Positions 1 through 64,000 of a DNA stretch of 64,000 nucleotides are shown in pieces. The position numbers and the translations under genes are program-made. Location: positions 8,680,001 through 8,744,000 of the forward strand of contig NC_086115.1 in the NCBI RefSeq assembly GCF_963921235.1, written 5' to 3'. The stretch comes from Mobula hypostoma (taxonomy: Eukaryota). Within the stretch, counting starts at the first letter, position 1. Every line of letters begins with the position of its first letter. The notes beneath the pieces were generated by a model. The model had not been told where the DNA came from, did no database searches, and was given only the letters and a program-made list of their open reading frames with translations.

Positions 1-830
1 CCTCGCGGTTGGTGTGAGAGGGCCTGGTATTCAGTATCACTGTTGAACAGCAGAATATATCGATAATATCGAAACAGTACTGAAGTTAGATAGTTGTGTG
101 AGGAAATCCCTCGTTGACGTTCCACAAGATCTTAGTGGAGCAGCTGCTGGAATGTTCTGTGTAGTTTTGGTCTCCTTATCAGAGAGTTGAAGAAATATAT
201 GTTCATGAATTGAGAGTCATAATTCACTCAGCCCTTCGGCCCCAAACCGTCCATGCCAACCATGCTAAATCCACTTGCAGGCATTAAGCCTGTTTCCCCT
301 TACACCCTTCCTATCCACGTACGTGTCCAAATATCTTTTAAACCTCATGCCTGTCTCTACAATATCCCAGCAGCACATTCCAGATATTTATAGAAAACTC
401 ACCCCACTTATCTCCTTAAAATTTCTCCTCATCTTTAAACCCATACCCCGTACTAAAGAGCTCCCTATTGTGGAGGCAAAAAGACCAATGCCTTTCAGTG
501 CTGTCAATGCCCCTTATAATTTATCAACCTCTAGAAGGTCACTCCTCAGCCTTCTGCAGTCCAGTGAGAATAAACTCAGCCTGTCCACCCCCCTCCATTT
601 CAGGCAACGTCCTCATGAGTTGCTTCTGCACTTGACACATCCTTCCCGTTATGTGCTGACCAGAAACCGCCCATAATACTCCGAGTGTGACAAGAATAAG
701 CCAATAAGTCAAATAGATAGAAGTAAATGTGGGTCAAGGAGAGGTGTAGACCTCAAAGGCAAAATAGAAAGCAGCGGTGATAGTACAAGACTGAGTGTTG
801 AGGGCAGAAGGCTGGCAACACGACACTTAC

Positions 831-934
831 TTGGATCAAAGACATCTGGATTCTTCCACTCCTTCTCGTCATGGTGAATAGCCCAGAGGTTGATGGTCAC
901 CTGAGTGCCTTTGGGGATTGCGTAGCCACCGATG
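831..934 (-). CDS. CYP17A1: CYP17A1-like exon 7 (SIGGYAIPKGTQVTINLWAIHHDEKEWKNPDVFDP)
   Basis: 104 nt; tgacag acceptor and gtaagt donor. Confidence 0.93.
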
Positions 935-1606
935 CTGTCAACACATACATTGGAATCAATACTTACAATTGCAATGGAATGCAAACATTCTAGGGTGTAA
1001 TTCTTCCCTGTGTGGATTGACAAGGTCTTCTTTAGCACTCTCATGCCCAGTGCACCTTACAGACAGGGAAGTATTGTTAAAGACACAAGAGGTTCTCTGG
1101 GGGCTGGGAATCTATAGCAGCACAAGCAAAATGCTGGAGCCGCTCAGCAGCTCAGGGAGCAGCCACGGAGAGGAGTAAACGGTCAACATTTCAGGCCGAG
1201 ACCCTACATCGGGACTGGAAATGAAGAGGGCAGGAGCCAGCAGTAGTTTTGAAAAGAGAGCACCATTGCAAGGTAGGAGTTTGGCAGCCAATTAATCCAC
1301 TAAAAGCTCCCAAAAATATCAGTTAAATAAATAATCAGATATCCCATTTGTTTGGTGACTTTGGCCAAGGAATAAACTTTGACCAGAAAACTAAGGAGAA
1401 CTCCCTTGCTCTTTGTTGAATAATTCCATAAATATCTAAGAAGATAGCATCCATCATAAAAGACTCTCACCATCCAGGACATGTCCTCTTCACATTACTA
1501 CCATCAGGGAAGAGGTAAAGGAGCCCGAAGACCCACATTCAACACAGGTCTTCTGACTCCTGTTAACCTTATTCTACTTTAATGCACTGCGTAATAATTT
1601 GATCAT

Positions 1607-1885
1607 GTTGGTGCATGGCCAAGTGGTTAAGGCGTTCGTCCAGTGATTTGAAGGTCGCTAGTTCGAGCCTTGGCTGAGGCAGCGTGTGTGTCCTTGAGCA
1701 AGGCACTTAACCACACATTGCTCTGCGACGACACTGGTGCCAAGCTGTATGGGTCCTAGTGCCCTTCCCTTGGACAACATCGGTGGCATGGAGAGGGGAG
1801 ACTTGCAGCATGGGCAACTGCCCGTCTTCCATACAACCTTGCCCAGGCCTGCACCCTGGAAAACTTCCGAGGCACGTTCATGGTC
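1607..1885 (+). mobile_element. tRNA-derived SINE
   Basis: A box tggccaagtgg, B box gttcgagcc, central gtgtccttgagcaaggcacttaacc; related copy on the minus strand at about 16990-17215. Confidence 0.78.
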
Positions 1886-1939
1886 TCTCTATATCATTAT
1901 TATAGGCATGGTCTCCATGCCTATAATAATTTGCTCTAC

Positions 1940-2775
1940 AGAATCAGAATCAGATTTAATATCCCAGGCATACGTCGTGAAATTTGTTAACTTTGTGGCA
2001 GCAGTACAATGAAATACATGATAATAGAAAAAAGAAAACTGAATTACAGTAAGTATATATACAGTATATTAATAGTTAAATAAATAATGATTAAAAAAAG
2101 GAAATTAAAAGTAGTGAGGTAGTGTACATGGGTTCAGTGTCCATTCAGAAATTGGACGGCAGAGGGGAAGAAGCTGTTCCTGAATTGCTGGGTCTGTGCC
2201 TTCAGGTTCCTGTACCTCCTTCCTGATGGTAGCAATGAGAAGAAGGTGATGGGGTCCTCAGTAATGGGCACTGCCTTTCTGAAGCATGGCTCCTCGAATA
2301 TGACCTAGATACTACAGAAGCTAGTGCCCATGATGGAGCTGACTAAGTTTACAACTCTCTGCAGCTTACTTCGATCCTGTATAGTACCATCCCTCCTCCC
2401 AAACCAGACAGTGATGCAGCCAGTTAGAATACTCTCCTCAGTACATCTGTAGAAATTTGCAAGTGCTTTTGGTGACATACCAAATCTCCTCAAACTCTGA
2501 ATGCAGTATAGCCACAGTCTTGCCTTCTTTATAGCTGCATCGATACGTTGGAACCAGATTAGGTCCTCAGAGATCTTGACACCCAGGAACTTGAAATTGC
2601 TCACTCTTTCCACTCCTGATCCCTTCATGAGGACTGGTGTGTGTTTCCTTGCCTTACCCTCTCTGAAGTCCACAATCAGCTCTTTGGTTTTTGTTGATGA
2701 TGAGTGCAAAGTTATTCCTGCAACACCACTCTACTAGCTGATACACCTCAGTCCTGTACGCCTTCTCGTCACCAA
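1940..2775 (-). mobile_element. Rex1/Babar-type LINE 3' fragment
   Basis: KTKELIVDFR...VERVSNFKFLGVKISEDL...FYRCTEESILTGCITVW; (tctgat)n tail. Confidence 0.85.
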
Positions 2776-2990
2776 GACAAGCTTTCACTGTGTCTTGGCA
2801 CGTGACATTGATAAGCTAATACCAGTCCCTGCAGAGTTTTGTGCACCGAGAGTATTATTGACGGGGAATTAAATGGAGATTGAATTCAGTGCCCGACGGA
2901 ATGGAAGGGGCAGGCTAGAAAAGTTGAATGGCCAGGAATTCCAGTTCCCATGTTCCCAATGGACAGCTAAAAGCAGCCAACTGTGTTTAC

Positions 2991-3160
2991 CTGGTGTCCA
3001 CTAATGCCATGTGAGGGATGAGGAGAGGTGACACAGGTTGGATCCTCAGGGTTTCACTGATGGTCGCATTCAGAAAATGCATGTTTTTTTTATCACTTAA
3101 TTTAGGAGTTCTCTCAAACCCAATATTGTTGTCGATTTCCTCTTGTATTTTAGTTTGTAT
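2991..3160 (-). CDS. CYP17A1: CYP17A1-like exon 6 (IQTKIQEEID...ETLRIQPVSPLLIPHMALVDT)
   Basis: 170 nt; ttgcag acceptor and gtaaac donor; K-helix ExxR. Confidence 0.93.
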
Positions 3161-3621
3161 CTGCAATGGGTGAAAAACGGTCAAATTACCTAATTATGTA
3201 TGATATTGAAACCCTCCAGGCTAGTTTAACATCTTGTCTGTTGGAGTTCATAATAAAATTGTTCTTTGCAAGTGCCATGAGGCTATGGGGGTCTGGGAGG
3301 CACTGTGAGGGGTGCTGGTGGAAGCACGTCCAATCGAAGGGTTCAAGGGCTCTTAGATGTGCAGAGAAAGGAGGAATACAGACTACGTGCACACGGAAGG
3401 TGATAAGGTGTCATGAGCTTAACTAGTACAGCAAAACATTGTGGGCCGAAGGGCCTGTTTCTCTACTGTACTGGTTTGTGTTCTATGTCCTAACTCTTAG
3501 GTGTGTCATATGTGCATTTATGTGAGTTTATATGTGTAAATGAAGTTGTGTGAGTTTGTGTGTATGAAAATGTGCAAAGAAGCCTTTGTCAGTATAATAA
3601 TGTGTTTGTGTGTGAGTGGTC

Positions 3622-6080
3622 ACTGTACCACCCAACACCCAGCCCCCATCCCACCCAACACCCAGTCCCCATCCCACCCAACACCCAGTGCACTGTACCA
3701 CCCAACACCCAGTCCTCTGTACCACCCAACACCCCGCCCCCATCCCACCCAGCACCCAGTTCTCTGTACCACCCAACACCCAGTCCCCATCCCACCCAAC
3801 ACCCAGTCCTCTGTACCACCCAACACCCAGTCCCCAAGCCACCCAACACCCAGTCCTCTGTACCACCCAACACCCAGTCCCCATCCCACCCAACACCCAA
3901 TCCTCTGTACCACCCAACACCCAGTGCCCATCCCACCCAACACCCAGTCCTCTGTACCACCCAACACCCAGTCCCCATGCCACCCAACACCCCGCCCCAT
4001 CCCACCCAGCACCCAGTTCTCTGTACCACCCAACACCCAGTCCCCATGCCACCCAACACCCAGTCCTCTGTACCACCCAGCACCCAGTTCTCTGTACCAC
4101 CCAACACCCAGTCCCCATGCCACCCAACACCCAGTCCCCATGCCACCCAACACCCAGTGCCCATCCCACCCAACACCCAGTCCTCTGTACCACCCAACAC
4201 CCAGTCCCCATGCCACCCAACACCCCGCCCCCATCCCACCCAGCACCCAGTTCTCTGTACCACCCAACACCCAGTCCCCATGCCACCCAACACCCAGTCC
4301 CCATCCCACCCAACACCCAGTCCTCTGTACCACCCAACACCCAGTCCCCAAGCCACCCAACACCCAGTCCTCTGTACCACCCAACACCCAGTCCCCATCC
4401 CACCCAACACCCAATCCTCTGTACCACCCAACACCCAGTGCCCATCCCACCCAACACCCAGTCCTCTGTACCACCCAACACCCAGTCCCCATGCCACCCA
4501 ACACCCCGCCCCCATCCCACCCAGCACCCAGTTCTCTGTACCACCCAACACCCAGTCCCCATGCCACCCAACACCCCGCCCCATCCCACCCAGCACCCAG
4601 TTCTCTGTACCACCCAACACCCAGTCCCCTGAGCCACCCAACTCCCAGTCCCCATCCCACCCAACACCCTGTCCCCATCCCAATCAACACTCAGTCCTCT
4701 GTAACGCCCAACACCCAGTTCCCATCCCACTCAACACCCAGTCCTCGTACCACTCAACACCCAGTGCTCTGTACCATCCAACACCCAGTCTTTTGTACCA
4801 CCTAACACCCAGTCTTCCATACCACCCAACACCCACTCCTCGTACCACTCAACACCCAGTCCTCTGTACCACCCAACACCCAGACCCCAACCAACACAAC
4901 ACCCAGTCCCCATCCCACCCAACACCCAGTCCCCATCCAACTCAACACCCAGTCCTCGTACCACTCAACACCCAGTGCTCTGTACCATCCAACACCCAGT
5001 CTTTTGTACCACCCAACACCCAGTCCTCCGTACCACCCAAAGCCCAGTACTCTGTACCACCCAACACCCAGTCCTCTGTACCACCCAACACCCAGACCCC
5101 AACCAACACAACATCCAGTCCCCATCCCACCCAACACCCAGTCCCCATCACACCCAACACCCAGTCCACTGTACCACCCAACACCCAGTCCCCATCCCAC
5201 CCAACAACAGTCCCCTGTACCACCTAACATCCAGTCCCCTGTACCACTTAACATCCAGTCCACATCCCAATCAACACCCAGTCTTCTGTACAACCCAACA
5301 CCGAATCCTCATACCACCCAACACCCTCATACCACCCAACACCCAGTCCTCTGTACCACCCAACACCCAGTCCCCATCCCACTCAAACACCCAGTCCTCT
5401 TTACCCCCCAACACCCAGTTCCCATCCCACTCAACACCCAGTCCTCATACCACTCAACACCCAGTCCTCGTACCACCCAACATCCAGTCCTCTGTACCAT
5501 CCAACACCCAGTCCCCATCCCACTCAACACCCAGATCCCATATCACCCAACACCCAGTCCTCTGTGCCACCCAACACCCAGTCTCCATCCCTCCCAACAC
5601 CCAGTGCACTGTACCACCCAACACCCAGTCCTCTGTACCACCCAACACCCAGTCCCCATCCCACCCAACACCCAGTCCTCTGTACCACCCAACAGCCAGT
5701 CTCCATCCCACCCAACACCCAGTCTTCTATACCACCCAACATCCAGTCCCCATCCCACCCAACACCCAGTCCTCTGTACCACCCAACACCCAGTCCCCAT
5801 CCCACCCAACACCCAGTCCTCTGTACCACCCAACAGCCAGTCTCCATCCCACCCAACACCCAGTCTTCTGTACCACCCAACACCCAGTCTTCTGTACCAC
5901 TCAACAACCAGTATCCCCACAGCTATCATCTAGTGTTCATCCACCCGATACCCAGTCCCCACTGTCCTACCCAACAATAATTCCTTCCCCACTCAATGCT
6001 CAGTCCTCTGTCCCAGCAGTAAACAAGCCCCCCGCTGAACATTCATCCCCTCCACCCAGCACCCAGTCCTCTGTCCCACC
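3622..6080. repeat. C/A-rich minisatellite of mixed 23- and 24-nt monomers (cccatcccacccaacacccagtc / ctgtaccacccaacacccagtcct) in CYP17 intron 5
   Basis: Directly visible tandem array; homogeneous to about 4630, then degenerating. It generates the spurious PPNTQ/GVGW ORFs. Confidence 0.95.
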
Positions 6081-6440
6081 CATTCGCTTCATCCCACGCA
6101 ACACCATCTCCCCCACAACCCCCCCCCCCAACCAGGGCAGCTGTATTCACTCCATCAGAATAGCAACACTCTGTCCGTTTTGCAGGACAATGGACTTCAT
6201 TTCTTTGTTTTTTTTTTAAATCATGTCCTTTCTTGCATAATTCGTGTTGCTAATTTATCTTTATCTTGTGAATCCTGTTTATGTGATGCCGCCGTTAGTA
6301 TGTTTTTCATCGCAGCTCTGCACACATATACTGTACTTGTGCGTCTAACAATAAACTCGACCTTGACTTTAACAAGAGCACGTGGGCTGACCTGAGCAAG
6401 CAGAACCAAGTGGACTGTTACGTGAAATCCCTTCTTTTAC

Positions 6441-6647
6441 CTCAGGATGCAGAATCAAGTAAAAAAAGACCCAGGTAAAGGTGATGGACGTGGTCTCCAT
6501 CCCGGCTCCATATACTTCTCCCACTGTCGTCATCAAGTGGTCGTCAGTCAGCTGTGGCGCAGGAAGCAGACTGTTGGTCTTGGCATTCTCCTGAGCTTTC
6601 AGCAGAGCGTCGATCAAGTCCTTTACAGAGTCGCTCTTAAAGTTTGC
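6441..6647 (-). CDS. CYP17A1: CYP17A1-like exon 5 (ANFKSDSVKDL...GEVYGAGMETT...LILHPE)
   Basis: 207 nt; tcccag acceptor and gtaaaa donor; I-helix AGxETT. Confidence 0.93.
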
Positions 6648-6769
6648 CTGGGAAAGTGGAAGCAGGAGAGATCTGAGCAAGGTCACCCATGCTAGGGCAG
6701 TTTATACTGAAGGAAGCGAGAAGCAAACTCATAGCCACAAGGACAAGTTCGGTTGCTCACAAACACAAG

Positions 6770-7072
6770 GGATGGTATGGTTGCATAGTGGTTAGTGTAA
6801 CCCTGTTAAATTGCCAGCAATCGCAGTTGATTTCCTGCCGCGGTCTGTAAGGAGTTTGTATGATCTCCCTGTGACGGCGTGTGTTTCCTCCCACATTGCA
6901 AAGTGGCACGGGTTAGGGTTAGTAAGTTGTGGACATGCAGTGTTGGTGCATGGTGACATTTGCTGTTTGCCCCAGAAACATCCTTGGACTGTGTTGGTCA
7001 ATGACACAAACAACACGTTTCACATTTCACTGTTTGTTTTGATGGACACGTGACAAATACAGTTAATCTTTA
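6770..7072 (+). mobile_element. V-SINE/HE1-like tRNA-derived SINE; further copies near 8130-8385, 15690-15960, 28670-28975, 49700-49900, 50570-50870, 59640-59800 and 62780-62900
   Basis: Recurrent ggagtttgtaYgttctccccgtgac...gtttcctcc...cccaca central domain behind a tRNA-like head. Confidence 0.7.
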
Positions 7073-7141
7073 ACAAGGGAAATAACATATCTATGAGCTG
7101 AAATGAGGACACCAGGGGGTGCACATTTCACATCCAACTAC

Positions 7142-7228
7142 CTTGTGCTCTTCAAATTTCTTCATTAAGATACTTTCTCGAATTGCAAGGGATCGTTTCA
7201 GGACCTGAAGAGTCTCATTGGGAAAATA
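7142..7228 (-). CDS. CYP17A1: CYP17A1-like exon 4 (YFPNETLQVLKRSLAIRESILMKKFEEHK)
   Basis: 87 nt, not in the ORF track and found by hand; ttacag acceptor and gtagtt donor; FPN motif and the Arg equivalent to human R239. Confidence 0.92.
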
Positions 7229-8549
7229 CTGTAATAAATGAAAGAGAGAGGGTTTCTAACCATGAATTATACTTGGTTCTACAAGCAGAGGTTTAATGTG
7301 CAGAAAATATCCAATTACTTGCAAATTATCTAAAGCTGCTAAGCCGTGACTACAGTCAGAGAGGAGGGTAAACAAGGATCCCTCTCATCACCTCTAGAGT
7401 CAGTGCTTGGCAAACGTAGACACTGGCAATGAAGTTCACTACCAGGCAGACTGAGCAAAATAGTGATCAAAGACCAAGCCTCATATCCCGCACTAAATTC
7501 ATAATCTACAAAGATCCCCTACATTGCTTTAGAGACATTCAAGAGGCGACGGAAGTTTAGAATACCAGAGATTGTGCAGATGCTGGGAATTCAGAGCAAC
7601 ACACACAAAATGCTGGAGGAACTCAGCAGGTCAGGCAGCATCTATGGAGAGTAATGAGTCTTAGGATGAGACCCTTCATCAGGAGTCCCAAAATGTCAAC
7701 TGTTTATTCCTCTCCGTAGATGCTGCCTGGCCTGCTGAGTTCCTCCAGCATTTTGTGTTCAATACTAAGGAAATTTGGCACGTTCCCAATGACTTTCATC
7801 TTTTTTCAACAGCCGCACCACAGGAAGCAAACTACCTGGATGCGTCACTGCTCGGTGCAGCAACTGCTGTGTGTGTGACCTCAAGAAACTAACTGCAGAG
7901 AGCTGTGGACATCACGGAAACCAGCCTCCCCTTCCTTGCACACTGTCTACGGTTCCCACAGCTTTGGGAAAGCTGCCAGCATAATCAAAGACCCCACCGG
8001 GATACTCTTTCATATCCCTTCTCCCATCAGGCAGAAGACACTAAATCTTGAGAACATGTACCACAGGCTGAAGAACAGGTTCTGTCCTGTTATATGGGCT
8101 TGGATGGGCCTTTTATATTACTGAGATACAGTGTGGAATAGGCCCTCCCACCTCTTCGAGCCGTTCCATCCAGTAGCCCCTGATCTAACCCTGGGACAAT
8201 TTTCAATGACAATTCACCTACCAACCGGTGTGTCATTGGACTGTGGGAGGAAATCGTAGCACCCGGAGGAAACCCACAGAGTCACGGGGAGAACGTACAA
8301 ACTCTGTACAGACAGGGGTGGGAACTGAGCCCGGGTCGCTGGTACTGTAAAGCGTTATGCTAACCACTACGCTACTGTGCCACCCTCTCGATCTACAGTA
8401 TCTCATCGTGGCCCTTGTATTTTATTTGTCTGCACTTTTTCTGTAACTGTAACAGTATTGTCTCCACTGTAATTCATACATTTTCACTGACCCTAAGGGA
8501 AAAAACATTTTGTGTAAAGAGATGGAGATAGAGATTAAGAATGGAACAC

Positions 8550-8779
8550 CTTTAGCCAGGGGAAGATGTCCACTAGGTGATATCCTCCCACATTTTCCAC
8601 AATTCCTTGCTTATACTCGAGGACCTTCAGGAACTCTGGGTCATCTCTGTCATGGGCTGAGTTGAAACACAGCTTGCCAACCACGTTTGAGAGAAACCAT
8701 ACCACCTCGATCATTATGTCCATTGGTGAGCCAACAAGCTGTTCAAATTTGGAGCAAGTCGAAGCGACTTCTTTGCCAA
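8550..8779 (-). CDS. CYP17A1: CYP17A1-like exon 3 (IGKEVAST...LVDIFPWLK)
   Basis: 230 nt; aaacag acceptor and gtgttc donor; LCFN...DPEF...LVDIFPWL. Confidence 0.92.
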
Positions 8780-10049
8780 CTGTTTTCACCAAATCAGGCC
8801 AGAAAAAGAAGAATGATGGTATTAATAAAAGAGTCATTGCAAATGTGTTTACTGATATTCAGATTGACACAGGATAAAACAGGAACATTGGCAAGCCTTG
8901 GGCAATATTGCAGAGGAAGGTAGTAATGAGAGTTCTGGTTTAGAAAGTTTGGTCGCTCATTATGCGCTGTGTCATATGATGTAGCCGATCATGGCCTTTC
9001 CATGACCACGACCACTCTTGGCAAATTTTTCTACAGCCTTCATCTGGGCAGTGACTTTACAAGACGGGTGACCCCAGCCGTTATCAATACTCTTCAGAGA
9101 TTGTCTGCCTGGCATCAGTGGTCACGTAGCCAGGAGTTGTGATCTGCACCGGCTGCTCATACGACCATCCACCACCTGCTCCCATGGCTTCACATGACCC
9201 TGATCGGGGGCTAAGCACGTGCTACACCTCGCCCAAGGTTGACTGAAGCCTAGGGGAGGGGAGGAGTGCCTTCCATCTCCTTTGGTAGAGACATATCTCC
9301 ACCCCACCAGCAGAAAGTAAACCCTGTTTTTCTCTCTCTTGACAATGGTGCCCATCCCTCCCCACCATTAAACACATTTAAATGGCACATAAGAAAGCAG
9401 CATCCATCATCAACAACCCCACCATCGAGCCCATGCACTATTCTCTCTACTACCATCAGGTAGGAGGTTCAGGAGCCTTAGGTTCCACTTCAGGAATATT
9501 CATTATTCCCCTAAATCATTGTGTATAACTTCAATCACCACTCCTCTGAACTGATTCTATGACCTACAGTGTCACTATCAAAGACTATTTACAACTCATG
9601 TTCTCAATGTTACTTTTTATTTTCACAGTTTGTCTTTTGCACGTAGGTTGTCAATCTATGTCTGTTTACGTAGAGTTTTTCCATAAATTCTATAATATTT
9701 CTTTTTTCCCTGTTAATGCTGCAAGAAAATTAATTTCAAGGTGGTATAGGGTAACATATACATACTTTGATAATAAATTTACTTTTAACTTTGAATTTTC
9801 TGCCTTTATTTCAGATTTCCTGCAGCTGTGGCTGTTTGACTTTATTTGGCCTTAAAGCTTGGATAGGATTTGCACACTTGTACTAAGTTGTTGGGTTGCT
9901 GTGGAGCTAAATTACCACCCCAAGAGGTAACTGGATCAAAAATAGGGCTTATTTTCTGTCACTGAAAATCTGAAATACAAATAGAAGAAGTTAAAAATTC
10001 ACAATAGGTTGGCCAACATCTGTGGAGTGAGAAACAAAGATGAGGTTTT

Positions 10050-10680
10050 TATAGACTTGATAGTATAATTAAAAAGATGTATGGTGTTTTGACCTTTATT
10101 AGTTGGGAGATTGACGAAGCTCTATAAAACTCTGGTTAGACCACACTTGGAATATTGTGTTCAATTCTGGTCACCTCATTGTAGGAAGGATATGGAAGTT
10201 TTTGAGGGAGTGTAGAGGAGATTTACCAGGATGCTGCTGCCCAGATTGAGGAGCATTTCTTATGAGGAAAGCTTGATCAAGCTGGAGCTTTTCTTTTTGG
10301 AGAAGAGGATTGGGTTGACTTGTACAAATGATAAGAGGCATAGATCGAGTGGACAGCCAACTCCTTTCTCCTGGGGTAGAAATGGCTAATATGAGAGGGC
10401 AAAAATGTAAGGTGATTGGAGGAAATTATAAGAGGGAATGTCAGAGTTAAGTTTTTTATGCAGAAAGTTCTAGGGTCGTGGAACACATTACTGGGGTGTT
10501 GGTAGAGGCAGATACATTAGAGACATTTAAGAGACTCTTAGACAGGCAAACGGAAGAAAGACAAAAATGGAGGGCTATGTGGGAGGGAGGGTTAGGTTGG
10601 TCCTGGAGTAGGTTAAAAGGTCAGCACAACATTGTGGGCCAAATGGCCTGTACTGTTCTATGTGTATGTATATCTATGTT
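10050..10680 (+). mobile_element. CR1 LINE 3' fragment
   Basis: [19 protein letters not shown] remnant and CR1 3' UTR. Confidence 0.78.
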
Positions 10681-10907
10681 CATTCCTCAGAACTTTCTCT
10701 CCCCACAGATGCTAACTGACCTGCTGAATAGTTTATAAGTCTCCTATTTTATTGTTGCGATGAAATGCAGCATCAGAGTCAGCTTTACTACCACAGAAAT
10801 CTGTTGTTTGGTGACAGCAGGGCAGTGTAAGTACATGTATCCAGATCAGTGGTCCTGATATCTCATAGTGCCAACACCAAGACACCGTGAGCCCCGTTTA
10901 CACTCAC

Positions 10908-11046
10908 TTGTTTCCTCAAGAGTCTCCTTCCCACTCTTAACTGTGTAGAGATGTGAATGAACGAGCTTTCTGTAAAACCTCCAGGTTGGGCTGAAATTTG
11001 CAAATGCAATGCCTTTCCCATCTTTACTGAGCAGGTCTGTTGTCAC
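10908..11046 (-). CDS. CYP17A1: CYP17A1-like exon 2 (VTTDLLSKDGKGIAFANFSPTWRFYRKLV...)
   Basis: 139 nt; tttcag acceptor and gtgagt donor; GIAFA and WxxxR motifs. Confidence 0.93.
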
Positions 11047-11279
11047 CTGAAACAAAGAGAGAAGATTATGGAAACTTTTACTTTGATGTTTAACTTACAG
11101 GTCCATTGGGGATAGGACTGCATCTGCAAGGGAAGAACATTGGCTGTTCCTGTGGAAGAGAAAGGGAAAGCTAAGAGGCCAAAAATAACAGAAATTTAAG
11201 GACCATTGTGTCTGTTTCCTGTAGGCTAGCTACAGACTCAGTTTCAATAACCCTTTATAATTCGTGTTATAGTTAAAGA

Positions 11280-12880
11280 GTCATAGAAAAATACAGCACA
11301 GAAACAGGCCCTTTGGCCCATCTAGACTGTGCTAAACCATTTAAACTCCTATCAACCTGCTCCCAGCCCATAGCCTGCCATACCCCTCCCATCCATGTAC
11401 TTATCCAAATTTCTCTTAAACGTTGAAATTGAGTTTGCATGCAGCACTTCCACTGGCAGCTCGTTCCACACTCTCACCACCCTCTGAGTGAAAAAGATCC
11501 CCCTCATGTTCCCCTTAAACTTTTCACCTTTCACCCTTACTCCATGACCTCTAGTTGTAGTCTCACCCAATGTCAATGGAAAAAGCCTGTTTGCAATTAC
11601 CTTATCTATACCCCTCATAATTTTGTATACCTCTATCAAATCTCCCCTCAGTCTTCTGTGTTCCAAGGAATAAAGTCCAAACTATTTCAATCTTTCCTTA
11701 TAACTCAAGTCCTCCAGTCCCGGCAACATCCTTGTAAACTTTCTCTGTACTCTTTCAACTTTATTTACATTTTTCCTATAGGTAGCTGATCAAAACTGGG
11801 CACAGTACTTCAAATTTGGCCTCACCAACATCTCAAAGTTTCAAAGGTTCATTTGTTATCAAAGTATACAACTCTGAAATTCTTCTTCTCCAGATAGCCA
11901 TGAAACCAAGAAAGGAAAGAAAAGCAGCACGATCATCAACTTCCAAATCCCCCCGCACAAAAAAAATCCCTTCCCCCGCACACAAAATAAATGAGAAAGA
12001 CCGGACAAAAACACAATACAAAAAAAATGTCTTGTATAACTTCAACATAACATCTTATCTCTTGTACTCAGTACTTTGGTTTATGAAGGCCAAAGTGGCA
12101 AAAGCTTTCTTTACAACCTGATCAACTTGTGACACCACTTTCAATGAGTTATGTACCTGTAGTCCCAGATCCCTTTGTTCCACTGCACTGCCCAGTGCCC
12201 TACTGTTTACTGTTTAAGACCTATCCTGGTTTTTCCTACAGAGTGCAACACCTCACACTTGTCTGCATTAAATTCCATCTTGTAAACACGAGGAATTCTG
12301 CAGATGCTGGAAATTCAAGCAACACACATCAAAGTTGCTGTTGAACGCAGCAGGCCAGGCAGCATCTCTAAGAAGAGGTACAGTTGATGTTTCGGGCTGA
12401 GACCCTTCATCAGGACTAACTGAAAGAGGAGCTAGTAAGAGAATCTGGCCTGCTGCGTTCACCAGCAACTTTGATGTCTGTTGCTTAAATTCCATCTGCC
12501 ATTTCTCAGTTCATTTTTCCAGCTGATCCAGATCCCGGTGCAAGCTGAGATAGTCCTCCTCACTGTCCCTACACCCCAGTCTTGGTGTCATCCACAGATT
12601 TGCTGATCCAGTTAACCACCTTATCATCCAGGTCATTGATATAGATGACAAATAACAGCAGACCCAGCACTGATCTCTGAGTTACTTCATTAGTCATAGG
12701 CCTTCAGTCAGAGAGGCAACCATCTACTACCACTCTCCAGTGCCTAATCCAATTTACTACCTCACCTTGAATGCCAAGCAACTGAACCTTCCTGACCAGC
12801 CTCCCATGCGGGACCTCGCCAAAGTCCATGCAGACAACATCCAGGGCCTTGCTTTCATCAACTTCCTCAAAAAACTCTCT
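11280..12880 (-). mobile_element. CR1 LINE fragment carrying two nested insertions
   Basis: RRLRGDLIEVYKIM...FFTQRVV on the minus strand; interrupted at about 11831-12027 and 12281-12484. Confidence 0.85.
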
Positions 12881-13473
12881 AAGATGTTCTTGGTATTATA
12901 TTCTTATTTGCAGTTTGTCTTCTTGTGCACATTTGTTGTTTATCAGTCTTGGTTTATGTATAGTTTTTCACAAATTCTATTGTATTTCTTTATTTTCCTG
13001 TAACTGTCTGCAAGCAGGTGAATCTCAAGGCAGTATATGGTAACACGTAATTATTTTATAAGTACACTGATTGCTTTGTGTACTAGGGAACCCAGCGTGG
13101 ATTTGTAAATGTATTTGAGCCTGTTACCCTGTGTTACAGCAATTTGAGCTACCGAAATTTGCTTCTTTGAAATTTCCAAATTACGACTCAAAAGATTTAA
13201 GACTCAAAATAAATTTCACAGTCACTGTACTTACATGAAAAAAAATAAACACAAAACGTATTTTTTCAGCCTGCACATCCTGATGTTTGGACAAAATGAC
13301 ATAGCTTCATGTTACAGAAAATCAAGCTGCAGACTGCAGCCCCTCCGTAACATAGAGTTGGCCAGTATTTGAGTGAGAGAGGTGAAAAATGCATATGGAA
13401 TTTGCTTCATACATTGCTGTACCAGCCACTGCCACTGACCAGGAGATGACTGCTTAAGTAGCTCTTTCTCGGG

Positions 13474-13668
13474 CTGGCTGGCGGTGTAGTGGCATCAGCA
13501 CTGGACTTCAAGGCAGATGGTCTTGAGTTCAAACCCAGCCGGGTCCCAACCTGGGCAGCAGCAGTATCTGTGTGGAAGAAAGTCCTGGCAATCTGCTTCT
13601 GTATCTTACCATGAAAACCCTATAGTCCATGAGATCATGAAGAGTTGGACTCAACTTAACAACTGAAC
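13474..13668 (+). mobile_element. tRNA-derived SINE with RTE/BovB-like 3' tail
   Basis: Head tggcggtgtagtgg...gagttcaaaccc; tail gtccatgagatcatgaagagttggactcaacttaacaactgaac. Confidence 0.6.
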
Positions 13669-13695
13669 GAGATGAGCTTTGAACTATTTACCCGG

Positions 13696-13919
13696 GCCGA
13701 CTATCTGTCCTTTTCCGAGGTTACGTCCATGCCTGGCTGTCCTTGGAGAGGGAGCACGCAGTCGTGGCAGGCACACTGGGGAATTTCCATGCAGTGATTC
13801 TCCCGCGGTATAGACAGTAGCAACCGTATTGTAATTTGAGTGTAGTTATGTCCTGTAAATATTGATCATCTTGTGTCTATGTGTTGTAAGTAAACTTGCA
13901 TAGTTTTGATATAAAAAAA
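13696..13919 (+). mobile_element. Tx1/L1-clade LINE 3' end
   Basis: Reads FRGYVHAWLSLEREHAVVAGTLGNF, resembling the Tx1 ORF2 C-terminus; followed by a short UTR and an A-rich tail. Confidence 0.6.
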
Positions 13920-14959
13920 GGAGCTCTTCCTCTGTCACAGAACAGCAACACTAAAATGCCTATAGACACTGAGGTAAAGGATAGGTGACCCCTATCAAAT
14001 CAGGCTGAGGAATGTCCATGGATGTTGCTAAAATGGACAGCATTCCATAAAACTCCACAGGAGGCACTCTTGGATAAAGTAGATATTCATAGAATTGATA
14101 ACAAGTTATCAATTTTTATTAGGGAAAAGGATGAGCAAAATCCTTTATGGACAACATTCATGTACTCAGATTGGCAGGTGTGACGGTGGTGTCCTGTGTT
14201 GGAGCCTCGTCTATTCACTTTGTGTATTCGTCACTTAGATAATGGGATGGGAACCCACATAAATGTGTTCATTGCTGAAGCAGAGGCAAGATGCACTGCA
14301 GATGAAACCAGAAAATTACAAAATTCATAGATAAATAGAAAATGGACAATTCTGGAGCCAACAGATTTATGGAGACCAGTGTGAGACCATTCACACAAGG
14401 CCCTTCTTCGTTCTCTCTTTTTCTATTGCCCTCTCACCCCTTCTCTTGCACTCACCTCTCTCTGGTCCCTTTTCTCCATGGTCCACTGTCCTCTGCTATT
14501 AGATTCACTCTTCAGCCCTTTACCCATTCCATCTATCGCCTCCCAGCTTCTCTCTTCATACCCCCTCCACGCCGACCCAGCTTCCTCCTCACCTGGTCTC
14601 ACTTATCACCTGCCTGTATGTATCCTACTCCTCCAGCCATCTGATTTTGGTCTCTCCCTGCTTCCTGTCCAGTCCTGATGGATAAAACACTGAAACAACA
14701 ACTGTTCATCCCTTTCCCTCTATGCTGCCTGACTTGCAGAGTTCCTTTGGCAATTTGCCTGTGTTGCTCTGGTTTCCATAAAGGTGGAAACAAGCGATTT
14801 TGGAATGTATCTGCAAGGAACTTTAAAATCTGGATGGATATTGAAAAGTCCATAGATTCTGGAGATTACAAAGATTAATTGTTTTGCTATGGCTTAAAAA
14901 TCCCAATACCTTCACAAGAAAAACACTTTGAGTGATTCTAGTACTCTCGGGTTAAGAGG

Positions 14960-15392
14960 AGTGTTTGATGGCTCTGGACCTGAACTCGCCAGAGCTTAGA
15001 AAGTGGTGGGGGTGGAATCTCATTGAAACTGATCAAATATTGAAAGGCCTGAATGAGTGGACCTGGAGAGGATGTTTCCTATGGTGCGGGAGTCTAGGAC
15101 CAAAGGACACAGCCTCAGGGTAAAAGGATGTCCTTTTAGATCAGAGATGAGGAGGAATTTCTTTAGCTGAAGGATGGTGAATCTGTGGAATTCATTGCCA
15201 CAGATGGCTGTGTGGACCAAGCAATTGGGTATATTTCAAGTTGATAGGTTCTTGATTAGTAAGAACGCCAAAGGTTATTGGGAGAAGGCAGAAGAATGGG
15301 GTTGAAAGGGAAAATAAATCAGCCATGATGGAACAGTGGAGCAGACTCGATGGGCTGAATTACTTAATTCTGCCCGTCTTATGGTCTTATGG
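14960..15392 (+). mobile_element. CR1 LINE 3' fragment
   Basis: gaggaggaatttctttagc...gtggaattcattgccacag signature with a (cttatggt) tail. Confidence 0.78.
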
Positions 15393-16686
15393 AAGGATGC
15401 AGTGGGCTTCGAAGGAATCATAATAGATTCACCAGAGTGATCCTAGGACTCCAAGAGTTAAGTTACAATGCAGATTGTACAGACCGGAACTATACTGATA
15501 GTGGTCTGAGGGCAAAAGACAGTTTGAAGATATTGATAAGAATTGAGAGCATGCATTAAGAGAAGTGATATCCATTCTCTCCAGAGGGAAAGTTTAAAAA
15601 TAAGAAGCACTTTTCTCCAAACAAAGAGCATTTCCACTCACACACATTGCGGCTGATGTGTAGAATTCTCTAATGCAAGACTAAAGATGAGCTGATTTGT
15701 CACGTGTTCATTGAAACATCAAAACAAACAGTAAAATGCATCGTGTACGTCAACAATCAACACAGTCCCAAGAATGTGCTGGGGGAAGCCTGCAAGTGTT
15801 GTCACACATTGCAGCGCCAACACAGCACGGCCACAACTTACTAACCCTAACCCTAACCTGTACGTCTTTGGAACGTGGGCACCCAGAGGAAACCCACGCA
15901 GATATGGGGAGAACGTACAAACTCCTCGCTGGCGGGCTGTCGAAGCACATCACTTTTAATGCAAGTGGCACATTTCACTGTGTGTTTTGTTGCCTCGACG
16001 TAGATGTGACAGATGAAGCTAATCTTTATTAAAGGATCTGGGATAACGGTCGATACATGAAATTAGGTGAGAGATTAGCCACAATCTCATTGCATGGCTA
16101 AGCAGGCTTAAGGAGTATTTATACCCTTAGAAAGCAAAATCAGGAAGATCTGAACACAGTTTTGCTTTATGTGGCGTTTATGGTGTAAATAACCATGCCA
16201 ACCATGTTATTTTATAATATTTTGATTCATAGAATAATTGGATTCAAAATTGACAATCGGCCTGGTGCATTGTGCGTTAGTGGCAGAGAGCCGAATCTTG
16301 CCATTCAGAGCTCTATGTGAGTTTTCATTGAGTAAAGGGGCCAAGTTTCTCCAGGAAAGCCCCTGCCTCTTCACTTTATACTTTCTTTCAGGATTTATTA
16401 GCAATTTTCTCTGACTATGGCTGCTTTCCTAAAGGACTTGAGTACAATTTTGGGGATGAACACCTCTCCTCAAAGCCCCTACATCTACAGTATATTACTG
16501 ACAGTGGGAGACTAATCTAATCGCACATTAATACGCTCATACATACTCACTTGCAAGGATTCTGCAACTCTCTTCATCCCCACTCCCCCACCCACCTACC
16601 TTCCCCCTCACCTGGCTTCACCCTTCACCTTCCAGCTTGTACTCCTTCCCCCACCTTCTTATTCTGGCTTTTTCCACCTTTTCTTC

Positions 16687-16724
16687 CAGTCCTGATGAAA
16701 GATCTCGGCCTGAAACGTCGACTG
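16687..16724 (+). ncRNA. Minimal hammerhead ribozyme motif
   Basis: CAGTC-CTGATGA-AAGATCTCGGCCT-GAAAC-GTC^GACTG, with a 5-bp stem I. Confidence 0.65.
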
Positions 16725-16989
16725 TTTATTCCTCTCCATAGATGCTGTCTGACCTGCTAAGTTCCTCCAGCACTTTATGTGTGTTACAACATAGAACATA
16801 ACAGTCCTTTGTCCCACAATGTTGTGCTAACCTTTTAACCTACTCTAACGTCAATATAACCCTTCTCTCCCACACTACCCTCCATTTTTCTATCATCCGA
16901 AATTCCTCAACATTTCCAGAATCCCTCGTGTTTACACAATGGATTGTTGCGTTTTACAATAAGAATGATAGATTTCCTTCTCTAAAGAG

Positions 16990-17215
16990 GAGGGAACGTC
17001 GACTCAGACCATGGAAGGCCTGCGTCAGGCATTTTCATGCCTTACAAGGCGCAGATTGGAAGTCTGTGTGGGGCGCTACTCCTCGCACAGACTAGAACAA
17101 TGTGTGGTTAAGTGCCTTGCTCAAGGGCACAAACACGCTGCCACAGCTGAGGCTCGAACTAGCAACCTTCAGATCACTAGACGAACGCCTTAACCGCTTT
17201 GTGATGTGCCCAACA
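16990..17215 (-). mobile_element. tRNA-derived SINE (same head as the 1607 copy)
   Basis: Reverse complement of the same tRNA-like head and core. Confidence 0.75.
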
Positions 17216-18023
17216 CAAAGACATTGATGTCTCTAAAAGACATCAGTAACTATTGATAAGAGTTTATTTAAAATCTAGTTCTACTCATCTAAGTTAAATT
17301 AAATTCCCCAGCTGTGATGGTGACATTCATATCTTTGAATCATTTGTCAACACTTCAGTATTTTACCCTCAATGACATTGCTTCCCTCTTAGAAAAATAC
17401 TTTTTCCATTAAATGGAAAGCTGAATTGAAGAGCAAATGTCTAAAGATCATGGAATAATTATAATATTATTATATAAAGCAGACCGAGGCCATTCAGCTC
17501 ATCACAAATATAGTGTTTGAGCTTTTCATAGATTCTATTGTATTGCTTTGTTCTTCTGTGAATGCCAGCAAGAAAATAAATCTCAGGGCAGTATATGGTG
17601 GCATATACATACTTTGATAATGAATTCACTTTGAACTTTGAAAGCTTAATCACATCTTCTAGCCATAGATCTTCTAAAACCTCATCCATGTGATGAGGGT
17701 TCCAGTCTTCACCAGTGAGACACTTTCATCCAGAGAGATACAAGTATCCATTCCACTTGAGGGACAAATTCCACCTATTCTCTTCCCTTGTTCTTCTCCC
17801 AACAACTTTAAGATCCCTCAAAGTTGCCGTGCAAGTTGATAGGGTAGATCAGAAGATGTATGGCTTGTTGGCCTTCATTGGTCAGGAGACTGAGTTCAGG
17901 AGATGATGTTACAGCTCTACAAATTCTGGTCAGACCAAACCTAGTTCTATTCTCCTCTGGTTGTCTCATTATACAAAGGATGTGGAAGTTTTAGAGAGGG
18001 CGCAGAGGAGATTTATGAGATGT

Positions 18024-18560
18024 TAGGCTGAAGAGAATGCTGGAAATCCTGAACAATGCACACAAGATGCTGGAGGAACTCTCCGTATCAAGCAACATCT
18101 ATGGTGCGGAATAAAGAGTTGACGTTTTGGGCCAAGACCCTTAGTCAGGGCAGGAATGGAAGGGAGCAGAAGCCAGAATAAGAAGTTGGAGGGAGATGAA
18201 GCGTACAAGACACTAGGGAGAAGTGAGACCAGATGAAGGAACAGGTGGGTGGATGAGGGGAGGGGTGAAGTAAAAAACTGGGAGGTGATAGGCAGAGGAG
18301 GTAAAAGGATGAAAAAGAAGGAATTTAATAGGAGAGGGTAGTGAACCAAGGAATAAAGGGAAGGAGGAGGGAACCAGAGGGAGGTAATGAGCAGGTGAGG
18401 ACAAGAGAAGGGGTGAGAGGGCAACTAGAATGGGGCTGGAAGAAGAGGGGGGGGGGGAGGGAGAATAAGTACCAGAAGTTATAGAAATTGCTGTTCGTGC
18501 CATCGGATTGGAAGTTGCCCTGACGGAAAATGAGGTGTTGCTCCTCCACCCAATCCAGGT
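18024..18560 (-). mobile_element. Penelope 3' end inserted into a CR1 fragment
   Basis: EEQHLIFRQGNFQSDGTNSNF on the minus strand plus terminal repeat; CR1 sequence on both sides (about 17810-19020). Confidence 0.72.
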
Positions 18561-21500
18561 TGTCAGTTCAGGATGCTGCCTGGATTAGAGTGCATGTCAT
18601 AGGATGAAAGGCTGTGCATGCTGGGGCATTCTTCTTTGGAGCACTGGAGGATGAGAGGCAACTTGATAGCGTATACTCTATAAGATTATGAGAGGCAAAG
18701 ATAGCATGGACAGAGAGTGCCCTTTTCCCCAGGGTGGCCATGGCCAAAACCAGAGGGCATCTGTTTAATATGACTAGAGGAAAGCAAAGGGGAGATGTAA
18801 GAGGTAGGTATTTTATAGAGAGAATGGTGGGTACCAGGGACGGTTGTAGAAGCTGATACAATAGGGACACCTAAACGATTCTAGGACATGGATGTACGAA
18901 AGACGGAAGTTTATAGACAGTGCGGAAGGGAAGGGTTTAGTCTGCTCCTGGAGTAGTTTTATATAGGTCACACAGCATCATGGACCAAAAGGCTCATTCT
19001 CTGTTGTACTGTTCCGTCTTCTAAATGTATACTCCAAAGATCTTGAGACCCTGCTAAGGACAGTAACTCATTCCTATTTATTCTATCTAGAATGAAACGT
19101 TATCAAATTCAACCTTGCCTCTCCATTGCTCAAAAGAAAATCGCAGCCTTTCCAAACTATATTCATCACTAAACTGTTGATCTGAGGTTTCCTGTTACAT
19201 GTTGTCTGCAGGTGAACACAGTATTCAGTATGAGATCCATTCAAGAGGAAGCTAGATCAGTCCATAAAGGAGATGTTGATTTGATGAGAGTCCATGTGGT
19301 CCACAAGTACCAGCATGGGCCAGTCAGACCGACACTGTCAATGATACTGTATTGAAAACAATAAATAAGAAGACCAAGCTAATTATGAATGTGATTCGCT
19401 AGCACCAGCCATTATTTAAATATCTGCAGGTTAGAGGAAATTCAGAAGGAGAGATTGAAACCCAAACAGATTTAAGTGCAGACTTAATGCCAGTGAATTG
19501 AAACCATAGGACCATAAGATATAGGAGCAGAAGCAGGCCATTTGGCCCATCACGTCTGCTCCACCATTAAGTCATGGGCTGATACAATTCTTCCAGTAGA
19601 CCCACTCCCCTGCCTTCTCCCCACACCCTTTGATGCCCTGGCTAATCAAGAACCTATCTATCTCTGCCTTAAATACACCCAATGACTTGGCTTCCACAGC
19701 CGCTCATGACAACAAATTCCACAGATTCACCACCCTCTGACTAAATTAGTTTCTCTGCATCTCCATTCTAAATGGACGTCCTTCAATCCTGAAGTCATGC
19801 CCTGTTGTCCCAGAAACAAAATAATATTACAAAATTCCATTTTCAATTCAATAGAGTAAACAAGAAACAAATCTCGATCAGCACAGGAACAAGCCATGAT
19901 GTTAGACCATCAGACATAGGGGCAGAATTAGGCCAAATGTTATGCCTAGCCAACTAAATTAGTAATTAAACGTCTAACTAAACAAATCCCTTCTGGCCTA
20001 CACAAGGTTCATATGCTCTGCATATTCATGTGCCTATCTATCTATATACTGTATATTTGTGTGTGTGCCCATTGCATCAGTGGTGCTTAGGGCAGCAATG
20101 AAGTTCCTGCTTCTCTGTCCAAGGTCACTCAGATGTAGAAGGATTCTTCATTGCTGTGTCTGTAACAATTTTGTTTTACCAATCGGGGTTGTTAGCCCTG
20201 AGCTGAACCCCCCCCACCCCCACCCTTTGACCCATTTTGGCATGGGTGACCCTAACAAAAGCCAAAGCATAAAGCCGTGACTTCAGCCAACATAGCTCTC
20301 CGGGTCATTGAGGCACACAGGCCTCCAAACCCAAGGACAAGGCTGTAGTCCTCCTGGAGGATGTGACCATCTAACAGCATGTTAATACCTCTAACATATT
20401 TGCCTCTATCATCCCTAGTAGCACAAACCAGGCAGCCACCACTCTCTGTGCAAAATAAAACTTGCCCTTTGAACTTACTCCCTCTCATCTAAATTGCATG
20501 CCCTCTAGTATTTCCACTCTGAGAAAAAGATACTGCTGCCTACTCAATCTTTACCACCCATAACCTTACCAACTCCCCTCAGCCTCTGACGTTCCAGATA
20601 GAACAACTCAAGTTTGTCCAGCCTCTTTTTATAGCACATGCCCTCTAATCCAGGCTGTGTCCTAGTAACCCTCTTCTGCACCCGCTCCAAAGCATCGACA
20701 GCCTTCCTATAACGCAATAATTCAAATGCAGCCTAACTGGAGTTTTATAATGCTGCAACATAACTTCCAAACTTTTGAACTCAGTGCCTTGGCTAATAAA
20801 GGCAAACATACCATGTTCCTGCCTTACCTCCCTGTCAGCCTATGCAGTCACTTCCAGGGAGCTCTGGACTTGGATCCCAAAGTCCACCTGCACATCAACA
20901 CTGCAAAGGGTTCTGCATCAACAATGCTCTGTTCCCCTACATTTGATCTCCCAAAAATGCAACACTTCACATTTTAAACACAAGAGTTTCTGTAGATGCT
21001 GGCAAACCAGAGTAACGCACACAAAATGTTGCAGGAACTCAGCAGGTCAGGCAGCATCTATGGAGGGGAGCAAACGGTCGATGTTTTGGGACCCTTCATC
21101 AGGACTGGAAAGGAAGAAGCTGGAATAAGATGGAGGTGGTGGAGAGGGAGGGGAACAATAATAATAATAATAAATATGTTATTGATCCTGAGTGGGAAAT
21201 TATTTTGTTACAGCAGCAACATTTAAAAACACACTTAGCAGTCTGAAGACTTAACTAATAATAAAGTATAGAATAATAATATACACAATAATAATTTACC
21301 AATGTGCAATAATAATGTATGAAATAATAAGACAGAGACTATTGTACTACGATGTGTGTTCTCAGGACTACAAGGTAGCAAGTGATAGGTGAAACTGGGA
21401 GAGGAGGATAGATGGAAGATATGAAGGGCTGAAGAAGAACAAATCTGATACGAGAGGAGAGTGGACCATAGGAGAAAGGGAAAGAGGAAGGTGATGGGTA

Positions 21501-22445
21501 GGTGAGGAGAAGGGAAAGGGTAAGAGGGGTGCCAGAATGGGGAACAGAAGGAGTGAAGGGGCATAGAAGGGAACCAGTGAGAGAGGGCTCTCACTGAATT
21601 CCTGGCAAAGAAAAGATTGAACATTCTTTAGGGTAGGCATAACTCAAAGAGACTTCACAGTTGAGTAGCAAATCATAAACACAAGAGATTCAGCAGATGA
21701 TGGATTTCCTTCACATTGGCCCTGATTAAACTCAATTTGCCATTTCTCTGAGCATATCTGCAAATGATCTGTATCCCAATGCATTCTCCAGCAGTCTTCA
21801 ACACTATCCATTACATCAAACAGAAGAGCTGGGGGAGCAGTGTCTATGGAGGGAGATACAGGACTGGCAGGGTAAGGGGGAGACAGTTGGAGTAAAAAGA
21901 TGGGGGAGGACGAAAGGTGGACTCACTTGAGGGACGGGGGTGAGTGGAAATGTTGCCAGAAGCTGGGAGGTGATAGGTGGAAGTTAAAAATGGCTGAAGA
22001 AAATGGAACCTGACAGGAGCCAGGGGAAAGGATACTGCTGCCTACTCTATCTACGACACTCGTAATCTTATGTAAGCTTCTATCAGATCTCCCCTCATTC
22101 TCTGCTGCTCCAGAGAACACCACCCAGGTTTGTCCAACCTTACAGCACGTGGAACCACGGAAAGGCTGCGGGATATTCTCTGAAAAGACTGAGCAATTTT
22201 TTTTCCATGATATAAAAATGGATCACATATTACATATGGATGAAATATGGATTTAATAAAATATATTTTATATAAAATATCTAATCTCCCTGAAGCAAAC
22301 ATCACATTTAACATCACTTCCAACAGAATGGTAAGTGACATGCCAGTGGACATAAACCCCATAAAGTGGCTTAAATAAAGTCGCATAATTGGCTACTACA
22401 TTAATTTAATAACATAATTGTTAAAAATTATCAATGAAAACTCAC

Positions 22446-22757
22446 CATGTTGGGTCTCCCCGCAAAGAACTTGCCCTTTTTAGTGAGGACCTCCTTGGCA
22501 TACCGATAGTGATTGATCACTACCGTATACTGAGGACCCATCATCAGGGAGAAGAGATCGCCATAGTCCTTCTGGAAACGCTGATAGAGCAGGTGAACAG
22601 GAAGGTTGCTCCTCAGGCTAAGCAGGCTACCAATGAATGGGAAGGAAGGCAAACTTTTCGGGTGCTTTCCCCCCTTAAGCTTTTTATGAACAAGGCTGGT
22701 GAAAGATAAGATGACAAAGCTAATTGTAATGATCAGAGTAGTCACAGTCAGATCCAT
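22446..22757 (-). CDS. CYP17A1: CYP17A1-like exon 1 ([10 protein letters not shown]...KFFAGRPNM)
   Basis: N-terminal membrane anchor, proline-rich [13 protein letters not shown] and FAGRP motif; donor ATG|gtgagt; TATA box upstream. Confidence 0.93.
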
Positions 22758-22822
22758 TTTCTCCAAAAGCCTGAATCGGGATCTTCTCTGACTCGAGTGG
22801 ATCAAAGCGAGAGTCCAAGCCC

Positions 22823-22851
22823 TTTTATACAGCTGAGAGTCAATGCCTTGG
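22823..22851 (-). promoter_or_regulatory. CYP17 core promoter: TATA box (TATAAAA, 22829-22823) and SF-1/NR5A-like site (CCAAGGCAT, 22851-22843)
   Basis: The TATA box lies about 70 nt upstream of the ATG. The CAAGG core resembles the Ad4/SF-1 element of steroidogenic genes (motif match only). Confidence 0.6.
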
Positions 22852-24246
22852 GGTGTTAACAGCAGGGAGATATGCCTTTGACTGTTTGCCTTAATTCATA
22901 TCTCAGCATTTTTGTTACCCAGCCAGATTTCAGAGAAGACTGCATCTGCAGAGGGCACTCTAACTCCAACCGACTTACACTAGTCAATGATATGAACTGA
23001 ACTAAGCTAAGAATGGGAAGTGGCAAATGCAGACTGTATGGGATAGATGTTACAGTCAGTTGTAAAGTGACAGTACTTGCCATTCAGTACGTTGAGAGAC
23101 AGCTTCCCCATCAGAAACATAATCAGATATATTACAGATTACTTATTTGAAGCAAAAGAGGACTGAGTGTTCTCCTAATCTAGATATGTGCCAGCAGTAG
23201 AGGATAAAGACAAAATTAATATAAATTACAAAAACACTACAAAAGAATGGAAAGAGGGTGGTGTTCATGAGCTTGTGGACTGTTCAGAAATCTGATAGCC
23301 AAAGGGAAGAATCCGTTCCTAAGACATGTTGCTCTATTTTTGCACTTGTTATTTATTTTTAAAACTATTTCATATTGTAACTTCTAGTTCTTTTATGTAC
23401 TGCCTCTGCAAATCAACAATATACAGTATGTCAGAGGTAATAAACCTGATTCAAATTCTGATTTTGACATGTACCAAGATAGAGTGAAAAGCTTGCCTTG
23501 CATATTGTTCATACGGGTCAGATCATAACAGTTCATTAGGGAGAACGAGGTAAAACAATAACAGAATGCAGAATAAAGTGTAACAGCTACAGAGAAAGTG
23601 CAGTGCAGAAAAGCAATAAGATGCAAGATCATGAGATAGATTGTGAGGTCAAGAGTCCATCTTATTGTACTAAGGAACCAGTCAATGGTCTTACAATAAC
23701 CAGGTAGAAGCTGTCCTTGAGCTCAGTGTATGGGCTTTCAGGTTTCTGTATCTTCTGCCCAGTGGGGGGGAGGGGGTGTCTGGGACATGTAGTATCTTTG
23801 ATTACGCTGGTTGAAGGCTATTGTTAAGTTTACCAGCTCCCTGAGCTGTTAAGTTACATAAATTTTGGCGTGAGTTCTTTCCTGCTAAATCCAACAATAG
23901 TTTGGCCTCTAAATTACTTCTTTGCTTTTTAATGGCATTAAAACAAATCCTGTGCCATCCCAGTACTGTGTTTAGAAATCCCATGAAGATTATGATCTTC
24001 AACTGCAAGCTTCCTAGAACAGTGTTGTGGAACACATTGTTACAGAGAGTGCACTAGGAAAAATAGGCAGAAAGAAGTCCCATCAAAGAGCAGAAGAGGG
24101 CTTCTTCAAGGTTAGCGTTCTCGGAAGAAAGATGGCAGTGAAATCAACAACAACAACAACAACAAATCTGCAGATGCTGGAAAGCTGAAATAAAACCGGA
24201 AAACACTCAGCAGATCAGGCAGCATCTGTAGAAAGAGAAAACGGAC

Positions 24247-25130
24247 ATGGTTTCTTTCTCCCACACCATCACTGACCTTATTTACTCTGGGGATCTCCTA
24301 TCCACTGCCACCAACCTCATAGTTCCCTCACCCCGTAATCCCGTTTCTACCTCCTACCCAAGATCCACAAACCCGTTTGTCCAGGTAGACGCATTGTTTC
24401 TGCCCCACAGAACTTGTATCTGCATACCTTGACTCTGTCTCCACTAAATCTGCTCTCAGGATGAGGCTTTTCATTCCAGAACTACAGAGATGTCCTTCTT
24501 CCTCAAAGAAAGGGGCTTCCCTTCCTCCACCATCAATGCTGCCCTCAACCGTAGCTCTTCCATTTCGCATATGTCTGCCCTCTCCCCATCCTCCCACCAT
24601 CCCACAACTTCCACCATCTCCAACGGGATCCCATTACCAAACACATCTTTCCCTCCCCACCCCGCGACTCCCTTGTCCATTCATCCCTCCACACTGATCT
24701 CACTCCTGGCACTTAACCTTGCAAATGGAACAAGTGCTACACCTTGGTGGGGGAAGGGGAAGGGTCCTGACGAAGGGTCTCGGCCTGAAATGTCGACTGT
24801 ACCGCTTCCTAGAGATGCTGCCTGGCCTGCTGCGTTCACCAGCGACTTTGATGTGAAGTGCTACACCTGCCCTTTTACTTCCCCCCTCCCGCCCTCCTGG
24901 TTTCACCGATCATCTTGTGTTTTTTCCTCCCTTCCCCCCTCTCCTCCCCTTCTTACACTGACTCCTCACCTTTTTTCTTCTCCAATTCTGATGAAGGGTC
25001 TCGGTCCAAAATATCACCTGTACTTCTTTCCATAGATGCTGCCTGGCCTGCTGAGTTCCTCCAGCATTTTGTGTGTGTTGCTTGGATCCTCTTCCACAGA
25101 TGCTGCCTGGCCTGCTGAGTGTTTTCTACA
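24247..25130 (+). mobile_element. Penelope-like retroelement remnant (RT, HTH and GIY-YIG pieces plus terminal repeat)
   Basis: TITDLIYSGDL, FYLLPKIHKP, ICSQDEAFHSRTTEMSFFLKERGFP and CKWNKCYTC fragments followed by hammerhead-bearing repeats. Confidence 0.8.
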
Positions 25131-25243
25131 TTTTCTGTTTTTATATAAAAAAAGGAGTGTTCAGTTACCCATGCGAGCACCAGATAGTTCCTATAGCCAG
25201 TGATATAATTATATTGAACATATTAACTGAGATTTTTTATTAC

Positions 25244-25834
25244 CAGACATCCCACCCTGCAAAAACTCATTTCAGGGAGGTAGCACCATCAGTTTGCGGG
25301 AGACTTCCGGGAGAGATGAGATGACTGCAATAGAGTAGCTCCTTAGCAGCTGGCCAGCTAGTTTAAATAACGTTAGCTATGCTAATGAACAAATGACACC
25401 TGTTAAACTCATCTCAACATGTCTTTTACATTTTAACCCACCATGAGCAATAGAAAAGTCACTGTTGCAAACTGTGCAGTGAGCAACACTGTCATTATTT
25501 GGACCCGTATTAGGCAGGGGTACACTTTAGTGTAGTCTGGGGTGACGTACGTTTTATATTCTTTTTGGAACACTCTGCCATGGCGCGCTCTTGCTCGTGT
25601 GTGCGCTCTCTCTCTCGCGTGGTTGCTTGCACGCTCTTGCTTGCTTTCGCTCACGCTTGTTTTCTCTCGCTCTCACTCTCTCTCGCGCTCTCTCGTGGTC
25701 GCTCTCTCTTGCTTTCTCTCGCTCGCTCTCAAAAAAATTGATTTCCGTGATATTGTATATAATTTGCGGGCATCAGGGAGCCACTATTCATATGCGGGAG
25801 ACCCCCCGAACTTCTGGGAGAGGTGGGATGTCTG
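25244..25834 (-). mobile_element. Non-autonomous hAT-like element, copy 1
   Basis: TIRs CAGACATCCCACC/GGTGGGATGTCTG; 6-bp duplication tattac; remnant of a BED-type zinc-finger region; closely similar copy at 57090. Confidence 0.85.
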
Positions 25835-26799
25835 TATTACCAAAATCAAAACATATTGCTCTGCAATAAGAATCAAATATTCAGTGAAGCCTCACTAACA
25901 ATTTAACAAAATGGCAGTGCTGAAGAGGACATTCTTATTTCAATGTTACTTCGTGTTATTCCATTTCTTCAAACCAGGAGGGCTGTTGCCCCTCAAGCGG
26001 CTCCCTGGGATGGTTCACTGAGTGACAGAGGGACTTCCTCATTGCAAACTGTAGCGACATGGGATCACGACAACAATCCATGTCAGCAGAGCAAGAGAGC
26101 TGGTCATTGATTTCAGGAAGGGAGGCCAGAGGGAGTGGACGTAGTCCAGGAGCTGAGGTTGAGAGGTTGAAGTGAACATCACCAGCCACGGCCAAGAAAG
26201 TGCATCAGTACCCCTGCTTCCTCAGGAGGCTTTAAAATGGCAGGCCCAATCTGATGCTCACTATTTGTTATTGAGGCGCCATACAAAGCATCCTATCTGT
26301 ATCATTATGGCTTTGGCGGGGCCCGTGATGGCAAGAAACTGCAGACAATTACGGACACAGCTCAGAACATCAGGAGAACCAGTCTCCCCTCTGGGGGACT
26401 TGTCTACAGTTCTCTTGGCCTTAGAAAAGCAGTCTGCATAACCAAAGACCCCCAACCAGCATGGACTTTCTCTCTTCTCCCCCTCCCATCAGGTGGAAGA
26501 TATAAAGCCTTAGACGATTGAACGGACCTCTAGTACGTTAAAATGAACATCAATCATCACAATGTACCTTGCATCTTATTGTTACCTGCTATGCAATTTC
26601 TCTGTAACTCTAATACTTTATTCTGCATTGATTTTTGCTTTTCCTTTGTACAACCTCAGTGCACTGATGCAAAGAAACAATTTGCTCGGATGGCATGCAA
26701 AACAGTTTTTGGCATGTGACAATAACAAACCAATTTACTAATTATTTATTAGCCTATATAGTTTGTTTTATAATGCAATATTTTAAAATTGTGGTATTT

Positions 26800-27250
26800 T
26801 AAAGCAGCCGAGTCTAGACACATCTGCCGCTGGGAAGCAGGAATAAGTTTTTAGTGGCAGCGGAGCCTCCCGTCCCCAGTGGGTTTGAAACGCCGAGTGC
26901 GGGCGGGCCTATCCGGCCACCGTAAGCCGGAGGAAGATGGCGGCCGCGGAGCCGCAGGCTCGCTTCGGTCAGTCGGTGAAAGGTTTATTGTCGGAGAAAG
27001 TGTCCGCCTGCACCACGGATGTGATCGCGCTCACTAAGCAGATCTTGAAGGGCTCCCGCAGCTCCGAGGTATGGGCGGCGCATCGAGAAAAACAAGCCGC
27101 CGGCCCCTCCTCCCCCTTTAGGGGCCGGGTTGTGACCCAGGCCCAGGTGGGGTTCGTTGTTGGATCCCAAGTGCCGGGTCTCAGTCGCGGACTTGGTTTC
27201 CACTCCAATTCCTCCAGTTCCGTTTCTGGCCCAGGTCGCGTTTCATCCCC
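26800..27250 (+). promoter_or_regulatory. BORCS7 CpG-island promoter/first exon with a YY1 motif (AAGATGGCGGC, 26934-26944) over the start codon
   Basis: Local GC/CpG richness, a GC box (gggcgg) and a YY1 consensus match. Confidence 0.7.
26937..27068 (+). CDS. BORCS7: BORCS7 exon 1
   Basis: ATG in a CpG island; QARFGQSVKGLL...KGSRSSE; donor gtatgg. Confidence 0.95.
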
Positions 27251-27843
27251 TGCCCTCTGTGTGGAGGTTGATCGGTTCTTGGTTAGTCAGGGCGTCAAAG
27301 GTTGTGCAGGAGAATGGTGTTGAGAGGGTTAATAAATCAGCCACGACGGAATGGAGCAGACTCGATGGGCTGAATGGCCTAATCCTGTTCCTATGTCTTT
27401 CACTCCTCTTCCCCCTCCTCCCAGCCAATTGGGAATAGGATAGGAAACCTTGAATCTGGTGGTACTGTATATGTTTCAAGGACAGCTTCTATCCCACTGT
27501 TATCAGACTCTTGAGCAGACCTCTCCTATATTAAAGATGAACCCTTTATCTAAGGGAAAGTTATTGACCTGAGTGCCCTCTGAAATTGCTTAGGAAGTTA
27601 GTCAATATTTGTTATGCTGGCAATGCTGAGAGAGTACTGCACTGGTGGAGATGACATCTTTTGGATGGAATATGAGGAAGTACATAACATGCGGATGCAA
27701 ACAATCTCATCTCACAAGTTGACGTCATCTTGTTTGTACTTATTAAATCAGCTTCGTGAAAAGAACCACGGAAGAGCAAATCTATGTGTTTCTAAAGAAA
27801 GCAGAGAGTATTGGAGCAACACACTGGTGGACGGAGCATAGGT

Positions 27844-28262
27844 ACTGAGTCTCCCAATCTGCATCGGGTCTCACTGATGTACAGGAGGCTGCACCGGGAG
27901 CACCAGACACAGTATATGACCCCAACAGACTCACAGGTGAAGTGTTGCTTCACCTGGAAGGACTGTTTGGGGCCCTGTGTGGCAGTGAGGGAGGAGGTGT
28001 AGGGTCATTTGTTCCGCTTGCAAGCATATGTGCCAGGAGGGAGATCAGTGGGGAGGGATGAATGGACAAGGGAGTTGTGTAGGGAGCAATCCCTGTGAAA
28101 AGCAGGAAGTTAGGGGGAGGAAAGAAGTGCTTGGCGGTGGGAACCTGTCGGAGATGGCGGAAGTTTTGGGGAATTATGTGCTGGATGTGGAGGCTGGTGG
28201 GGCGGTAGGTGAGGACAAGAGGAACCCTATCCCTGGTAAGGTGGCAGGAGGATGGGGAATGG
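27844..28262 (-). mobile_element. Penelope-like GIY-YIG endonuclease remnant
   Basis: Reverse strand reads QGPKQSFQVKQHFTCESVGVIYCVWCSRCSLLYISETRCRLGD. Confidence 0.78.
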
Positions 28263-30811
28263 GGTAAGTATTGGAAATACTTGGGAGATCAGGCAGCATC
28301 TGAAGTGTACTAATAGAGTTAATAGTTCAATTCTTACAAAATCTCGTTGACCTGAAGGGTTCTTTTTATTTTCCCTGTTCATAGAAGCTGATATATGGCA
28401 GCCTCTTTATTTCATGACAATGAGATAAGGCTAGGTAGAAGCATGTTTAGAGCTTAAAACAAATAAATTGCTGGAAGAATTTGACAGGTCAAGCAGCATC
28501 TGTGGAGGCACAGTTCAGTTAGCCCCACACTCTTACTTCCTGTATTGCTGATCAGGGTCTCAGGTTCCGACGCTAAATGTTGGCCATTCCTTTATCTTCT
28601 CAGGTGCTTCTTCCAGAAGTTTATATTTTTGCTGAAAATGACCAGCCAGATAACAGTCTTGGGGAGGGGGACGGTAGAGTAGTGGTTAGTGTAAAACGTT
28701 ACAGCACCAGTGATAGGAAGATGGGGTTCCCTTCCCGCCGGTGTCTGGAGTTTCTATGTTCTCTTGTGCCTGTGTGAGTTTCCTTTGGGTGTTCCAGTTT
28801 CTTCCCACATTTCAAAGATCTAGCATTAGTAGGTTGAAGACATGCTATGTTGGTGCTGGAAGCATGGCAATACTTGTGGGCTGCCCCAGCACATTCTTGG
28901 ACTGAGCTGGTTGTTGACACAAAAACAACATGTTTCACTATGTTTTGATGCACCTGTGAATATTAAGCTGATCTTTAAGCTCTTCTTTAACAGTCAGAGG
29001 TGCTGTCTTTCAGAGAGAACACTAAACTGAAATTGCTTGTGCCCTCTTAAATTGACATCAAAGATCCTATGGTATTCAAAGGAATTATTGGCATTTTATC
29101 TACGTAACGTAAGAGACTTTAGATACTGGAATCTAGAGTGTTTTGAGTTTCTGGAAATGGTAACCTGGGATTTTGAGATATTTTCTGATGGTGTGATTGA
29201 ATGTCAGGGTAGATGGTTAGAGTTGATCATAGCCTGTCACATGTAGCGGTGAATATTACTTGCCACTTGCCACATATTAGCCCATGTCTGAATGCTTAGG
29301 TCTTGGCTGCCTCACTAATGGAGTTAAACATTCTGTAGTCTTCAGTAAGCATCTGACCTTATGCCAGAAGGAAGGTTATTAAAAACGCCTGAGGAATTAA
29401 TGGTGAGATGCTCTGGGAAAAGGGTGATCGATGACCTTTCTCTGAGGCATAACTCGAACCCTTAAGAGTGTTTTTCTCCTTGATATCTATTGGCTCTGCT
29501 TACCACAGCTCCTCAATATCACACACAGGTGAACACTGCACTGATTTTAAGGGCAGCTGCACGCTCCTCACCCCTGCTGTTCTACTGCGTGTTTCATGTT
29601 CGGACCATGGTTGTGACGGTGTCTGGTGCTGAGTGATCCTGGTAAAACCTAAACAAGGTATCCGTCCGGCCATCTTCACAGTGCATTGAGGCAGGAAGAT
29701 TGACAGCGTCAGCAAGGATGGCAGTCACCCTGGCCATTCCCCTTTGCTCTCTTCTACCTTAGTGGAGCTTGAAAGCCCGGACAGCCAGACTGAAAAACAG
29801 CTTCTCCTCCACTACTATCAGATCTCTGAAGCAGTCACCCTCTCTCACATTCCCTTCCTGGTGGGGCTGTGATATTCAACTGCTTTTGTTATTGTCACTT
29901 TAACAGTTCATTTTGCACTGTTACACTTTGTACCATTCTGTTGTTTTCCACTTGTTGCTGTATTTATTTTTACATTTATTATTACCAACGATTCTATTTA
30001 TAAGCTTCACATGAGCAAGGAGTTTCATTATGGCCTTGTGTATTTAACAATAAGCCAATCTGAAGTGGAAAAGACTGTATTCCAACTGAAGGAGTAACAA
30101 GTTCTCAGGTGCAGACAGTATTTACATTGAATGTAGTGTTGAGTGTCTTTCGTGACTCCAAATCTCAATAGCCTGTACCTCGTTACCAGATTTCCAGTAA
30201 GATAATAATCAGAAGCAGGTTTAATATTATTGGCGTATGTCATGAAATTTGTTGTTTCCCTGTGTTGCTCAGGAATTCCAGCATCTGCAGAATCTCTTGT
30301 GTTATGTCTTTACAAACTATCATCACAAATAACCCAATGTGCTTGTTGACATAACAAAGTCAGTCGAGTTTTTATTGTCATCAGCACATATGTGCACAGA
30401 TCCAGTGAAAAACTTACTTGCAGCAACATCACAGACACATAGCATGAAATAAGCGGCATTCACAAGTAAAGCATAAATTTAAATTCTACATTTTTTTTAC
30501 AAGAAAGAACGTACAGTGCCTTGAAAAAGTATTCAACCCCCACAACTATTTTCACACTTTACTGTCTCATTTTCTAAATTTAAAATATATTGAAGGATTT
30601 TTGAGCTAATCTACAAAACATTGTTTATTATGTCAAATCAAAAGAAAAATTCCGAAACCTGTCAAAAATGTGCCATAAGTTTAAGAAACAAAAATGTGAG
30701 GCTGAAAAAATATTCATCTATTTTGTAATTACTATGCTATCTTTCCTCAACTGCAATTACCTTGCCAACTCACCCAACATGGCGATGTAGAAATCACCTG
30801 TTTCAATGACT

Positions 30812-33745
30812 TCATAACCATATAACTATATAACAATTACAGCATGGAAAACGGCCATCTAGTCTGTGCTGAACTCTTACCCTCACCTAGTTCCACCGTC
30901 CTGCACTCAGCCCATGACCCTGCATTCCTTTCCTGTCCATATAGCTATCCAATTTAACTTTAAATGGCAACATCGAACCTGCCTCTACCACTTTGGCTGG
31001 AAGCTCGTTCCACACAGCTACCACTCTCTGAGTAAAGAAGTTTCCCCTCATGTTACCACTAAACTTTTGCCCTTTAACTCTCAACTCATGTCCTCTTGTT
31101 TGAATCTCCCCCACTTTAAATGGAAAAAGCCTATCCACGTCAACTTTATCTATCCCCCTCATAATTTTAAATACCTCTATCAAGTCCCCCCTGAACCTTC
31201 TATGCTCCAAAGAATAAAGACCCAACTTGTTCAACCTTTTCTCTGTAATTTAGGAGATGAAACCCAGGTAACATTCTAGTAAATCTTTTCTGTACTCTCT
31301 CAATTTTGTTGACATCTTTCCTATAATTCGGTGACCAGAACTGTACACAATACTCCAAATTTGGCCTTACCAATGCCTTGTACAATTGCAACATTACATC
31401 CTAACTCCTATACTCAATGCTCTGATTTATAAAGGCCAGCATACCAAAAGCTTTCTTCACCACTCTATCCACATGAGATTCCACCTTCAGGGAACTATGC
31501 ACCATTATTCCTAAATCCCTCTGTTCTACTGGATTCTTCAATGCCCTACCATTTAGGAAACTGGAGGTCCATGAGGTGGAGAGGGTCAGTAACTTTAAAT
31601 CCCTTAGTGTTATCATTTCAGAGGACATGTCCTGGGCCCAGCATGTAATTACAATTACAATAAAAACAGAACAGTGCCTCTACTTAACAGTTTGTGAAAA
31701 TTTGGCATGATATCTAAGACTTTGACAAAAAAAAAGGTGAATTGATTATGGGGAGCAAGGACATGGCAGACCAATTGAATAATTACTTTGGTTCTGTCTT
31801 CACTAAGGAGGACATAAATAATCTTCCAGAAATAGTAAGGGACAGAGGATCCAGTGAGATGGAGGAACTGAGCAAAATACAAGTTAGTAGGGAAGTGGTG
31901 TTAGGTAAATTGAAGGGATTGAAGGCAGATAAATCCCCAGGGCCAGATGGTCTGCATCCTAGAGTGCTTAAGGAGGTAGCCCAAGAAATAGTGGATGCAT
32001 TAGTGATAATTTTTCAAAACTCGTTAGATTCTGGACTAGTTCCTGAGGATTGGAGGGTGGCTAATGTAACCCCACTTTTTAAAAAAGGAGGGAGAGAGAA
32101 ACCGGGGAATTATAGACCGGTTAGCCTAACGTCGGTGGTGGGGAAACTGCTGGAGTCAGTTATCAAGGATGTGATAACAGCACATTTGGAAAGCGGTGAA
32201 ATGATCGGACAAAGTCAGCATGGATTTGTGAAAGGAAAATCATGTCTGACGAATCTCATAGAATTTTTTGAGGATGTAACTAGTAGACTGGATAGGGGAG
32301 AACCAGTGGATGTGGTATATTTGGATTTTCAAAAGGCTTTTGACAAGGTCCCACACAGGAGATTAGTGTGCAAACTTAAAGCACACGGTATTGGGGGTAA
32401 GGTATTGGTGTGGGTGGAGAATTGGTTAGCAGACAGGAAGCAAAGAGTGGGAATAAACGGGACCTTTTCAGAATGGCAGGCGGTGACTAGTGGGGTACCG
32501 CAAGGCTCAGTGCTGGGACCCCAGTTGTTTACAATATATATTAATGACTTGGATGAGGGAATTAAATGCAGCATCTCCAAGTTTGCGGATGACACGAAGC
32601 TGGGTGGCAGTGTTAGCTGTGAGGAGGATGCTAAGAGGATGCAGGGTGACTTGGATAGGTTGGGTGAGTGGGCAAATTCATGGCAGATGCAATTTAATGT
32701 GGATAAATGTGAAGTTATCCACTTTGGTGGCAAAAATAGGAAAACAGATTATTATCTGAATGGTGGCCGATTAGGAAAAGGGGAGGTGCAACGAGACCTG
32801 GGTGTCATTATACACCAGTCATTGAAAGTGGGCATGCAGGTACAGCAGGCGGTGAAAAAGGCGAATGGTATGCTGGCATTTATAGCGAGAGGATTCGAGT
32901 ACGGGAGCAGGGAGGTACTACTGCAGTTGTACAAGGCCTTGGTGAGACCACACCTGGAGTATTGTGTGCAGTTTTGGTCCCCTAATCTGAGGAAAGACAT
33001 CTTTGCCATAGAGGGAGTACAAAGAAGGTTCACCAGATTGATTCCTGGGATGGCAGGACTTTCATATGAAGAAAGACTGGATGAACTGGGCTTGTACTCA
33101 TTGGAATTTAGAAGATTGAGGGGGGATCTGATTGAAACGTATAAGATCCTAAAGGGATTGGACAGGCTAGATGCAGGAAGATTGTTCCCGATGTTGGGGA
33201 AGTCCAGAACGAGGGGTCACAGTTTGAGGATAGAGGGGAAGCCTTTTAGGACCGAGATTAGGAAAAACTTCTTCACACAGAGAGTGGTGAATCTGTGGAA
33301 TTCTCTGCCACAGGAAACAGTTGAGGCCAGTTCATTGGCTATATTTAAGAGGGAGTTAGATATGGCCCTTGTGGCTACGGGGGTCGGGGGGTATGGAGGG
33401 AAGGCTGGGGCGGGGTTCTGAGTTGGATGATCAGCCATGATCATAATAAATGGCGGTGTAGGCTTGAAGGGCCGAATGGCCTACTCCTGCACCTATTTTC
33501 TATGTTTCTATTTACCACGTATGTCCTATTTTGATTAGTCCTACCAAAATGTAGCACCTCACATTTATCAGCATTAATCTCCATCTGCCATCTTTCAGCC
33601 CACTCTTCTAACTGGCCTAAATCTCTTTGCAACCTTTGGAAACCTACTTCATTATCCACAACTCCACCTATCTTAGTATCATCTGCATACTTACTAATCC
33701 AATTTACCACCCCGTCATCCAGATCATTAATATACATGACAAACA
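30812..33745 (-). mobile_element. Older CR1 LINE on the minus strand, split (30812-31555 and 33510-33745) by the insertion at 31556-33509
   Basis: ORF pieces YADDTKIGG...NRTYVVN and GRALKN...LYKALVRPNLEYC...NFFTQRVV join across the insertion. Confidence 0.88.
31728..33510 (+). mobile_element. Young 5'-truncated CR1 LINE with an uninterrupted 559-aa ORF2 reverse-transcriptase part (31742-33421) and 3' tail
   Basis: KSPGPDG, PGNYRPVSLTS, YLDFQKAFDKV, GVPQGSVLGP and KFADD motifs; ends in a ctatgtttcta tail. Confidence 0.95.
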
Positions 33746-35032
33746 AGAATAAATAACCCCTCTCTGTTTGAGGTCCAACAGTATATCAGAGTTTCAATGG
33801 ACCAAACCAAAATTAAGTTGAAAGAGCATTCAAGACAAGTGAGGGAAATGTTAATAGAGAAGTACACATCTGGGGAAGGGTACAAGAGCATCTCAAAGAC
33901 GCTGAACATACCTTGGAGCTCGGCACAGTCCATTGTGGAAAAAGTGGAAAAAATATGAAACTATAGCCATGTCTAGGTCAGGAGAAGAATAGCACTTGTA
34001 AGAGAGGACGTTAAGAGTGAGCTGCAGAAGTCAGTCACTGCAACTAGAGATGAGGTTCATGGCTCCACACCCTCTAAGGCCTTGCATAAAAGGGCATTTA
34101 TGGAAGAGTGACAGGAAAGAGCCCTGGCTATATAAAGGAAAAGCATATCCTTGCCCATAAAGACTTTGCAAAGCATCACTTAGAAGATACTATAAAGATG
34201 TGAAAGAAGGTCTTGTGGTTGGATGACACTAAAGTGGAACTTTTTGACCTCAACACTAAACAGTACATGTGGCGTAAATCTAAGATTACATATCACCCAA
34301 GTAACACCATCCCTACTGTAAAGTATAGAGGAGTTAGTATCATGCTATTGGGAAGCTTTTCAGCAGCAAGGACTGGAAATCTGGTCAGGATTGATGGGAA
34401 GGTGAATGCTGCTAAATGTAGAAAGATCCTGAATAAAAACCTGCTAGCCTCTGCCAGAATGCTTAAACTGGAGAGGAATTTCATCTTTCAGCAGGACAAC
34501 AACTCAAAGCACACTGCCAGAACAACCATAGAGTGGTTTCAAATTAAGAAAATTGATGTCCTTGAGTGGCCCAGTCAGAGACCCGACCATAATCCTATCG
34601 AACATCTCTGGCAAGGCCTCAGGATTGTTGAACCTGGCACAGCATGAACAATTTTGCAAGGAGGAATGGGCATATTTTATTCTATCACATTATGCAAAGC
34701 TAATACAGACTTATCCAAAAAGACTACTGGCTGTAATCGCTGCAAGAGGTGGTTGAGCAAAAAGGGATGGATACTTCTGAGGTGCTGACGTTTCAGTTTT
34801 AAAATTTCTGGGTTTGCATGCCTTACAGGTTTTTGGGCTCTACTGTGAAAAAAAGCATGTGATTCACAAATAAAAGTTCTCAGTTAAATTGATCAAAATC
34901 CCTGCTTGTAATACTCATTTATGTGAACAAAGCGTTGGGGCTGAGTACTTTTGCAAGACAAGTGATCAGAAGGTTGCTAAACAAATGCAGCGTGTTTAAA
35001 TGAGTAATTTTGAGTTGACTTTTCCATTGCAG

Positions 35033-35095
35033 CTCCTGGGTCAGGCAGCTAGAAACATGGTGATGCAGGAGGACTCCATTCTGCACTCTGAGGAT
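35033..35095 (+). CDS. BORCS7: BORCS7 exon 2 (LLGQAARNMVMQEDSILHSED)
   Basis: 63 nt; ttgcag acceptor, gtaagt donor. Confidence 0.95.
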
Positions 35096-35186
35096 GTAAG
35101 TACTCTTTGTGATGACTCTATTTCTCTCCAGATGCTGCCTGCCTTACTGATTATTTGCAACATTCCCTGGAGCACACTTGTAGATA

Positions 35187-35656
35187 CTCTCGGTGGCCAT
35201 TTTATTAGGTACGGGAGTGGAACCCAGTATGGTCTTCCACTGCTGTAGCCCATCCACTTCAAGGTTTGATGTGTTATGCCGTCAGCGATTCTTTTCTTCA
35301 TACCACAGCTGTAATACGTGATTATTTGAGTTACTGTCGCTGTCCAGTCAGCTTGAGCCAGTCTCTCTCATTAACAAGGCATTTCCGCCCATGAACTGCT
35401 GCTCACTGGATTTTTTTTTTCGCACCATTCTTTGTAAACTCCAGAGACTGTTGTGTGTGGAAATCCAAGGAGATCAACAGTTTCTGAGATACTCAAACCA
35501 TTTCATCAGGCACCAACAATCATTCCATGGTCAAAGTAATTTAGATCACATTTCTTCCCCATTCTGATATTCGGTCTTTTGAGTTGCAGCTACCTGATTG
35601 GTTGATTAGATATTAATATTAATGAGCAGGTGTACTGAAAAAGTGGCCACTGAGTG
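35187..35656. mobile_element. Non-autonomous Tc1-like element
   Basis: TA-flanked TIRs ctctcggtggccattttattaggtac ... gtactgaaaaagtggccactgagtg. Confidence 0.8.
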
Positions 35657-36179
35657 TATGTTGCTGTAATCATCTCGATTGTCCCCTCACACATGCTTTT
35701 TGCAATGTGACAGCAGTACAGTATTAGTTTTACTTCACTGAAAAACTCTTGCTTTCTTGCCTGAAGTCCACAATTAGTTCCTTGGTCTTGCTAACATTGA
35801 GTGCGAGGTTCTTACTGCGATACCTCTGAACCAGCCAATCTATCTCACTTGCAAAATCCCAAGGTGTATTACTCCAATAGTCCGGCATGCTTGTGAATTT
35901 GCTTGGACTGAATTTGAAGATTTCCCAGACTATCTGACATTACCAGTCCTCAGTGCATATTAATTCACCTCGTAGATAGTATACTATGTAAATTTCCCTC
36001 TGAACCTGCTAAGTTTAGAGTGAATCTATAAGCCAGACACTGGTGATGGAAGGGGACATGGCATACCTTGCTTGGTAATTGGTTTATTATTTTCACATGT
36101 ACCAGAGACCAATTCATCACATCACACAAACAGGGGAAAAACAATAACAGAATGCAGAATAAATTGTTACTGTTACAGA

Positions 36180-36682
36180 TCTAAGAAAGGGTGTGCTGAC
36201 ATTGGAGAGGATCCAGAATAGGTTTACGTGAATGACCCTGGGAATGAAAAACATTTGGTGGCACTGGGCCTGTACGCTCCAGAGTTTAGAGGAATAGTGG
36301 CGTGACAGTGTAGGGAATCTCATTGAAACCTACCGAACATTGAAAGCCCTAGATAAAGTGGACGTGGAAATGATATTTCTAACAGTGTGAGAGTCCAGGA
36401 CCAGAGGGCCTCAGAATAGAAGGATGTCCCTTTAGAACAGGGATAAGGAAGAATTTCTTTAGCCAGAGGGTGGTGAATCTGTGAAATTCATTGCCACAGA
36501 CAGCTGTGGAGGCCAAGTGATTGGATATATTTAAAGTAGAGGTTGATAGGTTCTTGATTACTAAGGGTATCAAAGGTAATGGGAGAAGACAGGAGAATGG
36601 GGTTGAAAGTAAATCAGCCATGATTGAATGGCGGAGCAGACTCAGTGGGCTGAATGGCCTCATATTACTCTTGTGTCTTATG
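36180..36682 (+). mobile_element. CR1 LINE 3' fragment
   Basis: Same 3' signature as the 14960 copy. Confidence 0.75.
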
Positions 36683-36979
36683 GAAAGAAAGTGCAGTGCA
36701 GGTAGAATAGTGTGCAAGGCCATGATGTGGGAAATTGTGAGGTCTAGAGTCCCTGTAATGAGACAATAGGTTCATTCAGTAATCTTATTGAAATTTTTCA
36801 CAGTACTGTACCTCGGTACGTGTGACAATAATACGTCAACTTAACTTACTCATCCTCCAGAAAGAGTGTCTCAACAGCAAACAGGAAGCAAGCCTGCAAG
36901 GATGACTGACATTTTGTGGGTGTGCTTTTTGTTTACTGTTATGAGAAATTGATAAGACGGGACATCAACAGCCAGATTC

Positions 36980-37910
36980 TCAAAAGTTCACTTATTATCA
37001 AAGTATACAACTCTGAAATTCTCCTTCTCCGGGTAGCCATGAAACCAAGAGGGAAAAGAAAGGCAGCACGATCATCAACCCCAAATTCCACTTCCCCACA
37101 CAAAAAAATGAACATAAACAGAATAGGCACATTAATCCCCAAATCCCCCTCCCCACACAAAAAAAACAAACAAAAACAGAACAGGCACATCGACACCCAA
37201 ATCCCCCTCCCCACACAAAAAACAAACAAAAACAGAACAGGCACATCAACCCCCTCCCTGCACAAAAAGAAGAACAAAAACAGTATCGGCGCATCGACCC
37301 CCAAATTCCCCTCCCTCCACAAAAAAAAACAAAAACAGCACAGGAGCATCAACCCCCCCAAATCCCCTTCCCTGCACAAAAAAACCCAAACAAAACGGAA
37401 CAGGTACATCGACCCCCAAATCCCCCTCCCTGCACAAAAAAATGAAAAATAGAACAGGCACATCAACTCCCAAATCCCTCCCCCCACCCCACACAAAAAC
37501 TCGAGAAAGATCAGGCAAAAAACGACTGGGGGAAAAAAGTTTATTGTCCAAGTCCATATCCAAAATGCAGAAAACCTGAGTAGCATTCTCTGGGCACAGT
37601 GGCAGGCTCCCCCCCTCTCCGGCAGCGCCTGCATTTGCCTTGATGTTTCAATCTCCCTTGTCACTTTAATCGGGGCACAACGGGAGCTTTAATTGGCGAA
37701 ATAGAGTCAAACATCGGTTTGCGCCCCGTCCCACAGCCAACTCGCCACGAGGTTTGCGCACGCTGCCTCTGTCTCCCGGAATCCTCTCAGAGATCGCAGA
37801 GTGCTGGAACACCCAAACAATCTCCAAACAGGCTCCAACAGTACCAGAATCACAGCCAAGAAAAAACAACAAAAGTAAAAGATATAAAAGAAGTGAAATT
37901 ATCTAAGAAA
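36980..37910 (-). mobile_element. Non-autonomous retroelement with a Rex-type tail and an internal ~55-60 bp tandem sub-repeat; truncated copy at about 11831-12027
   Basis: The two copies share ttatcaaagtatacaactctgaaatt...aagcagcacgatcatcaac; repeated ccccaaatccccctcccYRcacaaaaaa...aacaggcacatc units at 37080-37500. Confidence 0.7.
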
Positions 37911-38430
37911 CTTTCCATATATAGATACAACCCTGGTAGCTATCACATATTGCTTACACTTGTGTGTATCTAAAAATCGGCGGCTATAAAATAACTTGCT
38001 CAAAGTAATGGAGGAGAGCTCAAATTTGTTATATTATAGCAGGGAAGCTGTACAATTAAGGAAGGTTTTTATTTATATAACCTCTTTCACAAAAAGGACA
38101 TCCCATTAAAAACATTAGGTGCTGTTTACAGTGTAGGGACAGTTATAATGGGGGACACGTGTCAGGAAAGTGCTAGATTGTTTTTCACATGCCAGGAAGC
38201 TTACACACAGCAAGCTAATCAAAATAGCATAGTTGTAATGTTTGGATCATCTGTTGTAGTTTTGAATATATTTTAACACCCATTGGAGAACATGTCCCAA
38301 TCCATTTCATAACTTAATACAGTAATCAAGCATCTTTTACTTGCTTTATTTTTCATTTCACTCTTGCTGATATTTTCATGTCTTCACACTTACCATAATG
38401 TTTTCAATATTTTCTCCTTGTTTTGGGCAG

Positions 38431-38474
38431 AGCTTGCGTAAAATGTCAATCATAACAACACATCTGCAATACCA
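38431..38474 (+). CDS. BORCS7: BORCS7 exon 3 (SLRKMSIITTHLQY)
   Basis: 44 nt; gggcag acceptor, gtaagt donor. Confidence 0.94.
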
Positions 38475-39689
38475 GTAAGTATTATTCCTTTGATTTTCCT
38501 GTTGTTTCCATCTTTCCCCTTCCCCTGACCCATCCCATCTCAGTTTAACTTTACATCCCAAAACTATGTCCAGTATGGCCATGATGCAGGCCAAAGAATT
38601 GTGTCCAGTTATTTTTAAAGTACTTTATATTTGTTCAGTCTAAAAACCACAGTTGCAGAAATTTTAGAGCAGCATTGCTGGATCCTGGAAGCCTGCAGGT
38701 CTGGTGTGGGTGGGGGGAGAGGAAGGAACAGAGGAGAAGAACAGCAAGGAAGTTACCATTAAACAGGACTAACTGGTAAATAACTATCAGTCCTGATGAA
38801 TGTTCTCAGCCTGAAGCATCAACTGTTTATTCATCTCTATAGTTGCTGCCTGACCTGCTGAGTTCCTCCAGCATTTTGTGTGTGTTGCTTTAGACTTCCA
38901 GCATCTGCAGACTTTCTTGTGTTTATATCACTATTAACAATTCATTTCAATTATAAAGACATTTATCAATGTAAATGTGAAAAGGCTTTAACCAACAATG
39001 ATCAATATGATTTAATTAGAAATGTGTTTGAAAATAAGCCAATTTTAAACCCTGCTAAATGAGGGGAAGTGCTACAGAAGGTTTATAGCACTGTGTGAAT
39101 CTGGCATTGACACACTATTGTTAACATGATTTTCTGTGAACTTTGCTGTCTTCAGCTCTGAGGAAACTAAGTTAGATTTATGAAATCCCGGATAGGCTAT
39201 ATGGGGAACGGATTCCTGTTATCCACGAGGTTAATAAACAAAGAGTATAGATTTAAAGAAGGTGGTGAGAAGGTTATAAGGGAATTGAGGAACAGCTTCT
39301 TCTCCTCTGCCATCCGATTCCTAAATGGACATTGAACCCTTGGACACTACTTCATTTTTTAAATATATATTATTTCTGTTCTTTACATGATTTTTAGTCA
39401 ATTCAATATATGTATACCATTATTTATTTATTATTTTATTTGGTTTTTTCTTCTATATTATGTAATGCATTGAACTGCTGCTGCTAAGTTAACAAATTTC
39501 ACGTCACATGCCGGTGATAATAAACCTGATTCTGATTCTGAGGAAAAACTGTTTAATCAAAGAGTGTTTGATGACTGGAATTCACTTCCTGAGGGGAGGG
39601 TGAAGACAGGAATCCTCACTGTGTAAAAACTGACTGGGTGAGCTTATAGTCCAAGAAGCTGGCAAATGGGAGGTGGGGAGAGAGCTTCT

Positions 39690-40300
39690 GGCATATTGAC
39701 CTTCATAATTCAGAGAATATTGAATTCCTGGGTTGGGATGTTATCTTGAAGTTGTGTAACACATTGGTGAGGCCTAATTTGGAGCACAGTGTGCAGTCAT
39801 TGGTCACTTACCCACAGGAAAGATATGCATAAGATTGATAAAGTACAGAGAAAGTTTACAAGGATGTTGCCAGGAATTCAGGACTTGAATTATGGGGAAA
39901 GGTTGAATAGATTAGCACTTTATGCCCTGGAGTGTAGGAGAATGAGGGGAGGTGTGATAGAGGTATACAAAATTATGAGGGGTGTAGATAGGGTAAATGC
40001 AAGCAGGCTTTTTCCACTGAAGTTGGGTGGGATTACAACTAGAGTTTATGGGTTAAGAGTGAAAGGTAAAATATTTCAAAGGAATATGAGGGGAAACTTC
40101 TTCACTCAGAGGGTGGTGCGAGTGTGGGATGAACTTACAGCGGAAGTGGTGAATGCAAATTCAATTGCAACATTTTGGAGAAATTTGGGTAAGTATACGG
40201 ATGGGAGGGGTAGGGAGGAGTGTTGTTGGGACATGGCAGAACAACACTTCGGCATGGACTAGATGGTCCAAAGGTCCTGTTTCTGTGCTAGAGTGTTCTG
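39690..40300 (+). mobile_element. CR1 LINE 3' fragment
   Basis: VQRKFTRMLPG...NFFTQRVVRVW. Confidence 0.82.
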
Positions 40301-40554
40301 TGAACTTAAGTGGAGTAAGTTTTAAGTGGACATTTTTGGCTGAAAAATGATGGTCCACGAGTCTCCTCCTGTGCTGTACTTTACCACTGATCCCTAAAGA
40401 CCAGTGTAAAGTACCTCCTTCCAGTAAACAGAAAAAATGGTTAACTTTATCAACAACCAGAAGAAAATAGATAAACTTAATATTGTTTTTAATAAAGTGT
40501 ACTCAATATCTGTAAAAAAAATACTGCACATTAAGTTTCTTTATTCTTTTACAG

Positions 40555-40575
40555 ACAAGAAGCTATACAGAAAAA
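40555..40575 (+). CDS. BORCS7: BORCS7 exon 4, 21-nt micro-exon (QQEAIQKN)
   Basis: Strong pyrimidine tract, ttacag acceptor, gtaagt donor; restores the conserved QEAIQK. Confidence 0.93.
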
Positions 40576-41079
40576 GTAAGTATTTCCTGCACTGTTAGTG
40601 GTCTGAAGTTGCTGTGAAGGTGGAATCGGGTTGATTGGTGTAGAAACAATTGACTGAGTTACTTCCTTCTGTATTGTTCATTTCAATTATTTTAATCGGT
40701 ATCATTATTATTTCTCTCTTTAGGTATGTTTCTGTTCATCTTAATGTATGGTGCACATGGTTGATAGAGAAATGGAGGGCTGTGCAGGAGGGAAGGGTTC
40801 TATTGATCTTGGAATAGGTTACAAGGTTGGCACAACATTGTGGACCAGAGGCTCTATACTATACTATAGTGTTCTCTAATTAAGGCATACTGGAACATCA
40901 GCCATACTGCCTTTGCATCCAACAACTTAAAGAGTAAGATGGTCTACCTCCATCGATTATTCACCTTCCACTATCTTCCAGCTCCAAACTCTTAGCTGGC
41001 ACAGCATGTTTGCGAGTCTGGGTCAAGGACTGGGGTTGGAACCTGTCTGTGTCTGTGTGTGTGAATGGGTGGGTGGGAG

Positions 41080-41800
41080 GTTTATCATCACTGACATGCC
41101 TCGTAAAATTAGTTGTTTTCTGGCAGCAGCACAGTGCAATTCATAAAACATTACTATAAGGATATATTAGAAAATTAAATGAACAGTGCAAAAAGAGAGC
41201 AAGATAGCGTTCGTGGACTGTTCAGAAATCTGATGGTGGAGGGGAAGAAGCTGTCCTAAAATGCTGAGTGTGGGTCTTCAGGCCCTTGTACCTTCTCCCA
41301 GATGGTAGTATTGAGAAGAGGGCATGTCCTAGATGGTGTTGCCCTTAATGATAGATGCCACCTTCTTAAGGCACTGCCTTTTAAAAGTGGCCTTGATAGT
41401 GGAGCTGCTAGTGTCTGTGATGGAGCTGGCTGTGTGTGAACCTTGTGCAGCTTTTTCCAGTCCTATACATTGGCCCCTCCATACCAGACAGTGATGTAAC
41501 CAGTCAGGTGCTCTGCACAGTACATCTGTATAAATTTACTACAGCCTTTGGTGACGTACCATATCTCCTCAAACTCCTAATGAAATGTAGCCACTGGCAT
41601 GCCTTCATCATTTAACGTTGGGCCCAGGATAGATCCTCAGAGATGTTGACACACAGGAACTTGAAACTGCTCACCCTTTCCATTACTGATTCCTCGGTGA
41701 GAACTGTTATATGTTCTCCCAATTTCCCCTTCCTGAAGTATACAATCAATTCCTTGGTCTTCCCAATGTTGAGTACAGCCACCTGATCTATCTCGCTCCT
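41080..41800 (-). mobile_element. Rex1/Babar-type LINE fragment
   Basis: Nucleotide similarity to the 1940-2775 copy. Confidence 0.7.
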
Positions 41801-42954
41801 GTGTGCCTCCTGAGCTCCCTCAGTATCTGGCTGAAATTTCCAACCTCAACTTGCAACATCAAAAGCCAATAAGAGACTACATAAGGCAATTGCTATTCTT
41901 GTAAGATTTTCTTCCAGTAAGTTAGCGGTGCTCTCGGGAGCAGTGGCTTCTACAGGGCCAACCAACCAAAGGTGTTATTGTCATTTTAACCATATTTTTT
42001 ACGATAGCAAGATCCAGCTCGATGGCAGCAGCGAACAGCAACATTTTCCAGAGGGTCCACGAAAACTGTATCTTTCACTTTTATGTCTTCTTTTTCTTTT
42101 AAATCTGGTTCTGATGGTGTTGAAGTCTGTGATCTACAGTTTAATGGTGTGTTTTTAGGACGATTGAGCATTCTGGTTCTTCGCTGTCTCCGAGAAGATT
42201 TTGGGAGGCAAGCAACCTTGAGGCCAAGATCAACTCAATTTTCCACTGAGTAATGTGTTGAGGAACATTGAAACATCGAGGCGAGCGAGTGTTCAGCACT
42301 GTCTACCAGCCTCTTGCTCACTGCTGCCAAAGGGAGGTCCCTATACGCAAATAGTCTCTTTCTCCCCCCGATGCTGTCAGATGATGATACCAAAGTTCTT
42401 GGTCAGCAATTTGTGGATTGGACTAAACACAGAGTTGATCTGAATTTGGACTCTTTTGATTTTGCGTACTATTTTCTCCGTTTTCACTTGTTTTTACTTG
42501 TTGCCTTTTGCATGATTTGTTTTTGCATGGGGGGTTGGGGGGTTGATGTTTATCATGGTTTTCTTTGTTTCATGGCTGTCTGCAGACAAGACATCTCAGG
42601 GTTATATACTGCACATACTTTGATAATAAATGTATTTTGAATCCTTTGACATTAAGAACTTAAAGTTCTGAAGGTCTATATCATCTGTGAGTTGCTTGTT
42701 GACGGAGAAACTGAAGGAACTGGACTTGGTGCAGATGGTACTGCAGCCTGCATCAGAGAGGTGTTGGAGGAGTTTGTACATGAAGGGGGCGTGACAGCGA
42801 GTGATCTAATCTGATGAAGTGCTTTGCAAGGTTGGTCATGGCCTAGTAGGACCTGGACCCACTGCAATTTGCCTGTCTCCAGAATCAACCTACAGTGGAT
42901 GCAATCCCGCTGGCTCTCCACTCGCCTTGGATCATCTGGACAATAATAATTCCT

Positions 42955-44880
42955 TAAAACCAGAAGATATAGGAGCAGAATTAGACCATTTGGCCCATCA
43001 AGTCTGCTCCACCATTTCATTGCCACTGATTCATTTTTCCTGTCAGCCCCAATCTCCTGTCTTCCACCCCCCCGCCCCACCCACCATGCCCTGACCAATC
43101 AAGAATCTATCAACCTCTGCCTTAACTATATATTAAGACTTGGCCTCTACAGCTGTGGCAACAAATTCCACAGATTCACCACTTTCTGGCTAAAGAAATT
43201 CCTCCTCATCTCCATTCTAAAAGGATGCCCCTCTATTCTGAGGCTGAGTCCTCTGGTCTTAGATTCTCCCACCACAGGAAACATTCTCTCCACATTCACT
43301 TTAATTTCAATTAGGTCGCTCCTCATTCTTCTAAATTTCAGCGAATACAAGCCCAGAGCCATCAAACACTCTTCATATGACAAACCATTTAATCCCAGAA
43401 TCATTTTCATGAACCTCATTTGAACCCTTTCAAGTTTCAGCACATCCTTTCTAAGGTGAGGGGCTCAAAACTGCTCACAATACACAAGAGAGGCCTTACC
43501 AGTGCTTTATAAAGTCGCAACGTTACATCCTTGCTTTTATATTATAGTCCCCTTGAAATAATAGTAACATTGCATTTGCCTTCCTCACCACAGTCTCAAC
43601 CTGTAAATTAACCTTTAGAGAATCCTGCACACGGACTCCCAAATCCCCTTGCACCACAGATTTTCATATTTTCTCTTCATTTAGAAAATAGTCAACCCTT
43701 TCATTTCTTCTACCAAAGTGCATGACCATGCACTTCCTAACACTGTATCCCACCTGCTGCTTCTTTGCCCATTCTTCGAATCTGTCTGTCCTTCTGTAGC
43801 CTCCCTAGTTCACCAAAACTACCTGCGTCTCCTCCTAACTTCATATTGTCTGCAAACTTTGCAACGGAAGCATCAATTCCATCATCCAAGATGATGACCA
43901 CAATTTTGCCCTATCATCAGCCTCTCCTTACTAGCAGTTTCACTACACATTGCCTTTCTTTATAAACCAACTATCTCATCCTCAGCCCTATCACTCTGGT
44001 TCCCATCCCCTGCCAGACTTAGCTTAAACCTCCCGAACAACTCTAGCAAACCTGCCCGCAAAAATATTGGACCCCTCGGTTTTCAGCTGTAACCTGTCCC
44101 TTTTCTACAGGTCATACCTTCCACAGAAGAGATCCCAATGATCCAGAAATCTGAATCCCTGTCCCCTGCACCAATTCCTCAGCCACAGATTCACCTGCGA
44201 AATCATCATATTCAATCTGGAGATTACTATCCTGGAGGTTCTGTTTTTCCCTAGCTCCCTAAAATCTCTCTTCAGGACCTCCTTGTCTACCTATAGCATT
44301 GATGCCAATGCGTACCAAGACTTCTGGCTGCTCACCCTCACCCTTGAGAATGCCATGGATACAGTCTGAGACATCCCTGATCCTGGCATCAGGGAGGGAA
44401 CATACCATCCAGGTGTCTCTATCACACCTACAGAACCTCGTCTCTGTTCCTCTGACTAATGAACCTCCTCATCTCCTCTCAACGCTGCTGTCCGCTTCAC
44501 CTCTCTGCACTTCTGAGCCACAGCACCAGACTCTGTGTCAGAGACCTGGACACTGTGGCTCCTGCCTAGTAGGTCATCTCCCTCAATAGTATCTAAAGTT
44601 GTATACTATCATTGAGAGGAATGGTCACAGGTGTACTCTGCACTGGCTGTGCATTTTCCCTCCTCCTCCTGACAGCCACCTGTCTCTTGCAAGCTAGGGG
44701 TAACTGCCTTCCTGTAGCTCCCGTCTATCACCTTCTCATTCTCCGTGTGAGTCAAAGGTCATCGAGCCGCAGCTCCAGTTCCTTAATACGTTCTCTCAGG
44801 AGCTGCAGCTCGGTGCTCCTGGAGCAGATGTGTTTATCTGGAAGACTGGGGGTTTCACAGACTTCCCACATCCCACACGC
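42955..44880 (-). mobile_element. Internally deleted CR1 with ORF1 (Cys-rich and SGNH esterase-like) and ORF2 3' pieces
   Basis: Minus strand CGMWEVCETPSLPDKHIC and RGTETRFC...ILKGEGEQPEVLVRIG; 3' part RRNFFSQKVVNLWN. Confidence 0.75.
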
Positions 44881-44899
44881 AGTACAAGACATTGCCTAC

Positions 44900-46005
44900 G
44901 TCAGGCTGCTGTTTATTAATTACTGCTCAGCATTCACACAATCATACCGTCAGTTCTAATTAACAACTTCAAAACCTGGATTGCTGTACCATGTTCTGCA
45001 ACTGGATTTTTGACTTCCTCATCGGGAGACCACACTCAGTGCAGATTGGGAATGACATCTCCTCCTTAGTGACAGTCAACACTGGCACACCTCAGGAATG
45101 CATGCTTAGCCCTCTGCTCTACTCTCTTTACACCCATGACTGTGTGGCTAGACACAGCTCAAACACCACGTATACGTATGCTGATGACACAACTATTGTT
45201 GACAGAACTTCAGATAGTGATGAGGAGCTGTACAGGAGCGAGTTAGATTGGCTGGTTGAGTGGTGTTGCAACACCACCCTTGCAGTCAATGTCAGTAAGA
45301 CAAAAGAATTTATTGTGGACTTAAGAAAGGGGGAAGAGGAGAAGCCGAGGGAACACACTCCAGTCCTCATCGAGGGGTCAGCAGTGGAAAGGGCAAGCAG
45401 ATTCAAGTTCCTGAGTGTCAACATCTCTGAGGATCTATCCTGGGCCCAACGTACTGCTGCAATTACAAAGAAGGCATGACTGCAGCTATATTTCATTAGG
45501 TGTTTGAGGGGAATTGGTATGTCACCAAAGACACTTGCAAATTGCTATGGAAGTGCCGTGGGGAGCATTCTAACTGGTTGCATCACCGTCTGAAATGAGG
45601 CAGCCACTGCGCAGGATAAGAAAAAGCTGCAGAAAGTTGTAAACTCTGCCAGCCCCATTACGGGCACTAACCTCCCCAGCATCGAGGACCCCTTCAAAAT
45701 GCAATACCTCAAAAATTCAGAATCCATCACTAGGGATTCCCATCACCCAGGACATGCCCATTTCTCATTGCCACAGGAGCCTGAAGACATGCACTCAGGA
45801 ACAGCTTCAGATTCACCTTCAGATTTCTGAATGGATAATGAACCCATGAACACTACCTCGCTATTATTTTCCTTGCGTTTTGCACTACTTAATTTTTTTA
45901 ATATATACTTATTGCAATTCATAGTTTTTATTATATATTGCATTGTACTGCTGCCACAGAACAACAGATTTGCCAGTGATACTAAATCTGACTCTGATAT
46001 TACTG
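44900..46005 (+). mobile_element. Rex1/Babar-type LINE RT fragment
   Basis: CNWIFDFL...TGTPQECMLSPLLYSLYTHDC...YADDTT...KTKEFIVD. Confidence 0.85.
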
Positions 46006-48854
46006 ACAGCATATTCCCATTGGTTGTGAAATGGAGAACATGGTAAGTGTGGTACAATTCATGCCTTCGACCCTATATGAGTAAGTAAAACTCTTAAGTT
46101 CAAAGAGCTTAGCTAAGGCATAAACGTAGAGTCACTAACAAACACTGGAAATAACTGTTAAATTTCCTGCCCTTCATAAGCACAAGGTTCTGCGGATGCA
46201 GGAAATAGAGTAACACACACAAATTGCTGGAGAAACTCAGCAGGTCAGGAAATGAATAAACAGTTGATGTTTCAGGCCGAGACCCTCAATCTGGGTTGGA
46301 AAGGAAGGGGGAAGAAGCCAGAGTACAAAGTTGGGAAGAGGAAGGAGAACAAGCAAGAAGGTGAGAGGTGAAGTCAGTCAGGTGGGAAAGGGGGAAATAA
46401 AGTAAGAAGCTGGGAGGTGAGAGGTGGAAAGGTAAGGGGCTGAAGAAGAAGGAATCTAATAGGAGAGTCCACCGAGGGAGAAAGGGAAGGGGGGGAGCAC
46501 TGGGGGAAGGTGATAACCAGGTGAAAAGAGAAGTGGTAAGAGGGGAGCTAGAATGGAGTATGCAAGAAGAGGGAAGGGGAATGGGAGATAATTACCAAAA
46601 ATTACTTCATTGTTGCCAAACAATTGATACTAGAGCGTACAATCATCACAGCGATATTTGATTCAGCGCCTTGCGCTCCCTGGAGTGCAAATTGATAGCA
46701 AATATTAAAAATTTAAATTATAAATCATAAATAGAAAAGAGAAAGTAAGAGTGCAAAAAAACCGAGAGACAGGTCCGGATATTTGGAGGGTACGGCCCAG
46801 ATTCGGGTCGGGATCCATTTAGCAGTCTTATCACAGTTGGAAAGAAGCTGTTCCCAAATCTGGCCGTACGAGTCTTCAAGCTCCTGAGCCTTCTCCCAGA
46901 GGGAAGAGGGACGAAAAATGTCCCTTAAGTTAAGATATTTCCTGCCCTTAACCTCTCTCTGGTGCCTCTCCTCCCCCTGTTTTTCCTATGATCACTATCC
47001 TTTCCCATCAGGCTACTGAAGCCCTTTACCTTTTCCCTCCCAGCTTCTTACTTCATCCCTCCTCCCCCACACAGCCACCTTCCCCCTCACCTAACTTCAG
47101 CTATCACCTGCCAGCTTATCCTCCTTCACCTCTGCCCACTTTCTTATTGTGGCTTCTTGCCCTGGCCCTTTCCTTTCCAGTCCTAATGAATGATCATGGC
47201 CCAAAACGCCGATGCTGCCTGACCTGCTGAGTTCCTGCAGCATTTTGTGTGTGTTGCTCTTGATTTCCAGTATTTGCATTTATTATTTTTCATCATTTTT
47301 TCCATTTTTATATATTTCCCCTCGAAAGTGGGTTAAAATATTTATCTATGTGTGACAGGTATAGTTAAAGCAACGTTAAATCCCTGCAGGGCACTGTGGT
47401 ATATTTTCTTCCAATAGCGCAGAAAATGCAAGTGGATAAAATCTTGTTACACCAAATCTATTCTCTTTTTTCCAAATGCTGAGACAAATACATGTGTAAT
47501 ATTTGTTTGTCCTTAATGTCTTGGGGACTTTAACTGGAATTTTGTAAAGCTGTGGAGCTGTCAACATGGTTTACTTGTTCGACCTTCTATCCCAGATTTA
47601 TAGTTTAAATTATTTTCACATTTTTCAACACAATGAAAGATCCTTGAAACTCTGATTAGGAAAGAGAACATGCTGATGACCGCCAAGAGAGAAGAACAAG
47701 CAATGTGGTGGCCAGAAATTAATGATCTACTGTGCGTGAATGAAGGAAGGAAGGTCATCCCACATTTATCTTATCATCTTAAACAATATGTTCCAAAGCT
47801 TCACATTTGTGATTCACCACTCTCACAAAATGTTCCAGACGTGCTCAGACTTTTTCACCTGCTCCCCAGCTGGCGAGAGCCGTTCTCATTCATTTGTTGT
47901 GAGCACTTTAAAATTACACTTTATACATCAACAACCACAACGGCAGCAGTTTGCACTGTTTTTAACATTGTAATAGGAAAGTTATCAAACAGATTTTGCT
48001 ATTGAACCACAGAGTCATAGAGTACTACAATACAGAAATGTGATCTTCAGCCCATCAAATTCACATTGGCATGGTCTTCTACTGGTCTCATCTAGCTGTG
48101 CCCAGACCATAGCCCTCCTTTCATCCATCTACCTATCCTCTTAAATGCTGCAGTTGAACCCGCGTCTACCACTTTTGCTGGCATTTTGTTCCAAACTCAC
48201 ACCACCCTCTTGAATGAAGAAGTTCCACCTCAGGTTCACCTTAAATATTTCACCTTTCACCTTTCACCTTAAGTTAATGACTTCTAGTTCAAGTCTAAAA
48301 CAAACTGAGGGGAAAAAAGCCTGCATGAATTCATCCTCTCTATATCCCTCATAATTTTGCATATCTCCATAAGATATCCCCTCATCCTCCTGTGACCCAG
48401 GGAATAAGGTCCTCACCGATTCATCCCTTCCCTTTAACTCAGGTCCTCAAGCATCCTTGTCAATTTCCTCTGACCTCTTTCAAGTTTATTGCACTAACCA
48501 CTATGCTACCATCTCACTCTGAAGTTTTAAATCTGATGTGCTCCCTTCATCTTAATTCCCCCACCCCACCGACCGGCCTCCCCCCCAGTGTTTCTGGCAT
48601 CTTTCCATTTGATTTCCAACAACTGCAGTATTTTGTTCTTGCAGAACATTATGTTTGTTAGAACGTATTTAAAAAGATTTTTGTTCAAATATGAAACAAG
48701 TGCTTCACTTATTTATTTCATCTGTACAATAAATTATGCCAAATTAAAACAGGGGGAAGGAAGATGTTGTTTGATTAACTATTGATGAATGGTTACTGTA
48801 AAGCCATTTTACCAGATTAAATATAACTGGATTTTTTTTTCTCTTAATTGTCAG

Positions 48855-48906
48855 TGTTGAACTTTCTACGAACCTTCAGGACCAGCTCAAGCATCTCTTA
48901 AAGTGA
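48855..48906 (+). CDS. BORCS7: BORCS7 exon 5 (VELSTNLQDQLKHLLK-stop)
   Basis: tgtcag acceptor; conserved C-terminus LQDQLxHLLK followed by TGA. Confidence 0.94.
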
Positions 48907-49556
48907 ACTGGACGATGACAAGATAGTTACTCCTCTGAGACAACGTCCATGGGGGGGGTCGCGGGGGTGAGGGAGAATGTTGTCACTGCTCATAATACAG
49001 CAAGGATCATAAATGTTAACATGCTTTCATTAAGAGTTCACAAGTGGTATCCAGAACTGTGCTGTTTAGGTCTGGTGCTGATAATGAACACAGCAATTTT
49101 TGTTCCAGAGGAACACCTCGCAGTGATTGGGTATTGGCAAAGGTGACCTTGAAAATAACACTCATTTGTTGATCATTCATTGTGTTCCTGGGCTAGATGT
49201 TTTGAAGGGAAGAGTTGCTATTGTCATGTGGAGGTTCATTATTAAAAAGTGTTGTAGTTTTTAGTCACTGTCAAGTTTGCAATGCAAGTACTGTACTAGA
49301 TTCTGTGTTATCTTGAACAGCTTCATCCATTATCATTGGTCAGAATTGTCAGTCCACTGGTCTAACTTCTATTTGCTCATCTGGCATTCTTAGCCTGAGT
49401 AAAACTAAAATGAATTTGTAGTTGATTGGATATTTTCAGTGTCCCAACAAGAGACACTTGGCTTTGTATCAATATCATGCTGTTAACACACATGGTCAAA
49501 TCACCATTGTCAAATTATGAGTTTAGCTTAAACGCTTGCAATATAATATTTATTGA

Positions 49557-49562
49557 AATAAA
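49557..49562 (+). terminator. Candidate BORCS7 polyadenylation signal AATAAA
   Basis: AATAAA about 650 nt after the stop codon, in non-repeat AT-rich sequence just before SINE sequence resumes. Confidence 0.4.
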
Positions 49563-50914
49563 TTCCGGTGCTACACCTTAGAGAGCGCTTTGAATATTTA
49601 TTGCATTTATTGTGGATAAAACTCACTGTTGGATAGTCCCTGATTGCTGATTGTAAAGCGTTACACAAACCGTTAGCAGCCGTGCCATCCCACGCTCTGA
49701 CCATGCCAACAACCTGGGTTCAATTCCTGTCGCTGTCTGTTTGGACTTTGTGCATTCTCCCAATGACTGCAAGAGTTTCCTCCGGATGCTCCGGTTTCCA
49801 ACAGCATTCCAAGATGTACGGGTTAGGGGGTTAATTGGTCACATTGTAATCGGACAACGCAGGCTCACTGGGCCTGAAGAGTCTCCTATTGTGCTGTATC
49901 TCTTTAATAAAAACAAAATGATGAGGTAGATTGTGAGATTGAGAGGCCTTCTTATCCTGGTAAGGAACGGCAAGAGAGAGGTTGTCCTTGAGCCTGGTGG
50001 TATGTACTTTCAGGTTTTTGTATGTCGGGATGGATGAGAAGAGATAGTGTCCAGGGTGAGTGGGGCCTTTGATTATGTTGGCTGCTTTCCCGAGGAAGCG
50101 AGACGTGTAGACAGTGCCCGTGGAGGAGTTTCTGTTTGACTTTCTATTCAATTCCTTGAATTTTATTCTGCACCATATCTCCTGCCTTTTGAAAATATTC
50201 AGAGTCTTAGAAGTCTGTTACCTCCCTTATTACTGGAGATGATAAGATATTGCTCTTTGTATCACCCTCAATGGTAAACAGCTTTTTCATCTTTAGTGTT
50301 CTTGAAACTCAAGACTTGAAATAAAGTTTCTACATCTATATTCTCTGAAATTTGATATTTAATTCTTATATTTTGTTCTATGTAAAATGCTTTGAACTGC
50401 TTTGTGTTTGAAAAGTGTTATACAAATAAACTTGATTGCTTACACTATATCCAATGATAAACACTTAAGTTTTATATATTTGCCTGCTAATGTGTTAAAC
50501 ATTAACATTAGAAAGTACAGTATTAACATAAATATATTTACTGCTACTAGGACAGGCCAACAGCAGATAGAGGTTCGTGCAATGCTGTTTAATGCCAGTG
50601 ATTTCCAGTCAGGGCTCAATTCCTGCCACTGTCTGTAAGGAGGTGGTATGTTCTCCCCATTACCCCGTGGGTTTTCTCTGGGGGCTCTGTTCTCCTCTCA
50701 TATTCTAAAGATGTACAGGTTAGGGTTAGGTTGTGGGCATGTTGCTGCAGGAAGCGTGGCATCACTTGCAGGCTGCCCCAGCACAATAATTAAATTGTTG
50801 GTCATTGACGCAACATAATGCATTTTATTGTATGCTTCAATGTACATGTGACAAATAACACTAATCTTTAAATCTTTGAATCTCTTCTCTGCTCTGGACC
50901 ACAGGAACTTGTAC

Positions 50915-52470
50915 ATCAGGTTACAGCTGAGAATTCAACCCAATTATCCCATCGTCATCAAGCTTAAGACCTGGGCCTCTGTACCTCCCTCTGCAACTAG
51001 ATATTCAACTTCCTCATTGGCAGACCTCAGTCGGTGAGGACTGGTAACAACATCTCCTTCTCGCTGACTGTCAACCTCAAAGATGACTGCTTCAACGCCA
51101 CCTTCAGATTTACCGATGACACCACTGTTGTTGGAGAGGTGGCAATGAGCCAGCTCACTGGAGCAAGGTTGGTCATCTGATTGAGGGAAGCCACAACAAC
51201 CACCTCACAATCAGAATCAGGTTTATTATCACTGCTGTATGTCGTGAAATGAGTTGATTTGTGGCAGCAGAACAGCGAAATAATTAAGATGAGTATAAGT
51301 TACAATAAGAAATTAAATTTTAAAAAAAGTGCAAAAGGAGAGCAAAATAGTGTTGATAGATTCATGGACCGTTCCGAACTCTGATAGCAGAAGGGAAGAA
51401 GCTGTTCTTGAAATATAGGGTGTGTGTCTTCAGGCCCCCGTGTCTCCTCCCTAATGGTAGTAAGAAGAGGGCAGGCAAGTTCTAGATGGTGTGGGTCCTT
51501 AATGATGGATTCACCTTCTTGAGGCATTGTTTTTTGAAAATGTCCTCAATGGTAGGGAGGCTAGTGCCATGATGGAGCTAGCTGAGTTTACAATCCTCCA
51601 CAGCTTTTGCCTATTCCTGTGTGATAGCCTGTCCCACCAGGTGGTGATGCAACCAGTCAGAATGCTCTCCATTGTACATCTATAGAAAGTTGCTAGTTAC
51701 CATATCTCCTGAAACTCCAAATATACGTGTCATCATCATAATTATATCAATATGTTGTGTCCAGGATAGATCTTCAGTCACACCCTGAAATTTGAAGCTG
51801 AAGGGGGTTAAACATGCGCCAGTCCACAACTGGGGTAATAGTGATGGAGAGAGTCAGCAGTTTTAAATTCCTGGGCATTTACATATCAGAGCACGTGGAT
51901 GCAATCACAGGGAGAGTGAACCAGAATCTTTACTTTCCTAGGAGGTTAAGAGGGTTTGCCCTGTCACCAAACACTGACAAACATCTACAGATGCAATATT
52001 GAAGGTATCATGGTCAGACAAGGCAATTTGAGCAAGCAGGAATGCAAGAAGCTGCAGAAAGTAGCGGACTCTGCCCAAAGCATCATAGGCACAACCCTCT
52101 CCATCATGGGTAGAATCTACAGAAGGTGTTGCCTCAAGAAGACAACATCCATTATCAAAGATTCCCACCATCTGGGCCATGGAATCTTTTTGCAGCTACC
52201 AAAGGGCAGGAGGTACAGAAGCTTGAAGTCCCACACCACCAGGTTCAAGAGCAGCTACTTTCCTCCAACCATTTGGATCTTGAACCATCACACACTGTTA
52301 ATCACCAATTTAGGTTAACAATAATATGATCACCTTACACTAAAATGGACATATTTTGTTCTAATCCTTTCTTATAAAAATTGCACATATTTATGTTTCT
52401 TGTGAATGCTATGTGTCTGTGATGCCATGGTACCAGTGCACATGTATTTGTGCATGTGACAGTATATTTT
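50915..52470. mobile_element. Cluster of Rex1/Babar LINE fragments in both orientations
   Basis: MERVSSFKFLG, KKLQKV...GRRYRSLKSHTTRFKSSYFP. Confidence 0.72.
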
Positions 52471-53214
52471 ACACATAAGAAAGTCTGCAGATGCTGGAAA
52501 TCCAGAGCAACACACACAAAATGCTGAAGGAACTCTGTAGGCCAGGCTGCATCTATGGAAATGAATAAACAGTCGACATTTCGGCCCAAGACCCTTCTTT
52601 GGGTCCTGAAGCCTATGTTTGACTATATTTGTTCACAGATAATCAATAATACTGCAAAGCGAGTCATCCATGAGGAAGTGCACATTGAACATGGACAATA
52701 GAGAATCTGCAGATGCTGGAAATCCAGAGCAACGCACACAAAATGCTGGAGGAACTCAGCAGGCCAGGCAGCAACTATGAAAAAAAGTACAGTGGACGTT
52801 TCAGGCTGAGACCCTTCGGCAGGGCTCACAGGACATGGAACACTACAGCCCAGTACAGGCTCTTCAGCCCATATAACCATGATGCCAAATTACCATAAGA
52901 CCCATCTGCCTGTGCATGGTCCACATCTCCCATTCCCTGCCAGTGCAAAACATATTAAATGTAATAATCATATCTGCTTCCATCACTTCTCTGGCAGTGG
53001 GTTCCATGCATCCAACACTACTCTTGCGTAAATAAACTTGCCTTACACATACCCTTTAAACTTTTACACTCTCACCTTGAAGCAATGCTCTCCAGTCTTA
53101 GATATATCCACTCTGGGAAAATGATGTGTGAAGCTTTAAGATTCAATAGTAATGTGAATGTGCTGTTTTTCCTGTTTCCACATTTCAAGAGATCTTTGCC
53201 CTTTGCAAGACTGT

Positions 53215-53890
53215 GGATAAATGAGGTGCAAAGGGGCTTGGGAGTCGTCGTGCAGGATAACTTGTTGGTTGAGGCAGTGGTAAGGATGACAAACACAATG
53301 TTAATATTCATTCCGAGAGAACTAGAATATAAAAGCAAGGTGTAATGCTGAGGGTTTATAAGACATTGATCAGACTGGATTTGGAGTATTGGGAGCAGTT
53401 TTGCATCCCTTATCTAGGAAAGGATCTGCTGGCATTGCAGATGGTCCAGAGGAGATTAATGAAAATAATCCCGGGAATAAAAGAGCTCTGGGCTTGTACT
53501 GGCTGGAATTTAGAAGAATGATGGGGAATTGAATATTTAAAGGCCTAGATGGAGTGGATGTAGAGAGGAAGTTTCAAATATTGGGGAGTCTAGGACCAAG
53601 GGCACAGCCTCAGAATGGAAGGGTGTCCCTTTAGAACCGAGATGATGAAGAATTTCTTTAGCAAGAGGTGGTGATTCTGGTGAATTCGTTGCCACAGATG
53701 GCTGTGGACACCAAGCTATTGGGTATATTTAAAGCAGAGGTTGGTAGGTTCTTGATTAACAAGAGCATGAAAGGTTTCTGGGAGAAGGCAAAAGAATGGG
53801 GTCGAGATGGATAGTAAGTCAGCCATGATCAAATGGTGTAGCAAGCTCAATGGGCCAAATGGATTAATTCTGCTCCTGTGTCTTATGAGA
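53215..53890 (+). mobile_element. CR1 LINE 3' fragment
   Basis: Decayed ORF2 3' part and tail. Confidence 0.75.
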
Positions 53891-54879
53891 GAGAGAAATC
53901 TGCCTCCTTATTCAGCCTATCTTGTATATAATTCTGGACCCATTAACAAGGATGGCATTTGGCTGGTTTACCAATGCAGCAAGGCAGTTAGTTCAGGGGA
54001 ATAAACATGAGGCTTCAGTGAGTACCACAGTGATGCCAGGAAGCAGTTTCTGTTCTTTCTGAACCCAGAGCAAGGCATCATCATCTCAGTGTTCAGGACT
54101 GAGAGAAAGAGAGACCTCCTCCTCACTGACAATCCATCATGAGAAATCTGGACTGAAGACATTGTGTTACTTCCAGGCCTGGCCTGCACTTTATTCACTA
54201 CTGTAGTGCAGTATTAGCTAGTACGATTCCATTGCTCCAATCACACAGTTCCTGTGATTTAGGGTATGGGATTTAACAGGGTAAAGTTCAGAATCTTGCC
54301 TTTTGAATGGTCTTGGCCACATTTCTCTAGCCCATGGCCCAACCAGGATATTGCTGCCCTGATTTATGTCCGTTCAGGTAGAGAGTCAGGTTTGCCTGAG
54401 TATGTTGATGTCATAACTTTCCCCTTTATTGATTGCAGCACTTGAGTTGGATTAAACAACAGGTGATTGGCCATGGTCATTAATGAAAATGGCAGAAGCA
54501 GACCAAATGAAAAAGAAGTTTAGACAATATTGTGTGGAGTATCCGAAATATGGATTTATATCAATACCAAGCAACCAACTGCAACCAATGTTTCTGTTGT
54601 GTGAAAAAGCTTTTTTCAAATGAGGCAATGAAACCATCCAGGCGCCATGAATATTTGCGGAAAGTACACTCTGACAAAGCAAACAAGAACTTGGTTTATT
54701 TTCAGACATTTTGTGAAAACTTTCAGAAATAGAAAACACTTCAAAACATGTTTGTGAGCCCTTCACAACAAAATAGTGATGGTTTCCATGCTTCATACAA
54801 CATTTCATTGCTCCTTGCTAAAGCAGGAAAGCCCCATACAACTGGAGAAGAACTAATTCTGCCAGCAGTAAGGGAGGGG

Positions 54880-55410
54880 TTTACTTTACTGTCAAGATGA
54901 AGCCACACTCAGGTTGGAGGAACAACACCTTATATTCCGTCTGGGTAGCCTCCAACCTCATGGCATGAACATTGACTTCTCAAACTTCTGTTAATGCCCC
55001 TCCTCCCGTTCTTACCCCATCCCCTTTTTTATTATTTTCCCCTTTTTTCCTCTCTCTCTTCTTTCTCCCTATGTCCCTCTCACAATTACTTCTTGCCTAC
55101 TTTCCATCTTCTGTGGGCTCCCCTCCCCCTTTCCTTCTCCCTAGGCCTCCCATCCCATGATCCTCTCCCTTCTCCAGCCTTGTATCCCTTTTGCCAATCA
55201 GCTTTCCAGCTCTTAGCTCCATTCCTCCCCCTCCTGTCTTCTGCTATCATTTCGGATCTCCCCCTCCCCCTCCCACTTTCAAATCTCTTACTACCTCTTC
55301 TTTCAGTTAGTCCTGACGAAGGGTCTCGGCCCGAAACGTCAACTGTACCTCTTCCTAGAGATGCTGCCTGGCCTGCTGCGTTCACCAGCATTTTGTGTGT
55401 GTTGCTTGAT
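54880..55410 (+). mobile_element. Penelope 3' end (GIY-YIG C-terminus, pyrimidine-rich UTR, terminal repeat with hammerhead)
   Basis: CQDEATLRLEEQHLIFRLGSLQPHGMNIDFSNF, then a CT-rich tract and the hammerhead motif. Confidence 0.82.
55309..55344 (+). ncRNA. Minimal hammerhead ribozyme motif
   Basis: AGTC-CTGACGA-AGGGTCTCGGCCC-GAAAC-GTC^AACT, with one stem I mismatch. Confidence 0.68.
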
Positions 55411-55650
55411 TCTACTCACCAATGTCATTTGCTTGTGCAACAGACAGGGTTCAAAAAAATCATATCTGATGTTGAGAAGCTGATATCACTGCACCAAACC
55501 CAGCCATCTCATTGAAAGGTGAAAATGCTATGATGTAGTGAATAGTTATTTGGACTACTAATATACACTCTAAAATCATTTAATAAATTTGTTTTTACTG
55601 TAATTAAATAAAGAAATCATTTAACTCTCTTGCAAACTCTTCCTTCAGTT

Positions 55651-55686
55651 AGTCCTGATGAAGGGTCTCTGCCTGAAACGTCGACT
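55651..55686 (+). ncRNA. Minimal type I hammerhead ribozyme motif (Penelope-associated)
   Basis: AGTC-CTGATGA-AGGGTCTCTGCCT-GAAAC-GTC^GACT: stem I AGTC/GACT, intact catalytic core, palindromic ACGT stem III. Confidence 0.75.
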
Positions 55687-55965
55687 GTACCTCTTCCTAG
55701 AGATGCTGCCTGGCCTGCTGTGTTCACCAGCAACTTTGATGTGTGTTGCTTGAATTTCCAGCATCTGCAGAATTCCTGTTGTTTGCGTTTTTAAATTCAT
55801 TACTGCGAAGCCTCTTCCGGTGATGCCTGCACTGAAGAAGTTTAAATCTTCTCTTCGACGTGAGTTCAGTGAAACCATCTCTCACTGCTCCCCATCTGTA
55901 ATTTCATTTTGGATCTCCCCCTCCCCCTCCCACTTTCAAATCTCTTACTAACTCTTCCTTCAGTT

Positions 55966-56001
55966 AGTCCTGACGAAGAGTCTCGGCCCGAAACGTCGAC
56001 T
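55966..56001 (+). ncRNA. Minimal hammerhead ribozyme motif
   Basis: AGTC-CTGACGA-AGAGTCTCGGCCC-GAAAC-GTC^GACT. Confidence 0.72.
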
Positions 56002-56599
56002 GTATCTCTTCCTAGAGATGCTGCCTGGCCTGCTGCATTCACCAGCAACTTTGATGTGTGTTGCCATCATTTTACTTGTAGCTTTAAATAGATTTAAATA
56101 TTTTTGCAATTATTTTTCACTGCTTTGAATTTGCAGTTACGATTTTCTTTCACTGTGCATCATAAATCAAAATTCTTTATAGTTTTTATGTAATGGTCGG
56201 GAAGGGAGAGGCGAGCGCTGGGGATGTGATCTCCGAGCCAAGGGGCGATGACCCAAAAATGTTTGGGAATCACTGCTCTTCGCACTCGACTGTGTGGCTG
56301 AAATTGCCATCTGTAAATTCGCCGGTGACACATCCGTTGTTGGCAGAATCTCAGATGTCGACGAGGTGTACAGCAGTCAGATTCATCGGCTACTTGGGTG
56401 ATCGCCACAGTAACCTTGAACCAAACATCAGTAAGACCAATGAATTGGTTGTGTACTTTGGAAAGATGCGAGCAATGCCCACTGGTGATTTGTATCTTCC
56501 GAAAAAAATAGGTAAACTGGAAACATTAGGCTTTTCATCTGGCGTTGGAAACCGAATCTACGCCCACTTTATTTCGTGTTTTCTTTATTTAATTGCATC

Positions 56600-56860
56600 T
56601 TTTTAGCTTTTTCAATTCTATTCCCGCAGAAGGTACCTGCAACGTACAACCTCTGGACGTTTCAATCTTTCGTTCAGGGAAACGAACCTGCAAGAGCATT
56701 GGAGCGCGCGCTCCGGGTTTGCAGCGGATGATTGACAGGTTGCCGGGATGTCGGTCACGTGGGTGTCCGGAAGAGCGCGCTGGACTTTGACAGGCGGAGT
56801 AATGGCGGAGGAGCCGGGCTCTGGCGAAAGGTATGCTTGTCTTCTGTGCGTTGTCGAGGG
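56600..56860 (+). promoter_or_regulatory. AS3MT CpG-island promoter with E-box GTCACGTGG (56754-56762) and ETS motif CCGGAAG (56767-56773)
   Basis: CpG-rich stretch immediately before the ATG; motif matches only. Confidence 0.6.
56802..56830 (+). CDS. AS3MT: AS3MT putative first coding exon (MAEEPGSGE)
   Basis: ATG in a CpG island; AG|gtatgc donor; phase 2 matches the next exon. Confidence 0.7.
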
Positions 56861-57089
56861 GGAAGAAAAATGGTTCATCCTGCACCCTCCCCACCACCAC
56901 CTTATTGCAACTTCTGCCCTCTTCCTTTCCGGTCCTGATGAAGGGTCTCGGCGTGCAACGTCGACTGTTTATTACTCTCCACAAGATGGTGCCTGACCTT
57001 CAGAGTTCCTCCAGCGTCTGCGGAGTGTCGCGTGTTTATGTCTGTGGAGAATCAGTGAACGTTTCTGATGGAATCTCTCCGTCAGAAGG

Positions 57090-57572
57090 CAGACATCCCA
57101 CCCTGCAAAAACTCATTTCAGGGAGGTAGCACCATCAGTTTGCGGGAGACTTCCGGGAGAGGTGGGATGTCTGCAATAGAGTAGCTCCTTAGCAGCTGGC
57201 CAGCTAGTTTAAATAAAGTTAGCTATGCTAATGAACAAATGACACCTGTTAAACTCACCTCAACATGTCTTTTACATTTTAACCCACCATGGGCAATAGA
57301 AAAGTCACTGTTGCAAACAGTGCAGCGAGCAACACTGTCATTATTTTTGACTCCTATTAGGCAGGGGTACACTTTAGTGTAGTCTGGGGTGACGTACGTA
57401 TTATATTTTTTGGAACACTTTGCCATGGCACACTCTCGCACTGTCTCTCGCTTTTCTCTCGCTCGCTCAAAAAAATTGATTTCCGTGATATTGTATATAA
57501 TTTGCGGACATCAGGGAGCCACTATTAATATGCGGGAGACTCCCGGAAGTTCCGGGAGAGGTGGGATGTCTG
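57090..57572 (-). mobile_element. Non-autonomous hAT-like element, copy 2
   Basis: Same TIRs; flanks agaagg/agaacg; ORF piece ARCTVCNSDFSIAHGGLKCKRH. Confidence 0.85.
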
Positions 57573-57604
57573 AGAACGGAGAATAAACATCTCTTCTTTC
57601 AGTT

Positions 57605-57640
57605 AGTCCTGACGAAGGGTCTCGGCCCGAAATGTCGACT
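57605..57640 (+). ncRNA. Minimal hammerhead ribozyme motif in AS3MT intron 1
   Basis: AGTC-CTGACGA-AGGGTCTCGGCCC-GAAAT-GTC^GACT. Confidence 0.62.
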
Positions 57641-58355
57641 GCACCTCTTCACCAGCATTTTTTGTGTGTGTTGGGAGAATAAACAAGTTAGCTTTAATCG
57701 TCAGCTGTAGTGTTATGGGTCAGCGGCACAAATTGCGTCGAACCGCAGAGTGCTGGAGGAACTTGGGGTGTCCAGCACACTGTAGGTCCAGATTCCAGTA
57801 TCTGCAGTCTCTATCCTGATGTCGTGTCCCTATACACGCCTGTACCCCATCACGAAGGCCTTAAAGCTCTCATCTTCTCTCTCGATAACAAACCGGACCA
57901 CGTCCCCTCCACCACTACCCTCCTCCGTCTGCCAGAACTGAATCTCACACTGTCTCTTTTGCCTCCTCCCTCTTTAAACAAACTCAAGGGGTAGCCATCT
58001 ACGTAGCACTCCATTTTTCTTTCATCCATGGGCCTATCTAAGAGTCTCTTAAATGTCACCAATGTATCAGTCTCTCATTGATCACCATGTTTAAAAAAAA
58101 CCACTTCCTTTGACATCCCCCTATACTCTCTTCCAATCAACTAATTATGACCTGTCTTATTAGCCATTTTCACCCTGGGGGAAAAGGTGCCGGCTGTCCA
58201 CTCGATCTATGCCTTTTCCAGAATGTAACCCTCATAACTGAGGGAGACCTGTAGATACAAGTTTTTTAATCATTAAATTGCAGTGGTGGATTTCTGTCGG
58301 GGAAGGCAAGGTTACGTGCAGCTTCTGACCATTGGTTTTTAATTATTCCTTGCAG

Positions 58356-58407
58356 GCTGTCTTCAACTAGTTGCGGTCAGCATTTGAAAATCCACGAGGA
58401 GGTCAAG
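58356..58407 (+). CDS. AS3MT: AS3MT exon (RLSSTSCGQHLKIHEEVK)
   Basis: ttgcag acceptor, gtaacc donor; IHEEVK corresponds to human IQKDVQ. Confidence 0.85.
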
Positions 58408-58419
58408 GTAACCCCGTCA

Positions 58420-59012
58420 CAAACAAGAGAAAATTTGCAGATGCTGTGAATCCAAGCAACACCCACAAAATGCTGGAGGAACTCAGCAGGCCAGGCAGTG
58501 GGAATTCCTAGTGGTCACCAATTTTAATTCCACTTCCCATTCCCATTCCGATATGTCAATCTGTAGCCTCCCTTACTGTCGTGATGAGGCCACACTTAGG
58601 GTGGAGGAACAACACCTTGTAATCTGCTTGGGTAGCCTCCAACCTGATGGCGTGAACATCGATTTCTCAAACTTTCAGTAGTGCACCCCCCCCTCGCCAT
58701 TTCTCATCCCCTTTTCCCTCTCTCACCTTATATCCTTGCCTGCCCATCGCCTCCCTCTGGTGCTCCTCCCCACTTTTCTTTCTTCCATGGCCTCTGTCTC
58801 TTTCGCTAGTTTAATTCCCAGCTCTTTACTTCATCCCCTCCCCCTTCAGGTTTCATCTATCATCTTGTGTTTCTCTCTCTCCCCCCCCCCACCTTTTAAA
58901 TCTACTCCTCAGCTTTTTTTCTCTAGTCCTGCCGAAGGGTCTCAGCCCAAAACATCGACTGCACTCTTTTCCATAGATGCTGCCTGCCACACACATTTTG
59001 TGTGTGTTGCTA
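58420..59012 (+). mobile_element. Penelope 3' end with inverted terminal-repeat piece
   Basis: CRDEATLRVEEQHLVICLGSLQPDGVNIDFSNF; degenerate hammerhead at about 58925; inverted copy at 58420-58498. Confidence 0.75.
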
Positions 59013-59129
59013 GGAGGTCAAAGTAATTTATTTCAATGCAGGTTCTACTGTTAATTAATTTAATTGAGATATAATGTGGAATAGCCCCTTCTGGCCCTTC
59101 GAGCTGCACCACCCAGCAATCCCCTGATT

Positions 59130-59615
59130 TCATAGAACAGCACAGTACCGGCCCTTCGGCCTACAATGTTGTGCCGACCCTCAAACCCTGCCTCTCATAT
59201 AACCCCCCACCTTAAATTCCTCCATATACCTGTCTAGTAGTCTCTTAAACTTCATTAGTGTATCTCCCTCCACCACTGACTCAGGCAGTGCATTCCACGT
59301 ACCAACCACTCTCTGAGTAAAAAACCTTCCTCTAATATCCCCCTTGAACTTCCCACCCCTTACCTGAAAGCCATGTCCTCTTGTATTGAGCAGTGGTGCC
59401 CTGGGGAAGAGGCGCTGGCTGTCCACTCTATCTATTCCTCTTATTATCTTGTACACCTGTATCATGTCTCCTCTCATCCTCCTTCTCTCCAAGAGTAAAG
59501 CCCTAGCTCCCTTAATCTCTGATCATAATGCATACTCTCTAAACCAGGCAGCATCCTGGTAAATCTCCTCTGTACCCTTTCCAATGCTTCCACATCTTTC
59601 CTATAGTGAGGCGAC
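59130..59615 (-). mobile_element. CR1 LINE 3' fragment (fairly young)
   Basis: RRMRGDMIQVYKII...FFTQRVVGTWNALP. Confidence 0.82.
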
Positions 59616-59957
59616 TAGCTTAATCCTAGCCTAATCAGAGAACAATTTACAATGACCAATTAATCTACCAACTGGTACGTCTTTTGGACTGTGGGAGGAA
59701 ACCAGAGCACCTGGAGGAAACCCATACTGTCATGGGGAGAACGTATAATCTCCTTACAGCAGGAATTGAACCTGTGTTGTTACTGTAAAGCGTTGTGTTA
59801 ACCACCTTTTGCTACAACAGTTTATTATAGTCTAGTTGTGGTGAATGAATTTACGAGTTTCGAGAGATTACCTCACCCCCTCCCATGTGCTGCTCAATAA
59901 GTTTTGTCCCCTCCTGGCTACACTGTAGCTCTCTGATGCTCTGCAATTTGTCAACAG

Positions 59958-60085
59958 GATTACTATGGAAAGAGGCTGAAGCGAACGGGAGATCTGGTAC
60001 TGAATGCCTGTGTCACTCCTGCTAAAGCATGTGTTAAACACGTGCATGAAGCATTGAAGGATATTCACGAGGAAGTGAGCGCCAG
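59958..60085 (+). CDS. AS3MT: AS3MT exon (DYYGKRLKRTGDLVLNACVT...HEEVSAR)
   Basis: 128 nt; caacag acceptor, gtctga donor; includes the conserved N-terminal Cys (human C32 equivalent). Confidence 0.93.
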
Positions 60086-61534
60086 GTCTGAAATCTTTAT
60101 AACCTTTATGATCATGATCTGTGATGTTCAAGATTCAAGGTTGTTTAATGTAATTTCCCATACACAGGTGTAAAGGAGAATGAAATAATTATTATTCTGG
60201 ATCTGATACAGCACATAGAAAACCACAATAAGATAAAGATCACAATAATAATAAAAACACAATAAATATAAATACATCTTCTTAAGCCCCATTGGCCCTT
60301 CTGGGGCATAGCCCACTGACACAGACTGCCCAGAGTCCTCTGTCCTCCTTGAGTCTTTCATGTTGTCTCCAGTTATAAATATGCAAGATAGCTTATTTAT
60401 TAGATTAGATTCAACTTTATTGTCATTGTGCCGAGTACAGATACAAGGCCAATGAAATGCAGTTAGCATCTAACCAGAAATGCAAAGAATAGTGTTATTT
60501 TCAAAATAACCATGAATAAAAAGTAAGTGCTACAGCACACCAATATAAAAGTACCGAGACAGTACAATATTTATGTTGATTGTATGTCTATAAAGTGATG
60601 CTAGGGACGGGAATGTCCGTACATAAGATAGGAAATATTAAAGTAGTGGTGGTTGGGGGTGTGGAGGGGAGGGTTAGTGGGTGGAGGTGTTGATCAGCCT
60701 TACTGCTTGGGGAAAGTAGCTGTATTTGAGTTTGGTGGACCTGATGTGGATGAGGTGTAGCCTCCTCCCTGATGGGAGTGGGTCAAACCGTCCATGAGCA
60801 GGGTGGGTAGGATCCTTCATGCTGTTAGTGGCTCTTTTCTGGCACCTTTCTGTACACGTCCTTGATGGCAGGTAGGCTGGTGCCGGTGATGTGTTGGGCA
60901 GTTTTGACTACCTGTTGTAACGCCCTCCTGTCTGCCACAGTGCAGTTTCTGTACCGTGCAGTGATGCAGCTTGTTAGGACGCTCTCCGCTACACATCAGT
61001 AGAATAATGTCAGTAGCACAAAAGAAAACATGATAATTATAAATATATAAGGCAGCTTGTATAGATATATGTTTATAAAGTGACACTGGACGCAGGAGTG
61101 TCTGTACATATAGTGGTGGTGGTGAGGTGGTACAGAATTTATTTCACTTTAGGGAACATTAGGGGGCGCTTCTTCACACAGAGAGTGGTGGGAGTATGGA
61201 ATGAGCTGCCAGACGAGGTGGTAAATGCGGGTTCTTTTTTAACATTTAAGAATAAATTGGACAGATACATGGATGGGAGGTGTATGGAGGGATATGGTCC
61301 GTGTGCAGGTCAGTGGGACTAGGCAGAAAATGGTTCGGCACAGCAAAGAAGGGCCAAAAGGCCTGTTTCTGTGCTGTAGTTTTCTATGGTTTTGTCCTGC
61401 ATCTGTTCCTGTTTGCCTCAGCACGTACACAACTGATCATACCAACGTGGTACTCTTGTAATTTCAAAGCTGGTTGGTCTCCTGTGGTAATAAGCCCATA
61501 GCCCAGTTCGTCACAGAAAAAGTCCACACTGCCA

Positions 61535-61878
61535 CTGAGGACATCTGCAAGGAGCATTGCCACAGGAAAGCAGCTCCAGTCATTGAGGACCCTCGCAAGG
61601 AGCATTGTCACAGGAAAGCAGTGCAAGTCATCGAGGACCCTGGCAAGGAGCATTGCCACAGGAAAGCAGTGCCAGTCATCGAGGACCCTGGCAAGGAACA
61701 TTGCCACAGGAAAGCAGTGCCAGTCATCGAGGACCCTGGCAAGGAACATTGCCACAGGAAAGCAGTGCCAGTCATCGAGGACCCTGGCAAGGAACATTGC
61801 CACCGGAAAGCAGTGCCAGTCATCGAGGACCCTGGCAAGGAACATTGTCACAGGAAAGCAGCTCCAGTCGTGGAGGAC
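61535..61878 (+). repeat. 48-bp tandem repeat (about 7 copies) inside a Rex/Babar LINE remnant
   Basis: Unit ggaacattgccacaggaaagcagtgccagtcatcgaggaccctggcaa, encoding EHCHRKAVPVIEDPGK. Confidence 0.93.
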
Positions 61879-62295
61879 CCTTGCCGTCCAGGCTGCACTC
61901 TCTTCTCACTGCCGCCATCGGGAAGGCGGTACGAGAACCAGAGATCTCACACCACCAGGTTCAGGAACAGTTATTACCCCTCAGCCGTCAGGCTCTTAAA
62001 CCAGCGTGGATAATGTCACTCACCGCAACACTGAACTGATCACTGAAAGCAACCTACGGACTCACTTTCAAGGACTCTACAATTTACATTCTCAGTATTT
62101 ATTTATTTATTATTACATGTTTCTTTTCTGTTTGCATAGTTTACTTTCTTTTGCATGTTGGCTCTTTGTCAGTCGTAGTAGCTTTTCATTGATTCAGTTG
62201 TATTTCTTTGTACTACTGTGAATGCCTGCAAGAAAATGATAGTATATGGTGATGTGTACACACTTGGATAATAAGTTTACCTTGAACTTTGAACG
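61535..62295 (+). mobile_element. Rex1/Babar LINE 3' fragment containing the 48-bp tandem array
   Basis: LFSLPPSGRRY...HTTRFRNSYYPSAVRLLN, then an (accttgaactttga)-type tail. Confidence 0.8.
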
Positions 62296-62905
62296 GTTGA
62301 AGTCAAAAGCTTCATTTGATGCATGTACATTGAAATATACAGTGGAATGTGTGGTTTGTGTCAACGACCAACGTGGCCCGAGGATGTGCCGTGGGCAGAC
62401 TGCGTGTCAAGATTCAAGGTTGTTTATTCTCATTCTTTAGTACACGAGTGTAAAGGAGAATGAAATCCAGGATAGAAAATACAAAATAAACATAAAAAAC
62501 ACACAGAATATAAATACAAAAACATTTCTATAAACACTGTTGAGTGTGGCCTTGTATGCATAGACTAATCATGTGTCCATAAAGTGATGCTAGGTGCAGG
62601 AGTATCTCTGCGTAGGGTGAATCTGGCAGTAAATGATAAAGTGACAAAAGTTCCTCTTGGCAAGGGGAACTCTTCTAGGTAGCAACACAATAGGACAGTG
62701 ACTGTGTCAGTGTAGTTATGAGGTGTGGAATGTAAGCATAAAGTGTTGCCTTGCTTTTGGTGATAACATAGCATGCCCACAACTTATTGTACATCTTTGA
62801 AATGTGGGAGGAAACCCATGCCGTCCTAGGGAGAATGTATAAACTTCTTACAGGCAGCAGTGGGAGTTCAACCCCCATCATGGGCGCAGTAAGGCGTTAC
62901 ACTTA

Positions 62906-63360
62906 AGGCTGATATATACTTGTGCGTACGGGCTACGCCGTAGGCCTGATTTATAGTTTTGCGTAGCCCTACACCGTAGCGGGCATGTGTAGTTGTGTCT
63001 GCGTCGCTGTGCAATTCACCGCCAAAACGCTAGTTGGCGGAAGAGTTTCTATGCCACTGTGTTGAGTTTCTTCGTGAGAGACATGGACGAGGAAATGCAT
63101 TTCAAATATTTTCGGATGTTGGCAGGTAGATTTGATGATTTGGTTCATCGTCTCCAACCGTTTATTTTGCATCAGTGTACAGACATGGCGGAGAAAAGCA
63201 ACCAGAAATGCGTAGGAGGAAATGCGATGCTACCGAGCAGACCAATCACAGTTGTTGCGGTCTGTGTCACCACGACGTGAGTTACATTTTTGGGGAGGTG
63301 CATGTCACCCTACGGCATAGGGTACGCGATACCTATGGCGTACATTTGACGCAGAAGCCT
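62906..63360 (+). mobile_element. PIF/Harbinger non-autonomous element
   Basis: Flanked by TTA on both sides; ends aggctgatatatacttgtgcgt ... acgcagaagcct; remnant [24 protein letters not shown]. Confidence 0.75.
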
Positions 63361-64000
63361 TTAATGTTGTCACTATCCGTTTTCTCCTGTAGAGGGCCCA
63401 CCTGTGCGCAAGTGTGATCTTACCTTAAGGAAACACTCCTCAAGGTTATTTGGAGTCAAACTGATGCATGAAGTTTATTGCTTGTAGATAAATTGATTTA
63501 GTGTTTCGATACCGAGAGCAAAGTCAGCATTAATTGACCATCCCAATTGTGTTTGAACAGACCAGAGATACAGCTTGTAGGATGCCTGCCTTGTGGTGCT
63601 GGAGAACGGATTGAATTTTTGACCTTGAGTTCTGCTTATATGGAGCTTGCTCATTCTTCTTGTGAACATGAGGGTTTCCCCTGGAGTTGTAATAGATTAT
63701 TTACTCCTCGGTATTTTTGCTAACCCTGCTTTCTAAACACAGCACCTTGCAAGATGGAACAGTTATAAGTAAACTTCCAACTAACAGTTGTTTAACTTCT
63801 GGTCGTAAGTGGAAGTTTTAAAATATGAATGAAAGGCACTCAGCTTTGCAAGTAGTCTCTGTATTTTGAAAATACTCTGTAAAGAGTCACTGCACCTGCT
63901 TTATTTTTGCTCAAGGGTAGAGTACAAGATAATGGGTTATTTCAAACAGACAAGCTGACTGTTAAGTTGTTTAGTTCTAGGAAGCCCATAAACCAGATGG

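Follow-up and report, generated by a model that had tools for sequence, protein, structure and literature searches.

Corticosteroid and sex-steroid synthesis part ways at CYP17A1, the synthesis of DHEA requires the 17,20-lyase step, and few stretches of the enzyme are as conserved between human and chimaera as its I-helix motif DIFGAGVETT. In the human protein (NP_000093.1; PDB 3RUK, 4NKV), N202 hydrogen-bonds the 3-substituent of the steroid, and D298 and R239 line the roof of the pocket (PMC10226049). A functionally expressed chondrichthyan counterpart is the P450c17 of the dogfish Squalus acanthias (CP17A_SQUAC, P0270), an enzyme with K347, H358 and Q364 in human numbering, which is cited as a confirmed 17-hydroxylase and, in recombinant form, as supporting DHEA synthesis (Trant 1996, via PMC13171685). 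Teleosts have in CYP17A2 (PDB 4R20; Danionella P0058) a lyase-deficient member of the CYP17 family. We report here on the corresponding gene of the devil ray Mobula hypostoma which, as judged from comparative sequence data, is probably a single-copy, fast-evolving CYP17A1 ortholog that would still act as a 17-hydroxylase/lyase and whose pocket would have been adaptively remodelled.

The window, that is, the whole 64,000-nucleotide stretch of M. hypostoma DNA that was analysed, covers, on the minus strand, the CYP17A1 promoter and the first seven of the gene's eight exons (Table 1). All seven exons are open, each internal exon being bounded by AG and GT with zero stops, and their spliced translation of 416 amino acids is identical at 416 of 416 residues to XP_062927365.1 (P0319; 506 aa), annotated in RefSeq as 'steroid 17-alpha-hydroxylase/17,20 lyase [Mobula hypostoma]'. 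Together with direct reading of the sequence, this match bears out an earlier sequence-only reading of the locus, which had described seven open exons with canonical splice sites and a TATA promoter. The RefSeq entry is the same gene without any difference, its automatic annotation being silent on the unusual residues and the evolutionary rate. Exon 8, implied by that protein and intact in it, lies outside the window to the left, and the CDS span of 25,959 bp places the stop codon about 3.2 kb left of window position 1. Exon 4 is the sole open AG..GT candidate resembling CYP17 between exons 3 and 5 and falls within the 100% RefSeq match; the exon sizes presumably agree with those of human CYP17A1. 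About 20 nt further 5' of the TATA box stands CCAAGGCA, an SF-1-like half-site that we record as a lead only, and a strict SF-1 consensus showed no enrichment in the 64-kb window. The gene is apparently transcribed, since exon 1 was found in 3-4 presumed RNA runs of the same species; one presumed RNA contig terminates precisely at 6441, the donor of exon 5, one retains intron 4, and exon 4 had no coverage in the run examined, the RNA nature of these runs being a guess and their depth low (13 and 2.7).

Table 1. Promoter element and coding exons of M. hypostoma CYP17A1, in window coordinates
Feature	Position	Strand	Length (nt)	Residues	Details
TATA box	22823..22829	-			TATAAAA, 66-72 nt 5' of the start codon; read directly
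Exon 1, coding part	22446..22757	-	312	1-104	ATG at 22757; GTGAGT donor after 22446; N-terminal membrane anchor, proline-rich hinge, helix A region
Exon 2	10908..11046	-	139	105-150	Phase 1 end; acceptor tttcag, donor GTGAGT
Exon 3	8550..8779	-	230	151-227	Helices D-F; Lys207 (human N202), Gly-Tyr-His 216-218 (human K211-S213)
Exon 4	7142..7228	-	87	228-256	Arg244 (human R239)
Exon 5	6441..6647	-	207	257-325	I helix GEVYGAGMETT (human G297-T307)
Exon 6	2991..3160	-	170	326-382	Lys349, Ser360, ExxR (E361/R364), Gln366
Exon 7	831..934	-	104	382/383-416	Phase 1 end; acceptor ttgacag, donor GTAAGT after 831

The RefSeq protein carries the PF00067 P450 domain and gives full-length matches to dozens of solved P450s, the best of which are, in order, zebrafish CYP17A1 (E 7e-170), human CYP17A1 and zebrafish CYP17A2; the translation of exon 1 by itself matched zebrafish and human CYP17A1 in the PDB. 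Identity to the human enzyme is about 44% (primate cluster), and M. hypostoma is 3 residues shorter before the I helix. With human residue numbering mapped by PDB alignment and by a MAFFT alignment with NP_000093.1, the shared P450 fold retains its catalytic scaffold: the acid-alcohol pair E307/T308 (human E305/T306), ExxR (human E359/R362), R239, R440, C442 and K83/K88/K89. The sequence-only reading had noted R239, E305, T306 and ExxR as kept, in agreement with both alignments. The heme-thiolate loop FxxGxRxCxG with its Cys ligand is present as FSAGPRICVG in exon 8, with Ser at the second position in place of the near-universal Gly (G436S).

Around this scaffold, M. hypostoma differs from human in the pocket by N202K, K211G/D212Y/S213H (GYH), D298E, I299V, F300Y and V304M. 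All substitutions listed by the sequence-only reading (N202K, GYH, D298E, F300Y, V304M, R347K, R358S and R364Q) are reproduced by both alignments; beyond that list we observed I299V, R449K and, in exon 8, G436S (FSAGPRIC). The I- and F-helix changes that it pointed out are indeed highly unusual: Asp298 and Phe300 stay the same throughout 183/183 other vertebrate sequence clusters, and Lys202 was found nowhere else among the vertebrate clusters compared outside the stingray order, Myliobatiformes; G436 is likewise essentially invariant elsewhere. Lys202, Tyr/His300 and Ile/Leu/Met304 mark the whole order: M. birostris (XP_072095022.1) and Hypanus sabinus / Hemitrygon akajei, also with 506 aa, carry Lys202, Ser358 and Gln364, with Tyr or His at 300 and Ile, Leu or Met at 304. 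These relatives, however, keep Asp298 and Ile299, and M. birostris differs further by Gly436 and Met307; Glu298 and Val299 are private to M. hypostoma among the species seen, and polarisation of the DNA changes assigned Glu298 to its own lineage. By contrast, the dogfish enzyme, of the same clade and 61% identical, has the canonical I helix ADIFGAGVETS, Ser202 and Gly436. By the alignments, the pocket changes are genuine and rare, and Lys202, Tyr300, Met304 and Ser436 around the roof of the steroid pocket arose within Myliobatiformes.

The residues associated with cytochrome b5 and the lyase reaction present a different picture. M. hypostoma has R347K (Lys349), R358S (Ser360), R364Q (Gln366) and R449K, so that the basic b5-docking set R347/R358/R449 of the human enzyme is replaced by K349, S360 and a Lys at human position 449. 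From the changes at 347, 358 and 364 a lyase deficiency had been proposed, a proposal that does not hold against their wide distribution and the DHEA synthesis cited for the dogfish enzyme: S358 is present in 61/184 vertebrate clusters, including Xenopus and coelacanth, and among the chondrichthyans sampled only Squalus (H) departs from it; Q364 is common to all of these chondrichthyans; and chimaera, dogfish and white shark likewise have K347. Because S358 is so common and the dogfish enzyme, with K347/H358, is cited as active, R347/R358/R449 do not define the family. The departures from human at the b5 site are ancestral to cartilaginous fishes.

The same sequence-only reading had taken the gene for a lyase-deficient or substrate-shifted enzyme, probably a tandem paralog with a canonical cyp17a1 nearby, and more speculatively for the elasmobranch 1-alpha-hydroxylase; a variant of this idea places hidden paralogy or gene conversion behind the 83% identity (87/506 residues differing) between the two Mobula species, which is low for congeners; extra exons could moreover lie concealed in the long genes of M. 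birostris (41 kb) and Hypanus (241 kb). We consider this the least credible of the explanations, one that hardly fits the locus. In an IQ-TREE LG+C20 analysis, M. hypostoma CYP17A1 was sister to that of M. birostris (support 100/98) within Myliobatiformes (100/100) and Batoidea (100/100), the branching order being that of the species tree. BORCS7 lies head-to-head with CYP17A1, 4.18 kb upstream, with the open reading frame of its exon 1 at 26937 on the plus strand and a neighbour call that bears PF16088. It is likewise the called upstream neighbour, on the same side and the opposite strand, of the positional orthologs in M. birostris and Hypanus (79% identity to M. hypostoma), with one gene per species adjoining it, and it neighbours the human gene as well. 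The earlier reading of the gene as CYP17A1-type, at the syntenic position of CYP17A1, is upheld. A full-protein tblastn recovered just these seven exons and no second CYP17 locus in the 64-kb window, the 10 kb downstream had no other gene call, a DNA run of the same species yielded no extra contig at least 80% alike on exons 3-5, and a single M. hypostoma CYP17 stood among the 120 homologous proteins listed, a search that a paralog below 80% nucleotide identity, or ranking below those 120, would escape. Of the two things that the sequence-only reading had proposed to look for on the left, exon 8 is intact in the RefSeq protein, while no second, canonical cyp17a1 was called within the 10 kb downstream; by its own criterion of a sole cyp17a1 in the genome, the paralog reading is refuted as far as these searches reach. 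At all nonsynonymous differences common to two relatives, B and C (12/12), M. birostris has their residue, the pattern that orthology predicts, and the lineage-derived changes are free of GC bias (6 strong-to-weak, 4 weak-to-strong). As for 1-alpha-hydroxycorticosterone, both sharks and rays have this steroid, but only Myliobatiformes show the pocket changes, which argues against the proposed 1-alpha-hydroxylase. CYP17A2 was rejected as an identity as well: although it shares Glu at the human D298 position, it is about 41% identical, the teleost CYP17A2 clade (99/99) joins ray-finned-fish CYP17A1 away from the chondrichthyan clade, and the PDB score to 4R20 was below those of the CYP17A1 structures. 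As the sole CYP17 locus found, with BORCS7 in head-to-head orientation and a branching order that agrees with the species tree, the gene is a single-copy CYP17A1 ortholog, neither a tandem paralog nor CYP17A2.

The protein evolves 3-4 times faster in the stingray order than in sawfish, with 80 unique changes in M. hypostoma against 24 in Pristis (Tajima relative-rate test, p 4e-8), 84 against 21 for M. birostris and 73 against 21 for Hypanus. Such acceleration, the changes at otherwise invariant sites, including G436S near the heme ligand, and similar dN and dS values for exon 5 in the comparison with organism C could be read as relaxed constraint, with the gene losing its function by drift in stingrays and devil rays. 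We regard this as very improbable, although a little less so than paralogy. All 4/4 myliobatiform proteins have intact reading frames over a tree length of about 0.57 substitutions per site, whereas neutrality predicts some 17 stops (a rough estimate, with nonsense at about 6% of missense and roughly 290 replacements); exons 6-7 are conserved, differing by 6-10% as against 29% in exon 3; and the gene is apparently transcribed. Moreover, in exons 3-5 the M. hypostoma lineage shows, among the differences listed, 12 nonsynonymous changes in 410 sites and 2 synonymous in 115 (exons 3 and 5 each with 7 lineage-derived changes, 6 of them nonsynonymous), against 6 changes in 772 unique intron nucleotides. 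The nonsynonymous rate is thus about 3.8 times the intron rate (Fisher p ~0.006), an excess that relaxation alone does not produce; the estimate covers 175 codons and Logan contigs of two relatives, and further shared intron differences may exist beyond those listed. The same excess would fit an ortholog whose catalytic profile was substantially shifted by recurrent positive selection on the pocket, for instance with the lyase activity lost or much reduced, the delta-4/delta-5 preference altered or hydroxylation directed to a new position. In favour of such a shift, the order's residues at 202, 300 and 304 supplant ones that vary little or not at all across 184 other clusters, some of the altered positions are those that contact the steroid or line the roof in the human enzyme, and E298 also occurs in a lyase-deficient teleost CYP17A2; the near-invariance of D298, F300 and G436 elsewhere likewise makes a real catalytic change conceivable. 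It nevertheless appears improbable, as the C19 precursors of androgens and oestrogens must still come from a single-copy gene, whose product has kept its acid-alcohol pair, ExxR and heme loop, and as the replacements of D by E and F by Y are conservative. Somewhat less doubtful, yet still unlikely, is the broader proposal that the sole CYP17A1 of Myliobatiformes has been under recurrent positive selection at the pocket roof (202, 211-213, 298-300, 304), giving species-specific variants with shifted substrate preference, lyase/hydroxylase balance or product set in an essential steroidogenic gene.

We thus favour a fast-evolving CYP17A1 ortholog of conserved function. Its product would be an ER-anchored heme-thiolate P450 that receives electrons from P450 reductase, 17-alpha-hydroxylates pregnenolone and progesterone and also keeps the 17,20-lyase step to sex steroids; retention of both activities is what the sequence comparisons most likely indicate, and the acceleration is most likely adaptive, a tuning of how the substrate is positioned, and not a sign of decay. 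Should the enzymes prove kinetically ordinary, the finding would come down to a rapidly evolving ortholog whose existing annotation is correct. If the pocket has indeed been remodelled, a single-copy gene in one order would offer a natural series of pocket variants, a test of the roles of residues 202, 298, 300 and 304 in steroid positioning and in the hydroxylase/lyase balance, with relevance to prostate-cancer drug design and a bearing on the poorly known steroid biology of rays.

The seven CYP17A1 exons lying in the window on the minus strand (see the table) have an AG acceptor and a GT donor at every internal exon, and their phases link them into a single frame of 1249 nt (416 codons). For exon 4, all open AG..GT segments between exons 3 and 5 were enumerated, and only one of them was CYP17-like. 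Taken singly, the exons found CYP17A1 as their best solved-structure match, and tblastn of a full-length CYP17A1 protein against the 64-kb window matched the seven exons and gave no CYP17 match beyond them. The spliced translation was identical at 416/416 residues to P0319, the 506-aa RefSeq protein XP_062927365.1 of M. hypostoma, titled 'steroid 17-alpha-hydroxylase/17,20 lyase'; thus, our gene model equals the RefSeq model, in which CYP17A1 is already annotated. Exon 8, which the sequence-only reading had placed to the left of the window, is intact in P0319, with the Cys ligand within PFSAGPRICVGE, and the CDS span of 25,959 bp puts its stop codon some 3.2 kb to the left of window position 1. 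A scan for the SF-1 consensus YCAAGGYCR returned 5 matches against 4.8 expected, none of them in the CYP17A1 promoter.

Features located in the window
Feature	Position	Strand	Basis or content
CYP17A1 TATA box TATAAAA	22829-22823	minus	sequence reading
CYP17A1 E1	starts at ATG 22757, ends at 22446 before GTGAGT	minus	sequence reading
CYP17A1 E2	11046-10908	minus	base-by-base reading
CYP17A1 E3	8779-8550	minus	base-by-base reading
CYP17A1 E4	7228-7142	minus	YFPNETLQVLKRSLAIRESILMKKFEEHK; CYP17 likeness among open AG..GT segments
CYP17A1 E5	6647-6441	minus	base-by-base reading
CYP17A1 E6	3160-2991	minus	base-by-base reading
CYP17A1 E7	934-831	minus	base-by-base reading
CYP17A1 introns 3-4, interspersed short repeats	7518-7778 and 8214-8387
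CYP17A1 intron 5, tandem array	3623-5912		2.3 kb
BORCS7 first exon	26937-27070	plus	MAAAEPQARFGQSVKGLL
BORCS7 further exon	about 35000-35100	plus	LLGQAARNMVMQEDSILHSEDV
BORCS7 intron, intact reverse-transcriptase ORF	31742-33421		559 aa
BORCS7 intron, Tc1/mariner transposase fragment	34213-34647
Tandem repeat stretch	61384-62013	open on both	HCHRKAVPVIEDPGKE and MFLARVLDDWHCFPVA, repeating; probably a minisatellite within a repeat element

Introns 3, 4 and 5 of the gene contain repeats. The intron 5 array has a period of 47 nt (70 nt also scored), with about 48 copies at 82% matches; its plus strand is strongly C-rich (GC skew -0.75), with long spurious ORFs in several frames. The short repeats of introns 3-4 had a huge summed contig depth in 4/4 runs, reaching about 5 million in DNA runs; they are a highly abundant family common to M. 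hypostoma and its relatives, and this abundance masks intron differences in contig comparison. For the same 506-aa CYP17A1, the annotated CDS span of 26 kb in M. hypostoma compares with 41 kb in M. birostris and 242 kb in Hypanus sabinus, a disparity that could reflect either huge introns or model artefacts and may conceal extra exons.

Three small own-species runs, which we presume to be RNA, their status being guessed, contain the words of exon 1 fully or largely, and a fourth such run contains part of them. A presumed RNA contig covers exon 5 and ends exactly at the donor at 6441, its 28 extra letters matching elsewhere; this end fits an exon 5-exon 6 junction and is suggestive of splicing there, with intron 4 retained and depth low. 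In juvenile shark gonads Cyp17a1 is male-biased (PMC12318234), and the dogfish interrenal also has it (PMC13678717).

The sequence-only reading had proposed a neofunctionalised tandem duplicate, which was not borne out by synteny, phylogeny or copy number. In the assembly gene table a 103-aa BORCS7 (PF16088) lies head-to-head with CYP17A1, 4.18 kb upstream, with no further gene within 10 kb downstream of CYP17A1, and the called upstream neighbour in M. birostris and Hypanus sabinus is likewise BORCS7 on the opposite strand. Named relatives were obtained by an exon 1 search of cluster representatives and three homolog searches, the final one querying the aligned exons 1, 4, 6 and 7. The CYP17 tree (n=37) held 20 chondrichthyan and 12 bony-vertebrate CYP17A1s, 3 CYP17A2s and 2 invertebrate outgroups. 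It placed the M. hypostoma protein in an ortholog position, sister to M. birostris (100/98) within Myliobatiformes (100/100) and Batoidea (100/100), followed outward by Pristis, skates and Narcine, which is the order of the species tree. CYP17A2 identity was ruled out, as teleost CYP17A2 grouped with ray-finned-fish CYP17A1. When contigs from an own-species DNA run were placed on 6300-8900 at 80% likeness, exons 3-5 showed the depth of one contig and zero variant letters. Thus, synteny, tree and own DNA together identify the gene as a single-copy ortholog by position and phylogeny, although a second locus, if strongly diverged, could formally lie elsewhere.

We then compared residue states, with human numbering set by HMMER alignment to 3RUK/4NKV and by MAFFT alignment with human CYP17A1 (NP_000093.1). 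All substitutions listed in the sequence-only reading were present in these alignments, and the scaffold residues K83/K88/K89, R239, E305/T306, E359/R362, R440 and C442 were retained. Of the polar pocket residues of the human enzyme, N202 and R239 form hydrogen bonds to the 3-substituent of the steroid, D298 and E305 being the others; cytochrome b5 docks at R347, R358 and R449 (PMC10226049). Ser358 is shared with Xenopus, coelacanth, chimaera, all rays and all sharks but Squalus, which has His, and occurs in 61/184 vertebrate clusters; Gln364 is found in all chondrichthyans, and Lys347 also in chimaera, Squalus and Carcharodon. One source cites Squalus CYP17A1 as a confirmed 17-hydroxylase (PMC13678717), and another cites the Squalus enzyme (Trant 1996) as recombinant evidence of DHEA synthesis in cartilaginous fish (PMC13171685). 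Taken with these activity citations, the residue distribution marks the 'lyase/b5' states seen here as ancestral and compatible with lyase activity, and lyase deficiency, as had been read from positions 347, 358 and 364, does not follow from residues so widespread in chondrichthyans. A different set of residues is peculiar to the four myliobatiform proteins (M. hypostoma, M. birostris, Hypanus sabinus and Hemitrygon akajei). Lys202 is in all four and in zero other clusters (Ser in 155, Asn in 21); position 300, Tyr in M. hypostoma, is Tyr or His in the order and Phe in 183/183 others; and position 304, here Met, is Ile, Leu or Met in the order and Val in 179/184 others. Ser436 is shared with Hypanus and Hemitrygon, Gly being found in 181 others, and Glu298 and Val299 occur in M. 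hypostoma only, with Asp298 in 183/183 elsewhere. Because the unusual residues are confined to this one batoid order, the idea of a 1-alpha-hydroxylase was dropped as unsupported.

The protein as a whole has changed fast. M. hypostoma CYP17A1 shares only 58-63% identity with the CYP17A1s of sharks, compared with 72-89% between one shark protein and another, and relative-rate tests counted 80 unique changes in M. hypostoma versus 24 in Pristis (p 4e-8), 84 versus 21 for M. birostris and 73 versus 21 for Hypanus. Since M. hypostoma and Hypanus did not differ significantly (42 versus 29), the acceleration is order-wide. Narcine bancroftii CYP17A1 (P0324), which carries Leu at human T307, is also fast (70 versus 31 unique changes against Rhinoraja, p 1e-4), so rapid CYP17A1 evolution extends beyond Myliobatiformes. 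Between M. hypostoma and M. birostris 87/506 residues differ, and their tree path length is 0.21 versus 0.068 for Hypanus-Hemitrygon; polarisation by ray outgroups assigns 28 changes to M. hypostoma and 33 to M. birostris, with 26 ambiguous. Differences within the Mobula pair are unevenly distributed, affecting 29% of the residues of exon 3 and 20% of those of exon 5 but 10% for exon 6 and 6% for exon 7, and the ExxR core remains constrained.

Such a rate might reflect pure relaxation of constraint on CYP17A1 in Myliobatiformes, or adaptive change. Relaxation alone cannot outpace the neutral rate. We placed DNA contigs (not reads) of two relatives, organisms B and C, on 6300-8900, where the share of 31-mers present was about 0.4 and 0.18, respectively; the exon 5 protein of organism C was closest to dasyatids. 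Exon 4 had no differences common to B and C among those listed, which suggests that organism B may be closer to M. hypostoma than M. birostris is. Only differences common to B and C were taken as changes of the M. hypostoma lineage, over 175 codons and among the differences listed, so that the actual shared intron count may be higher. Among the differences listed there were 12 nonsynonymous changes over 410 sites, 2 synonymous over 115 sites and at least 6 in 772 nt of unique intron, and 12/12 of the nonsynonymous differences restore the M. birostris residue. The nonsynonymous rate in these 175 codons was thus 3.8x the intron rate (Fisher p 0.006), or p 0.013 against intron and synonymous changes pooled, again among the differences listed. 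Exon 5 differed from organism C at 23 of 207 nt (18 nonsynonymous, 5 synonymous) and the flanking unique intron at 4 or more of 228 nt, among the differences listed. GC-biased gene conversion was ruled out by the derived changes, 6 strong-to-weak versus 4 weak-to-strong. Moreover, no stop was found among roughly 290 replacements in the order, where a rough estimate that assumes nonsense at about 6% of missense changes, our own figure, predicts about 17. Pure relaxation is disfavoured both by an amino-acid rate above that of the intron, among the differences listed, and by the unbroken frame, and together these favour adaptive change on an enzyme that we presume to be functional.

In summary, the sequence observation is confirmed, and the gene is a known one, CYP17A1, rather than a neofunctionalised duplicate. 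We found no description of stingray CYP17A1 evolution or of Mobula CYP17A1 in the literature searched. The remaining interest lies in pocket residues that are invariant elsewhere but have been remodelled at the level of the order, together with the evidence for amino-acid change faster than neutral.
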